Shown here: piece after piece, positions 1-64,000 of the stretch | How the letters are laid out: every line of letters begins with the position of its first letter | Numbering within the stretch: the first letter of the stretch is position 1 | NCBI RefSeq assembly: GCF_004010195.1 | Contig: NC_057751.1 | Coordinates: 8,236,404-8,300,403, forward strand | From: Chiloscyllium plagiosum | Lineage: Eukaryota | Reading direction: 5' to 3' | Length of the DNA: 64,000 nt | Translations under genes and position numbers: made by a program | The notes under the pieces: model-generated | Database searches by the model: none | What the model was told of the DNA's origin: nothing | What the model saw: only the letters and a program-made list of their open reading frames with translations

Positions 1-122
1 AGAAGGGCTTATGCCCGAAACGTCGATTCTCCTGTTCCCTGGATGCTGCCTGACCTGCTGCGCTTCTCCAGCAACACATTTTCAGCTCTGATCTCCAGCA
101 TCTGCTGACCTCACTTTCTCCT
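1..122 (+). mobile_element. PLE pseudo-LTR-derived short element, family A (HHR plus tail), cut by the window edge
   Basis: AGAAGGGCTTATGCCCGAAACGTCGATTCTCCTG...CTCCAGCATCTGCTGACCTCACTTTCTCC, near-identical to 41397-41521 and similar to 62129-62255. Confidence 0.85.
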
Positions 123-330
123 CAAAGAGGTACAAAGAGGCAAGGAAACACGGTGAGTAATGCAAAGGAGTGAGAGAAAGGAAATTGAGAGACAAATGCC
201 AAAGGCAGAGAGAAAGAGGGGGAAGGGAATGCTGAAGGATGGCAAGGGAGCAAGACAGAGGACACGCAAGAACTTCAACACTGAAACTAAAATATCACTG
301 ATGCTAGAAATCTGAAATGAACACACACAA

Positions 331-614
331 GTGGCTCAGTGGATTGTACTGCTGCCTCACAGCACCAGATTTGATTCCAGCTTCATCTGTGTGGAATTTA
401 CATTTTCTCCCCATGTCTGCATGGGTTTCCTCCAGGTGCTCCGGTTTCCTCCGGCGGTTCAAGGATGTGCAGGTTTGGTGAATTAACCATGATAAATTAC
501 CCACAGTGTTCAGGGATGTGTAGGTTAGGTGCATGGCAAACATAGAGTTGCAGAGTCTGGGTGGGATGCCCTTCCAAGGATTGGTGTGGACTTGTTGGAA
601 TGAATGGCCTGCTT
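331..614 (+). mobile_element. HE1-like tRNA-derived V-SINE, decayed
   Basis: tRNA-like head (GTGGCTCAGTGG...), V-domain TTCTCCCCATGTCTGCATGGGTTTCCTCCAGGTGCTCCGGTTTCCTCC, CR1-like tail. Confidence 0.75.
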
Positions 615-926
615 TGGGAATCCAAAACAAAACGTTGCTGGAGAAACTCAGCAGGTCTGGCTGCATCTGTGGAGAGAGAAATACAGGCAACTTTGAAGAA
701 CATCAAAACTGGTAGCAAATGTTGGCAATTCAGTCTCTGGAGCCTGTTCTGTCATTTAAAATTATCATGGTTGATTTCCTTTTGGCCTCAAATCCATTTT
801 AATACTCATTCCCAAAACACCTTAACCCAACACTAATTAAAAACCAATCTGCACCTTAAGTGTATTGAGTGTCCCACATTTTGGAGTCTTGGATTCCAAT
901 GCTTTGAGAAGACTAATTCCTGTCTT

Positions 927-1135
927 GGAGAAAGTGAGAACCACAGATGCTGGAGGTCAGAGTAGAAAGTGTGGTGCTGGAAATGCGCAGCCGGTCAGGC
1001 AGAATCCAGGGAACAGGAGAGTCGACGTTTCAAGTATAAGCTCTTCATCAGCTCTTCATTGAGCTTATGCCCGAAACATCAACTCTCCTGCTCCTCAGAT
1101 GCTGCCTGACCGGCTGTGCTTTTCCAGCACCACAC
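927..1135. mobile_element. Inverted pair of family A PLE pseudo-LTRs (minus arm 927-1051 with tail; plus arm about 1061-1135 without tail)
   Basis: Arms are reverse complements; minus arm reads CTGATGAAGAGCTTATACTTGAAACGTC; possible degenerate TSD TGTCTTG(G/C)AGA at 921-931 and 1141-1151. Confidence 0.8.
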
Positions 1136-1169
1136 CCCTTTGTCTTGCAGAGTCCAGTATGACTCTTCC

Positions 1170-1715
1170 ATGTGAAGACATTCCTGCACGGATTCCGGAC
1201 CACATTCAGACCGTCACAATTTGGACCTGAACAGGACAACTTCTACCTACAGCAAATCCAAAGCTTCCAGAAATGGTTCTCCCTCTGCTCCACACTCATA
1301 GCCATGCGCCGCCACCTACTCTTCCTGCAGTCAACCCTGCATCAGCTCAGGGCCACACTTTGCCAGACTGGATCAATGTGAATTTCACCAGTTTCCCCAT
1401 TTTCCCTCCCATCAGCTTATCCCAGTCCCAACCTCCCAACTCGACACCACCTTCAACGGTCTGACCTGTCCATCTTCCCTCCCATACATCCACTCCACCC
1501 TCCTCTCTGACTTATCACTTTTACCCCCACCTTCATCTACCTATCACTTTCCCAGCTACCCTTCCCCCCATGCCCACCCCCTCCCATTTATCTCTCAGCT
1601 CCCTCGGCCCACAAGACTCATTCCTGATGAGGGACTTATGCCCGAAACGTCAATTCTCCTGCTCCTCAGATGCTGCCTGACTAGCTGTGCTTTTTCAGCA
1701 CCACACTCTCGACTT
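1170..1715 (+). mobile_element. Internally deleted PLE: ORF N-terminal remnant fused to the GIY-YIG C-terminal end and pseudo-LTR
   Basis: Peptide HGFRTTFRPSQFGPEQDNFYLQQIQSFQ...AMRRHL (resembles PLE N-termini; recognition only), then WINVNFTSF (matches GTNVDFTSF of the GIY-YIG copy at 15.3 kb), a C-rich tract and an HHR at 1624-1651. Confidence 0.7.
1624..1651 (+). ncRNA. Minimal type I HHR motif with one stem II mismatch
   Basis: CTGATGA-G-GGAC-TTAT-GCCC-GAAAC-GTC. Confidence 0.6.
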
Positions 1716-2127
1716 GTGCACTGGTGTCAGTCTAAACTTATGCTGAGGTCATGGTTTGAGGTGGACCTTCTGACTTAGAGGTAACTCCCAATAATACCTT
1801 CACTTATCTCCCACTCAGTCTTTGTGACTCTGAGCTATTCATTCCTTTGTTTCCTGTCCGGCCTTTCTCATACTGTTCACGAAAACTGGATTGTGCATGC
1901 TCTCTCAAAAGCTAGTTCAGTTTTGTCAAAGGTTACTGAAGCTGAAGCAAACTAAATATTTAAACCTTCATTGCACCTTTTGTTCTTCCCCGCTGTGTGT
2001 GGTGTAATCATTGCTCAACAGGACGATAGTGATTTGTGCGCTTTTCAAATGAGGATTGGAGGGGATCGCTGTTGAATGTATTGCTGTCACGATCAGTAAA
2101 ACTGATTGAAGAAAGTTTTAAAGAAGG

Positions 2128-3186
2128 AACAAAAAATACAAAAGTGGTTTGAAGGGAGAAGACAGAGGCTGGTGGTGGAGGGTTGCCTTCCAGACTGGAC
2201 ACCTGTGACCACTGGTGCGCCACAAGGATCAGTGCTGGGTCCACTACTTTTCATCATGTATATAAATGATTTGGATGTGGACATAGGAGATATAGTTAGT
2301 AAGTTTGCAAATGACACCAAAATTGGAAGGGCAGTGGACAATTAAGGTTACCTCAGATTACAACGGGATCTTGATCAGATGGGCCAATGGGCTGAGGAGT
2401 GGCAGATGAAGTTTCATTGAGAAAAGCAAAATCAGGGCAGGAATTATACACTTAATGATAAGGTCTTTGGGCATTTGCTGAACAAAGAGACCTTTGAGTG
2501 CGGGTTCATAGCTCCTTGAAAGTGGAGTCTTCGGTAGGTAGGATAGTGAAGAACATGTTTGGTATGCTTTCTTTTATTGGACAGAGTATTGAAAATAGGA
2601 GTTGGGGGGTAATGTTGCAGCTGTAAGGACATTGGTTAGGCCACTTTTGGAATATTGCTTGCATGCAGTTCTGGTCTCCTTCCGATAAGAAGGATGTTGT
2701 GAAACTTGTCAGTGTTCAGAAAGGATTTACAAGGATGTTGCCAGGATTTGAGCTCCCGGCAGAGGCTGAATAGGCTGGGGCTGTTTTTCCTGGAGCGTTG
2801 GAGGCTGAGGGGTGACCTTACAGAAGTTTATAAAATTATGAGGGGCATGGATAGGATAAATAGACACTGCCTTTTTCCTAAGATGGGGGAGTCCAGAACT
2901 GCAGGGCATAGGTTTAGGGTGAGAGGGGAGAGATTTGAAAGGGACCTAAGGGGCAACTTTTTCATGCAGAAGATGGTACACGTATGGAATGAGCCGTCAG
3001 AGGAAGTGGTGGAGGTTGGTACAATTGCAACACTTAAAAGGCACTTGGATGGTATATGAATAGGAAGAGTTGAGAGGTATTTGGGCCAAGTGCTGGCAAA
3101 TGGGATTAGATTAAGTGAGGATATCTGGTCAGCATGGACAAGTTGGATCGAAGGGTCTGTTTCCCTACTGTACATCTCTGTGACTC
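2128..3186 (+). mobile_element. CR1-clade (HER1-like) LINE, 5'-truncated, decayed RT C-terminus and 3' UTR
   Basis: GAPQGSVLGPLLFIMYINDLD...SKFANDTKIG and LERWRLRGDLTEVYKIMRG; stops and frameshifts; 3' tail shared with the HE1-like SINEs. Confidence 0.92.
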
Positions 3187-3194
3187 AGGAATTC

Positions 3195-3650
3195 TGTGAG
3201 TAAAGGGAAAACAAAACAAAGCAAGACAGGTTAGTGGACAAGAAGAGCAGAGGAACTCAAAGGGAGGAATCTCAAATAGGAAGGGAAAAGGAGATGATTT
3301 AAGAGAATGAAACAAGAAAACTGAGGTAAGGGGAGAAACGAGGCTTGAGTAACTGAGAGAAAGGAGAAATAAAATTAGGTAGAATTAAATTGCATGCAGA
3401 CAGCGAGAGATTGAAAAATAGACTGGAGAAACAGTGACAAGTAACAACAGACAGATAGAGGAGTAAACCAAAAGCAGAGAGAGACTGAGAGAGATGGGGA
3501 CAGACAGACCCAGACAGGATGAAGAACAGACAAACGATAAACAGGAAGAGAGAGGGAAGGAGATAGATGAGAGACACCTATACTAAAAGACTGTGGTGGA
3601 GAGGGGAAGACTGCAGAGAAACATAATGTCAAAAGATGAAAAGCAGGCGA
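3195..3650 (+). repeat. Purine-rich (GA/AG) low-complexity tract
   Basis: Strong A/G strand bias with degenerate AGAG/GACA units. Confidence 0.6.
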
Positions 3651-6489
3651 AAATTCAGAGCGAGGATTTGAGATGTCCAAGGTACTATGTGTAAAGTTCT
3701 CTAAGGCGAGGTGACATCTTCTCATCAGGAATCAATCTGACTCCAACTTAATTGGACCTTACATCAGTCACTAAGATACTGTTACATTCATTGAAGGGAA
3801 TCAACAAGGCAAGCTGACAGTTCCATTGAATGACGTGTTTTGATATGAATTGCGTCAGTGTTATGTCACTTATGTCAGTTCTCAACAATAGGACATCTCT
3901 GTCATGACCAAAAAAAGACTTCATTCTTTCAACAAGAAAGCTAAATAGCTCCACTCCTGTCAGTCTGATGCCAAATGAAGAGGAGGAATTAAAAAGTTTC
4001 ATCCTTTCAAAAAAAACATCTCCAAGCCAAGAGGCCCTGCATTATTAGTCTTAAAGTTGCAAACTGTGAATGATAGTTTGTGAATATCTTCATGTCGCTC
4101 CTTGAACAGTAATTGAAAGATTTTTCATTAAAATTATTCTAATCTTTTTTAAGATAATAACATAGTTACAACAGTGGGTGGGAAATGGAGTTTCAGTCAG
4201 AACCATACAGTGTTTGGATGCTGAAATCACCGTTACATAATTCTACCAATGTTGATAGGCATATGTCTGCAAATTTTCAGACAGTAATTTTACAAAATTC
4301 CAGCTGCTTAATTATGTTAATACTTGGACAATGCATCGGTGCTCATATCCACACTGTTTCATGCACACTTGAACTGCACCATTCATTTCCTCTCTGTCAT
4401 CCAGCCTCAAATTGGCCTCTAACCTCAGCACATCCGATGCCAAGAGCATCACTGACTCTTTGTGTCTCATCCACCACAAATTTCAGCTTATTGAAATCTC
4501 TGGCATTTGTGTCCCAATCGAGCACCAATTTCTATGTCTTGAGTCTCTTGACTTCTGTGTTCAGACTGGTTCAAACTCAAAAGGGCCTCAAACCCAAACC
4601 TTCCAGTCCAGAGGAGGGGCACTTCCACTGTTCACCCTCCTCCTTACCCCACCCGTCCAACATGATGAAGGCAAGTCTTTCTTAAATTCTGCCCTTTCCT
4701 CACCTCCTTATTGCCTTAAAATTACCCCAAGCCCTTATTCTTCTCTCCTAATATCTCCTGTCTTGTCTCCACGTTGATTTGTATTTGATGGGTGTGAAAC
4801 TTCAGGTTGCTTTTTTTTCTCGATTAAGGTGCTAAATAAATGCAGGTCACTGTTGTAGCATAAATACACTCACACACAGCTGGGCTTGTATGTTGGAATC
4901 TGTCATTTCAAGGGCAAAATGCTTTCTGCTTTTTAAATGACAAGCAGTTACGGTCACTTGTGATTTGTTTGAAGCGAGGCCTCTCTTCAATTACCGTCGG
5001 AGGAAGCTCCTAATTTCTTCTTCATTGAAGTTAGACACAACAAAACTAACAGAACACTCAAGCCATCTGGCAAAATATAAATCATGCCAGCTTTTATAGT
5101 CTCCCTTGCAGAAAGCTAATTGATATTCTAAAATGCACGGGTATATACAAACATGAAACTCAGAAACCCACCGAGCAGGAAGGTCAATGCCAAAGTCACG
5201 GTTTCTGCACTGACTCAGGATGAAGGGAAGCATTTTTTCTCCTCAGCAATGATGACACTTGCAATACTGATTTATGAAGCTGAAACTACCAGTCTGTAAC
5301 AGTGCTGCGGTATTGCCTTGTGTCCATTATGCACTTGCTCTCTGCCCCTGGTGGCCTTGTAATGTTTTTAGATGCTTCAGCATCCATCGATATCAAATTT
5401 ATGAAGAGTAATTTAATTGTGTTATTGATGTGCGGGTTTAAACATTTCTTTAATTCTGATTTATAATCATTACTTTACGCACATCAATCACAATCCTCAT
5501 GGATTCAGGGAATCATCTTTTCTGCGCAGTATGCACAATGTACAGGAATTATTTCAAATGTTTTGCTCTGCATGTTTCATCTTTGATCACCTCGTATAAC
5601 TGGTGCACTTTTCCATCAATCACCAAGCCACTACGTTCTCACTCTGTCGCAAACCCTTTGTACTCTTGTACAGTACCTGATTGTCCCTGGGGCCCACTTG
5701 GACTTCAGTGAGTGACCTTGGCAACTTATCAACTTGACCTCACTTCGTCCAAACTTCACGCCATCAGAATCAGACAGAGAGACAGAAGGACAGCCACTCC
5801 TGGCTCGATTTGAAATCAGGTTCCAGAGCTTAGAAGGGAATATATCAACTTCAACCACAGTTTTGCACGCACTTCCAACTTAATTTGCCAGCAACATGGG
5901 TGAAAATGACAAAGAGCCGTGGAAAAAAAATTATTTTAGTCCTCCCGAGAGTATAAAATTGCCCAGACAATGAAACATACAGATTGTCCTGCTTAATTAT
6001 AGCACACAGCATCTTGTCAATAACATGAGGACTCAAAGACATCTTCAGAGCTCACTTTTGCATATCAGTCAACTCTCCAATCGTGTCTTTTAGGTTATGG
6101 AGGCTTTTGTATGTGAGTTGTTTCAAACCTGCCACATGAGTATAAAGTAATCCCAGATCAGGTGTGGCAAATGTGGAAATAATGATTAGAGCTCTTTCTG
6201 ATACGCATGCTGTTATGTCTTGAGGTTGATATTTTGGACTGTAAGAAACACAGTCTTTAAGAAGTCAGATTATGACAACACCATGATGGCATCATTTTGG
6301 ACATAAACAGCTCAGTAAAACCTTGTTGCCCTGTAGAGTGAGCACCTCATATGCTAAAGCCTCCTGCTGTTGCTGTACCCTTTGGCCTCCAAAGCTGCTG
6401 AAAATGTGACGGATGTGCGAGCAAACATGTCCAGGTCAGGTGACTGTGGAGGTTCGGCATGAAGCAAAGTTCCATCTTACAAATCTCAT

Positions 6490-7180
6490 TGGACACACAA
6501 AAATAATTCTATGCTGACACTCGGCTGAAGAACCCAAAGAGGGTGCTGTCTTGCAGATGAGGCACAAAGTCAGGGACATGTCCACCTCAGGAAAAATAGA
6601 CAAAGTCAACAGCTCTGGCAGCACCCATAGAGTCCAGTGACTCATCATAAGAGCCTGTGTACAGGCTCAGATTGATGTGAAAGGTCCCACTGCACTATTT
6701 CGAAGAATAGCTGCTATCACCAGGTTTCCTGGCCAATGTCTACTCTTCCCCAGTCACACCACAATCAAAGGGGCGGCACAATGCTTAGCACTGCTGCCTT
6801 ACAATGCCAGGGACCTGGGTTCGATTCCACATTTGGGTGACTGTCTGTGTGGAGCTTGCATCTCCTCCCTGTGCCTGTGTGGGTCTCCTCCCGCAGTCCT
6901 AAGATACCCAGGTTAGGGGGACTGGCCACGGGAAATGCAGGGTTATGTGTGTCTGCTCTTCGGAGGGTCAGCATGGAATCGATGGGCTCAAGACTCTCGG
7001 GATTGTATATAGATTACCTGGTTACGATGTGGTCACAGTGCTGCATTTGGGAGCTTGGTGCCTACAAATTGGCTGCAGCATTTGCAACAGTGACAGCACT
7101 CCAAAGGGAGTTCATTGGCTGTAAAACTCTTTGAGATATGCAGTGGCAGTGAAAAATGTTACATAGCTGCAGGCTTTTTG
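6490..7180 (+). mobile_element. DeuSINE (SacSINE1/AmnSINE1-like) remnant split by an HE1-like SINE
   Basis: Deu-domain-like GCACTATTTCGAAGAA...CCTGGCCAAT and tail GGGAGCTTG...AAATTGGCTGC...CATTGGCTGTAAA. Confidence 0.6.
6771..7010 (+). mobile_element. HE1-like V-SINE with internal deletion
   Basis: Head TTAGCACTGCTGCCTTACAATGCCAGGGACCTGGGTTCGATTCC with B-box, then V-domain. Confidence 0.8.
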
Positions 7181-7639
7181 CTTACCACCTGTTCTGCTGC
7201 AGAGTTAGCCAACATCACTGCAGTCTGGTCCATAAAACATCTTTTTACTCGTGGCACTGGACCAAGTCTGATGACAAAAGGAAACACTGGACCTACATTT
7301 TTTTTCTTAATATTCTTCGAGATAATAGCTATTTAACTTGTTTGAGGAGTGTCTGAGGAGCACTGGCACAGGCAGGTTTTGAGCGCTTGTGGCTAAAAGA
7401 TCCTGGTAATGAGGTGACATCCTCAGCAAGGGTTCAAAGGCTTCGATGGAGGCCGTCTGTGAGCTCCTTCAATTGGGGCAAAATACTGCAGATGCTGGAA
7501 ATCTCAAAAAAACAAACAGAATGCTGGAGAAACTCACAGGGTCTGGCAGCATCATTGGACAGAGAAACTGAGTTCATATTTCAAGTATGGGATGACCTCT
7601 TCCTATTACTCTCTACCAGTCTTCATCTATCCCGACCTC

Positions 7640-7826
7640 ACCAGTCCGCCCCTTTCCACACCCAAAATCCTGCCCCACCCATTGTCTGCAGCTTCTTTTC
7701 CACCCACCGCCAGTCCTGAAGAAGGGTTACACCAGAATCGTTGACTTCTCCACTCCCTAATGCTGCCTGGCTTGCTGTGTTCTTCCAGCCTCCTGCTCGC
7801 CTCACTCGGATTTCAGCATCTGCAGT
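7640..7826 (+). mobile_element. PLE pseudo-LTR, family C, with decayed HHR at 7712-7746
   Basis: AGTC-CTGAAGA-AGGGTTACACCA-GAATC-GTT-GACT; stem I AGTC/GACT; tail CAGCATCTGCAG; sister copy at 34490-34670. Confidence 0.7.
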
Positions 7827-7831
7827 TTTTT

Positions 7832-8113
7832 TACCCATCGAGTCTGTACCGACCCTCTGAGGAGCATCCCACCCAGAGACAACCCTATTCATGTAACCCT
7901 GCATTTCCATTGGTTAACGCACCCAGCCTGCACATCCCTGAACACTATGGGCAATTTCTCATGGCCATTACACCTATCCTGCTCATCTTTGGACTGTGGG
8001 AGGAAACCGGAGCACCCGGAGGAAACCCATGCAGACACGGGGACAATGTGCAAACTCCACGCAGACAGTCACTGAGGGTAGAATCGAACCCAGGTCCCTG
8101 GCGCTGCGAGGCA
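7832..8113 (-). mobile_element. HE1-like V-SINE
   Basis: Reverse-complement V-domain GGGAGGAAACCGGAGCACCCGGAGGAAACCCATGCAGACACGGGGAC and B-box GAATCGAACCC. Confidence 0.85.
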
Positions 8114-10028
8114 AACGAGCTGCTCCTGCAGAAGAGGAATCAAACTGAACATAAAATGTTCACTCTGTCTCTCTCTCTCATGGTCCTTTGACTCAAGGAG
8201 TTTGGTAATGTATTTGGAGAACCTTCCATGATCTTTTTGTTGTATGAGGAGGCATGAATGCGACCCATTGTACCTGAACGCCAGTTTGAGATCTCTGTCC
8301 TCAACGCTGAACTTTATTCCTCATGTCATATTGCCTCCAGCTGGGTTTAAGTGCCAAGTTCATACAGAGCTGTAGAAAATATTCTGCTTTTGATTCCTTC
8401 CCAGTAGCAGCTGGAAAGGGACTGCTGATTACTCTTTGGATTTTAACAGCTGGTATACAAAATCCTAGATATACCTCCTAACATCAACCCATCCGTTGCT
8501 ATCCCCATCTCGAACAGGTAATCCGTTTTGGGACACTGTAGCAGAATAGTCTCTCAGGGGAGTGACAGCCAGGTTTCTGGTACTGTGACTGGATCTGCTC
8601 TAGTGAGGGCTAAGTCAGGTTCCAAGTGATCGATTGCAATCGGGAACACTCTAGCCTGGGGCACAGACAAACCTTTCTGCGCTGTCAGCAAGACATCATG
8701 ATGGTGTGTTGCCTCCATGGTGCCAGTGTCAAGGATGTCTCGGAGAGAGTGCAAAGTATTTTCTAAGGAGTGAATGACCAGCACAAGGTCACTGTGCACT
8801 GTGCATGTACCAACGAAATAGGGAGGGAAAGGGACAAGATTCTGCAGAGAACATATTGGAAGCTAGGCAGGAGGTTAAAATGTAGGTCCTGGAGGGTAGT
8901 AATGTCTGGACTACTCCCAGCGTTATGTGCTCATGGGTGTACAAATAGGAGGAAAGAGCAGATGAATGTGTGGATAGGGGGAAGGATTCACATCCTTGGA
9001 CCATTGGGATCAATTCAGGGGTAGATGTGACCTGCGTAAGAGGGACAGGTTGCGCGTGAATTGCAAGGGGACCAATATCCCTGCGAGGAGATTTGTTAGT
9101 GCTACTCCGTAGATTTTAAACTGGTAAGTGGGGGAGGTGGGAACCAAAGCGATAGTGAGAAAAGAGAAAAGGTCAAGGCTGGTACAGTAGATAAGAGGAG
9201 CAAGTCAAACAGTTAAGGCAGACAAGAGCTTGACAGAGAACGAGATAAGACTGATAAATTAAACTGCGTTTACTTCATTGCAAAAGGCCTGACAGCTCAG
9301 GCAGATGAATTCAGGGGATGGTTAGAAACATGGGACTGGGGTATCATAGCTATTACAGAAACATGGCTCAGGGATGGACAGGACTGGCAGCTTAATGTTC
9401 CAGGGTGTAGATGCTATAGGAAGGATGGTCAGGGAGGCAAGAGAGGAAGGGGAGTGGCATTTTTGATAAGGGATAACATTAAGGCTGTACTTAGGGAGGA
9501 TATTCCTGGGAGATCACCCAGTGAAGTTTAATGGGTGGAACTGAGAAATACGAAAGTAATGATCAGCTTGTTGGGAGTGTATTATCGCCCCACCCCACCC
9601 CCCAATAGTCAGCAGGAAATTAAGAAGGAAATATATAAAGCGATCTTAGATAATTGTATGAATAATAGGGTTGTAATGGTCGGGGATTTTAACTTTCCAA
9701 ACATAGACTGGGACTCTCATAGTGTTAAGGGCTTGGATGGGGAGAAATTTGTTAAGTGAGTACAAGAAAACATTCTCATTCAATATGTGGATGTACCTAC
9801 TAGAGAAGAAGTAATATTTGATCTTCTGCTGGGAAATGGGTCAGGGAAAGTTACTGAGGTGTCTGTGGGGCAGCGCCTTGGGACCAATCATCAGATGTCA
9901 TTTAGTTTTATAAAGTAGTTCAGGAAAAAGATGAAACTGATCAAAAGGTTAAAGTTCTAAATGGGAGGAAGGACAATTATGATGGTATGAGACAGGAACT
10001 TTCAAAAGATGATTGGAGCTATTCACAG

Positions 10029-11023
10029 GTCATAGAGTCAAAGAGATGTACAGCATGGAAACAGACCCTTCGGTCCAACCCGTCCATGCCGACCAGATAT
10101 CCCAACCCCAATCTAGTCCCACCTGCCAGCACCCGGCTCATATCCCTCCAAACCCTTCCTATTCATATACCCATCCAATTGCCTCTTAAATGTTGCAATT
10201 GTACCAGTCTCCACCACATCCTCTGGCAGCTCATTCCATGCACGTACCACCCTCTGNNNNNNNNNNNNNNNNNNNNNNNNNNNNNNNNNNNNNNNNNNNN
10301 NNNNNNNNNNNNNNNNNNNNNNNNNNNNNNNNNNNNNNNNNNNNNNNNNNNNNNNNNNNNNNNNNNNNNNNNNNNNNNNNNNNNNNNNNNNNNNNNNNNN
10401 NNNNNNNNNNNNNNNNNNNNNNNNNNNNNNNNNNNGATAGGAAGGAGACCAGAATTGCACGCAATATTCCAACAGTGGCCTAACCAATGTCCTGTACAGC
10501 CGCAACATGACCTCCCAACTCCTGTACTCAATACTCTGACCAATAAAGGAAAGCATACCAAACACCTTCGTCACTATCCTATCTACCTGCGACTCCATTT
10601 TCAAGGAGCTATGAACCTGCACTCCAAGGTCTCTTTGTTCAGCAACACTCCACATTACCTTACCATTAAGTGTATAAATCCTGCTGAGATTTGCTTTCCC
10701 AAAATGCAGCAGATCGCATTTATCTGAATTAAACTCCATCTGCCATTCTTCAGCCCATCTGGTCCAGATCCTGTTGGAATCTTAGGTAACCCTCTTCACT
10801 GTCTACTACACCTCCAATTTTGGTGTCATCTGCAAATTTACTAACTGTACCTCTTATGCTCGCATCCAAATCATTTATGTAAATGACAAAACGTAGAGGG
10901 CCCAGCACCGATCCTTGTGGCACTCCACTGGTTAAAGGCCTCCCGTCTGAAAAACACCCTCCACCACCACCCTCTGTCTTCTACCTTTGAGCCAGTTCTG
11001 TATCCAAATGGCTAGTTCTCCCT
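10029..11023 (-). mobile_element. Younger CR1/HER1-like LINE 3' fragment inserted antisense into the older CR1; spans the N gap
   Basis: Minus-strand peptide MEFNSDKCDLLHFGK...LYRTLVRPLLEYCVQFWSP; TAGAGTCA-type tail at the left end. Confidence 0.88.
10257..10435. other. Assembly gap (179 N)
   Basis: Run of N. Confidence 0.99.
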
Positions 11024-11508
11024 GTAGGTCAAGGGACAGTTGGGAAGTGGGAGAACTTTAAAAATGAGTAACCAATAGTTCACAGATAATATGCTCCTGT
11101 TAGTGTGAAGGGCAAGGCTGGTAGGTGTAGGGAATGCCAGATGACTAGAAAAATTGACTTTCTGGTCAAGAAAAAAGACACGGCATATGTCAGGCATAAG
11201 CAGTGAATCCCTGGAGGACTATAAGGGCAGTGGAGTACACTTAAGAGGGAAATCAGGAGGGCAAAAAGGGGACATGAGGTAGCTTTGGCAATATGGTTAA
11301 GGTGAGTCCAAAGAGATTGCCTAAGTACATTAATATCAAAAGAGTGACTAGGAAGCGAATTGGGCCCCTTAAAGATCAGTGTGGCCATCGACATGTTGAA
11401 ACACAGGAGATGGGTGTGATACTAAATGAATATTTCACGTCAGTATTTACTGTGGACAAACACATGGAAACTGGGGAACATGGGGGAAAACACAGATGCC
11501 ATGAAAAT

Positions 11509-11597
11509 TCCTGAAGAAGGGCTCATGCCCGAAACGTCGATTCTCCTGTTCCTTGGATGCTGCCTGACCTGCTGCGCTTTTCCAGCAACACATTTTC
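11509..11597 (+). mobile_element. 89-bp family A PLE-derived element (HHR plus body, no tail) with 12-bp TSD
   Basis: TSD TGCCATGAAAAT at 11497-11508 and 11598-11609. Confidence 0.9.
11511..11538 (+). ncRNA. Minimal type I HHR motif, intact core
   Basis: CTGAAGA-A-GGGC-TCAT-GCCC-GAAAC-GTC; weak stem I ATTC/GATT. Confidence 0.7.
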
Positions 11598-11669
11598 TGC
11601 CATGAAAATAGTTCATATCACAGAAGAGGAGGAGCTGGAAGTCTAAAAATTCATATATGTAGTTAACTT

Positions 11670-12092
11670 GCTGGAAAATCTCAGCAGGTCTGGCAGCATC
11701 TGTAAGGAGAGAAAAGAGCTGACATTTCGAGTCTAACTGACCCTTTGTCAAAGCTAAAAAAAGGGGGATAAATAGGGAGGTATTTATACTGGGCTGAGAG
11801 AAGGTGAGTCATGGCTCCAGAAGCAAAGGTAGCAATAAAGAGATGATAATGACAGTGCATAGAGAGATAGGGAGATTAGGAGCTGTGAATGACCAAGGCT
11901 GAAGCCAGTGCGATGTGACAAAATATATGGGGGATGGGTGAAGCAGAGGCAAAAATGCTTTGACAAAGGGTCATTTAGACTCAAAACATCAGTTCTTTTC
12001 TCTCCTTACAGATGCTGCCAGACTTGCTGAGATTTTCCAGCATTTTCTCTTTTGGTTTCAGATTCCAGCATCCGCGGTAATTTGCTTTTATT
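11670..12092. mobile_element. Family B PLE inverted pseudo-LTR pair with 14-bp TSD
   Basis: TSD TA(T/C)GTAGTTAACTT at 11656-11669 and 12093-12106; minus arm 11670-about 11955, plus arm about 11957-12092 with tail. Confidence 0.85.
11717..11755 (-). ncRNA. HHR variant with U3-A8 core
   Basis: Minus strand AGCT-TTGACAA-A-GGGTC-AGTTA-GACTC-GAAAT-GTC-AGCT. Confidence 0.65.
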
Positions 12093-12351
12093 TACGTAGT
12101 TAACTTCATGGGACCTGATCTGGTGCTTTCCAGAATGTTCTGGGAAGTTTGGGAAGAGATTGCCAGGCACCTTGTATCATCAACAGCCACAGGTGAGGTG
12201 CTTGAAGACTGGAGGTTGGCGAACATGGTGTCACTATTTAAGAAAGGTGGTAAGGAAAAGCCAGGGAACGAGAGAGCAGTAAGCGCTTATGTCAGTGGTT
12301 GGCAAGTTGTTGCAGGCGATTCTGAGGGTCAGGATTTACATGCATCAGGAA

Positions 12352-12480
12352 GAAAGTGAGGACTGCAGATGCTGGAGAGTCAGAGTTGATAAATCAGGGG
12401 AAGAAAAATGATGTCTGAAATATCAACTCACTTGCTCCTCGGATGCTGCCTGACCTGCTGTGCTTTTTCCAATGTCGCAC
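12352..12480. mobile_element. Older family A inverted remnant (minus tail plus plus-strand body)
   Basis: Degenerate TSD TTTACATGCATCAGGAA (12335-12351) / TTTACACGTATCTGGAA (12481-12497); GGATGCTGCCTGACCTGCTG. Confidence 0.7.
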
Positions 12481-13534
12481 TTTACACGTATCTGGAAAAA
12501 CAAGGTCTGATTAGGGATAGTCAGCCTGGTTTTGCATATGGGAAACTATGTGTCATGAACTTGATTGAGTTTTTTGAATAAGTGATAAAGAAGACTGATG
12601 AAGACAAAGTAGGAGATGTCGTCTGTATTGGATTCCACAAAGTGTTCGACAACGTTCTGCCTGGTAGACTGATTAGTCAAGTTAGATCCAATGGAATACA
12701 GAGAAAGCGAGCCAATTGGATGCAAAATTGCCTTGAAGGTTGGAGACAGAGGGTGGTGATCGAGGGGTGTTTTTTCGGATTGGAGACTTACGACCAGTGG
12801 TGTGATGTTTTTCATTATTTACATAAATGGGTTGGATGTGAATACAGGAGCTATGGTAAATAAGTTTGCAGATGACACCATCTGTGGTGTAGTGTACAGT
12901 GAAGAAGATTATTTCAGAGTACAACGGGGCCTTGATCTGATGGCCCGATTGGTTGAGGAGTGGCAGGTGGAGTTTAATTTAAATAAATGTGAGGTGCTGC
13001 ATTTTGGAAAGGCGAATCAGGGCTGGACTTATACACTTAATGGTAAGGTCCTGGGAAGTGTTGCTGAACAACAGACCTGTACAGTTCCTTGAAAGTGGAA
13101 TGGCAGGTAGAGAGGGTGGTGAAGAAGGCTTTCGGCATGCTTGCCTTTATTTGTCAGTGCATTGAGTATAGGAATTGGGACATCATGTTGCGGCGATGCA
13201 GGACATTGGTGAGGCCACAATTGATGTCCAAGCAGGGAGAGGTCCATCAAGATTCAATATAATGTAATGCAGGTTGCTGGTGGGGTCCTGCCAATCCCAT
13301 CAAAGTGGACACAACATGCACACTTGTGTGAACACATTGTGTGAACACAATGTGAAGTTGCTCACATTGAAAAGCCACTGGGAAGTTGCGAAAGCTGCTG
13401 AAACTGAATACATGCAAGACTTACATTGAACAGAATGATCCTAGATTGTGTGGAGCTCAGAGATGATGATGACACCCCACATCCATGAATTTTAAACCAG
13501 CACTGCACAGTAGCAACAGTTGTACACATGTACG

Positions 13535-13975
13535 ACCCGATCCTGAGGATGAAGGACTTGTTATATGAGGAGCGGTTGAGGAGTCTGGGTGTGAAATTGA
13601 TGGATTTTAGAAGGATGAGGGAGGGATCTAACTGAAACCTACAGAATATTGAGAGGCCTGGATGGAGTGGGCATGGAGAAGATATTTCCACTCGTAGGAC
13701 CAGAGGGCACAGCCTCAGAGTGAGGGGATGACCCTTTAGAACTGAGATGAGGAGGAACTCTTTCAGCCAGAGGGTGGTGATTCTGTGGAGGCCATGTCAT
13801 TGAGTATATTTAGGACAGAGATAGGCAGGCTCTTGATTAGAAAGGAGGGGGTGTCAAGGGTTACGGGGAGAAGGCACAAGAATGGGGTTGAGAAACCTAA
13901 CAGCCATGAACGAATGACAGAGCAGATTCAATGCGCCAAATGGCCAAATTCTGCTTCTACATCTTAGGGTCTTAT
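13535..13975 (+). mobile_element. CR1-clade LINE 3' fragment
   Basis: Decayed YEERL...FRRMR / RNSFSQRVV-type ORF2 end and 3' UTR. Confidence 0.65.
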
Positions 13976-14082
13976 GGGCAGCGACCTGCCAACACTCTTC
14001 GACAGCATGTTACACACCTCTACAAAATGCAGGAACAGGGGCAGCTGGTGCTTGGGAACGGCAACCACCTGCAAGCCACACA

Positions 14083-14565
14083 CATAGAACATAGAACAAT
14101 ACAGCGCAGAACAGGCCCTTCAGCCCTCGATGTTGCGCCAACCTGTGAACTAATCTAAGCCCACCCCCCTTCACTATCCCACCATCATCCGTGTGCTTAT
14201 CCAAGGATTGTTTAAATCTCCCTAATGCGGCTGAGTTGACTACATCGGCAGGTAGGGCATTCCATGCCCTTACCACTCTCTGAGTAAAGAACCTGCCTTT
14301 GACATCTGTCTTAAACCTATCATCCCTCAATTTGCAGCTATGCCCCCTCGGACAAGCTGACGTCATCAACCTAGACTTTCACTGTCTACCCTATCTAATC
14401 CTCTGATCATCTTGTATGTCTCTATCAAATCTTCCCTTAGCCTTCTTCTCTCCAATGAGAACAGACCCAAGTCTCTCAGCCTTTCCTCATAAGTCCTTCC
14501 CCCCAGACCAGGCAATATCCTGGTAAATCTCCTCTGCACCTTTTCCAATGCTTCCACATCCTTCT
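14083..14565 (-). mobile_element. CR1-clade LINE 3' fragment
   Basis: KKDVEALEKVQRRFTRILPGLGGRTYEERLRDLGLFSLERRRLREDLIETYK; CATAGAA-repeat tail. Confidence 0.9.
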
Positions 14566-15007
14566 TGACTTGGAAATATATAATTGTTCCTTCACTGTTG
14601 AGAGGCCAAAGTCCTGGAAATCCCTCATCTACTGCCTTGTGGCTCTCCCCACACCAGGGTGACCACAGTGATACAAGGAGACAGCTCGCCATCACCTTCT
14701 CAAGGGAAACGTGAGTTGGGATAAATGCTGGCCGAGCCAGCACCACCAACACAAAGGAAGAAGGAAGGTGATTGGATTGGAATACACAATTCTTCAAAGC
14801 CTTGTGAAGTTGGATGCTGTACCTCCTGAAATGGGGAGTCGAGAACCAAGGGTTATGGTCTGAGGTTCAGGAATCAGATATTTAGAGCTGAGATGAAGCC
14901 AAATGTTTCGACTCAAAGGCTTGTGAAGCTCTGTAACTTTCTAGGACACAGAACTTTAGAGGTTCAGTGATGGACAGTACTCAGGATAGACACCATGAGA
15001 TTTTCAG

Positions 15008-15560
15008 TCAAGTGTGTGGTGCTGGAAAAGCACAGCAGGTCAGGCAGCATCCAAGGAGCAGGAAAATTGATGTTTTGGGCAAAAGCCCTTCATCAGGAAT
15101 TAGGCTGGGAGCCTCGGGAGTGGAGGTAGCTGACTGCGCAAGATGGAGATGGGGGTAAAGGTGATAGTTGGGGGGCTGGACCAGATAGGTGGGAAGGAAG
15201 ATGGACAGATGGGACGGGTCATGAAGGTGGTGTTGAGCTGGAAGGTTGGAACTGGGGTAAGGTGGGGGGAGGGGAAATGAGGAAACTGGTGAAATCCACA
15301 TTGGTACCATGGGGTTGGAAGGTCCTGAGGCAGAAGATGAGGCATTCTTCCTCCAGACGTCGGGTGGTTAGGGAATGGCAATGGAGGAGATCCAGGACCT
15401 GCATGTCCATGGCAGAGTGGGAGGGGGAGTTAAAGTGTTCGGCCACGGGCAGTGGGGTAGATTGGTGCGGGTGTCCTGGAGATGTTCTCTGAAGCACTCT
15501 CTGAGGAGGCATCCTGTCTCCCCAATGTAGAGGAGACCGCATCGGGAGCAACAGATACAG
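15008..15560 (-). mobile_element. PLE 3' part: frameshifted GIY-YIG endonuclease followed by the family A pseudo-LTR with decayed HHR (15067-15096)
   Basis: CICCSRCGLLYIGETG...FREH then PVAEHFNSPSHS...GTNVDFTSF; downstream CTGATGAAGGGCTTTTGCCCAAAACATC. Confidence 0.9.
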
Positions 15561-16914
15561 TTCTCCTCCTTTCTTATTAAAGTCAAAGATCAGTTCTCTA
15601 GTTTTGCCGAAGTTGAGAGAGAATGGTTTGGGCCAAAGGGCCTCTTCTTTGGTGTCTGACTTTATGAATCGAGTGACATGGGATCAGGACAGCGATGTGG
15701 ATTTAAGAATGAAGATCAACCATGATCGTCTTAAATGGAAGCCAGTTGAGACTCAATGGGATGACATTCTCTCCACTTTATGCCCTTCTGCTGGTGATAG
15801 TGATAACAGGGGTGTGGGTGCTTTTTAGAAACTGGCCTCAAGTGGAAACACATGGACGCAAGGGTGTTCATCATCACATCCTGTTTCCGTCACACTCATC
15901 ACCCACTCCTCCCTTGGATTGTAATACTTCATTTAACACTTTAAACTGCGCACAGGACAGAACAGCAGCTTGTCTAACCTCTCTCCACTCTCAGGACACC
16001 CATTCACCACAGGACAGAAAGACAAATATTCAGACTACCACAAGTCAAAGCGACGAGCAGCCTGTGCAGAGTTCAGGTAATACGCAGTTTGACCGAGTCC
16101 GTGCGGCGGACATGGTTTAAAAGAAGTTACTTGAGCAGCAAAGGGAGAGCAAGGCTGCTGGCTGCTTGTGTGAAGATAATTAAGAATTCAGCATTTTCTT
16201 TTTCTAAAATTAAATCTGCCTTCGTGAAGAGCCCACAAAAGCTTCCAGGCAATCGTGCCTCAAATTCCCAACTGTGGCTCACATATAATCCACACTATTG
16301 TTCAAGACTCTTGCTCAACAAGCTGCTGATAATCCTCCCATTATTGAACTCTGGAAGGGCACATATCAAATCTTCAGCCTTGTAAAACAGGATGTACACA
16401 AAACTGTGCACCAATTACTGAATGACTCATTTTCCTATACACAGACATAAAAACAGAGTTTCCTAATTCCCTACAGCTCCTGGTTACTGTCCGCAGTGTG
16501 GTCCTTGCTTGCTTGACCACAGAGATCTGAGTGGTCTCTTTCTGTGCCATAGTCTTTCTACGGTTCTGAAACAGCAGTCCCTTTCATTTCACTTTACAAT
16601 GGGGTAATAAGCACGTTTACTTTCATTTTTTATTGAGTTAGACAACAGCCATTCGCTGTTCAGGTGAAGATGAGAGAGGCAGCAGACTCAGAATCAGAAG
16701 AAACTTGCTGACCATAGTATTCTTAAGAGTGCGGGTGCAGATACCCAACACCATCAGTGAGCTAACAGCAGTGCAGGCTGAGATTCAGGAAGGCAGCACA
16801 ATCCTTGCTGTTAGCAGCACCAGCACAAACCATTCAGTGCTTAAACCAGCAAGAACATGGGGGCATTTATAAGTTCAGCCCCACACTCAATAAGGTATTC
16901 AACAGGTGAGGTGT

Positions 16915-17120
16915 CAGAGGGTGGTGCGTGCATGCCAGATGAAGTGGCGGAGGCTGGTACAATTAGAACATTTAGAAGGCACCTATATGGGTGCATGAAT
17001 AGGAAGGGTTTAGAGGGATATGGGCTAAGTGCTGGCAAATGGGACTAGATTAGCTTTGGATGTTTGGTTGGCATGGACGAGTTGTTCCGAAGGGACTGTT
17101 TCTGTGCTGTACAGGTCTAA
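16915..17120 (+). mobile_element. CR1/HER1-like 3' end
   Basis: EVAEAGTIRTFRRHLYGCMNRKGLEGYG plus tail. Confidence 0.75.
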
Positions 17121-17499
17121 AAACATTCTTCCAAAATACTTGCTGTTTTAATGTGACAACACTACTCTCCCTGGAACAAGTCCAAAGTGAATCAGGTCAG
17201 GCCAATGGTACAGGGAGAAAAGAAAATGTTATGTTAATGTTTCAGGTCAAAGACGTTGCATCAAAACCAGTTTGTGTAAGAAGTCTACGACTTTAACATA
17301 AGACCGTTTGGTCATTGCGGACACTGCTGAATTTACCATTTTAATTCCACGTTTGTTAGCCTCTGCAGTATTTCACTTGCTAATTTCCCCAAACGTTGCA
17401 AGTCAGAATCTATGATAAGCATCACTTAGACTCAACAAGATGAAGTTGAATTCCTTGACAACACATTTTTGAGAAAATTCAGGCAGTGTCCATTGTCTT

Positions 17500-18200
17500 G
17501 CTGCTCAGTCAGAAAGCAGTGGGTGGGTTCCAAATCTCACTTCAAAGACTTGAGCTGACAATTTCCGTGCAGCACCGAGAGTATGCCACACTGTCAGAGG
17601 TGCTGTGTTTCTGGTGAAATGTTGACCCCCTCAGCTGCACACGGTACCTCGTTGCAAGGTGTGGAGTTGTCGTCAGTTCCCCCAGCTGTTACTTATCCGT
17701 CAACCTGGTGCTGGGTGGGTGCCAAGTGACTTTGATCACAGTAGTAGACGCGTCAACTTTAAGGGCATTTAAAACGTCATTGGATAAACATACGGATTAA
17801 AATGGAATGGTGTAGGTGAGAAGGGCTTCAGATTGGTTTCACAGGTCGGCGCAACATCAAGGGCCAAAGGGCCTGTACTGCACTGTAATGTTCTATGTTC
17901 CATGTACCCTGCGTCTCAGACAATATATGTTGCTATGCCCTCTCAAAACTGGCTTTCATGCACGTGTCCTGAAGATGCCAGACAAAGTGGTTCAGCGTCA
18001 AGGATCTTTTTACAGCTTCCAGCTTATCCATGCATTTATTTCAGTGCTGTTTGTGGGATGTGGCTGGATGTTTGCCAATACGTACCCTCCGCTACAACAG
18101 TGACTACCTTTTGAGAAGAGCTTAATTGGCTGTAAAGTGCTTTGGGTTATCCTGAGGCCATGAAAGAAGCCGTATAAATGCAAGGTTTTTGCTTCTTTTT
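17500..18200 (+). mobile_element. DeuSINE-like remnant interrupted by a CR1 3' end (about 17740-17900)
   Basis: Head GTGGGTTCCAAATCTCACTTCAAAGACTTGAGC; tail GCTGTTTGTGGGA...ATTGGCTGTAAAGTGCTTTGGG...ATAAATGCAAG. Confidence 0.55.
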
Positions 18201-18460
18201 ATCTCTTTTAAGACAACTGAGAGACAACGGCGCGTAATAGTGCTCTTGGGCCTGCTAATAAATGCTCAGGCTGAATCAATACAACTTTAAATTCTGCTGT
18301 AGTGGTCCTGTCTGTATTTTATTCGGCTCTAACTGAAACATATGGGCTATGATTAGTAATATAAACAAGTGCATCCAAACCCAAATCAAAAGCAGGTGAA
18401 ATTCAGGTCCAAATCATAGGGAGTGGGTCATATGCCAGGTTGGTTTAAAGGAGGGTTGAG

Positions 18461-18793
18461 AATCATTGAAACCCTACAGTGTGGAAACAAGCCATTTGGC
18501 CCAACAAGTCCACACTAACCCTCCAAACAGTATCCCACCCAGACCCATTCCCCTACCCTATTACTCTACATTTACCCCTGACCTATACATCCCTGAACAC
18601 CATGGGGCAACATAGCATGGCCAATCCACCCAACCTGCACATTTTTGGATTGTGGGAGGAAACCAGAACATCCAGAGGAAACCCACACAGACGTGGGGAG
18701 AACGTGCAAACTCCACAGAGACAGTCACTCAAGGCTGGAATTGAACCTGGGTCCTTGGCACTGTGAGGCAGCTGTGCTAACCACTGAGCCACC
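18461..18793 (-). mobile_element. HE1-like V-SINE
   Basis: Minus strand begins GGTGGCTCAGTGGTTAGCACAGCTGCCTCACAGTGCCAAGGACCCAGGTTCAATTCC. Confidence 0.88.
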
Positions 18794-19247
18794 AGTGTAA
18801 TGTTGGATTGAAGACCCCCAGAGAAGCAACTCTGCAGCCACCGTCTTTGTAGGGGGAGGGGTGCAGGGACAATATACAGCAGCAGGAGTGCTTTCTGCCA
18901 AATTCATGGGCCACACAGGAGACTGGACTTGTGCAGAAAGTATGGGGAAAATCAACCGAAGTATCTGAAGTAATAAGTGTTTTGCAAACTAGAAAGGTGC
19001 AGACATTCATTGTGTACGCTTTCGTGGTTGGTGCAGCACTGTGTTGGAAACTGGTAAAGAGTGAGTCCTTTCCCCCACCCCTTCTCCCATCCCATCTGCC
19101 TCCACACGCCACCCGACCACCACTTGCTCTCCCCGATGGTCGCTTTCACCCCCACCAACCCATCTTCACTGCCTACCCACTCAACCTAGTCCAAAAGTGT
19201 CCCTTGTTTTATTTGCTAAGAGCCGGTCGCTAGAAGAGGAACTCAAC

Positions 19248-19563
19248 GACGGCACGGTGGCTTAGCAGTTAGCACCGCTGTCTCTTGGACCAGGGACCTG
19301 GGTTCAATTCCAACCTCGGGTGCCTGTCTGCGTGGAGTTTGCACATTCTCCCCGTGTCTGTGCAGGTTTCTTCCGGGTGCTCCGGTTTCCTCCACACAAT
19401 CCAAAGATGTGCAAGTCAGGTGAATTGGCCATGCTGAATTGCCCATAGTGTTAGGTGCATCAGTCAGGGGTAAATATGGGTCTGGGTGGGTTACTCTTCG
19501 GAGGGTTGGTGTGGACTTGTTGGGCCGAAGGGCCTGTTTCCATGCGGTAGGGAATCTAATCAA
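19248..19563 (+). mobile_element. HE1-like V-SINE, full length
   Basis: tRNA head, V-domain, tail TTGGGCCGAAGGGCCTGTTTCC...GGAATCTAATC. Confidence 0.88.
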
Positions 19564-19689
19564 GGCAATGCGTGGGAGATAGTTGGGCTGAAGAAGTCAA
19601 TTCCAGAGCTTGGGAAAGTGTAGGCAACTTAGGCCTGGCGTAAGATCAGAAGGTAAATGGAAAGAGAGAGAGAGATACTCAGTCACAGG

Positions 19690-20013
19690 ATCTGGGCTTG
19701 CTGGCTAAACCAACATTTATTGCCCATCCCTAATTGCCCAGAGGACAGTTGAGAGGGAACCACATTGCTATGGGTCTGGAGTTGCATGTAGTCCAGACCA
19801 GGTTAGGATGGCAGTTTCCTTCCCTGTAGGGCATCAGTGAACCAGATAGGCTTTTCCCGACCAGCAGCAACAGATTCATCATCGTCATTAGACTCTTAAT
19901 TTCAGATCTTTATTGATTTCAATGTCTGTAGTGACAGGATTCAACCTTGAGTCTCTGGAACATTACTGAGGTCTCCAGCTGAATAATCTCGTGATAATAT
20001 CTCGGAAGCCATC
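19690..20013 (-). mobile_element. Second tRNA-derived SINE family (tail GGGCAATTAGGGATGGGCAATAAATG)
   Basis: Homologous copies at 20920-21243, 38575-38870 and 47617-47855; tail shared with LINE-like fragments such as 58265-58845. Confidence 0.7.
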
Positions 20014-20025
20014 AAAGTCAAAGAG

Positions 20026-20218
20026 GAGAAAGTGAGGACTGCAGATGCTGGAGATCAGAGCTGAAAAAGCGCAGCAGGTCAGGCAGCATCCAAGGAGCAG
20101 GAGAAGGGCTCCTGAAGAAGGGCTGATTCCTGAAGAAGGGCTCATGCCCGAAACGTCGATTCTCCTGCTCCTTGGATGCTGCCTGACCTGCTGCGCTTTT
20201 CCAGCAACACATTTTCAG
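20026..20218. mobile_element. Family A inverted pair with stuttered junction and 15-bp TSD
   Basis: TSD ATCAAAGTCAAAGAG at 20011-20025 and 20219-20233. Confidence 0.9.
20125..20162 (+). ncRNA. Minimal type I HHR motif, intact core
   Basis: GATTC-CTGAAGA-A-GGGC-TCAT-GCCC-GAAAC-GTC-GATTC (stem I: 4 pairs plus a U.U mismatch). Confidence 0.72.
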
Positions 20219-20919
20219 ATCAAAGTCAAAGAGCAAGGTGAAGAAGTTGAAAGTTCAGATGAGGTAAAGTGAGACTCAATAGGATGCAAAGAGTAACGAA
20301 TGAGGTTTGGAATGTGAAAGAGTCAAAAATAAAAATTGAGAGTCACCAGAGTGAGTATGAATATTACTCCAGGGAGCAGTACAAGTCCAATCCCTTTGAT
20401 TGCTAAAATCGGTTCTGACTAACATTTTTGATAGAGGCAGAGGAGGCGCAAGAGGGTAGATGGTGTGCATGCATGGTGCAAAAGACATTTGTTCCAACAC
20501 TGTACTGTTCTGAGGAGGAGTCAAATAGGACCTTTCCTCTTTCCACAGATATTGCCAGACCTGCTGAGTTTCTCCAGCATTCTCTGTGTCCCCCCTGTCG
20601 ACAAGTGATTTGAGACAACTAGGGAAAGCACCTTTTGAAAGGCAACAGCAGACACACGGTGAACAGTCTGCACTCAACAAACAGTAATGTGATGACCAGA
20701 CAATTGATTTTTGTCACGTTAATTGAGGGATAAGTATGGGCCAGGGCGCCGGGGATAACTCGGCTTTGAAGTAGTGAAGAAATTAAATCATAATTCTTAG
20801 GCTGTAACCTCTGAAAGGGAACAAGTGAGAGAAACAGAAAGAGATGTGGGACAATGTTGGTCAAAGCATTACAAAACTACAAAGGAGAGCTGATTTTCTA
20901 TGAAGTCGTTTTTTTTTTG

Positions 20920-21243
20920 TTGACTTGTGTGACATGGGCATCACTGGCTGGCCAGCATTCATTGAACTGTGAACTGAATGGCTTGCTAGATCATTTCAGA
21001 TGGCAGTTAAGAGTCAACTGCATTACTGTGGGTCTAGAGTCAGATGTAGGCCCGACAAGGTGAGGCCGGCAGATTTCCTTCCCTTGAAGGACATGAGTGA
21101 ACCAGATGAGTTTTTCTGACAATGGTTTCATGGTCATCAATAGACTCTCAATTCCAGATTGTTACTGAACCTGGGTCTCCAGAGCATGAGCTGAGTTTCT
21201 GGATTAATAGTCTAGCGATAATACCACTGGGCCATTGCCTCGC
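20920..21243 (-). mobile_element. Second tRNA-derived SINE family copy
   Basis: Similar to 19690-20013; minus strand starts GAGGCAATGGCCCAGTGGTATTATCGCTAGAC. Confidence 0.7.
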
Positions 21244-21313
21244 CTCATTTCCATCACTTGTTATGAAAGGTCTCTGTGGATTCCTTTCAGAAATTGTTCA
21301 TTTAATCCATTAC

Positions 21314-21800
21314 TGCAGGAGTAGGCCAATCAGCCCATCAAGTCTATTCTGCCATTCAGTGAGATCATGACACACCTGTACTCCAGATTCCTGCCTTTTC
21401 TTCATGACCCTTGATTCCCTCAATGACTAAAAATCTGTCTATCTCATCCTTTAATACCCAGACTCGACAGCCCTCTAGGGTAAAGAATTCCACAAATTCA
21501 CTAACCTCCGTGAGAGAAATACCTCTTTATTTCTGTTTTACATGTGCGACCCCTTATTCTGAGATTATGATCTCCAATCTAAACTCTCTCAACTAGGGAA
21601 ACAATTTCTACCCTGTTAAATCTCCAAACAATCTTGTATCTTTCAATAAGGTCACCTCTGATTCTTGTAAACTCCAATGGGTACAGGCCCGGTGCACTCA
21701 AACTTTGGTCCCCATACCTTGGACCAGCTGAGTGAATCTTCCCAGTCCTGCTTCCAATGCCAACACATCTTTCCTTGGATAAGGAGACCAAAACTGTTTG
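21314..21800 (-). mobile_element. CR1-clade LINE 3' fragment, decayed
   Basis: GLYPLEFTRIRGDLIERYKI on the minus strand. Confidence 0.65.
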
Positions 21801-24142
21801 GTGTCCCCTTAAAGCCAAATGGAATGCAACCAAAGCAGTTTTCCATGTGTGGATCATGTCAACAATTCATTAAACTACAAGTTTGGACTGAATGTGTGGC
21901 AACACATATTGAGGTGGTCAATTCATTTAACCTTGCAAACCATGGTGGGGGTTAAATTCTGGTCCCCACATTCTAGTCACCATTGTAGAGGTCTTCTGGT
22001 GCAGTGACCTCTGATCCAGCTAAGCCCAGGTTCAAGTCCCACCTGTCTCAGACGAGTGTCTTAACATCTCTGAACAGGCTGATGATAAAATAATCTCGCT
22101 CCCATGACGCACCCAATCCTCTCCACGATGCTGTTGGTCCTTTTGCGACCTTGCAGATTCCTGTCTAAAAATAGATCACAGTCTGAATATTTTAAATAAA
22201 AATCACTGGGCCATTTGTGCCTTATTTGCCAGTCGCAGATGGTTTGTTGAAACATCGCAATTATTTTAAAAACCTTCCTGTTGGCATCTCATTAAACGTC
22301 AAATTTTGGTAAATTAAAGTCATGTGCATCGGAACTTTGTTATTGCTTGAATCTTAGTCAGCACTTAGATTCCAGGAGCTCATTTCAGGCACCCAATTTG
22401 TGTCCTTCTCCTCCAAGACATCTCCATCCATTGTGACAATAGTAGGAATCCACACCATCTGAGTACGTTTTAGAACAGGTTATGTTTAACCCTCAGACAG
22501 CAGTGTGACTGATACCAGCCATGGTCTCCACAGCAGTTGTTGTGCCTAAGATGCAGCGCTGTTCCCTTCCGAAGGTAACTGAGACCCGCACTCAAATCCA
22601 CTGCCTTGGTGTGCACAGCTCCAATTGACAAGGTACCCCATTCCCCAGACATTCACCCTCAACCAATGCCAGCAGTCAGAGTGAGGAATCTGGATTTTCA
22701 GAGCTCCCCAATAATTGTGCTTGTGTTAGCTGTTCGTCCAGCATTTGGCAATGGCAGTGGAGAGTTACATCAAAGTTTAAGCAATGCCACAGTGATGGTA
22801 AATACGACTGGGGGTTTTCAGAAGCCACTCAACACCAGGTTTGTGAAATCCTGCACTGGTCAGAAAAAAGAGCCTTTACCCCATCGCTCCCTGGGAAATA
22901 TAATACCTGAACTCAACACTTGTGAAATCTTCCTGTGCACCCACAATTCCCCATGCACTCAACCATCCACCCACCCAGCTGCAGTGGCTGCGCTATTTAA
23001 ATTCAAGTCTTTTTTGTCATGCCACTCTCAGTATCATGATAGTTATATTTCTCTAGCGCCTTTTGTCCCGGTCCCAAAGTGTGCCACAGAGGAGGGTTGC
23101 CGAGCAATGTTGCACACCAAAACCACATGAGGAGAGATCATGATGACGTTGACCAAAACTTCAATTAAAGCGAGAGGTTTTTGGGAGCTGAGTTGCCCCT
23201 TGAGAATGTGGTGGTGAATTGTCTGCTTGAACTGCTGCAGTCCACTTGCTGTGGGTTAATCCACAATGTAACTACGGAAGGAATTCCAGGATTTTTGACG
23301 CAGGTGACAGTGAAGGAACACTGATCTATTTCCAAGACAGGAAGGTGAATAGTTTGGAGGGGACTTGCGGGTGGTGGTGTCCCCATGTATCTGTGGCCTT
23401 GCTCTTCTAGGGGGAGGTAGCGATGGGTTGGGAGATCCTCTGCTGAGGATCTTTGGTGAATTTCCACAGTGCATCTTATAGATAGTACACGCTACTGCTA
23501 CTGAGCTTCGGTGGTGCAGGGAGTGGATGTTTGTGGATGATAGGTTTCCTTCTCCAAAGGACGCGAGTGAATCATTTGGGATTTTATGACAATTGGCAGC
23601 AATTACATAGCTGCCTTTTCTTATTCCACACTTTTTGAGTTAACTCAAATTTCACCACTTGCCACTGTGGGACAAGAACCCATGTATCTCAGAATATTAG
23701 GCTAAGGTTCTAGCTGACCAGTCCAGTGACCTGACCACGACACCACCACCTCCCCCAAAATAGCAGCTATTCAGCAAGATCCAAAACCTGGAAATTTAGC
23801 ATCTGTCACATACAACTTTGAAGGAAAGAATATTCAAGCTTGGGGAGAGTTTCACTGCAAATAGTATGCATGTGTGTTGTGTTTGTACGTGTGTTATCTC
23901 TGAGTTGAGGGATACAGAATGGAGATTGACCAGAAAAACTGGGATTGTTACCAGAGCTTCAAAAAACATCAAGAGCTTTGACAAAGTTAATAAGGAGACA
24001 CAATTTCCGATGACAGAGGGTCAGTAAGCAAAGGACACAGACTCAAGACAAGTGACAATGAAAGAAAGCAGAGTTAAGGCCAGGAAGAACATGTCTTTCT
24101 TTGCAGCTATAAATCCAAATCTGGAATACAACACCTGTAAGG

Positions 24143-24779
24143 TGTGATGATACCATATTTTTGAGCGGTTATTTCATCCTTTAGTTTTTAAAGAAAGGTT
24201 TCAAAACAAAGGTGATGAGATGTCTACTGAAAACTCATGAAGGAAATAGCTTGTGTTTTTGTAAAAGTTGGAACAATAGAAGCAGCCTGAATGGGTGTGG
24301 TCAAGCTCCCAGAAAACCAGAATTTCTAGTTTCTTAATTTTCAGTGGCAATTGTTGCTGTGGTCTTAAAGAATTTGAAGCTATTTTTTCATTCTCTCGAT
24401 TACAGTTAAAAGCTGAGAATTCCCTTCCTGCTGCTGGAGTTGCACGTGAGACAATCTGTCTTCTGAATTTGCCTTTGCCAAGAGTGTGATTATAGGATGT
24501 TATTATATTGGAACAGTTAATTAGTAGTCATTATCAAAGCTATTATTCTGTTAGATTTTCTAATCGAGTTGCATATAAGCCAATTCTTATCTTTACTCTT
24601 TCTTTAGTTGCATTTTAAGTAGAGTGTATGGATAAAGTGTGTTTTGCTTGAAATCTGGGAGTTGACCAATCAAAGTGCATCTGGAATGCAGCACATAACA
24701 CTCACCTTGAAATTAAGAAAAAGTTAGGGGCTAAACTATCTTCTTGATATTTTGAGGGGATTTGCTCTGGTCCACAACA
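24143..24779 (+). mobile_element. Solo LTR (Gypsy-like) with 4-bp TSD
   Basis: Termini TGTGATG...CACAACA, AAGG on both sides (24139-24142, 24780-24783); homologous to 34330-35138. Confidence 0.72.
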
Positions 24780-25293
24780 AAGGACACAAGAAGCATATTC
24801 AGTTGTACATCTCAAAAGGAAACTGGATAAATAGTGACAGATAAGAATTTGTCAGACAATGGGGGAAAGAGCAAGGCATGTGCACGAAGGAATGAGCCCC
24901 GGACCTTTGAGCTCAATGGCATTTATCTGTGGCTTGTCTTTCGATGATTCTCAGACCCACCACTCACTGTAGGTGCCCAGCAGTGACCCCTGGCTGATTG
25001 ACAAACAGTACCCCCTTGACAGACCAGGGACATCCCTATCCAGTAGATTCAGGACCCGGTGAGAGGAATCACAAGGCCAGCAGACGCTGAGTCCTGCGGA
25101 GACAGCAGTTTTTTCACTCTATCTGACAAATCCTCCCACACAATGACGTCCAAATTAGAGACTACCTCCAAACCTTGTTGATTTCTGTGCATGTGCAGCC
25201 TTTCAAAGGTTGCTTGCTGCGGGGCGTTCGGCCACCTGTGGTGAGTGGTTCGGCTGATTAAGCTTGGTTGAGGAGCTGGAAAACAAATTCGAG

Positions 25294-25309
25294 CGTTACC
25301 TTGGCAACG
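25294..25309. promoter_or_regulatory. RFX X-box motif
   Basis: CGTTACCTTGGCAACG fits GTNRCC-N2-RGYAAC, in apparently non-repetitive sequence. Confidence 0.4.
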
Positions 25310-25631
25310 TGTTTGCACAAGTATCTTCTGCGTGAAGTTTAATACAGCTAATAAAACAAAACAAAAGTGCAAAGGAAAGAACCTAATCTGGGAGAGGATT
25401 AGGGCTGTTGATGTATGGGCGGGAACTGTTTATCAAGCAGACTTCAAGGTATATCCCTGTGCTTTCTATATCCCTCATGCTAATCAGAAAGGAAGGCAAA
25501 ATGAAAATGAACTCAATCTAACTATGTTCTGACTACTCAAAAGAAAAGTGTTGATGCATTGTGGGGGACAAAGCAGACTTTCATTTTCAGAGCACCTTAA
25601 TATATCTTTCAGAATGTATCAAAGCCTGCAC

Positions 25632-25865
25632 TGATAACTCCACAGAGGCTGGTATCCTGTCACCAAGTCACTCTTTATTTACATGTGCACAGCACATGGA
25701 CTCTGACCAGCTCAATCAGAGTCAGTCCCAAGTATGAAGAGAATCCCTGATGCTCCTGTTTCTATCTGTCAGCCAGGGCTCCCTGATTGGGACAGGTCAA
25801 CAGCCCCAGTCTGGGAACTCATGTTCTATGAGATCCACCTGGCCAACCTCATTCCAATCACCACA
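25632..25865 (-). mobile_element. Roughly 230-bp solo-LTR-like dispersed repeat
   Basis: Homologous copies at 31405-31640 and 55382-55612; minus strand has TGTGGTGATTGG start, CCAAT box and AATAAA. Confidence 0.55.
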
Positions 25866-26905
25866 TCCACCAAAAATTAATTTACATTCACACATATCTT
25901 GAGTGCAATGAAACATCCCAGGATGTGTCGAATGAGCTTTTCAAAACCAAGTGTAGGACTGAGCCACAGAACAAAATAGGTGAACATCAACTTGATGGAC
26001 CAAAGGGTCTCTTCTGAGCTCCAGGACTCTGTGATCTGAAAGCTTTTGATAAGTACGCTGAAGGAGGAAAGCAAGGTAAAAAGGGTGAGAAAAGGAATGA
26101 CAGAGCTTTGGGTCCCATGCAACTGATGCATGGCCACCAGTGGTGGAGCCATTATGACTGGGAGAACACAAGAAGCCAAAGTTAGAGAAGGACAAGATTG
26201 CAGAGATGGGGCGGGAGCGAGGCCATGGGGCAATTTATTAAAGGAGGATGAGAATTTTAACATTTGGATAGTTCCTGACCAAGAGCCAATGTTGGCCAGC
26301 GAGCACAGGGGTGAACAACATTTCAGTTAAGACATGGGGTTTGAGTTTTGGATGACCTCAGGTTTATGGAAGGTGCAATGTATGCATTGGTCATGTGCAT
26401 AGGGAACCATGACACAAGTGAGTGCTTCAACAGTGCATGAGCTGACCCAGAGTAAGGGTCATTGCCATGGAGTGCTGGCTTTATTCTGCCTGCCTTTCTC
26501 TCTTCTATCAGACTTTGCAATCACTTAACAAACACTTGCACATCCATGAAAATAATGAATTGTTAAACATACTTCACATCTGATTGGTGGAAGCAAGATG
26601 AAGGCTTTCAGCTGCATCTCAGGAGCTGTGCTGATGCTAGCAAAACCTCTGGAGCCTGTTCTGAGGTTAATAAATTCCCAGGATTGCAGCTGTGCAACTC
26701 AGTTGCTGTTATCACCCTTCTCCTGAAGGTGTTGTACATTGATAACCAGGAGCAATCTGGTGTTGTGCTGTGCGGGTGCAGCATTGCCGAGGACCATACC
26801 TCAGATGAGACATGGGACAAAAAATCTGGTGATTCAGACCAGAAACAAGACTGACAGGAGTTATGGGGAATGCCCTCTGTGGCTCGAACAAGACAGATCC
26901 CTCAA

Positions 26906-27316
26906 ATAGAGTCATAGAGTCATACAGCACAGAAACAGACCCTTCAGTCCAACTCATTCATGCCGGCCAGATATCCAAAGTTAATCCAGTGCCATTTGCC
27001 AGTACTTGGCCCATATACCTCTAAACCATTCCCATTCATATACCCATTCTGATGCCTTTTAAATGTTGTAAGTGTACCAGCCTCCACCACTTCCTCCGGC
27101 AGCTGTTTCCATGCATGCACCATCCTCTGTATGAAAAAATTGCCCCTTCGGTCCCTTTTAAATCTTTCCCTTCTTGCCTTAAACCTTTGCCCTCTAGTTT
27201 TGGACTTCCCTACCCTGGGGAAAAGACCTTAGCTATTCACCCCATCCGTGCCCCTCATGATTTTATAAACCTCTGTAAAGTCACCCCTCAGCGTCTGATG
27301 GTCCAGGGAAAATAAC
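26906..27316 (-). mobile_element. CR1/HER1-like LINE 3' fragment
   Basis: TAGAGTCATAGAGTCA tail; reverse complement of the 2800-3186 type sequence. Confidence 0.85.
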
Positions 27317-29094
27317 ACCAGTAGAAGCAGAATAACAGCTGATTCTTAACACAGCTACTGTGCACGGACTTGTGTGTACGACTGCTGCTCTGCAATTTTC
27401 TAAATACAATTCCTGAACTTCAAGCTGACTGATAGTACTTCAGGGCTTTTGAGTTGTTTCTCAATGATTCACAAAGGTGCAACAGAAATACCATTCTTAC
27501 CTTCTTTTCTAACACGAGGCGCTGTACACAAATCATAACTTAGCAAATAGGCCTTTCTGGCAAACAGCCAAATTGTACGTGCAAACGTCTCAGCTGGTTC
27601 ACAAAACCACACAATTTTCGTGTGAGGTTTTTTGCTCTGTTGGTCAGAGCTGCCCGTGTCAGTCACAGGGTGCATCAGAGGTAGGACAAAACTTCTTCTG
27701 CACAGTACCGGTCAAGCACTTAACATATGCATGAAGAGCTCTTGAAATAAAAATTATTCAATTTTCCAGCACTAATACACCTGAACTTAATGAGCATAAA
27801 CTTGAGCAAAAATTAGTCACTGATTAATTTAGTAACACTGAGGCTGAAACATGTATTTCATCAGCCCAGTGTGCAGTGAGCAAGAAATCTTCCCATGTGC
27901 TGTTTCCTGCCCGAATGACCACAGGATAACAGATATGTCAACCATACTTAATCAAACATTAACCAGAATCCTGCAGTAACTTGCCCAGATACCCTGTGCT
28001 CCACTTGGATGCACTTTATTCCAGTGAAGACGATACCCAAAGGGTGTCCACCACATTGACGCACAAACTCAAGCCATGATTTACCAGAGCTGAGGGCATC
28101 AAAATGTAATAGATGGTAATGTAATTGGATTCTACCAGTATGGGAAAATAAGACATGGGTACAGCCACTGTAAAGTACATGTGCACATGTTAGCTGGGGG
28201 TCATGTTCCACACAGTTCAGTAGAGTGGTGACATTGGTACATGAAGAATGAAACTGTGGTCAAGGAACTCAGCACCAATTGAATTATACCTGGATGTGAA
28301 TTAAGTGCTCCGGGAGAAGCAGCAAGGAGAGAAAACACAACTTGAAAGATGAACGATAGGTTTAGATAAGGGACATAATTGGTCTTAGCTGTCATTGATA
28401 AATACAATGAGAAAGTAGCAATAGCAGTTGTCATATCTGATCCTCTGGTTTAATTCTGATGTGACTTGAACTAGAGACCACACGGAGTTTGAGGGCAAGG
28501 GTTTTTGGATGTAATGAAGAGATATCTTTTCAATGAGAAGCCTGTGGGTGCTTAGTTGTTGACCACATTCAAGACTGCCATCAATAAAGTGATTGGACAG
28601 AAAGGGCATCAAGACAGACATGGGGGGTCAAGTTAAATTTGAGGTGGCATATTACATCTGGCCTCCCTGAATGGGCGGGCAGGTTCGATGGACTAAATGG
28701 CCTATTCCTGCTCCTATTTCTTATGCTGTTATTGTTAGCTCCACAATAGAATGAAAGGGGATGGGAAGGTTCTTAATCCTTGTTCTTGGATTCCAGCCAT
28801 TCTGTACACAAACCATATGAACCTCTCTGCTCACTTCCAGCTCGCAGCTCACTCCTGGGCATCCATTATGCTGGAAACAAACAATCTAAATCCCTTAATT
28901 AGACTGCCATCTGCAACTCACTCCTGGTGCCAGTTATTCCATAAAGCAAACATGCAAACTTTTCAATTAGATTCCACCTCACAAGACAGTCTCAGGTAGC
29001 TGCCACCGTTGGATATAAACTGCATGAACTCCTCGATTAAATTATAGCTCTGGACCTCTCGAGCACAGAACACTATTGATCTGATCAGCATATT

Positions 29095-29470
29095 TCCACC
29101 AAAAAGTAATGAGCACCTCCAGAACGCTTTGAAGCGAGCCAATTACTTTTGTCACTGCTGAGAGGTAGGAAATGCGGCAGCCAATTTGTGCACAGCGAGA
29201 TCCCAATGGCATCAAAGTGATGGATGTTGCCTGGTTCATGTGTTTTAATGGTTGATGCTTAAGCATCAAACAGGTAAAAATGCTGCTCCTCCTCCTCTTG
29301 CAATAGTACTGCTGGAATATTTTTCATTAATCTGAGAGGGCACACAGGACATCAATGTGACATCATTTGGAAGACACTGTCACCATCAGTGCAACAATCC
29401 TGTTGTTACCAACACTAGAAGATCAGCCAAGTCTTTGTGCTCAAGTCTCTTGGGTGCAACCAACTGAGAC
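29095..29470 (-). mobile_element. DeuSINE-like remnant
   Basis: Reverse-complement tail GGAAATGCGGCAGCCAATTTGTGCACAGCGAGATCCCA. Confidence 0.55.
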
Positions 29471-29496
29471 ACAGCTGACATGGTTGATATTGCCAG

Positions 29497-30103
29497 ATAG
29501 AGTCATAGAGCACGGAAACAGACCCTTCAGTCCAACTAGTCTGTGCTGACTAGATATTCTAAATTAATCTAGTCCCATTATCCAGCACTTGGCCAAATCC
29601 CTCAAAACCCTCACTATTCATGTACCCATCCAAATTACTTAAATGTTATAATTGTACCAGCTTCCGCCACTTCCACCAACAGCTCATTCCATACACGCAC
29701 CATGCTCTGCATGAAAATGTTGTCCCTCAGGTCCCTTTTAAATCTTTACCTCCTCCCCTTAAACCTGCACCCTCTAGTTTTAGACTCACCCATCCCGGGG
29801 AAAAGACCTTGTCTATTTACTCTATCTATGCCCCTCATGATTTTATAAACATCTACAAGGTCACCCCTGAGCCTACAATGGTCCAAGATTACTGGCTCCA
29901 GTCTGTTCAGCCTCTCCCTATGGCTCAAACCCTCCAAACCCAGCAACATCCTTGTAAATCTTTTCTGCACCTCTCAAGTTTAACAATATGTTTCCTATAG
30001 CAGGGAAGCCAGAAGTGAACGCAATACTCCAAAAGTGGCCAAACCAATGTCCTGTACAGCTGCAACATGGCAACTTCTACACTCAATTCCCTGCCCAATA
30101 AAG
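29497..30103 (-). mobile_element. CR1/HER1-like LINE 3' fragment
   Basis: MQKRFTRMLLGLEGLSHRERLNRL...RLRGDLVDVYKIMRG. Confidence 0.88.
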
Positions 30104-30496
30104 ATGTTCAAAAGAAAATTTAATTGGACATTGTTGCATCTTTATTGGCGGCAAACGATGATGCACTCCGATTCAACTTTTGGTTTTGACGAATTAGCAC
30201 TGCCTCTGAATCCACTGTAGAGATTCTAACAACCATTTTATAAAAGCACTATTCATTTTCCACAGTTCAATCCCCAACAAACAACTGTCCAGCAATGTCT
30301 TCATGTATCAAGTGGCTTGTCCAGGTCAGTGGAAAGAACCTGCTATTTCTACAAGTCCTGCATTTGACATTTATATAATTTCATTTGAAACAGAAAACAG
30401 GGTCACATTTCTAACCTGCTTTCTCACTGCTGGCCACCAGCATTATAAGGTTTCATGACCCAGAGTTCTGGGTGGACTGAACACTCCATTCAGTCT

Positions 30497-30706
30497 GAAT
30501 AGAAAATGCTGGAAAATCTCAGCAGGTCTGGCAGCATCTGTAAGGAGAGAAAAGAGCTGATGTTTCGAGTCTAACTGACTCTTTGTCAAAGCTTTGTCAG
30601 TTAGACTTGAAACGTCAGCTCTTTTCTCTCCTTACAGATGCTGCCGAGATTTTCCAGCATTTTCTCTTTTGGTTTCAGATTCCAGCATCTGCAGTAATTT
30701 GCTTTT
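30497..30706. mobile_element. Family B inverted pair with 14-bp TSD
   Basis: TSD ACTCCATTCAGTCT at 30483-30496 and 30707-30720; arms meet at the HHR. Confidence 0.9.
30555..30593 (-). ncRNA. HHR variant with U3-A8 core
   Basis: Minus strand AGCT-TTGACAA-A-GAGTC-AGTTA-GACTC-GAAAC-ATC-AGCT; perfect 5-bp stem II and 4-bp stem I. Confidence 0.65.
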
Positions 30707-31404
30707 ACTCCATTCAGTCTATTGTCAGGGATGTTGCTCTGAATATTTACAGGAGTGGGGGGTGAATTTTCAGAACATCTCAACTCAGAAATCAGTCTTT
30801 AGCCTTTCCCGGGCACTGTTGCTGTGCTGTTTTCACACAAAGGTTTCCATGCAGCAGTTTAAGGAATCACTTGCAGACTCAATTCTACACCCATGAATTG
30901 TGTCCAACATTGACTGTACCATCTGCTCGTCAAAGGATTAAGAACCAGTGGGGACAGACTGATTTGCAAAAGGTGCAAACATGATGTGGGTTGGGGAGAA
31001 ATAGTGTTTCCACATGGCGAGTAGTTCAGGTATGGGAAGCGCTGCCTGAAAGTGTGATGAAGGTAGGTTCAGTTGAGGGTAGTGGATGATGATCTGCAAA
31101 AATGTGCAGGAGTATGGGCAAGAAGCAGGAGATGGGCTGAAGTTAATGATTCTCAAATAAAGACCTGATACAGGAGTGATGGGCTGAATGGTCTCATTCT
31201 GGCCCCACTACACCTCCGTGATTCCACTGAGAAAGGAGAATAAAGGCTTGCAAGATGGATTTTTAAAGCCAGTAAATCCCATCAAAAGGTTGACGTGTAC
31301 CAGACTGGAAAGGGTTGCAGAAGCAGTCAAGACATTCCCAAATGTATGTTGCATGGAATTTCCTACCAGTGTATATACATGATCTGTTCTTCCCAGAGTA
31401 ATGG

Positions 31405-31640
31405 TGCAGTGAGTAGAACAAGGTTGGCCAGGTGGACCTGATTGACTATGGGATCCCCGATTGGAGCCGTGAATCTAGTCCAATCTGGGAGCCCTGACTG
31501 ACAGCTAGAAACAGGAGTGTCAGGATTTCTGCTCACTCTCAGAGCTGGTTCTGTGCCATCTGGGTCAGTGTCATGTACAATGCATGTGAAAAAAAAGGGT
31601 GACTTGGTGTAGGGATACTGACCTCCGTGGCATTATTTAA
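31405..31640 (+). mobile_element. Roughly 230-bp solo-LTR-like repeat
   Basis: Reverse-complement homologue of 25632-25865. Confidence 0.55.
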
Positions 31641-32529
31641 AATTGTGTGCTTTCTGGCATCTCCTGTTTCTTGTCGCCATCAACGGAGCAGGTTTTGAGG
31701 CCAGTTTTCAATCTTGATTTGACACAAAATATCACTCATTGAGTCATTTTGGACTCTGAAACACTCACAGCACTCCGGGTGCTCCCGCTATTGGTGATAA
31801 TCCCTATGGTTACATCCGGGTGATTTCAAGTTGAATTTAATCATGACACTTGCCATCATGGTTTTTCTGTGGGTCAGCTTTGTTCCTTCAGCAGTGTCTG
31901 CCTTGCACGAAGTTTTAGAAAAACTTAGGCTCGTGAAAGCTTGAAAACAATTAGGAAAAGAACTGACAAGAACCAACTTATGGGAGTTTTGTTTTACACT
32001 GTGGTTCGTTTTGTGATCTGGAGCACGTGGTCTGAAAGGAATTTCAGCAGCAGCTTCCAAAAGGACATAATGGAAATACGAAGGAGGGGAGGGAATACTG
32101 CAGGGGAGTGGGCAGCTCTTTCTAAGAATTCACGCCGACACAATGGCTGGATTCGCTGGCTTTCTCTCGATTTCGTTTTTTTCCAGTACTAAAACTACTC
32201 AACCTCTGCTGTTGCTTGTCATTTGCAAGAGCAGTGCTTCAAAAAACAAGATGGGATAAGAATGATCCCAGCTAATGGTCAAAGCTTTCAAATCAGATCT
32301 GAGAGAGAAACCCGGCTAACTCAGTCGCACGTTTCAGTTTTGCAGTTTGTTTACAATGGTGCTGTCAGCGAACATATTCACATGAGGCTGCCAGTGTTCT
32401 TTCAACAAAAGAAAGCAAGTTTGTCACACACATAAAACAAAGTACATGCAGGAGGCAATTTAGAAAACATAAGCAGCAAAAATGATTTTAAAAATATCGG
32501 TCCTTTTTTTCCCTCAGTGACGCACTTAA

Positions 32530-32690
32530 ATAAAACAAACAAGTGCGGATGCTGAAGATCTGAAACAAAACAGAAACTATTGGAGAAACTCAGCAGGTCT
32601 GGCAGCACCTGCAGACAGAAAGCAATGTTAACGAGTCAAGTCCGGTGACCTTCTTCAGAAGAGTTTCTCCAGCAATTTTAGTTTTTGCTT
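32530..32690. mobile_element. Old PLE pseudo-LTR with short inverted arm and decayed HHR
   Basis: GGAGAAACTCAGCAGGTCTGGCAGC...GTGACCTTCTTCAGAA followed by inverted GAGTTTCTCCAGC. Confidence 0.6.
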
Positions 32691-33129
32691 TAATAGCACT
32701 TCACTGGCTGTAAAGAGTTTTGCGACATCCTGTTTTCATGAAAATCACTGTCAAATGCAAGTCTTTCATCAAATCACAGTTTCAATCTTATAAGAGGCAT
32801 AATTTTTAACCTGGAGTTCAGTCTTCCTCACTCCATAACCTGACTCACTGATGCCATTTCAAAACATGCATGATCCAAATGCTAGAAGGTAAATTTGTTT
32901 TGAGATCTTGATTCGATTCATGTCCAATGTTGTTCATGTTGTATCATGGAAATGAATATGGCCACAGACACAAATATAAACAAAGAGGCCTCTGGAACTC
33001 TCAAGAGTCAGACAGTCATCACTCCTTTAAGAGCTGGAGACAGAGATGCAGCAGTCTCAAAGCAGGGACATGGTAGCTGAGCAGTGCAGTCTCGAGTGTG
33101 CTGTATAGACACCAGTGTCCAGGTGATAT

Positions 33130-33265
33130 CCAGCTCTGATAAGGAGTCATCTAGACTCAAAATGTAAGCTTGCTTACTCTCTATGGATGCTGCCTGACCC
33201 GCTATGATCTTTAGCACTTTTTGTTTCCAATTTAGATTCAAGCATCTGCAGTAATTTCGTTCTCA
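33130..33265 (+). mobile_element. PLE pseudo-LTR related to family B, decayed HHR
   Basis: AGCT-CTGATAA-G-GAGTC-ATCTA-GACTC-AAAAT-GTA-AGCT, then GGATGCTGCCTGACC and AGCATCTGCAGTAATTT. Confidence 0.65.
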
Positions 33266-34329
33266 AATATCCGTGTGTCATGGTAGGCAGAATCCATGAA
33301 GACAGAATAACACTCAGTTAAATCTATGGAAGCAGTGCAAACCACTTCATGTCTGGTCAGTAATGTTGCTCAGGTAAAGAGAAATAGGTGGAGGGCATTC
33401 ATTGACTTGTGTGCATATAAACAGGGAACAGCTAGGACACTTGCTCTTGTACGGGAGCTGGAAGACTGAGGAAGTCGGTAAACTCTTCCTATGAAGAAAA
33501 GCCACATGTCTTGGTTTCTACCCAACCAACTGGCTTGCAACATTACCATTCATTCAATGACTGGTATGGCACAAGGAAACTGCAAGGGTTTCATGATGGA
33601 TGTCTGATCATGGACCTTTCATGCCCTTATCTCCAATATGACATGCTGAGATTGTCAAAATAATGAGGAAAGACTGTTTGCTAACACATTAAAAAAAAAC
33701 GCAGTTTACAATGAATCCCATCAGAACCTGTAACAAGTTGGAAGCAAATATAAAAGTTTTTCCAGAATGCATAAACTGGATTTCTGCGTTTCAAAACAAT
33801 ACAAGTACCTATTAAATTCATTGCTGGGGAGAAAGGCTATATCATTATGCAGTCAATGGGTTGACACCTTTTTATGTGCATGACAGTTGTAGGATGTTAC
33901 ATGTACCTTCTTGTCATATGATGGGAACAATTGAATGCACAGCGTTGCAAGATACATTGTTTTATGTAAAACAGACACAAATTATGAGGAGGTACAATGT
34001 ATTGCCATCTCTCTTTTGGTGAAAGAAAGGGCAATTACCTTGAACTCCAGTTAAAAAAATATATTTACATTTCCTGTCAACATCTGCACAAAGAGTGGAA
34101 ATTGAACAAATTAATTCAATTGGAATGAGGTGCCTGTGGCAAGATGATTACTGTGTCAACAGACGGATGTTTGATGGATTACTGACTCCAAACGCCTGTT
34201 CAGGATGCAGCTCCAAGCTCAGTGACTGACTACCTCAATGCAAAGAGCTGAAATTTCTCCCAGCTCAATGTTGGAGAAATGAAGGTCATTTTCTTGACCT
34301 CTTGCCACTGTTTTCAAACCTCCGGCCGG

Positions 34330-35138
34330 TGTCATGATGCTGTCACTTTAAGAAGTTATTTTGTCCTGGTTTTTGTTTTCGAAGGGAGGTTATAAGGTAG
34401 AGACGCCAACTCGTCTATCAGAACCACGAGAGAAAATGGTTTGGGAGGTCTTGGTTTTTTTTAAAAAACAGCTTTAGTGGGTGTGGACAAGCAGAAGGCT
34501 GGGAGAACACAGCAAGCCAGGCAGCATCAGGAGGTGGTGAAGTCAACATTTCAAGTGTAACCCTTCTTCAGGACTCGGGGTGGGTTTAAAGTGAGCTGCA
34601 GATAAAGGGGGTGGGGGAGGAGAGACAGGGAATTGAGGTAGGGTAGGTGAACTCAGGCAGAGCATGATCTGGATGTGGCACAGATCAGGATTTCTGAGTT
34701 TTTAGGTTGAGCTTTCAGTAGAAGCCTTTGGGGTCTCAACAGAGTTGGAAGCTTCAGTGAATGTCTCCTAGCTGCCACTCTCTCTGAATTTTCTCTTGAT
34801 TTTTTTTGCCTTCTGGATTGGAGAACTGCATGCGAGAATCTTAATTTTCCTTTTTGCCAAGGGGTGTTTTTATGAGATGTTACGATATTGGAATAGCTAA
34901 TTGGTTACTATATCTATTAGTCTGTCAGGTTTTCCAGTAGACTTCAGTTATTCCAAATGCATCTTTCTTTGGTTGTATTTTAATTATAGTGTTTAAATAA
35001 ATTGTGCTTGACTTCACATTGAGTAGTCTGACCAGTTGTATTGCATCTGGAACATGGACTTCACATTTGTCTCAAAAGAGTTAGGGTCTAGGCTATCTTC
35101 TTAAAGTATTTTGAGAGAGTCTGGTCTGGTCCATAACA
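34330..35138 (+). mobile_element. Solo LTR (same family as 24143-24779) with a nested PLE pseudo-LTR
   Basis: TGTCATG...CCATAACA termini; flanks CCGG / CGGG (4-bp TSD with one mismatch). Confidence 0.68.
34490..34670 (-). mobile_element. PLE pseudo-LTR family C, HHR remnant at 34541-34575
   Basis: Minus strand AGTC-CTGAAGA-A-GGGTTACACTT-GAAAT-GTT-GACT. Confidence 0.7.
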
Positions 35139-35789
35139 CGGGACTTCAATCAACCACCACACCTGCAACCACGTTGAATCTTCTCTGAACCCTAAGACCT
35201 TCACAATGTATTTTCAACCAGTAAAGTTGTTTTCCTTCACTTCTGAAGGTTCTCATATTTCAATCCCTCACTGCTGTCAAAAAGCTAATCGATGTGTTCG
35301 CCACTTCAGGGCTTGACTTCTTGAGATGGTCCTTTTTCTCTGCATCCGACAATCCTGTCCCCAGTGGACACAGCACCTTCAGAACATCTAAGCCCCACAT
35401 TCAAATCTCTCTGCTTGCTCACTGGCCACTGGACAGCAACAAACTGATGAGCGCCACCTTTTCCTTCTCTCTCTCTGGAGTCCTCCACCCAAGCTCTTCT
35501 GAGAAACTCTGCTCCCCCAGGGTGTGGTGGAGGTGTCATCACCAAATATTTTTAAGGCGAGCTGTGTACAGATTCTTCACGAACAAGGTTTTCCAGGGGG
35601 ATTGGGGGAATGTGGAGTTGAAGCCACACTCTTATTGAATGGGAGAGCAGGCACGAGGGGCAGAAAGGCCTACTCCTGCTCCGAATCTGCACGCTTGCAC
35701 AATGTTGCCTCAACTTTGTGTCCAGAGATGTGTGCAATCCAGACACAAACCAGTAATACTGCCCGAAAGAGAAAAACCCACATTTACGT

Positions 35790-36310
35790 TGTGCGTCTCC
35801 AACCTCAACATATTCCAGACGACTTTGCTTGACCCTAACTATCATACTTGCTTTTAAAAGGCAAGCATAAGATGCAGATGTGAGCCAATTGGTCCAGCAG
35901 GAATCGTTAATCAAAACATGCTTCATTCCTACAAGACACTTAAAATACAACAATAAGAAGACGTTGCATACCGTTACTCGACTGAAACATTTAACAAGAT
36001 AATGTGTTATTTAACTACTAATCATCAACTGTTCCAATATAGGCAGCATCACATAAACACACCCTTGACAAAGGCAATTCAGCAACAGAGTTATTAGTCT
36101 CATGTGCTGTCTCTCTCCGGTCCAGAAAACTGAAAGGAACAATCTGCCCCTTTGATTTTTAAGAGGAAGCCTCTGTGTCTAAGACTTCACTCTAGCAGCA
36201 GAGAACTCAAGCTTTCAATTCCGACAGCAAGCAAAAATTACCAACTAACTGAAAAGCAAAACTAAAATCCTTTTGGGTCTGTGTGAGCCTGACCCCATCC
36301 ACTCATGATT
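35790..36310 (-). mobile_element. Diverged relative of the 24143/34330 LTR family
   Basis: Minus strand GAATTGCCTTTGTCAAGGGTGTG...TATATTGGAACAGTTGATGATTAGTAGT matches 24466-24527; ends uncertain. Confidence 0.5.
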
Positions 36311-36662
36311 CTTCCCAGGGAGAACTCAAATCTGATTACCAACACCCTGTGTGAAGGAGACATTTTGGCACCACTGTGTCAACATCCCTCTGCAAGAGAA
36401 ACAAGATAGAACAATCTCTGAAAGGCACTGCATCATCACAGTTGGCAGATGGACACTCATTTTCAAAGTTTACTTTTTTTTTCTGATGAACCCACTTTCA
36501 ACTGTTGCAATCAAAATGCAAGGAATATATTTTCAGGCAATTTTTCAAAAAAGCAACATTTCAACATGCTGGCCAATCACAGCAGGTTTCAAGGCAGATT
36601 TCATGTTCAACAAATTGCAACATGTTTCCTTGAACCCAAAACATTTGGAGTGCATTAACTGA

Positions 36663-36972
36663 GGGTGGCACAGTGACTCTATCATTAGCACTGCTGCCTC
36701 AGCAGAGACCATGGTTCGATTCCAGCCTCGGGTGATTGTCTGTGTGGAGTCTGCACATTCTCTCTGTGTCTGCGTGTGTTTCCTCCGAGTGCTCCGCTTT
36801 CCCCCCAGACATCCAAAGAGGTACAGATTAGTTGGACTGTCCATACTAAATTGCCCACGTGGATTAGCTACGTGAAATGCAGAATTACAGAGATGGAGTG
36901 GGTCTGCGTGGGAGGCTCTTCAGAGGGTCAGCTGGGCTGAATGGCCTGCTTCTACAGTCGAGGGATTTGATG
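36663..36972 (+). mobile_element. HE1-like V-SINE
   Basis: TTAGCACTGCTGCCTC...GGTTCGATTCCAGCCTCGGGTGA and V-domain. Confidence 0.8.
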
Positions 36973-38574
36973 ATTTCCAAGGTTCCCGGGATATGGAAGG
37001 TTAAATGGTGAGGGAGGGGGGGTTTGGATTTTGAAAGCAATTGAATAAGTAGGGGGACAAAAATATTTTGATCCTATGGGGGTAATGTCTGCCAAGCAGA
37101 GGTAAACATAAAATTAGAGTTTGGACATACAGGGACAGAAGAGATTTCTTCACACAACAACAAAATAACTCAGAGCAATACGCAAATTCAGCCTCTTATG
37201 TCTGCTCTGTCATTCAATATGACCAAGGCCGATCTCATCTGAGCCTCAATTTTCACTTTTCCTCCCATTCTCTATAACCCCTCAAACCATTACTGATTAA
37301 AAATCAACCTTTTCCTTAAATTTACTCAGCATCCTGCTGAGAATTCCACATATTCACGATCCTTTGAGAAAATTCTGAATTTTAAAATAGTGGAATAAGA
37401 GTCACATGGATCTTGCAGCTGCTCCTGAGATTCAGACTTATTTATAGATTTCAGTTGAGATTTTTTGTAGTTTTAGATAAGTACATGAAGAAGAAATGTT
37501 TGGGCGGGGGGATATGGGCCAAGCACAGACAGGTGGGACTAGTTTAGTTTGGGATTATGGATGGCATGGATTGGTTGGACCGAAGGGTCTGATTCCATGT
37601 TGTATGACTCGGTAACTCTTTGAATTAAATTCTCCTCACCTCACTTTTAAATCTGCCACCCCTTATGCTCTCAAAATCTGGATGAAAGATTGGAGTTGTG
37701 TCAAACTCTGGCACAAAACACCAGCCTACTCGAGAATCTTAAATCATAGAGCAAAAGATATCTGAGAGTTTCGTGCATAGAAGGGAGATTAGGCAAGGCA
37801 GATGGATGGAACTGAGAGACAGCTCAGCCAACCTGCCAGTGAATGACAGAACAAGCTTAAATGTCTTCCGTTCTGACGCACGTTCACTGAGGAATACTGT
37901 CCAATTTGAGCGCAGTTTGCCTCATCATTATTTCCACAGCAAAGTCTGGCCACGTAACAACACAGGAACTCGAGTTTTGAGAAAATAAAGATGCGATTTA
38001 TGATTCGCAGAGAGCTGAATTTATGAAATTATGATATCTGAAGTGTGTCAGAACTTCAAGGAGCCCTCTGAGCATTCAAGAAAGAAGACAGGGGATATTA
38101 AAATATTATGAATGCAGAGAATCAACACAGTATGTGACAATAAAACTGAAGTGTTCTCATGCTATTATATAAAATATTTATTCTTCCCAATTTTATCAAA
38201 AACACTGGACAGCAATGCTACTAAGCTGCAAACTTTAATTAAGAAACCTGTTGACTAAAAACAGATTGTTTTCATGAGATGGTGCTTCGGACTAAAAATA
38301 TAAAGCTGAATCTCAAGCAATAGATTGAAGCATGTGTTGATAATAATTTGAATTAAGTTGGTGACTTTCTGCTGAAACACACATGAGAAGGTCCAGGGCT
38401 GAATATCTCCCCTGAAGTGTTGAGTTCTCCACGGTATATGGCAGTGTACGTCTTTGGTACATGACACACTCTAAACCACCAGCCGCATAATTTGAGAACT
38501 TGAGTGCCTGGGTGAATGAAGATAAACATAGCAAGCATAAATAAATAGCATTGAGAGCTGCTATTTATTGGAAA

Positions 38575-38870
38575 AATGTTCTGGGGGCCCGGGTTCGAAT
38601 CCTGCCATGGTAGATGGTGGAATTTGAATTCAGTAAACAAAACTGGAATTAAGAGTCCATTGATAACCACGAATCCATTGCTGTTGCTGAGAAAAACCCA
38701 TCTGGTTCATTCACGTCTTTTTGGGATAAAAATTGCTATCCTTACCTGATCTGGCCTCCATGTAACTGCAGATGCACAGCAATGTGGTTGACTCTTAACT
38801 GCTATCTGGGCAGTTAGGGATGGGCAAGAAATGCTGGCCTTGCCCAAGATGCTTACATCCCTTGGATGAA
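38575..38870 (+). mobile_element. Second tRNA-derived SINE family copy
   Basis: B-box GGGTTCGAATCC; tail GGGCAGTTAGGGATGGGCAAGAAATGCTGGCC. Confidence 0.75.
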
Positions 38871-40265
38871 CAGAAGGCGCAGTGGGGGGGACAGGATAGG
38901 TCGACAAGGATAGGAATGTACCAGAAATGGCAGAGGCAGGATGGACCAAATTGCCAAGATTGGGTCAGACAAACCACTGAGGTAATCCACAATGTAACTG
39001 TGTGCTCAGTCATCCTGTGCTAAGACTGTGCCAGGAGTTTGGAACCTCAACAGCTCAGAGCAAGCTGCCATGGAGCCTGACGCCCTTTAATACGTATGGT
39101 CTCAGGAGTCCAAACTAAGCTTATATGAAATTCCAAAGGACCAGGTGAGAACACAAACCACCTCCTGCTGCATGTTGCTCTGCTGCGATTCTGTGAGCTT
39201 CAAAATCTGCTTCAGCAGCAAAAGAAAACAGCTGCTGGAGAATGCAAGACAAAATAAATTTCAAAAGACTGTGTAGAAACTGACTTAAAAAGGCCGATTG
39301 CACCTTCCAACAATCAGCTAAACTCAAGTGAGTGAATGTTTGAGACATGTCAATAAAACAACACCATCAAACCCCCCCCCCCACCCCCACCATGTCTGGC
39401 AGGTACTGTCTTATTTGTGCACTTCCAGATTTCTTTTAGTTAATTTCAGCTATTTAATACTTCACCTAGTTTCCTTCCTCACTTCATAAACACAATCATG
39501 ATGCATTGTACAATATTAAAACCAGTTCTCCAAGCAAAATATGTAATAGGAAGGAATCACATTCCATTCGCACCCTATTGAGCCTCAGAAGCGACTCACA
39601 ATGCATCCTTTGTGAATTATTTTTGTAGAAAAGCGATTATTTTTTGTTATTAGATTGTGCAATTAGATTTTGCACAAAGCACGAACCTCAAAAAAGAGCA
39701 AGTAGATCATTGATGGGTTAATTTACTTGGGTGGCATTGGTGGTTGAGGAAACAATGCTGGAAAGACCATCCAAAGGACCCTTGTTTCCTTCAAATCTAA
39801 CTTTAGGAACTTGCTTGCTAAACTGAACCATTGATACTACTTTCTGTCATCCAAATTCTAGCCTGATTAAAAGGAAACAAATTGGAGCTCAAGTCTTAAT
39901 TTGCATCATCGAGTGAGGCTTGAAACCACAGTTCTCTGACACAATGGTGAGAAAACTCAGTTTCTCTGTCTCGGTATGAAGGTGGGACAGTCACAAGTCA
40001 ATCCAACAGGAAAACCCAGAGAGGGGTAAGAATGTGAACTGACTACCCGCTGGAGTGTTTGAGGTGAGCAGTGTTGATACATGTAGAGAAGCTGGATAGG
40101 CATACAAGAGAGGAAGGAACAGAGGGTTATGCTGATGGTCATCTGAGGAAGAACTTGATGAGGTTTTGGGTGGGATATCAGCACACATGGACTGAGTGTT
40201 CCAAAAGGCCTGATTCTTTCTTGCACACTCCACAGCCAAAGTAACCTCACTCCAAGTTGTGGATC

Positions 40266-40395
40266 ATGATTTGGAGATGCCAGTGTTGGACTGGGGTGTA
40301 TAAAGCACCACTCCTTCATCAGGTGGTTGACAACCGAAAGCTAGTGCTTCCAATTAAACCTGTTGGACTATAACCTGGTGTTGTGTGATTTTTAA
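40266..40395. mobile_element. Family D PLE-like inverted element with split HHR halves and 14-bp TSD
   Basis: TSD CCAAGTTGTGGATC at 40252-40265 and 40396-40409; minus CAC-CTGATGA-AGGAG, plus CC-GAAAG-CTA-GTG. Confidence 0.78.
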
Positions 40396-41121
40396 CCAAG
40401 TTGTGGATCCTTTACCATTGTCTCCAATTTGGAACCGTGGCAATTTGTCTCAACTGTAGAGGCTTTTTCTTTCACTGCCCACTCCCAGCATCATTACATG
40501 CAAGACTCCGGGTGAATAATAGTCCCATTACTGAAAGTACTTTGTCATAACAGCATTTTAGAGCTCAGTGTACTGCATAATGTGTCCCACCTGGAATTTT
40601 TTTTTGTTTAAACAATTGCTTTATATTTTTCCCCATTTTGCAGATCACAGAAGCGTTTTATATTCATTAGGCAGTAAACATTAAGAATTGGAATTTAAAA
40701 AAAAGCTACAAGCACAGAGAAATTCCCCGCTGAGTTCCAGCTGCATGTTGGCAATAATTATGAATCTTGAGAGACTCTAAGGATAAGACAGTGCAAATTG
40801 CATCATCCTGTGGGTAAAGTCACATCATGCTGCATTTGCGGACCATACAGAGGTACTCTGCTCCATCCCTTACCTGTATTTAATTTGTTGACTCCTAACC
40901 TGACTGGCAGGAGGAGATTTATCACACTCCCTGAACTCACGAGTCAAACTAGTCAGGGTTCATTATGATTGTCCAACGATGGCCATGCGAAAATTGGATT
41001 AAGCTTGTCAATGAGTGAAAAGGATGAGAAGCAGGTGAAGGTCATTGGGCCCTCTGAACTTTTCTTGTCATTTAGCACAACATCAGTTCCACCTTTCTGC
41101 CTGACCCCAATATCACTTGAC

Positions 41122-41225
41122 TGCTCTGAGGAAGGCTCACTCAACCTGAAATGTTAACTCTGATTTCTCTCCACTGATGCTGTCAGATGTGCTGAGCTTT
41201 TGCAGCCATTTCCATTTTTATCACT
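41122..41225 (+). mobile_element. Old PLE pseudo-LTR with decayed HHR
   Basis: CTGAGGA-AGGCTCACTCAACCT-GAAAT-GTT-AAC, then GATGCTGTCAGATGTGCTGAG. Confidence 0.55.
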
Positions 41226-41367
41226 TGACTGTTTTTGCTCAACTTCTTTACTCCTGGACGAAAGATGTTCATCTGGATAAGATTCTTGGGAGAAAGAGCT
41301 TCCCTGCTGCAAATGTGTTGCTGGAAAAGCGCAGCAGGTCAGGCAGCATCCAAGGAACAGGAGAATC

Positions 41368-41395
41368 GACGTTTCGGGCATAAGCCCTTCTTCAG
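41368..41395 (-). ncRNA. HHR core (5' strand of stem I lost at the junction)
   Basis: Minus strand CTGAAGA-A-GGGC-TTAT-GCCC-GAAAC-GTC. Confidence 0.6.
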
Positions 41396-41396
41396 G

Positions 41397-41424
41397 CTGA
41401 AGAAGGGCTGATGCCTGAAACGTC
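41397..41424 (+). ncRNA. HHR core (5' strand of stem I lost at the junction)
   Basis: CTGAAGA-A-GGGC-TGAT-GCCT-GAAAC-GTC. Confidence 0.55.
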
Positions 41425-41689
41425 GATTCTCCTGTTCCTTGGATGCTGCCTGACCTGCTGCGCTTTTCCAGCAACACATTTTCAGCTCTGATCTCCAGCA
41501 TCTGCAGTCCTCACTTTCTCCTTCCAGAAAGAGCTTCCCTTCCACCCCCATCCACCCCCTTCCCCTCATTTGGCCTGTACTCTTGCAAAGACCCTCAAAA
41601 CAGAAAGGAAAATGTAAGGAAAAAGATAACAATATTTATGAAAAATCAAATGGCTCATATCCATCCATCAGTCGTTTGACATTCAATTA

Positions 41690-41955
41690 GTCAGGCGTAA
41701 GAAACAGATGCTTAAACACACGTACCAATAGGTTCAAGAGCAGCTTCTTCCCCGCTGTCTTTAGACTTCTGAATGGACCTCTCAAGTTTCAAAGTTAACA
41801 CTGATCTTGCTTTTTGTGCACCTTCTCTGCAGCCTTAACATTGTATTCCTTGCTCTGTTCTATTGCACCTGTGTGATATGATTTGCCTGTACTGCACGCA
41901 AAAAAAACTTTTCACTCTACCTTGGTACATGTGACAATAATAAATCAAATCAATC
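41690..41955 (+). mobile_element. Rex1/Babar-like LINE 3' end
   Basis: RTNRFKSSFFPAVFRLLNG C-terminal motif; 3' end GTACATGTGACAATAATAAATCAAATCAATC. Confidence 0.7.
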
Positions 41956-44357
41956 CTATCCTTCAGGAGTCAATACTGTGATGAAATCTCCAAGAATATT
42001 TTAACCCCAGCTGGCAACACCCATTAGTTACACAGGATCCTATGATAATATTTAGAACAAAATCAGAAGAGTTTCTTGGCCAATATTTATCCTGCAACGT
42101 AAAACAGCCCATCCAATATTTGCACCCTCTTCGCAGAGTGTGGGAGTTTCATGTGTGTAAATTGGCCAAGTGTCTTTCCTACATTACAGTGGAAGAGCCC
42201 AGCACAGAAGAGATCAAATCCTTGTGGGATTGCGAGGCCAGCACTGTTAAGCACTGAAGAAGGATTGCAATGCACAACTTGTAACTTTATTTCTTTCTTT
42301 CTCAACTTTGTACCCAAGATTTTGTACTTAGGTACCCTTGTGCCTAAGATGGTACCAGGAATGGCGTCTTTGTACACTTTTCTCTGTACTCCCGTATCAC
42401 TCTACTTGAGTACACATGACTATAATGTTAAAGTGACAAAGTACTTGGTTGGTTGAGGTTGTGAAAGATGCAATTTAAGTGAATGTCTTTGTTTTATAAA
42501 CAGATGAGAGCACATGACAGACAAATGCATGACTCATGAAATGGGATCTTCGCCTATTTAGACAAAACCTACTCCCAATTTACAGGATTACAATGTAGTG
42601 GATTTGAGCAGAGCTTGTGGAATTAGCACAGTTCTTTGAAGAGAGAGAGGGAGGGATGTCAGAATTAACAAATAAGTGAGCCATGAAAATGTTACAATGC
42701 ATGCAATGAAGGATCCAGGAACAATGTCATAGAGTCCCTCTGAACAGGCTTAATCTCCTCATACTGTGACTTTTATCTGCTTCCATCACAAAAGCATTGG
42801 ATTCCCACTGCATTGTGATTCCTGATGAGCTATCCAGTCACTTTGACGAATAAAGTTCAGTGTGGATTTAGAAGTCATTGCCTATGACACTAATATTCAG
42901 TCATTACCCTGCTGTTTGAGATTGGATTCAGTGGTTTAACAAGACAAAATAGTCTTCTTTCCCTCCATTATCCCCTGCAGTGATAAATAAAACTTCTGTC
43001 GTTTTTTGCACCAAGAATAACACATTCAGCTCATCAGTGCAGTGATACCTTGTATTGCTGTTAGAGATGAAAGCTAGGGGCTATTTGGATTGCACTTAGC
43101 TTTGAGGTGACATGCATTTTTACAGGATTGTCTTCCCAGTGACAATAGGAAGAAGATAGTTTGCAGATAGATTTTGTGCTAATACCTTATGCAATTAAGT
43201 TTTAAAACTTAGAGTGCTATACCTGCCTGTGCTTGAAAAGGTTAACTTGGAGCCCTCATGGTTGGAAAGGGTTCTCATTGGTATTCTTTCTGTCATCACA
43301 TTAGCTCAGACCAAGTTAAGTTCCAGGTTTACTTTAAAACGACGCCTCACTTTGCAAGACTGCAGAGCAACAAACTTTGAGCTTTCCAGGGCTCAACTTT
43401 TTTCAAAACAAATGCTAACGTGAGACTACTGAGGTCATGGGGGACATCATTGATGTCACAGATTACCTCAGAGGTTCAGAAGATGTACACCTTCTCTTCC
43501 AAATGTTGTTCCCAAGTCAGATTCCTGACACATCAGTTACTCTGTGCCAATCTATTCATGGAATGTGGGTGTCACTGGCTTGGCCAGGGTCTGTTGATCA
43601 TCCTTAATTACCCTAGACAAGGCAGTGGTGAACTGGCTTCTTGAAACACTGAAGTTCTATGTGTGCAAGGACATCCTTGCTGTTTGGAATGCAGTTCAGT
43701 GCTGCTAAAGCTTTGTTCTCACGCCGATCTTCATCATTCACTCCACACTTGTTTTTCATTTTCTCTTGGTTTCCTCGTGCTCTTTCTCGGAAGGCTTTGT
43801 TCATGAACCGATTATTTCCATCTTTGGGAGTGGCAAGTGTTATGGACCTATAAGCCCCCACAGCATAGTAGACATGAGTAGAGTACTGAAACATTAGCAG
43901 AGTGTGTCATGATAATGCTACAGAATGACTTTATCGTCTGACGTGACAACGATGCCGCTGTCACCTCATCATGTTGAAAGATCTTGGAGGAGTCAGAAGG
44001 ATCTACCAGAATCTAAGAGAATGTATGTGCTTACTCTGATATCAATGAAGAGATTAAAGGAATGCTTCTTAGATTGCAGTACTTGGGAGACTAAACTCAA
44101 TTGGACACCCCACCTCGGCGAAATAAAACAACAACCTGTGATGAAACACAAAGCAGAGGAAACTTTAAGTCAGTCACAGAGAGGTGATCATAATATATTC
44201 AGTCTCAAGATGTGGGTATCGCTGGCAGAATGTCCTGTTCATTCACAATTGCCATTCCGAAAATGAGAAGTATGAGCTGTTAGACTTCTCTTCTCCTTCC
44301 TTCTCTGCCCCAATTTGTCAACACCAGAGGTTTAAATTTTCACTTTTTCATTCAAAT

Positions 44358-44648
44358 CCATAAGACCATAAGACCTACAAGCAAACATTAGGCCATTCGG
44401 CCCATTGAGTCTGCTCCGCCATTCAATCACGGCTGATACATTTCTCAACCCCATTTTCCTGCTTTTCCCCTGTAACCTTTGATCCCTTTGGCAATCAAGA
44501 ACCTATCTATCTCAGTTTTAAATACACTCAATGACCTGGTCTCCACAGCCTTCTGTGGAAATGAATTCCACAGATTCATCACTCTCTGGCTAAAGGCATT
44601 TCTCCTTATCTCCATTCAAAAAGGCCTTCCCTTTACTCTAAGGCTGTG
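44358..44648 (-). mobile_element. CR1-clade LINE 3' end
   Basis: CATAAGACCATAAGAC tail; reverse complement of an RRNAFSQRVMNLWNS-type end. Confidence 0.7.
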
Positions 44649-44770
44649 TCTTCCATGATTATCACCAGATCTCTGTGCACCAGTGTCACTCCCACTTGCC
44701 AAATTTCCATTAGAAATGGGAGCAGGAGTCAGTCAGATAGCCCCTGGGGCCTGGTCTGCCATTATGGTTA

Positions 44771-45067
44771 GGGATGGCATGGTTAGCACTGCTGCCTCAC
44801 AGTGCCAGGGACCCAGGTTTGATTCCTGCCTTAGGCGACTGTCTATGTGGAGTTTGCACATTCACCCTTTTCTGTGTGGGTTTCCTCCCACAATCTGAAA
44901 ATGTGCAGGTTTGGTGAATTGGCCATACTAAAATTGCCCACAGTATAGGTTATTAGTAAGGGGTAAATATAGGGCAGGGGAACAGGTCTGGGTGGGTTAC
45001 TCTTTGGAGGGTCGTGTACACTTGTTGGGCCGAAGGGTCTGTTTCCACACTGTAGGGATTCTAATTC
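44771..45067 (+). mobile_element. HE1-like V-SINE
   Basis: GGTTAGCACTGCTGCCTCACAGTGCCAGGGACCCAGGTTTGATTCC...GGGATTCTAATTC. Confidence 0.85.
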
Positions 45068-45512
45068 TAAAAGACATTCTGGAGCAGAGGCACAGAATCC
45101 GAAAGGAGCGAAGTTATGCTGAATGTTGAGGAAACATTGGCTTGGCCTCAACTGAAGTACTGAGTCCAATTTTGTTTGGTCATTGCATTTGAGGAAGAAT
45201 TTGAAGGTTTTTGAGATTGACCAATATCGTTCTGGGGTTGGAGGACTTTGGGTGACAAGAACTTTAGTCAAGTCCTTGGAGAAGTTGGACAGAATTGATA
45301 CAAGTTCTATTATCACTTTCTATTATCTATTATCTTTCTATTATCAAGTTCTATTATCACTGTCAGCTGGTTGTGTCCAGGAATGGAGTTGTCACAACGT
45401 GGAAGAGGTCAGACTTACAGTAAACATTACCCTTTATCTAAGGTCTGCCGGCTAGGCTTAGGGTAAGCTATTAGACGAGGTTTCTTGTTTGGGTTATATG
45501 TGACCTAACAAG

Positions 45513-46575
45513 ACCAGTGATACAGACCACTTTATTTGTAAATTGACATTAACCCTTCACACTGCAGAGGTGTTCAAAACCATGAGGAATGCAGACAGAC
45601 TTCACAGAGAAATGGTTCCCATTGGCAGAAGGGTTGGAGAACCAGAAAGAGCTAGGAAAAAGAACCAACCTTTCACTCAGATTTTTCTTTGTCATGGAAC
45701 AGAGTGTCAGAGAATCAGTCATACATCATGGAAACAGACGCTTCAGCCCAACCAGTCCATGCCATCCCTAATTCCAAACTAAACCAGTCCAACCTGCCTG
45801 AGCTTGGTCGCCATCCCTCCAAACATTCCTTATTCATGTGCGTATCTAAACATATTTTAAGCTTGTAATTATTTCCGAATCCAAAACTTCCTCTGGAAAT
45901 TCATTCTAAACACGAACCACTCTCTGTGTAAAAAAATCCACCCTCACGTCTTTTTTAAGTATTTGTCCTCTCACCTCTGGTCCTGAAATCCCCTGTCTGC
46001 CATTCACCTTATCTATATTCCTCATGATTTTATAAACCTCTGTGAGCTCAGCTCTCAACTTCTTACACTCAAGTGAAAAAAATTCCAGAATTTCCAGCCT
46101 CTCCTTGTAACTCAAATCCTCCATTCCAGGCAACATCCTGGTAAATCTTTTCTGAATCTTCTAAAGTTTACTAGTTTCTTTCCTGTAACAGGGTGACCAG
46201 AACTGGACACTGTACTCCAGAAGAGGTCTCACCAAAGTCTTGTACAAGCTCAACATGATATCCCAATTTGTATATCCAAAGCAATGAAGGCACGCATGTG
46301 AAATGTCTTTTCAACCACCCTGTCTATGTGTGATGCAAACTTCAAAGATTGTGTACCTGAACCCCAAGGTCTTTCTGTTCCACCGCACTACCAGTGATAC
46401 AGACCATCTTATTTGCAAATTGACATTAACCCTTCACACTGTTCAAAACCATGAGGAATGCAGACAGGCTTCACAGAGAAACGGTTCACACAGGCAGAAG
46501 GGTTGGAGAACCAGAGGACAAGTGATGGAAAGAGATAGGGAAAAGAACCAACTTTACACTCGGGAAATTTCTCTT
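45513..46575 (+). repeat. Diverged direct duplication of about 175 bp (45513-45690, 46390-46575) flanking a LINE fragment
   Basis: Both copies start ACCAGTGATACAGACCA and share AATTGACATTAACCCTTCACACTG and GTTCAAAACCATGAGGAATGCAGACAG. Confidence 0.85.
45709..46389 (-). mobile_element. CR1/HER1-like LINE 3' fragment
   Basis: MLPGMEDLSYKERLEILEFFSLECKKLRAELTEVYKIMRNID...DFFTQRVV. Confidence 0.85.
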
Positions 46576-47330
46576 ATTGTCAGAGACCAAGTGATTACAC
46601 AGACTCAATCGCAGCTTTCAAACGGGAATTGGGTAAGCACCCAAAGAGAAAATAAATTACTAGGCAACAGGAAATAGGCAAGAGAGCAAGATGACCTCAG
46701 AATGGATTTTACAGAGAGCTGAAACAGACATAACAAGATGAAATGCCTTCGACTGCGCAGTTTGATTCTACGCTTTGCACAAGTTCTTGGTGGCATTATA
46801 ATAAAGGCAGCAGCCATCATCAAATTTCTGATAGGCACGTAAATGCTTCTGTGTAGAAAGCTCATTCAAGAACTGTATTCATCTGAAGTATTCAAGCATA
46901 TAATATTTAGCAATCTGGCTGACAGTGTTTCATTCCTAAAATTATGAATCAATGCGGACCATGAGATAACAGCAGTTATAGCTGCAGTAATCCTGTCTGT
47001 ACAGACAGACATCATTCTTTGCAAATCATTGGATGCACTCTTAATTGTTTGTCCACAATCAAGTGCATTGAGGTAGAAAATATTTGTTTTCCCATAAAAG
47101 TCCAGTTGATGCTTGAAGTGATTGTTGGTCGTGCTCTCATTATGGGTGAAAACTCCAGACGACAGGCATGGACAAAATCTCAGTCCATGTTCCAGTGGCA
47201 GTGGACTGAGGGAGGCTGGGCTGGCCAAGGGCTATTCTGCTCAGATGAGACATTAAACCACGGCGCCATCTGCTCTTGGAGGTGGGAAGTAAGTGGAGTC
47301 AATGGCCCAGTGTTATTATTGCCAGACTAG

Positions 47331-47612
47331 TGGAGTGTAAGAGGCTGAGGGGTGACTGTATAGATGTTTATAAAATCACGAGGGGCACGGATAGGGTGAA
47401 TAGCCAAGGCCTTTCTCCGCAGGGGTGGAGGAGTCCAAAACTGGAGGGCATCAGTTTCGGGTGAGAGGGAAAAGGTTTAACAGGGACATAAGGTGCAACG
47501 TTTTCAGGCAGAGAGTAGTGCATGTATGGAACAAGCCGCCAGAGTTGGTGGTGGAGGCTGGTACAATTACAACATTGAAGAGCCATCTGGACGGGTACAT
47601 GAACAGAAAAGG
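47331..47612 (+). mobile_element. CR1/HER1-like LINE fragment
   Basis: RLRGDCIDVYKITRG and FRQRVVHVWNKPPELVVEAGTITTLKSHLDGYMNRKG. Confidence 0.82.
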
Positions 47613-47616
47613 TTCA

Positions 47617-47855
47617 GAAATCTGAAACTGAGTCTGGTGATGAGCAGGAAACCCATTGTTGACTGTTGGGAAAAATGTCCCATTGGGTTCACTAACATCC
47701 TTCCCGAAACAAAACAGCCATCCTCCTTGGTCTGGCCTACATGTGACTCCAGCCCCACACCAATATGGTTTACTCTTAGTTGCCCTCCAATTACAGTTGG
47801 ACAATAAATGGTGGTCTTGCCAGCGACGCCACCATCCTGTAAACTCGGAACTTTA
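47617..47855 (+). mobile_element. Second SINE family, 3' part
   Basis: TGGTCTGGCCTACATGTGACTCCAG...CAATAAATG...CCAGCGACGCC. Confidence 0.65.
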
Positions 47856-50800
47856 AAAAAATATGGTCTGCAATGCTTTTGAAATAAAAACAGTGCAGGT
47901 TTCCCCAGCGCCCTGGTCTTGAGTTAATCCTGAACCCAACTTGATTGATGAGTAGGACCTGCTCATTATGACAATGCTGCTTTGCAGGAGTGTGTAGTGT
48001 GCTGATTGGCTGCTGCAGGTAACCTCAAGAAAGCACCTGATTCAGTGTAAAGCATTTCAGGACGTCCAGTGGTTGTGAGAGGCACCATAGCTCACATAAA
48101 CTTTTTTTTTAAAAGAAAGAAAATTCCTTTGCAATTTCCTTTTCCTGCAAAACAGTTGCACAATCCAGCTATTGGTCATGTCAAACCCCGCAATGTTCCA
48201 CCTTTTCTGAATTGTATGCTCCTGTTGCTTAAATCACCTCAAGTCCCACTCACACATCAATTCTGTGCTCGCTAATCTGCACTGATTCCTGGTCTGGCAA
48301 TACCTCGAGTTTAAACTTCCTTGCTTTGAAACTGTTTCACCATTCCCTGTCTTTGTAAACTCCTTAAGCTGTTCAAGGCTTCTGCACTCATCCAGTTCCG
48401 GTTGGGCATCTCAACATTAGCGCTCAACGCTGGGTGGATAATATTGTGTGCTTTGGAGTTCTTCCACAAAGCAGGATATGGACCTCACTCAGTTCCTGCC
48501 TCTACTGACGTTAGGTCTAGGCCATCTCATACCCACCCATCCCTCCAACCCCCAGACACCCAATGAGACCCTCCAGTGAGTGAAGAATGTTTGCTTAAGA
48601 ACCCTCGTTTCCCCTCTTCCATCTAATGCTTGTCATCAACCAGTGAGCGTGTTCAGAAGGGACTGTGGAAACAGGGCTGAATCATAGGTTATTGAAAGCT
48701 GCAGATCCATTTGAGTTTGCACAAAACCGGACAACATAGAGGTAGGTCATTCAGTCCACTGCTCTCCATTCAATGAGATTGTGGCTGATTTGATAATCCT
48801 CAACTCTATGTTCCCACCTTTTCCCCATAAAACCCAATTGTGTAATTGATTGAAAATCTGTTGGTCTCAGCCTTCATTGTACTGAACTAAGCACCCTCAA
48901 CAAACAATTCCACAGATTCGCAGCCCTCTGACAGAAGAAATTTCTATTAATCTCTGTCTTTAGCGTGCAACAAATTATGCCCTCTGGTCCTAGACTCTCC
49001 CACAAGGGTAACTAAGCTTTCCTCATTTACTTTGTCAAGTCCTCGAAACATCTTATATGTTTACCTTGTATGGTTGATTACCAGCATCCATGAAATATGC
49101 AATGTGAACTGAGTGGATAGCATTGTGCTGGGGGACTGGGGAGATGTTGGGGAGGTGTGCGGGGGAAGAAGGAAAACAGCTGAATTGAGGAATAATCTCA
49201 CTTCAGCACGAATACTGCAACGAGGGCACATAAAAATAGCCCTACTTCAGACTTCACCAGGGGAAACTAAACAACGGAGTCACCACACCTCAAAAAGCAG
49301 CAAGAGGCTTTCTCATTTGTTTTCTTACCTTCTTTGCAATGCAAAGCATTATCATTTACCCTGGTAGGCTGACTATATTATCAAGCATCAAGATAACTTC
49401 TGTGGAACACAGCATTTCAGATAGTTAGACGGGAAAGATTAATGGAGTAGGCTTTTCAATAACTCTGTGTTGCACAGAAGGAGAATCGTTTAGCAAGGGT
49501 GTCCATTCTCACAACTAAAAACAGACAGAACGTTCACAACACAGAAACCAATTATGATTCACAAATATGCAGGTTATACTCTGCCAACACAATACAAAAA
49601 TGGTCATCCCCACTGACTGTTCCAGTTTCCTTCAAGTTCTCACTTCTTTGCATTAGCTCCACACTATCTTCCAGAATTAAGTTGCATATTTTCTCATTGG
49701 GAACAACTAAGGCTATAAAATGGCACCACACAAATACCAATGTTACGCGCGTAATAATGTTGTTTTGTCATTTTAATGTAACATAAATTAGGTCTGTGGA
49801 TTTAAGATTTCTAGTGGCTTTACTTATAACTTATCTCAAACACACAGCAGAGTAATCTCCAGTCACAGCCTGTGCCTTGAGGGTTACAGTGCAGGGAACC
49901 TGTGGCCAATGGTCATGTGATAATATGTGGAGAACTGACTCATTTGCATTTTGATCTCTCAAAGGAACATTAATCCAAAAGTGAGGATATAACAAGTTGC
50001 AATTTATGAGATTCTACAGATGTTGTTTCAACTACATGACGCCACTGAGTTGCAAACAGATCTGATAATGTACTTTGATCCCTGATATTCGCACAATGTA
50101 AATCAAGGGCTTAAATGTTAAATACAACATCTTGCGTCCAAGTAACAATTCTAGTCAGCATGATCATAAACATGACATTTACATTTTTCTTGTGCAGTGC
50201 TCAAACATCAGAGAAATGATACATGTATGTTATAACCATACGTGCACTTGCACAAAAAAAACAGCCCATGTACTTGCTTCTCTAAGAGGTGCATTTAACA
50301 GCAGAGAGAACTTTATAGTGATCAGGGACTTGAAGGCTAATCAACCTTGACCCTTGTTATTCTTTCAGTAATCTTTGCTGACAGGTGCATTGCAACCCAA
50401 GACCCACCATGACCCAGTTGATGGTGCATTTTCCTTGCTACTGGAAAGGAAATTGGAAATTTCAAATTGGAAACTGGTTGCTTTTGGCTTCTCAATTCTG
50501 CAAAGATGTTGACGTTTGCTGGGAATCAGTTCTGTGAGTGTTGCTCAATCAGCAAAAGATCACACATGTGCCCACTCTTCGTGCACAAATTTCAACAATA
50601 ATTCCAAGCATTTTATCAGTCAGTGTCACAGGCTGTGTTAACTTCAGTCATAGCTTCATTGACAGATGGTGCGTGCACACCCACACGAAGAGGCTGGGAC
50701 ACCAGGCCCCATTATCCATTGGTGAATCAAGATAAGAAAATCAACTGCTTACCTTAGATTCAACTGTGAATTCGGAAATCGGAAATGAAAGCTCGACAGG

Positions 50801-51295
50801 TCAGGCAGTGTCTGTGGAGAGACAGGGATGGAGTTAACCTTTCAGACAGCACATCAGAACCTGCAAAGTGAGCAGTGATGGGGCTTTGTGACAGACTTTC
50901 ACTTTGGTTCTCTCCCACACACTACACCCCCAACTCAGAACCCAACTCGCTACCTCTTTCCCCTACCCCTGCAGTAGCTTAAAACCTGTAGTATCTCCAG
51001 ATTTTTCAATTTTGAAAGAATTGTCACTGCCCTGAGAGGCTAACTCAGTTTTTCTCTTTGCAGTTATTTTTGATCAGCCGAGTGTTTCCCATTCTTCCAG
51101 GTTTCAGGGCACACCATTCTCACAGAGCAGACCTGAGACTGGCAAACCTCTTACCACAGTCTTGTGGATCAACTCTAGAATTTCCTGCTGCTAATGGATG
51201 AGTTACACGTGGGACCGATTTATGTAGGCCAGTATGAAATCTGCTCAGGATATTCCACCCCCAGCAGACAAAGCCAACATGTTGCTTGCCCATCC

Positions 51296-51577
51296 TAGAT
51301 TCCCTACAATGCGGAAGCTGGCCTTTGAACCCAGCAAGTCCACAACAACCCTCCAAAGAGCATCCTACCCAGACTCATACCCCCTTCCCTACCCACATTT
51401 CCCATGGCTAACTCACCTAACGTGCATATCTTCCGACTGTGGGAGGAAACCAGAGCACCTGAAGGAAACCCACGCAGACACAGGGAGCACGTGCAAACTC
51501 CACACAGTCGCCCAAGGGGGAATCGAACCAGAGTCCCTGGAGCTGTGAGGCAGCAGTGCTGACCGCTGAGCTACCCC
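51296..51577 (-). mobile_element. HE1-like V-SINE
   Basis: Reverse-complement V-domain and head (GGAATCGAACC...GCTGTGAGGCAGCAGTGCTGACC). Confidence 0.82.
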
Positions 51578-53075
51578 GTGATCAAACTCCATGGGTACAA
51601 CCCAAAGTTGCTCTATCCTCGGGGATACTGTGGCCTTAGTATTGGGATTTGGTCCTGCCCATAGATATATATTCTTTCAGCCAAGAGTGAGATGACTCTG
51701 AGTCTGCTGCATTTCTGTCTCTGCCTTATCAAAACGGATCTGTTGTCTGATTCTCTGGTGTTCCAACAATCTCGTCTATTTTCATGCTCAAATGCGGAAT
51801 GCAGATCCTAGTTCTCTCACCAGTGTAATGCACTTCTCAGTGCATCAACAGCATGTGACTGCAGATGTCACATCTCCATCTTTGCACACTTCTCATATCA
51901 TTTCACAGACGATTTCCGTTGTACGACAATTTGTATTGATCTTTTGGTCAGCAAGTGAATTCAAACAGTGGAAATGTTAATCCTGCTACAACCCTTTAAA
52001 CAGCAAGCTTTAAATCCACTGAGACATTTGACAAGAGATCAATGTTCAACAACTTCACTTTCTGGTTCATGTTCTTCAGCTGCAGGACCGATATACATTG
52101 CTTTGAAGGAGTGAGATGAAGAAAGCTCTTTGATTAGGAGCAGATCAGTAAGTACTGCCTTTCCCTTTCTCATGGCTCTTCCCACACCCCCAAAAACAAT
52201 CAACCATTCAAAATGATCTTTTGGCACCCACTTATTTTGATCCTTGATATTAAAAGAAGTGGATTCTGAGAGGTACGCTCCATCTTTTGCTGATGAATTG
52301 CTGACAAAGCTATAATTCCAACGTGCTCAAAGCAAGGTATCATTAATCAGATTTGGACATGTCCCAGTGAACTGCGTCTCTCTTGGAAAAAAATGCATTT
52401 GCACTCAGAAGGCCCAGATTCATGGAAGGAGTGTTGTTATTTGCACTGTTGTTTTGTATTTGAGAATCTGTATGTGTTGTATTTGGTAGTGGAACCATTA
52501 TCAAGGAATCACAGAAAATAGAAGGCTCATCAGGCTGGAGTTACCTCTTGTAGACAGCAACCCAATTTGCCCAGAACCCCTGGCCTGAACCACACGCACA
52601 GAAGTAGAAAGTATCAAGCACGTGGAAGCAGCCACCTCATACCATCCTGACTTGGAAAGATACAAACGTTGCTTCATGTGTGGTGGACAGTACAGAGGCC
52701 TGAATCACCTGATGGTGAGGGAGCACCTTAAGCAGGAAGAGGGAGGAGACAGCCACACTCCTTCTGAACTCACGCTGGTGTGTATTAGGCAGTGCTCACA
52801 CAAAGAATGACTCCTCTGAAAGACCCCCACACTCACACACTGCCGTGCAATGATCACCAAAGAACCATCAGCCAATGGAAATTAAAGGGTGTAATGACAC
52901 AAGAGAGAACAGAACAGAACAGAAGGTTTCGCTGATTGGACGAGATGAAAAGGTGTGTCAGGGTTCACGCATCCAGCATAAACCAACACTGACTAGTAGG
53001 GCTGAATGCTCCGTTTCTGCTCTTCTGGTTAATTCCTTCATCCTGCAATCTATGGGTACTTAAGAGCACAAGAGT

Positions 53076-53259
53076 CAAGAGTCATAGAGATGTACAACAC
53101 GGAAACAGACCCTTCGTTCCCAACTCGTCCATGCCGACCAGATATCCCAACTTAATCTACTCCCACTTGTCAGCCCATATCCCTCCAAACCCTTCCTATT
53201 TATATAACCATCCAGATGCCTTTTAAATGCTGTAACTGTACCAGCCTCCAGCACTTCCT
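53076..53259 (-). mobile_element. CR1/HER1-like 3' end
   Basis: AGAGTCATAGAGATGTACAACACGGAAACAGACCCTTCG tail. Confidence 0.8.
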
Positions 53260-54352
53260 AAATTTGGTTTCATTTCATCACAGCTCCCTGCTTCAGTTCA
53301 GTCCCAGCACCAGTTCAACCCTGGATGAGTCTGCAAAGGTTGATCCTTCCTGCACTCCTCAATAGAACTGAGTGGCCAAAAATCATGATGTTGCTGGAGG
53401 GGACCAAATAGACCACTGAAGAGGAATAGTAAGCTCAAGGGTCATACCACTTGGCATCAGGATTGATATCTTCAAACACTTCTGTTTGAAAATCAACAGA
53501 TTTTGGGGGATGTATTCTCATTAGAAGAAGAACAGTTGAAAAGATAAGATTGTGTGTTTGGGATATGTCAAGAGGGCACTCAGAATGTGCATTTGGGAAA
53601 GACCTAACGTAGCAATGTTGAAAACAGTAAGTGACCCCAAATTCTTGTCACACTATTAATTAAATCACAGTTACATCTCATGAACAGTGACTTTCATTGC
53701 AAGCACGATTTTCTTCAACCAGAACTACCCTCTGTCTAGTGCTGTTTAAACTTACGGCCACATAAAACAAGCCAGCTTTGGACCTGGGAGACCGGTGCAT
53801 GAGAAAGAGGCCAAAACTAGACTGTGGAGATCAGAGTCATTTTCCGTGGTAGGTAAGGTCTTCTACATCCAGATACATGGGATTTTAAAGAGATATGCCC
53901 ATCTGAGTGCCAGCTCCTGCATGCAGGAGAAAATATTTGAAAGGTTCAGAATTTAGGGAATGAGGTAGTAAGAGGGCAGGAGGAGGCTTGTGCAGAACAT
54001 CAGTACCAGCATGGACCACTTGAACCAAATGGTATCTTACTGCCTTGTATATTATTGCTTTCATTCTCCCATTGGACCTTGGCATTTCTGGCTGGGCCCA
54101 GCATTTATTGCCCATCCCTCGGTGCCCTTGGGAAGATGGTGATGAGCTCTCCTCTTGAACCAATGCAGTCCCGTGTGCTGGGGTAGACCCATAATGCTGT
54201 CAGGGTTGAGCAGGGGTGGGGTGGGGTGGGGGGTGGTTGGCGGGGGGTGGTGGTTCTGCATTTAAATGACCTTGGCAAAACCTGAGAGATGCAAGGAAAA
54301 CTCTCAAGTGTGTTAACCTTGATCTCTTTCTCTGTGGCTGTAACACTCTGCA

Positions 54353-54581
54353 CAGATCATTGTGCTGTAACATGACAATTGCGTTCCTCTGCAACATCAT
54401 GCTACATAAAATCTTGCTACGGAAAAACACTGTAAAAAATCACGCTGTAGAAGACTGTTAATAGAATGTCGCTATACCCACTCAACAGAAAGATCGTGTT
54501 AACCAAACAGCATCTGCAATTTGTCAATTGCGTTATAGCCAATTTGTATTCATGAAACATGTGTTGTACCAGAATGACTTA
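54353..54581. mobile_element. Putative decayed MITE (pogo/Tigger-like)
   Basis: Imperfect terminal inverted repeats CAGATCATTGTGCTGTAACA / TGTTGTACCAGAATGACT. Confidence 0.4.
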
Positions 54582-55381
54582 TAATTCTGCACACTGTTCT
54601 GCTGTCCTGGTGCACTGTGTGTGCAGCAATCTACCTGTAAAGCACGCAAAACAACACTTTTCGCTGTATCTCAGTACACTTTACAAAAAAAGTCAAACTC
54701 AAATTCAAGTGCCAGGCAGGAATAAAACACACAGAAGGCAATTGAAGGCTGTGTGGAAACACAAAACAGATGACAAGATAGCAGGTACTAGTCCCAGGTT
54801 CAATGACAAATAGAAGTAGATATGCAGATGTGCAGAAGGTTGACACATTTGGCCCACTGGGGTCATCTCATCAGCGGCAGCAGAGCAACCTGCTGGACAG
54901 AATCTAACACCCAGGTTCAACTGGCCATCAAGTGAACATTTGGCTTCTCCAGTGCCTGCTGTCACCCAGGACAAGTCATTTGCCCAAGTAAGACAATGGG
55001 TCCTTCGCTTGATGAAAGTAACCAAAATTTTGTATGTTACTGAGGAAGAGGAATTCATGGCACCTCCTCAGGGCCCCCCCAAATTGCTTCCCAGCTGGCA
55101 ATCTATTTTTGTAAGTGTCCTCACTTCTGGCGTATTGGAAAGGTGTCAGACAATGTGCACACAGCGAGCTCCCACTAACAACCATGTGCCAATGACCACC
55201 TCGTCTGACGCTGACTGAGGCGTAGTCTAGAGAGTCAATTGTTGTACTGGATTTTGGGTAGTCTGTCTGTTAATTCTCTTTGCTTCACATGCTAAACGCA
55301 GACTTTGTGCATCATTACACACAGAGACAAAACATCACGTGCTTTTGTATCCCATCCAGCCTCTCAGAAGATTTAACCCTA

Positions 55382-55612
55382 GTGAAATAGCGGCACAGAG
55401 GATGGTACTCGTCATCAAGTCACCCTTTGTTTAAAAGTGCATGGTACATCGGCTCTGACTAACTTGCTCAGAGCCAGTCCCAAGAGTGAGGAGACTCTCT
55501 GAGACTCCTGTTTCTATGTGTCAGCCAGGGCTCCTGAATTGGATCAGGTTAACAACCCCAATCAAGGAATTCAGTGCCCATGAGATCCACCTTGCCCTTG
55601 CTCCAATCACTA
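55382..55612 (-). mobile_element. Roughly 230-bp solo-LTR-like repeat
   Basis: Homologous to 25632-25865 (TGTCAGCCAGGGCTCC, ATGAGATCCACCT). Confidence 0.55.
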
Positions 55613-55858
55613 AGGCAAGTAAGATGTGTTCCAGTAATGCTCCAGTTCTACATCCATCTGCAGCCTGCTTAAATATTTTCTAAGAGTCTAACAACACCAG
55701 GAATATTGTAGACAGAGAAACCTATCTAGTTCTCTATATATAGACGAAACACTGCAAATATTACATTTGCAAAGTCGGGGTCAAAATCAGAGTTGCCATA
55801 CCCTTAATAAGTGGCAGAGGAGAGTTGAAGGGCTGAAGGACATACTCTTGCTTCAAAT

Positions 55859-55983
55859 TCACCAGGGGAAGGAGCAGCACTCCGAAAGCTGGTGATTTCA
55901 AATAAACCTACTGGACTATAACCTGGTGTTGTGTGACTTCTGACTTTGTCCATCTCAGTCCAACGCTGGCAGCTCCACTTCAT
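55859..55983 (+). mobile_element. Family D PLE-like pseudo-LTR with decayed HHR
   Basis: TCAC-CAGGGGA-A-GGAGCAGCACTCC-GAAAG-CTG-GTGA, then GGACTATAACCTGGTGTTGTGTGA as in 40266-40395. Confidence 0.68.
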
Positions 55984-57476
55984 CGAATTCAGTCGACGTT
56001 CTATCCTTCCATTACTAACCGTCAGGAGCAGCAGTTAACATTTTCACGCACTCACTCAAAACGCGAATGCCTCAAGTGTGTGATTGGACGGCCGATCTTG
56101 GGGGGGTCTTGTACCAAGCGAGGCGGGAGCTTCCTTCACTTCCTCAGCCTGCATCTTCAACCAGGCTGCGTGGGACCCCCGTGATCATTTTTCACCTTTG
56201 ATACACTGATGCAACGTTATTGCAGGCAGTGCCTCATTGGAATAGAGCATAACGACTTGACAAGCTCCTGTACATCAAGAGTTGATGCCTCTGAAGGGAC
56301 GCCAACGGATTAAAAAGTAATGCAAAGATGGACAAAGTAAACCTGGTGCACCGGGATATCAGGGCCATAGGTCATTTGTGGATTAAGACAGGTGCTGCAG
56401 TAGGTTGCGAGTGGGTCCAGTTGTAACCAAGATGACTGTGACACAATTAAATGTAAAGAAGTAAAGATTGGCATTCTGAAAGCGCCATGTCAAATCTGAA
56501 CCAACCTTGGAATAAATTCGATTTGTTTTATGCACAGAGCACTGTGTCAATAATTGTTTTGCATGCTAATCAACAAAGGTAATTGTTATAATTCTTTTCT
56601 CAACCAAAAACACTGTGAGCACCATAAATTTGTGGATGAGCACCACACTTTTTACATAAGCAACACATTTATAGGCATAATTTGTTAATTATTGCACAAA
56701 ACTCCACCACAAAGAATTACCATTTAAATTGCACTGAGGATCAAGTGCTAGACAGAATTGAGAATTAAAATTATTCTAAATGCTGAGTTAATATATTCAA
56801 GAAAACTTCAATGCTTTCTGACAAAGCCTGATCGATGTTTATTGCCCCGATTGGAAACATGCTCTTTTCAACAAAAGCAAGCACCTGTTTACACTCAACA
56901 ATTATCATTTTAATCCTTGAGTGTTGCTGACCTCAAGAGTGCTGTCTCTTTCAATGTACCTTGTGTTGGCACTCGAACGTGATTGAAACCCTTGGCTTTA
57001 GGGTCAGATGAGTTCTAATCCAGACCAGAAATTTGAGCTCAGGATTAACACTGACTGTCAAGAGTGTGATGTATTGTTGACGGTGCAATCCTGAGTACAA
57101 GGCTCTTTTGGGTGTTTCAGATGGCTGCTGATTCCATGGAACATCTTTGTCACCTCAGAAGATTAGCACCCAAAAAATTGGTTTAATCGTCTTGTTGCTT
57201 GCGGGTTTTTGCTGAGCATGTTTTCGGAAAGGACAGCAGAGATTACAGTCCATAATGTAATGAAGGGGCTTGGTGAGGTTCCAAAAGCAAGTGGCAAATT
57301 GGCAATATGTGCGAGTCGTTCTTGGGGATTTATTTTATTTATACTACAGAACTTAAATAAGTGCCTCATGAACCCCTCTGCCCTCTGATTTTGTGAACAT
57401 TTTATGTGGGCCTTTAAGATTTGGTTCCTGCCCATCACATCCCTTGGCGCTCTCTTGTTTTAACAAAGCTGAATCT

Positions 57477-57710
57477 TAGAATCATAGAATTCCTACAGTG
57501 CGGAACCAGGCCATTCGGCTCATCAAACCCACACTAACCCCCTCCCCCCTCCCCCCTATAGAGCCCAGCCCTATCCCTGTAACCTTCCACTTCCCCTGGC
57601 TAATCTATCTGTCCTGCACATCCCTGGACACAATGGGCAATTGAGCATCCCTGGATACTATGGGCAATTTAGCATGGCCAATCCATCCAACCTGTACATC
57701 TCTGGACTGA
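57477..57710 (-). mobile_element. HE1-like SINE 3' half with a short internal tandem duplication
   Basis: CATCCCTGGACACAATGGGCAATTGAG / CATCCCTGGATACTATGGGCAATTTAG. Confidence 0.7.
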
Positions 57711-57825
57711 GAGATTAGGATATAAGCTCCAACAGTTGTACCAGCAGTTGAGATCAAAAGAGAAACTAACAATCACTCCTTGATGTTCAATGGTTTTACC
57801 TTCACTAAACCCTTCTGGGGATTAG

Positions 57826-58240
57826 CCTTGACCAGAATACTGGGACTGGAGGGACTGAATTGTAAGGATAGGCTGGGGCTTTGTTCCTTGGGGTGTCGCA
57901 GGTTGAGGTGTGACCTTATCGGGGCTGATAAAATCACGAGGAGCAGAGATAAGTTGAAAAGCCAAGGTCTTTTCCCGAGGGTAGGGGAGTTCAAACCAGA
58001 GGGCATACTTTTAAGTTGAGACGAGAAAGATTTAAAAGGAACCTGAAGGACAACGTTTTCACACAGAGGGTGGTTCGTATGTGGAATCAAGGAAATTTGG
58101 AAGCAGTAGATGCAGGTACAGCTACAACACTAAAAAGGCATATGGGCCAAGTACAGGCAAAAAGAAACTAATTTAGATTGGGAAACCTGGTTGGCATGGA
58201 TGAGTTGGATTGAAGATCTGTTTCTGTGCTGTATGGCTCT
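57826..58240 (+). mobile_element. CR1/HER1-like LINE 3' fragment
   Basis: LTRILGLEGLNCKDRLGLCSLGCRRLRCDLIGADKITR. Confidence 0.78.
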
Positions 58241-58264
58241 GAGAGAAACTGGCCAGCAACTTAA

Positions 58265-58845
58265 AAACTATGGCAACAAGAGCACAAGAAAGGCTAGGAA
58301 TCCTGCACCAAATAACTTACCACCCGACTCCCCAAAGCCTCTCCACCATCTACAAGGCACAAGTCAGGAATGTGAGGGGATACTTCCCACTTACCCTTGG
58401 ATAAATACTGCTCCAACAAGACTTACAAAGTCATCCTTCTTGACTGGCACCTCATCCACCGCATTCAACACTTGCTCCCTCCATCACCAATGTGCAGGGG
58501 AAGGGCTCTGCACTATCTACAAGATTCACTGAAGCAATTCACCAAGACTCCCTCACCAACAACCTTCCACACTTACATGTGCAACCATCAACCATCTACA
58601 TGACAAGGGCATGGGAATACCACTGCCCGCAAGTTCCCTTCCAAGCCCATACCATGCTGACTTGTTCAACCAGTCCTTCATTGGGGAGTGATGCTGGAAT
58701 TCTCTTCCATACCAGCATTTTGGTCTCACACAGAATAACTACAACAGTTCAAGAAGACAGCTCGCCACCATCTTCTCCAGTGCAATTAGGAATGGGGAAC
58801 AAATGCTGTCCCCGTCAGTGATGCCCACAACCTGAGAATTTTTTT
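58265..58845 (+). mobile_element. LINE-like 3' fragment sharing its tail with the second SINE family
   Basis: CACCATCTACAAGGCACAAGTCAGG...TGCAATTAGGAATGGGGAACAAATGCTG; related pieces at 14570-14750, 23195-23540, 54060-54200. Confidence 0.6.
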
Positions 58846-59129
58846 AAAAAAGCCGTGACCATGCTTTCACTTCCCTGAAAAATATTTTTTCCCACAATAT
58901 ACATAATTATAGCAAATGAACTGCAAATTCAATAATGTGCATATTAAATGTAATCCCATTAATTAGATAAGAGTCACTATGTTTTCTGCACAGATTAGGT
59001 TTAAATTGTTGATATTAATAGAAAGTAACCTGGAACAGGAGGAAGAATGTTTCAGCTGTTCCAATTAAGGGAACTCAACAGGTTGAATTGAACATTAGTT
59101 GATGTTTCTGTCTTGATTGCCTGACTAAC

Positions 59130-59815
59130 AATGAGGGGATCTTGGCAGGTACACTGGACAATTAACTTGTTTCATGGGATAAAATAGCCAAGGTTCACTG
59201 TACACCTGTAAGTGGTGCAGAACAGACAGAGGCCTTCATTGTTCAAACCTCCGAATATAGGAATTGGGACATTATGTTGAAGTTGTACAGGATGTTGGTG
59301 AGGCCACTTCTGGAGTACTGTGTCGAGTGCAAATCACCCTTTAATAGGAAAGATATTATTCAGTTGGAGAGGTTCAGAAGAGATTTACCATGATGTTGCC
59401 GGGAATGAAGAGATTGAGCTCTAATGTGAGGTTGTATAGGCTACGACTTTTTTTCACTGGAGCTTAGAGTTTGAGAGATGACCTCAGAGAAGTTTATAAA
59501 ATAATCGGGTATATAGATAAAGTGAATGGCAGGTGCGTTTTCCCTTGGGTGGGAGATTTCAAGATGAGGGGCATATTTTTAAGTTGAGAGGAGAAAGACA
59601 CGAGGGGCAAATTTTCGACAGTGAGTGATTCATGTGTGAAATGAACTTCCAGAGGAAGTGGTAGGTGCAAGTACAATTACAATGTTTAAAAGACATTTGG
59701 ATAAGTACATGAGGGATATGGACCAAGCACTGGTAGGTGGGACAAGTTCATACTGGGATTATAGTTGGCGTGGATCGGTTGGACCAAAGGGTCTGTTTCC
59801 AAGCTGTATAACTTC
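59130..59815 (+). mobile_element. CR1/HER1-like LINE 3' fragment
   Basis: LYRMLVRPLLEYC and EVVGASTITMFKRHLDKYM motifs plus tail. Confidence 0.8.
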
Positions 59816-60280
59816 ATTATTCTCAGTCTGTGCGGGGATCTCAAAGGGCCAAGAAATACACTTTCTTTTAAAATCGCATTTCTGTCGCACCTCCCACAGC
59901 CTCAGAGTATCCCTGAGTGTTTTGAAGACAATTAAGTACATCTGAGGTGTAGTTACTATGGCAATCAAGGAAATTTGGAAGTCAATGTGTGCACAGCTAT
60001 GTCCCACAGCAGCAACATAAGTACCTCTGAGCTAATGTTTTTGGGAATGCTGTTTGGCTGACAAATATTATCCACATCATCATAAAAATCCACCACCTCC
60101 GCTTTGAAACATTACAAGGAGGAACATCTACATCAATGTGTGAAGCCAGAGACCGATTCTAGTTTAATGTCTCATCCAGAAACACTCAAGGACCAATCAC
60201 TGCTCGTGTTGACCCAGTGTCCTTACCCTATATTCATGCGCATATCTTATGTTTCTCAAAATATTCATCTTGGAGCGGCA

Positions 60281-60572
60281 TGATGGCACAGTGGTTAGCA
60301 CTGCTACCTCACAGCGCCAGGGTCCCAAGATCGATTCCAGCCTCGGGACGCTGTCTGTGTGGAGTTTATACATTTTCCTTGTGTCTGTGTCGGTTTCCTC
60401 CCACAGTCCAAAGATGTGTGCAGGTCAGGTAAATTGGCCATGTTAAATTGGCCATAGTGTTCGGTACATTAGGCAGAGGGAAATGGGTCTGGGTGGGTTA
60501 CTCTTCGAAGGGTTGATGTGGACTGATTGGGCCGAAGGGCCTGTTTCCACACTGTAAGGAATCTAATCTAAT
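60281..60572 (+). mobile_element. HE1-like V-SINE
   Basis: TGGCACAGTGGTTAGCACTGCTACCTCACAGCGCCAGGG...GGAATCTAATCTAAT. Confidence 0.87.
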
Positions 60573-60979
60573 GCCTGCAAATGTCGAAAAGATCTTTTGC
60601 ATGCAAGCTTCACGTAAGGGAAGGTCAGAATCTCGGTTCTTTCTGCATTCCCTTTGGCAAAAGGCATTCAGAACTCAGAACCTGCATTATCTTGCTGTTC
60701 CGTCCAAACTGTTCCATCTTTCTGCCCAGCATGCCCTAGGATGAGAGTTGTGCTCATGTCCAGTCAATCACATTGTTAATGTTTGTTCCAATAGTTGTTT
60801 CGGTTAAGACAACCAGCTGCTGGGTTCTGATCAGCTTTTTGCCCATACAAGTACAAAGTGAGAGGCTCTTGTGGCACAGTGGTAGTGTTATAACATCCCT
60901 CAACAGTTTGATTTGAAAATATTGGCATTTGGGCAGCTGGGTCTCTAAGGTTAGGATAAGACCTGTGAGATTTACCTGA

Positions 60980-61690
60980 GGAAAGATGTTCTGGCTGTGG
61001 AGGGAGTGCTACAGATTGATTCCTGGAATAGCAAGACTGACATCTGAAAAGAGATTGGATCGCCGAGGACTATATTCATTGGAGTTCAGAAGAATGAGGA
61101 GGGATCTCATTAAAATCTATAAAATTCTAATCGGGTTCAACAGGATAAACACAGGAAGGATGTTGCCAAGTGCTGGGGAGTCCAGAACAAGGGGTCTCAA
61201 AGATACAAAGTAGACCATTTATGACTGACATGAAGGGAAATGTCTTCAGTCAAACAGGGATGAGCCTGTGGAATTCTCTGCAACTGAAAGCGATTGAGTA
61301 CAATGCACAGAACATTTTCAAGAATGAGTCAAACACACATATAGAGTCACAGAGACATAGACCTGTACAGCATGAACACAGATCCTTGAGTCCAACTCAT
61401 CCATTCTGACCAGATATCCTAAATTAATCTAGTCCCATTTTCCAGCATTTGGACCATACCCCTCTCAGCCATTCCTATCCGTATAATCATCCAGATGCCT
61501 TTTAAATGTTGTAATTGTACCAGCCTACACCACTTCCTCTGGTAGCTCGTTCTGAGGGCTAAAGGGATCAGATAGTATGGGGATAAAGCAGGAACAGGAG
61601 ACAGACAGTTGGATGATCAGCCATGATCATTCTTTTGGTGGGGCAGACTCGAGGGGCCGAATGGCCTATTCCTGTTCCTAGTTTCTGCAT
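60980..61690 (+). mobile_element. CR1-clade LINE 3' fragment with a nested antisense HER1-like tail (61341-61551)
   Basis: GLYSLEFRRMRRDLIKIYKIL; nested TAGAGTCACAGAG tail. Confidence 0.75.
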
Positions 61691-62125
61691 TTCTAAATTT
61701 TGTCCGTGAGGTTGAGGAACTCAAGCTTGGTTTCAATCTCACTCGTCGCTGATTCATTGAACCTTCATCCAGGCACGTTCACTGGAAAAAAGTTCTCAAC
61801 AAAACATTTACCCAAAGAATAAACACACTGACATCCACATTACACCCGAGCACCTGGAAACATTGCAAAAGTGATGTTCATAATGTTTCAGTTTGAAGAA
61901 TATTAACTGCCATGTTGAGAAATGCATTCACACTGCAGTCATCCACCACACCGCAATACTTTCCGAGTTAAGTTCTTTTCTTATCATCTTCATCTAAAGA
62001 AGATTGGGACTGAAAAGAGGAGAACAACTCTTTGGTCATCTTCAAATAGGCTCCATCAGATTGAACATCATCCAAGTCAATGACACAGCAAGACAAGAAC
62101 CTTGGTTTCATGTCTTTAAAAACCA

Positions 62126-62165
62126 GGATTCCTGAAGAAGGGCCTGTGCCCGAAACGTCGAATCT
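62126..62165 (+). ncRNA. Best-formed minimal type I HHR in the window
   Basis: GGATTC-CTGAAGA-A-GGGC-CTGT-GCCC-GAAAC-GTC-GAATCT: 5 WC pairs plus G.U in stem I, 4-bp stem II, GUC triplet ending at 62159. Confidence 0.78.
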
Positions 62166-62255
62166 CCTGTGCCCTGGATGCTGCCTGACCTGCTGTGCTG
62201 TTCCAGCAATAAAGTTTCAACTTTGATCTCCAGCATCTGCAGACCTCACTTTCTC
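62129..62255 (+). mobile_element. 127-bp family A element (HHR, body and tail) with perfect 15-bp TSD
   Basis: TSD CTTTAAAAACCAGGA at 62114-62128 and 62256-62270. Confidence 0.92.
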
Positions 62256-62944
62256 CTTTAAAAACCAGGACCACTGATAATGTTATATCACTTCAGCGGC
62301 ACACTGAAGCATCGGCCTAAGTAATATCATCAGCACCCCAATGTGATGGGTTTCTTTCACAACCTTCAATGAGGATAATAACACCAGCTGGGCCAAGCTG
62401 ACCTTAACAATAATTTAGGCTATAAAATCTAAGCACTCCTGTCAATTTGCAACAAACATTCGCATTCCAGATTAAATTGATGCAGAGCAATGTGCGCGTG
62501 TAATTCAATTTTGGGATCCAGTTAATGAATATAAAACACTAACAGCTCAGTTGGTTCCTATTTATTGAGGTTTTATGAATCCCTCAATCGAATTAATGTT
62601 CTTCAACCCCTTGGTAGACATCCAGGCCCCCACGAAGCTGAAACACATCTACCACTTAACTGAAGCTCATGTTAAAAATTAAACAGAGCTACATCAAGAA
62701 CAATAGCTCAAAGATAACAAGGAATATTTCCATCACTTAATATGGATTTCAAAAGCTTCACATGTGGTGTAGACAGGTAACAAGTTGTGTCGCTGTAACG
62801 AGGCCTTCCTGATTTGTTCAGAATAAAGTATTTCTGAAACGTAGTGACTCCTTGTCGCATGGATAAATGTAGGAACCACTTCAAATGCAAACATCCCACA
62901 CTGACTTGCCAGTTAATGTGGTTTTGATCATTATTTCTGTGGGA

Positions 62945-64000
62945 GAATGTCTAATACAGGGAGAACTCTTAGATCTTCCACAATCGACAACTTTGGTAAG
63001 TTGGTACCAATGGCATAGGTAAGAAGAGGGATGGAGTCCTGAAGGCTGAATTTGGGGAGTTTGGAGCCAAATTGAAAACCAGGATCTCAAAAGGTAGTCA
63101 TCTTCAGATTACTACCTGTGCCACATGCTATTTAGGCTAGGAACTGGCAGACTAGGCAGTTTGATACGTGGCTGGGGAGGGAGGGCCTTAGATTTCTGAA
63201 TAATGTGGACCATTTCTGGGCAAGGTAGGACCTGTTCAGGATGGACAGTCTTTACCCAAAGCGACGGCACCAACATTCTTGCGGGTGATTTTGCTAGCTT
63301 TGTTGGGTGGTCTTTAAACTAGTTTGGCAATGGGATGGGAACTGAAGTGGAGGATCTGAGTTAGCTATAATCAGTGAGGGCTTAAGGGAAAAGAGAATCA
63401 AGATAGTAAATAAAAAGCAAGAAGCAGCTGAGCAGTGCAGCACTTAGATTAGTGCAAACCACATAGTCACAGAAAAGAGCGAGAATGCTTGAAAACAAAG
63501 GTTCCTCTGGTGAAGGTGTTACAATTCAAGAAGAAAGCATTAAAAACTAGCATGAGGGCACTTTACCTGGTAAATTAGTTGACATCACAAATCATCATGA
63601 ATGAGTATGAATTCATGCCCATTACAGAGACATAGCTGCAGGGTGGTCACGACTGGGAGTTAAATATCCAGGGGCATCAGACTATTTGGAAGGCCAGATA
63701 GAAAGGAAAGGGAGGTGGTGTAGCTCTGATAATTTGAGGACAACATCGGGGCGGCAGTGAGAAATGACGTCGGTTCGATGGAGAAAAAGGTTGAATCAAT
63801 TTGGGTGGAAATTTGAAATAGTAAGGGAGAAAAACACTGATTGACGTAGTCTGTAGGCCACCAAATAATAACATCATGGTGGGGCAGTCAATAAACAAAG
63901 AAATAACTGATGCATATCGAAATGGTACTACAATTGTCATGGGGGATTTTAGTCTACATATTGATTGGTCCAACCAAGTCAGTTAAGGTAGCCTTGAGGA
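62945..64000 (+). mobile_element. Decayed CR1-clade LINE (ORF1 end and ORF2 APE), running off the window
   Basis: GTNGIG-like ORF1 motif; APE motifs ITET*L, VVCRPPN, IVMGDFSLHIDW. Confidence 0.8.

Follow-up and report, generated by a model that had tools for sequence, protein, structure and literature searches.

Penelope-like pseudo-LTRs with minimal type I hammerhead sequences and the probable origin of their short copies

We analyzed a window of 64,000 nucleotides from Chiloscyllium plagiosum and found that its recurrent motifs are almost certainly minimal type I hammerhead sequences, located in the pseudo-LTRs (pLTRs) of several families of Penelope-like elements (PLEs), mostly Neptune-like. 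Taken together, our results support with good confidence the view that these hammerheads are carried by short stubs, likely run-off reverse-transcriptase (RT) copies of an uncut 5' end, which are likely inert. This class of motif has already been described (Cervera & De la Peña 2014; PMC4209133).

Hammerhead sequences of the window and their link to Penelope-like ORFs

The identification first made from the letters alone, type I minimal hammerheads in PLE pLTRs, is backed by topology, by covariation across families and by linkage to RT/GIY-YIG ORFs. The core boxes CUGANGA, GAAA and UH were found in type I order, canonical in nine window copies and with a U3-A8 core in two more, and six window copies keep the core, stem II and most of stem I together. 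Stem III is loopless and palindromic (C-G in most families, G-C in family E), and the family comparison shows a G10.1-C11.1 closing pair. A strict descriptor gave 6 hits in the window against 0–1 in each of five simulated control windows, and loose descriptors gave 12 against 2–6. In Rfam, the window drew 16 hits at E up to 5, none of them a hammerhead; all were miRNA-type hits on the hairpins, every score lying below the gathering cut-off.

As had been proposed, the stems change sequence between families yet keep pairing. Across eight lineages, 81 of 86 pair cells hold, relative to a mean of 55.7 and a maximum of 68 in 20,000 shuffles (a calculation that treats the families as unrelated) and to 11–26 of 70 in slid controls. 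Both partners have changed in pairs 1-2 of stem I, in pairs 2-4 of stem II, in stem III (C-G replaced by G-C in family E) and in the 3-8 core pair. Family B gave 1,027 matches; of the 100 at the head of the listing, 93 carry U3-A8 and none C3-G8. Families A1, A3 and A4 present a U-U mismatch in stem I, and their predicted fold instead pairs the CUGA box with the cut-site region; folding predictions did not yield the catalytic dimer for most families.

Most motif families sit downstream of PLE GIY-YIG ends, and near-complete elements also have the motif upstream of the ORF. At locus L078, the motif lies 366 nt past a single ORF of 725 aa with an RT and, at its C-terminal end, a GIY-YIG (Pfam RVT_1, E 2.8e-6; GIY-YIG, E 6.5e-4; both scores below curated cut-offs), whose Atlas neighbours are HTH_animal/RVT_1/GIY-YIG at 0.96–0.97. 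At L185 and L174, the motif is located ~165 nt upstream of the first ATG. Two pLTRs that both bear the motif, as expected of PLE minimal hammerheads, were found in L174 (1,175 nt apart, with an internal deletion), and L185 carries it in the upstream repeat. None of the loci examined contained a full-length element free of gaps, and long open frames among the genome hits turned out to be runs of N. Stubs of each young family run on into UTR and ORF in longer copies; for families B and C, with one long copy each, no attached ORF was found. The CX2-5CxxC linker between RT and EN is present in the translations of L078, L048 and L050 and in family D, and this linker motif suggests that most families belong to the Neptune clade. 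Families H and H2, without a Neptune linker call, are presumably Poseidon-like. In the window, a broken C-terminal end of a PLE ORF (GIY-YIG region; 15219..15683, minus strand) lies upstream of the motif at 15096. Its frame matches the L078 ORF (71%, E 5.6e-15), and neither this frame searched alone nor six window frames gave a Pfam hit.

The sequence-only reading had listed about 20 motifs from at least four PLE families. All 21 listed sites do carry a pLTR fragment of a hammerhead-bearing family, but they correspond to 17 insertions, and the families number about nine rather than four. The minus-strand values it gave are the low ends of motifs and not C3, which lies at 1051, 11751, 15096, 30589, 32658, 34571 and 41395. 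Sites listed separately as 1021/1061, 11717/11957, 30555/30591 and 41368/41397 are the arms of head-to-head insertions; each of the last three pairs lies within one target-site duplication of 11–15 nt, and the duplication search for 1021/1061 gave a 7-nt match only.

The cores of the six sites described as intact are indeed so, but among them a full 4-bp stem I is found only at 62132. This is the window's best motif, carried by a family A2 solo stub with a long tail and a 15-nt duplication (62128..62257, plus strand): stem I pairs 62128-62131 with 62160-62163, the core runs from 62132, the cut is predicted after 62159, and a fifth stem I pair is supplied by the target-site duplication, outside the element. 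The U-U mismatch (stem I 3/4) is seen at 11511, in an A1 solo stub with intact core and stem II, a 5' end at -3 and a 12-nt duplication (11507..11600, plus strand). It recurs at 20130, in the plus arm of an A1 head-to-head insertion (20024..20221, both strands; 15-nt duplication), whose core is intact with a partial repeat at 20112 in front and whose minus arm begins at +31. A second A1 head-to-head insertion (41306..41522, both strands; 15-nt duplication) has both cores intact (41395 minus, 41397 plus) and has lost the stem I 5' strands; it is predicted to fold into a near-perfect hairpin of ~90 bp (-177 kcal/mol). At 1624, the core is intact and stem II is broken, in a family A4 copy with upstream 3' UTR (1504..1707, plus strand; motif 1620-1655).

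Of the sites given as variant, partial or decayed, those at 1, 1061, 30591 and 40310-40345 are partial. Site 1 belongs to a family A1 pLTR stub with a long 3' tail (1..128, plus strand), which the window edge cuts at motif position +5. An insertion of A1/A4 type (923..1135, head-to-head, both strands) has a plus arm (1063-1135) beginning at motif position +11 and a minus arm (923-1051) with intact core, a 3-bp stem II and no stem I. The family E head-to-head insertion at 40265..40396 (both strands; 14-nt duplication) has no whole motif in either arm. Under the same label stand 34571, which has an intact core, GUU and stem I 4/4 in a family D copy with upstream UTR (34483..34691, minus strand; motif 34541-34575), and 11751 and 30589, which are U3-A8 core variants rather than decay. 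These two lie in family B head-to-head insertions, both on two strands. One (11669..12089; single 11-nt duplication) has its U3-A8 motif in the minus arm (11717-11755; stem I 4/4, stem II 5 bp, TATA box 36 nt upstream) and a plus arm (from 11955) whose GAAA box has decayed; the other (30498..30706; 14-nt duplication), which folds into a long hairpin, has its motif at 30555-30593 in the minus arm and a partial plus arm.

Further copies include a family D copy with CUGAAGA at 7716 and a mutated GAAA box (7668..7833, plus strand), the A3-type 3' pLTR of the copy with the broken ORF (15016..15125, minus strand; motif 15065-15100, GAAA box decayed), a decayed F-type stub (32552..32660, minus strand), a family C stub with decayed core and kept stems (33132..33250, plus strand), a family F solo stub with intact core, decayed stems and a 13-nt duplication (41124..41219, plus strand), and an old family E copy whose first core box is decayed (55847..55987, plus strand). 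Remnants absent from the first list were found at 624-677, 7478-7586, 12351-12467 (an old head-to-head remnant without core, both strands), 20024-20105, 20510-20587 (a decayed F-type copy, plus strand) and 50788-50822.

Copy ends and the start of the element RNA

We analyzed the 5' ends of 150 Neptune-like copies from the window and random DNA. For 65 of them the start falls in the interval -12 to +4, no more than 17 nt from the motif 5' edge; for 22 it falls in +5 to +27. A TATA-like box is found ~31 nt upstream of this pile-up. Its position is -34 to -36 in A, B, D and F and -39 in E, and the 5'-end median shifts along with it (-6.5 in E relative to -2 to -3 in A1, A2, A4 and B). The front edge of the motif thus likely marks where the element RNA starts, as judged from copy ends and box positions. 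In A and D, the box reads TTTATC and is not a canonical TATA; its position in B is based on one long copy and in F on one of three. The 5' ends of family E are bimodal, with 6 of 24 at -2. Families H and H2 present clear TATA boxes at -47 and -52, and their 5' ends show no pile-up (0/10 in -12 to +4; none near predicted starts among 18).

Between +25 and +39, the breakpoints show no departure from a flat distribution (chi-square p 0.61, on 93 hand-scored copies); 11 of the 93 fall at +29, or ~0.8% of 73,112 anchored copies. Among young-family copies, less than 1% have their 5' end at the cut site, and the inserted RNA was therefore likely uncut. Together with the pile-up, this rarity suggests that most stubs are likely run-off copies of the element 5' end. 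However, few cut-site inserts do not show that the RNA was never cut, because RNAs that are short or carry a 5'-OH might disappear before they are inserted. A 5'-end peak at the cut site, hinted at by 7 of 69 A1/A2 ends at +29 to +31, was absent in the genome-wide sample; several A1/A2 junctions at these positions use stem I microhomology. An extra G of possible cap origin gave only a weak signal (9/20 relative to 5 expected; p 0.04), several cases being explained by microhomology. B and F copies retain the AG, and RNA reads contained no skipping joint, which makes it unlikely that the motif edge is a splice acceptor. In one fragmented single-cell library, RNA reads run about equally in both directions, with no pile-up of starts or ends.

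Head-to-head arrangement was observed for 78 of 166 fragments, and 68 of 81 pairs combine one long and one short arm (40 expected). The 3' ends of the stubs fall at two fixed positions ~35 nt apart. We propose that the TATA-like box in the pLTR would set the RNA start at the 5' strand of stem I or just ahead of it, and that the element RT would prime at either of two sites, ~90 and ~125 nt downstream, as an anole PLE does in vitro. Running to the RNA 5' end, the RT would then yield stubs of 95–130 bp without promoter, and priming on both nicked target strands would give head-to-head pairs. In a live element, cleavage by the predicted ribozyme may require a dimer or the help of a protein, and it would belong to a step other than insert making. 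On the evidence of copy ends, run-off from the transcription start is somewhat favored as the origin of the stubs.

A broader reading, to which we give slightly less than an even chance, is that several hundred thousand copies form a fossil record of PLE replication in vivo: the hammerhead would be the first fold of Neptune-like PLE RNA, ~31 nt below the TATA-like box, the uncut RNA would be reverse-transcribed, and each head-to-head insertion would be one event priming both RT starts, one per strand. If true, the hammerhead would act as a cap-removing or 3'-end-trimming switch that drains RNA from the template pool, rather than as a template maker. In the anole Poseidon element PAc (Frangieh et al. 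2024; PMC11167929), two RT start sites likewise give the tail, both strands are extended, uncut RNA is the dominant substrate, the hammerhead is not needed for insertion, and no reads end at the cut site. In contrast, the PAc ORF starts inside the hammerhead, whereas here the first ATG comes ~165 nt downstream, with the tail in front of it. The depth of copies lets insertion ends address what PLE hammerheads do: the inserted RNA was likely uncut, and a transcription start is predicted.

A competing account, which keeps the same identity and which we consider a real but lesser possibility, is that the front-edge pile-up reflects RT pausing at a site bound by protein or folded, an endonuclease nick at the ORF-pLTR junction, or antisense self-priming. 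The anole enzyme prefers ATT just past this junction (PMC11167929), and the A families have ATT at the peak; however, B, C, D, E and F pile up there without it. Head-to-head palindromic junctions have been attributed to antisense self-priming (PMC3846280), and 23 of 29 peak ends of A1/A2 belong to head-to-head pairs, but starts at -3 to -1 are also seen in solo copies that have clean duplications (62128, 11507, 41124 and L199). The ends of H and H2, which do not follow their TATA boxes, fit this account, and the E peak, which moves with its box, fits the transcription start.

Comparison with known elements and genomic load

The insertions show traits of EN+ PLEs: 5' truncation, an inverted 5' copy, an optional 30–40-bp tail at one end and target-site duplication. 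With Neptune-clade EN+ PLEs (Craig et al. 2021; PMC8557442), they share the RT, the Cys-rich CX4CxxC linker, the C-terminal GIY-YIG, partial tandems, the inverted 5'-truncated copy and the 30–40-bp tail at one end. With the PLE minimal hammerheads (PMC4209133), they share type I topology without loop III, palindromic 15.2-16.2, an extra base between 9 and 10.1, the G10.1-C11.1 pair, a 3–5-bp stem I, numerous families in one genome, copies that are mostly single and truncated, head-to-head pairs and the U3-A8 variant (there in Schistosoma). Stem II is short here (4–6 bp). The term shark is absent from two supplement files of that study.

It is improbable that the stubs are instead non-autonomous, retrozyme- or SINE-like ribozyme elements, cut from host transcripts by the hammerhead, circularized and re-inserted. 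Such elements would account for the very high copy number and uniform stub length, and animal retrozymes derive from PLE pLTRs (bioRxiv 2026.07.22.740005); non-LTR retrozymes share type I hammerheads, this pLTR kinship and great abundance (126,247 copies in axolotl; Cervera & De la Peña 2020, PMC7229834). RNA reads are also ~100-fold deeper over the stub region than over the ORF, but this depth is bidirectional and follows copy number. Retrozymes consist of units in head-to-tail tandem that each have a complete hammerhead and a short stem III, whereas window copies are dispersed solo or head-to-head stubs without loop III and form no head-to-tail arrays of whole units. In addition, the stubs start upstream of the cut site rather than at it, lack the upstream box, and in each young family have longer counterparts that reach into UTR and ORF. 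At L086, three H2 copies resembling a retrozyme array were inverted duplicates of a PLE end.

A very large load had been anticipated if the window were typical, and it is: we counted 18 core-covering copies in its 64 kb and 85 in 382 kb from 40 random 10-kb stretches. The genome-wide descriptor scan gave at least 146,893 intact cores in 3.56 Gb, relative to 121 for the reversed control pattern. We estimate 600,000–930,000 motif-covering copies, and 210,000 copies (137,000–318,000) that keep the core, stem II and 3/4 stem I pairs. This load is one of DNA motifs and not of active ribozymes, because most are isolated, decayed or locked in hairpins; at their present location, most stub copies are very probably inert.

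Domestication of some copies by the host as ribozymes processing its transcripts, like the intronic hammerheads of amniotes, is very unlikely. The many copies that keep core and stems, and the transcription of many copies, would be compatible with it, but ordinary CpG decay runs through the GAAA box and the cut site, 78 of 166 fragments are locked in hairpins, and no window copy has acquired stem III, so that a partner would be needed. Chance matches of short boxes within palindromic repeats, which the missing Rfam hit and the several chance hits per window of loose descriptors might suggest, have a negligible probability, being refuted by 146,893 cores against 121 and by the compensatory changes, which affect all helices as well as the 3-8 core pair.

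The near-perfect head-to-head hairpins, which number in the thousands, could in addition supply much dsRNA within host transcripts. The load exceeds the published counts compared: ~9,000 in Xenopus and ~4,000 in coelacanth, obtained with a different descriptor (PMC4209133), and the axolotl retrozymes, with a density of ~4.5 per Mb relative to ~41 intact cores per Mb here.

Hammerhead motifs and their parent elements

The sequence-only reading proposed about 20 minimal type I hammerhead motifs from at least four families of Penelope-like elements (PLEs), and cross-family pairing, parent ORFs and simulated-window controls indicate that these motifs are real and were correctly named. A hammerhead-bearing repeat fragment was present at each of the 21 listed sites, but these amount to 17 separate insertions, because the arms of head-to-head pairs share one common target-site duplication. 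A profile search identified 29 pseudo-LTR (pLTR) fragments in the window, 18 of them covering the core. Using a strict descriptor, six motifs were found, compared with 0-1 in each of five simulated windows; an Rfam scan of the window returned no model picking up these motifs. The canonical core (any stem III dinucleotide allowed) was observed in nine copies, with a stem II of at least 4 bp in six and, additionally, 3/4 stem I pairs in four. At 11751 and 30589 the core is of the U3-A8 type, and stems I and II are both complete. The same U3-A8 pair predominates in family B (family letters are labels coined here): the first 100 listed of 1,027 exact matches comprise 93 U3-A8, six C-A, one U-G and no C-G.

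The stems had also been described as changing sequence while remaining paired between families, and this was borne out across eight lineages. We compared family majority sequences (4 to 57 real copies each, selected for reaching stem I and 7/9 core letters) and found that 81 of 86 pair cells hold, a count that ignores kinship among families and uses stem II lengths set by us. None of 20,000 shuffles exceeded 68 of 86 cells, and slid registers gave 11-26 of 70. Variation among lineages affects stem I pair 1 (C-G, U-A or A-U), stem II pair 4 (C-G, U-A, G-C or A-U) and stem III (C-G or G-C). Families A1, A3 and A4 contain a U-U mismatch within stem I and their predicted fold sequesters the core box, which counts against robust folding.

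The motif at 15096 has a broken GIY-YIG end ~120 nt upstream of it (15219-15683, minus strand). The parent ORF was traced by searching the genome with this frame and extending stepwise upstream. One locus (L078) encodes a 725-aa ORF with RT, Cys-rich linker and GIY-YIG; both Pfam scores fall below cut-off and Atlas neighbours reach 0.96-0.97. This ORF type was found upstream of A1 motifs at 12 of 30 loci, once inverted. At two further loci (L185 and L174) the upstream pLTR carries the motif ~165 nt ahead of the first ATG, and L174 presents it in both repeats. L174 and L164 are internally deleted elements retaining the ORF start; in L174 the two motif-bearing repeats flank an in-frame fusion of that start with the GIY-YIG end.

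We checked 48 long copies for the parents of the other families. Among them, tblastn matched A4 and D to the ORF end, the EN-end motif was found in one copy each of E and F, and no ORF-end match was detected for A2, which shares its UTR with A1, or for B and C (one long copy each). H and H2 have a different EN end, which looks Poseidon-like. These two families (L086:2150-3000, L197, L205), which combine a 6-bp stem II with a 3-bp stem I, are represented elsewhere in the genome and absent from the window.

Genomic load and state of the copies

A very large genomic load had been expected if the window was typical, which it is: a core-covering copy occurs every 3.6 kb, relative to every 4.5 kb in forty 10-kb stretches, whose 382,422 non-N bases contain 137 fragments, of which 85 include the core. 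This extrapolates to ~756,000 core-covering copies (604,000-934,000; Poisson limits only). One family pattern alone has 87,506 exact genomic matches. The generic core pattern matches 146,893 times and its reverse 121 times; in random DNA, 18 of 20 such matches form stem II and 3/4 stem I pairs, and five of 20 the full stem I. Hammerhead motifs are unusually abundant in this genome; their class is already known. Published counts are ~9,000 in Xenopus, ~4,000 in coelacanth (PMC4209133) and 126,247 canonical motifs in axolotl (PMC7229834); they were obtained with descriptors other than ours, making the comparison rough. Our literature search, with subscription papers mostly outside it, found no shark count. 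One preprint (bioRxiv 2026.07.22.740005) reports retrozymes in the one chondrichthyan sampled, and its supplements may list such PLE motifs.

Most copies are likely inert. Each requires a partner because loop III is absent, and a same-strand neighbour within 1 kb was found for 24 of 103 core-covering copies. Motif-burying head-to-head hairpins include 78 of 166 fragments, and in most copies CpG decay has affected the GAAA box or the cut site. With about half of all fragments in such pairs, they could constitute a large source of double-stranded RNA. Long, near-perfect hairpins are predicted at 41306-41522 (-177 kcal/mol), 30498-30706 (-127) and 923-1135 (-121). In fragmented single-cell poly(A) RNA from one sample (run X19), 1,812 of 12,955,460 reads fell on L185, ~100-fold deeper over the motif region than over the ORF and similar in both directions. 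This pattern fits passive read-through of many copies. These reads showed no end pile-up or splice joint, in a library type that cannot map starts or cuts.

Insertion ends and the origin of stubs

Positions are numbered from C3 of the first core box (+1), with the predicted A-family cut after +28. The 3' ends cluster at two positions, near +90 and +125, reflecting a known optional tail, and 68 of 81 head-to-head pairs combine one long and one short arm (40 expected). Among 150 Neptune-like copies from the window and random DNA (excluding those adjoining N or at locus edges), 65 start at -12 to +4, a pile-up at the motif's front edge; 28 start farther upstream, 22 at +5 to +27, eight at +28 to +32 and 27 beyond. 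The A3/A4 peak can be inflated by UTRs that differ from one subfamily to another; that of A1/A2, where 18 of 35 copies start within it, is free of this effect. Families B, E and F carry a TATA box ~31 nt upstream of their peak, and A and D have TTTATC at that distance. In E, box and peak are both displaced by ~4-5 nt. H/H2 copies show no pile-up at the motif (0/10).

The simplest reading is that stubs, the short pLTR fragments, arise when RT primes within the 5' pLTR of uncut PLE RNA and runs off the start of that RNA. In vitro data on an anole PLE agree with this reading (PMC11167929). Promoter type varies among PLEs: a putative TATA and initiator are published for a rotifer pLTR (PMC3846280), whereas D. 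virilis Penelope has an internal TATA-less promoter (PMC2377424). No report of 5' ends at the pLTR start was found in literature that mostly excluded subscription papers. These end statistics offer a new, if modest, angle on how PLEs work.

To look for cut templates, we took those A1/A2 copies in which the GAAA box is missing (1,337 of 73,112 anchored; ~6.5% when corrected for a capture rate of ~0.28). The first 100 listed were scored by hand and 93 kept, after dropping two duplicate arms, one A-to-G edited copy and four with small indels. Breakpoints from +25 to +39 numbered 5, 7, 4, 6, 11, 3, 7, 9, 6, 9, 7, 3, 7, 4 and 5. The largest number falls at the cut site (uncorrected single-position P = 0.05), but the distribution across these 93 copies is flat (P = 0.61). 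Small internal deletions start or finish exactly at the predicted cut site at G000:C1:63251069 and C1:31161756, two events in 100. An A1-type copy (G000:C1:6645559-6645624, minus strand) carries a 28-nt cluster of about six A-to-G changes within the motif; from its sequence, it looks like an insert copied from adenosine-deaminated RNA.

Other repeats and gaps

Broken LINE fragments with RT-like translations, presumably CR1-like, occur on both strands (2181-3195, 10113-10781, 14366-14866, 26903-27322, 29486-29933 and 61343-61572). One is interrupted by 179 consecutive N (10257-10435), and N runs also break up many of the genome's long PLE copies. A dispersed SINE-like family is found at 386-636, 6775-6935, 7919-8078, 19384-19561, 44773-45066 and 60281-60568; outside the window, several hammerhead stubs sit within or adjoin this repeat.

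What the first reader, a model, noticed from the sequence alone, without database searches (positions are those of the whole stretch)
62114..62270. Complete 127-bp ribozyme mini-element; best candidate for a cleavage test
Seen: perfect 15-bp TSD, intact core and GUC triplet. Stem I is fully paired (GATTC/GAATC, where other family A copies have a U.U mismatch), and flanking CAG could extend it across a 2-nt bulge. An AATAAA lies at 62208-62213. An extra A sits between A9 and stem II; such an insertion is tolerated in the CChMVd viroid hammerhead. Inference: a recent insertion of a non-coding unit mobilised by PLE machinery.
Basis: partly seen in the sequence, partly recalled or inferred. Interest (0 to 1): 0.7.

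Follow-up and report, generated by a model that had tools for sequence, protein, structure and literature searches.

The report
Penelope transposon stub with hammerhead ribozyme
This 130-base insertion is one of about nine thousand near-identical ends of a young Penelope-type jumping gene that carry a known tiny self-cutting-RNA motif, and it is likely a dead-end DNA copy of the uncut front end of the element's RNA rather than a self-contained mobile ribozyme.

Summary
The sequence observations hold: exact 15-bp repeat, hammerhead core, GUC, extra A and AATAAA. The reading as a special 'complete mini-element' does not. The same sequence is the pseudo-LTR end of a young Penelope-like element with a GIY-YIG endonuclease; its 49-nt tail has 9,104 exact copies. 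The element spans 62128-62257; both edges are microhomologies with the target. Family copies end at two fixed 3' sites (+94/95, +129-131), usually have 13-17 bp duplications, and often stop exactly at +1 (33 of 97), an initiator-like base. Only 3 of 94 start near the ribozyme cut. So it was likely copied from uncut RNA, run off its probably capped 5' end. The extra A is the norm for these ribozymes, the 5-bp stem is shared by 1,103 copies, and a monomer has no stem III. Natural head-to-tail derivatives are better cleavage substrates. The scan reported this same reading before on other DNA of this genome. Known kind; low interest as a single locus.

The parts
62114..62128 (+). Left copy of the 15-bp target-site duplication; its last A doubles as element base +1 and the G before it supplies the fifth stem-I pair
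   Evidence: native context CTC|ATTC in L003 and L028
62128..62257 (+). Inserted element, +1 to +130 of the PLE pseudo-LTR/leader; one base (62171) differs from the family majority
   Evidence: native continuation seen in L115
62127..62131 (+). Stem I, 5' strand (4 native bases plus the target G)
62132..62139 (+). Hammerhead core C3-A9 plus the extra unpaired A before stem II
   Evidence: hallmark listed in PMC4209133
62140..62151 (+). Stem II, 4 bp with a 4-nt loop, G10.1-C11.1 closing pair
62152..62159 (+). G12-A13-A14-A15.1, palindromic ACGT with no loop 3, U16.1, C17; predicted cut after 62159
   Evidence: architecture as in PMC4209133
62160..62164 (+). Stem I, 3' strand
62178..62257 (+). 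First 26 codons of a 42-codon upstream frame, in a different frame from the main ORF
   Evidence: no Pfam match
62208..62213 (+). AATAAA, present only in the young subfamily; 37 RNA reads from family copies show a poly(A)-like loose end after 62222
62221..62222 (+). First fixed 3' end of the family (+94/+95), inferred inner priming site
   Evidence: 32 of 46 mapped inverted arms end here
62223..62257 (+). 35-nt 'tail' between the two fixed 3' ends; +129-131 is the second inferred priming site
   Evidence: 69 of 94 copies end at +129-131; tail described in PMC8557442 and PMC11167929
62256..62270 (+). Right copy of the duplication; its first CT also matches the element

Best explanation
The insert is the first 130 bases of a young Penelope-like retrotransposon's leader, flanked by a 15-bp target duplication, and it was likely made when the element's protein primed reverse transcription at the inner 'tail' site of an uncut, probably capped transcript and ran off that RNA's 5' end. 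Shown: identity with the pseudo-LTR of an endonuclease-coding element, two fixed 3' ends, 13-17 bp duplications, a sharp 5' edge at +1, and very few ends at the ribozyme cut. Inferred: staggered GIY-YIG nicks about 15 bp apart; priming at +130 (here by 2-nt microhomology); +1 is the transcription start; the cDNA end annealed to the target through GA. When both nicked strands prime (one at +130, one at +95) the head-to-head form results; this copy is the one-arm form. The hammerhead is a passenger that begins at the RNA's first base and would need a second copy, and probably the protein, to cut. The stub has lost the bases upstream of +1 and everything beyond +130, so it is probably not mobile itself.
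For: Same 127 bases end an endonuclease-coding copy (L003). GIY-YIG above Pfam's cut-off in L253. 9,104 exact tail copies, only 354 exact matches across the tail end into the native continuation. 3' ends +128..+139 in 92 of 94; inverted arms end at +93..96 in 38 of 46; duplications found in 59 of 94, 49 of them 13-17 bp. One arm ends near +130 and the other near +95 in 82 of 119 head-to-head pairs. Of 97 consecutive copies holding +1..+37, 33 have no native base before +1, 19 have 1-2, 5 have 3-7 and 40 have 14 or more, spread over about 400 nt. 5' ends at +31..+35 in 3 of 94; 76 of 94 start at +30 or further upstream. Base before +1: C 6,459 (native), G 1,103, A 725, T 188 by subtraction. In simple insertions with a resolved duplication the G is not from the target in 12 of 21, against 2 of 11 for A. 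Internal priming at two sites, both-strand extension, use of uncut RNA and protein-assisted cleavage are shown in vitro for the anole element (PMC11167929). An extra G marks full-length L1 junctions (PMC11702581).
Against: No direct map of the RNA 5' end: the single-cell poly(A) run showed no place where many molecules begin or end, and the second run laid nothing. The G-versus-A contrast is not significant (Fisher p 0.06); only 2 of the 12 are a lone G, and G and A counts are both inflated by microhomology at head-to-head joints. In this copy the G is target-derived, so it carries no cap evidence itself. Forward 5' ends spread over -3..+14 (52 of 94), not just +1. In Drosophila Penelope the start site lies 46 bp ahead of a 75-bp intron whose end abuts helix I (PMC2377424, PMC4209133), so start = helix I is not general. 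No downstream promoter element was evident by eye. Arkhipova et al. read head-to-head palindromes as self-priming on an antisense template (PMC3846280). The reverse transcriptase was seen only as a weak match on an older sister copy (E 4.5e-4, below cut-off).
Confidence: 0.72

Rival explanations
1. Ordinary 5' truncation: the copy was primed at the downstream pseudo-LTR of a long or tandem transcript and broke off at a hot spot at the 5' edge of the ribozyme; +1 is not the RNA start.
For: PLE insertions are heavily 5'-truncated (PMC8557442). 40 of 97 copies do run on upstream of +1. Ends spread to +14. No RNA start mapped.
Against: A reverse transcriptase meets the structure from its 3' side, yet ends pile on the far 5' side and thin out to about one per ten bases upstream. 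+1 sits in TCA+1TTC, an initiator-type sequence (consensus recalled; initiator-like TCACT noted in rotifer pLTRs, PMC3846280). Non-target G is commoner than A before +1.
Confidence: 0.14
2. One reading: a dedicated 127-130 bp non-autonomous mini-element or retrozyme monomer that is transcribed and moved in trans as its own lineage.
For: About a thousand same-boundary copies (10 of 94, 7 with duplications). Non-autonomous PLE derivatives exist in print (bioRxiv 10.64898/2026.07.22.740005) and in this genome. Poly(A)-like ends after 62222 in 37 reads.
Against: No diagnostic sequence separates short from long copies: this copy equals the end of long copy L003, and its one variant differs between the two arms in 11 of 12 pairs that carry it, so it is recurrent. 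The derivatives that do recur keep 78 to 125 more bases past the tail and bases upstream of +1. The anole element needs RNA about 55 nt beyond its priming site (PMC11167929). A single hammerhead, no tandem.
Confidence: 0.09
3. Rolling-circle origin: the RNA is cut by the hammerhead, circularised and reverse-transcribed, and this is a unit-length piece.
For: Proposed for PLEs in PMC4209133; circles shown for canonical retrozymes (PMC7229834). Head-to-tail 224-bp units occur here. Earlier AI notes report U6 joined at the cut site (not tested by me).
Against: A circle has no end at +1, and a cut linear RNA would give ends at +33: only 3 of 94 lie at +31..+35. No RNA ends pile at the cut site (weak test). 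The 130 bases are not a circular permutation of any unit seen.
Confidence: 0.05

Closest known systems
Minimal type-I hammerheads in pseudo-LTRs of metazoan Penelope-like elements (Cervera and de la Pena 2014, PMC4209133; parts 1-2 of 4 read)
   Same: Conserved core, extra nucleotide between 9 and 10.1, G10.1-C11.1, palindromic 15.2-16.2 without loop 3, short helix I, mostly dispersed single motifs tied to truncated PLEs.
   Different: Helix II is 4 bp, not the 7-8 bp of the Schistosoma families; sharks are not named in the parts read; copy number of this one young subfamily (8,475 exact motifs) matches whole-genome counts given there for coelacanth and Xenopus.
PAc, Poseidon element of Anolis (Frangieh et al. 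2024, PMC11167929; parts 1-2 of 4 read)
   Same: Two inner priming sites that bound a 30-40 nt tail; both target strands extended; uncut RNA is the template; ribozyme near the ORF start.
   Different: Here the two sites lie in the leader, upstream of the main ATG (+167), not 111-118 nt inside the ORF; the linker has a cysteine motif of the Neptune/Nematis type; the paper does not describe run-off stubs in the parts read.
Solo pLTRs and inverted-pLTR insertions with tail and TSD in EN+ PLEs (PMC3846280 and PMC8557442; passages read)
   Same: Solo pLTRs, head-to-head arms, optional tail, short target duplications, initiator-like motif in the pLTR.
   Different: Duplications are 13-17 bp here, 8-10 bp in the rotifer examples; those papers attribute solos to truncation, recombination or deletion and palindromes to self-priming.
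Non-LTR retrozymes (PMC7229834 passages; bioRxiv 10.64898/2026.07.22.740005 parts 1 and 3 of 5 and passages)
   Same: Non-coding, type-I hammerhead, derived from PLE pLTRs, reported in one cartilaginous fish genome.
   Different: Defined as tandem units of about 150-450 bp; this copy is a single 130-bp stub. The 224-bp and 321-bp derivatives elsewhere in the genome fit better. Only 1 of 9 Xenopus dimers cleaved in that preprint.

Membership tests
PLE minimal hammerhead | Core C3-U4-G5-A6-N7-G8-A9 and G12-A13-A14 with U16.1-H17 | tested here: met
   62132-62138, 62152-62159
PLE minimal hammerhead | Extra nucleotide between 9 and 10.1; G10.1-C11.1 pair | tested here: met
   A62139; G62140-C62151
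PLE minimal hammerhead | Palindromic 15.2-16.2, helix III absent as a monomer | tested here: met
   ACGT 62155-62158, unpaired in the monomer fold
PLE minimal hammerhead | Lies in the pseudo-LTR of a PLE | tested here: met
   Follows the GIY-YIG stop codon and 3' leader in L003, L028, L253
PLE minimal hammerhead | Self-cleavage as dimer or with protein | not testable with these tools
   Two-copy energy folding did not give the active dimer; needs an assay
Endonuclease-bearing PLE (parent element) | C-terminal GIY-YIG endonuclease | tested here: met
   PF01541, 23.2 bits against cut-off 22.6
Endonuclease-bearing PLE (parent element) | Reverse transcriptase in the same ORF | tested here: inconclusive
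   RVT_1 E 4.5e-4, below cut-off, on a fragment of older copy L230; no intact young ORF was read end to end
Endonuclease-bearing PLE (parent element) | Pseudo-LTR, optional 30-40 bp tail, inverted 5'-truncated arm | tested here: met
   35-nt tail; inverted arm in 54 of 94 family copies, absent in this copy
Neptune clade | Zn-finger-like motif between RT and endonuclease, and RT phylogeny | tested here: inconclusive
   C-x4-C-x2-C before the endonuclease; shared by Neptune and Nematis; no tree built
Non-LTR retrozyme | Two or more hammerhead units in tandem, monomer about 150-450 bp | tested here: not met
   Single 130-bp unit
Non-LTR retrozyme | Circular RNA intermediate | not testable with these tools
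   Poly(A) single-cell run only
Canonical type-I hammerhead (Rfam) | Three helices, match at gathering score | tested here: not met
   0 matches in the window against 4,227 families

The most novel reading that the evidence does not exclude
These stubs are a genomic record of the Penelope insertion reaction in a living germ line: a protein dimer nicks both strands about 15 bp apart, primes at two fixed inner sites of a capped RNA whose very first base starts the hammerhead, and often runs off the cap instead of jumping to the RNA's 3' end, leaving strong-stop-like copies that make up about half of all ribozyme-bearing segments; the ribozyme would then act as a protein-gated switch that removes the cap-bearing first 32 bases.
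Probability: 0.5. Interest if true: 0.55.

Novelty: new member of a known kind. Interest (0 to 1): 0.24.

Why it matters
As a single locus it matters little: it is one of thousands of near-identical stubs in unique, apparently non-genic DNA. The family as a whole is useful because the steps of Penelope transposition after priming are still unproven, and the ends of these copies fit the in vitro two-site priming model, argue that templates are mostly uncut, and predict a capped start at the ribozyme's first base, which one CAGE experiment could test.

Tried and rejected
Rfam scan of the window: no match. Folding energy as proof of structure: z between -1.5 and 0 for the five stretches folded. 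Energy folding of two ribozyme copies gave a stem-II swap, not the active dimer; uninformative. The G at 62171 as a lineage marker: rejected, recurrent (loci carrying it were chosen by similarity to this copy). One search had a faulty upstream reference: its 5' values are not used, its 3' ends and duplication lengths are; 5' values come. The shared '101 C' variant is an artefact of the reference copy. A 52-codon open frame on the minus strand just left of the insert (61971-62126) as a disrupted exon: no homologue among longer proteins (weak test), no Pfam match, no RNA depth there in one run; left unsupported. Empty site: the left flank is unique in the assembly and no skipping joint appeared in three contig runs (contigs show presence, not absence). 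RNA: no RNA holder listed in the index; of two raw RNA runs one laid 1,060 reads from about 2% of the run and one laid none, with no pile of starts or ends. The paper recalled as showing dimer cleavage of PLE hammerheads (Lunse et al. 2017) is not held and is not relied on. A sequence look-up in earlier findings returned nothing. Supplements were not read for any paper; the preprint's tables may list this family.

Full report
Observation. The two 15-mers at 62114-62128 and 62256-62270 are identical and enclose 127 bp. RNAfold forms stems I and II and can recruit the flanking CAGG across a 2-nt bulge, but 15 to 22 of 200 shuffles fold as well. There is no stem III loop, and Rfam reports nothing in the window. 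The window itself holds more than a dozen older relatives.

What it is part of. The window lies in a 3.56-Gb genome; that the repeats are shark-type is my recall, echoed by earlier AI notes. The 49-nt tail of this copy has 9,104 exact matches and its reversed control none. Locus L003 carries the same 127 bases preceded by a leader and an endonuclease-coding end. L253 shows that end in full: a C-x4-C-x2-C linker and a GIY-YIG domain above Pfam's cut-off. The main ORF starts at +167 (numbering A62128 as +1), and the ATG at 62178 opens only a 42-codon upstream frame. Reverse transcriptase was seen only as a sub-threshold match on an older copy. The parent is therefore an endonuclease-bearing Penelope-like element, probably Neptune-type (no tree built).

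True boundaries. Natively +1 is preceded by CTC and the tail continues CTCGAAG. So A62128 and CT 62256-57 match both element and target, the element is 130 bp, and G62127, the fifth stem-I pair, belongs to the target. The copy differs from the family majority only at 62171. The +1..+37 motif occurs 8,475 times: 6,459 after C, 1,103 after G, 725 after A, 188 after T by subtraction; 4,278 keep eight exact native bases upstream.

Anatomy of the family. I took 94 of the first 100 listed tail matches, all on one contig (loci L031-L120). 3' ends fall at +128..+139 in 92 and at +129-131 in 69; 38 of 46 mapped inverted arms end at +93..96; duplications were found in 59, 49 of them 13-17 bp including microhomology (its 5' values were faulty and are not used). 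Reclassified, 54 have an inverted arm, 34 are simple, 4 compound and 2 unreadable; 10 simple copies start at -3..+3, 7 with a duplication, which scales to roughly a thousand copies like this one. Forward 5' ends: 19 upstream of -3, 52 at -3..+14, 5 at +15..30, 3 at +31..35, 15 beyond. In 119 head-to-head pairs from all fetched loci (not a random set), 82 pair a +130 arm with a +95 arm, and none mixes old and young subfamily at position +35. In 97 of the first 100 listed copies holding +1..+37, 33 have no native base upstream, 11 one, 8 two, 5 three to seven, and 40 run on for 14 to about 400 nt.

Mechanism. The two fixed 3' ends 35 nt apart match the tail and the two inner priming sites shown in vitro for the anole element, which extends both target strands, uses uncut RNA, needs RNA beyond the priming site, and whose ribozyme cuts only with protein (PMC11167929, parts 1-2 of 4). 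The sharp 5' edge lies on the far side of the ribozyme, in TCA+1TTC, an initiator-type sequence (consensus recalled); PLE pseudo-LTRs hold the promoter and start site (PMC2377424 and PMC8557442, passages). I infer that +1 is the RNA start and that this copy is a one-arm run-off product. The cap test is suggestive only: among 70 of the 1,103 G copies, 21 were simple with a resolved duplication and in 12 the G was not from the target (2 lone G, 10 ending longer inserts); among 50 of the 725 A copies the figure was 2 of 11 (Fisher p 0.06). Five listed rows at head-to-head places were skipped in each class when fetching. An extra G marks full-length L1 junctions (PMC11702581, passage). Against generality, Drosophila Penelope starts well upstream of its ribozyme, and head-to-head arms have been read as antisense self-priming (PMC3846280, passages).

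The ribozyme. The viroid precedent appears there only as a citation; its name is recalled. Only 1 of 9 Xenopus dimers cut (bioRxiv 10.64898/2026.07.22.740005, part 3). With 3 of 94 ends near the cut site, most templates were uncut. This copy is thus a poor lead substrate. Better ones exist: two internal-deletion junctions recur at 40 and 68 places, often together, giving natural head-to-tail units of 224 and about 321 bp; these are the real non-autonomous derivatives.

RNA and population data. One single-cell poly(A) run laid 1,060 reads from about 2% of the run, mostly older copies, with no pile of starts or ends; a second laid none. On the window, 475 reads fell on the repeat and none on the unique flanks; 37 ended in a poly(A)-like loose end after 62222, nine bases past the AATAAA. 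This may be real use of the signal in some copies, but older copies lack AATAAA and still end near +95. Contigs of two runs cross the junctions; one carries flank differences from the assembly and still enters the element, so at least two haplotypes hold it; no empty allele was seen in three runs of one study. Recent, then, but not shown to be polymorphic.

Novelty. Seven literature searches (listings only, except the papers named) found the ribozyme class, the tail, solo pseudo-LTRs and PLE-derived retrozymes (PMC7229834, passages) in print; none of the 20 of 35 papers listed contains 'strong-stop'. The library lacks most subscription papers and no supplements were read. I had noted the start-site idea before finding that earlier AI reports on other pieces of this genome reach the same reading; they are not independent support. 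Three of them report U6 joined at the cut site, a lead that the ribozyme sometimes cuts, which I did not test. Verdict: real, a new member of a known kind, interest 0.24.

Noticed in passing
L115 (G000:C1:26521014-26523401); 40 and 68 places listed: Two recurring internal deletions (+208 joined to -14; +255 joined to -66), often in the same insertion, make natural head-to-tail hammerhead units of 224 and about 321 bp: true non-autonomous, retrozyme-like derivatives.
   Followed up: partly
window 62222 (family position +95): 37 RNA reads from family copies end in a poly(A)-like tail exactly at the inner fixed 3' end, nine bases after the young subfamily's AATAAA.
   Followed up: partly
L099, L104, L268, L229: Both arms of some head-to-head insertions share private or sub-lineage variants, suggesting that both were copied from the same source.
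   Followed up: partly
L001:985-1498: About twelve tandem 44-bp copies of element bases +52..+96 precede a full stub, as if priming at +95 was repeated.
   Followed up: no
L079, L080: Runs of six or seven T after the +1 end of the inverted arm, possibly non-templated additions.
   Followed up: no
window 61971-62126, minus strand: 52-codon open frame that starts in the target site, behind a weak AG; no homologue, Pfam match or RNA found.
   Followed up: yes
window 41318-41520, 20026-20217, 928-1129, 11508-11597, 15020-15099, 1621-1700: Older-subfamily copies, several head-to-head, and more distant families at 7714-7789 and about 34500-34573.
   Followed up: partly
window 61832-61834, 62048, 62462: Other runs differ from the assembly by an insertion of about 45 bases and two substitutions in the flanks.
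   Followed up: no
L191, flank downstream of the element: The raw translation resembles part of a retroviral envelope transmembrane protein (resemblance recalled); observed only.
   Followed up: no
L253:6007-7050 minus strand: The N-terminal 348 residues of the PLE ORF include an Ala/Thr-rich stretch and an 11-residue proline-rich tandem repeat, with no Pfam match.
   Followed up: no
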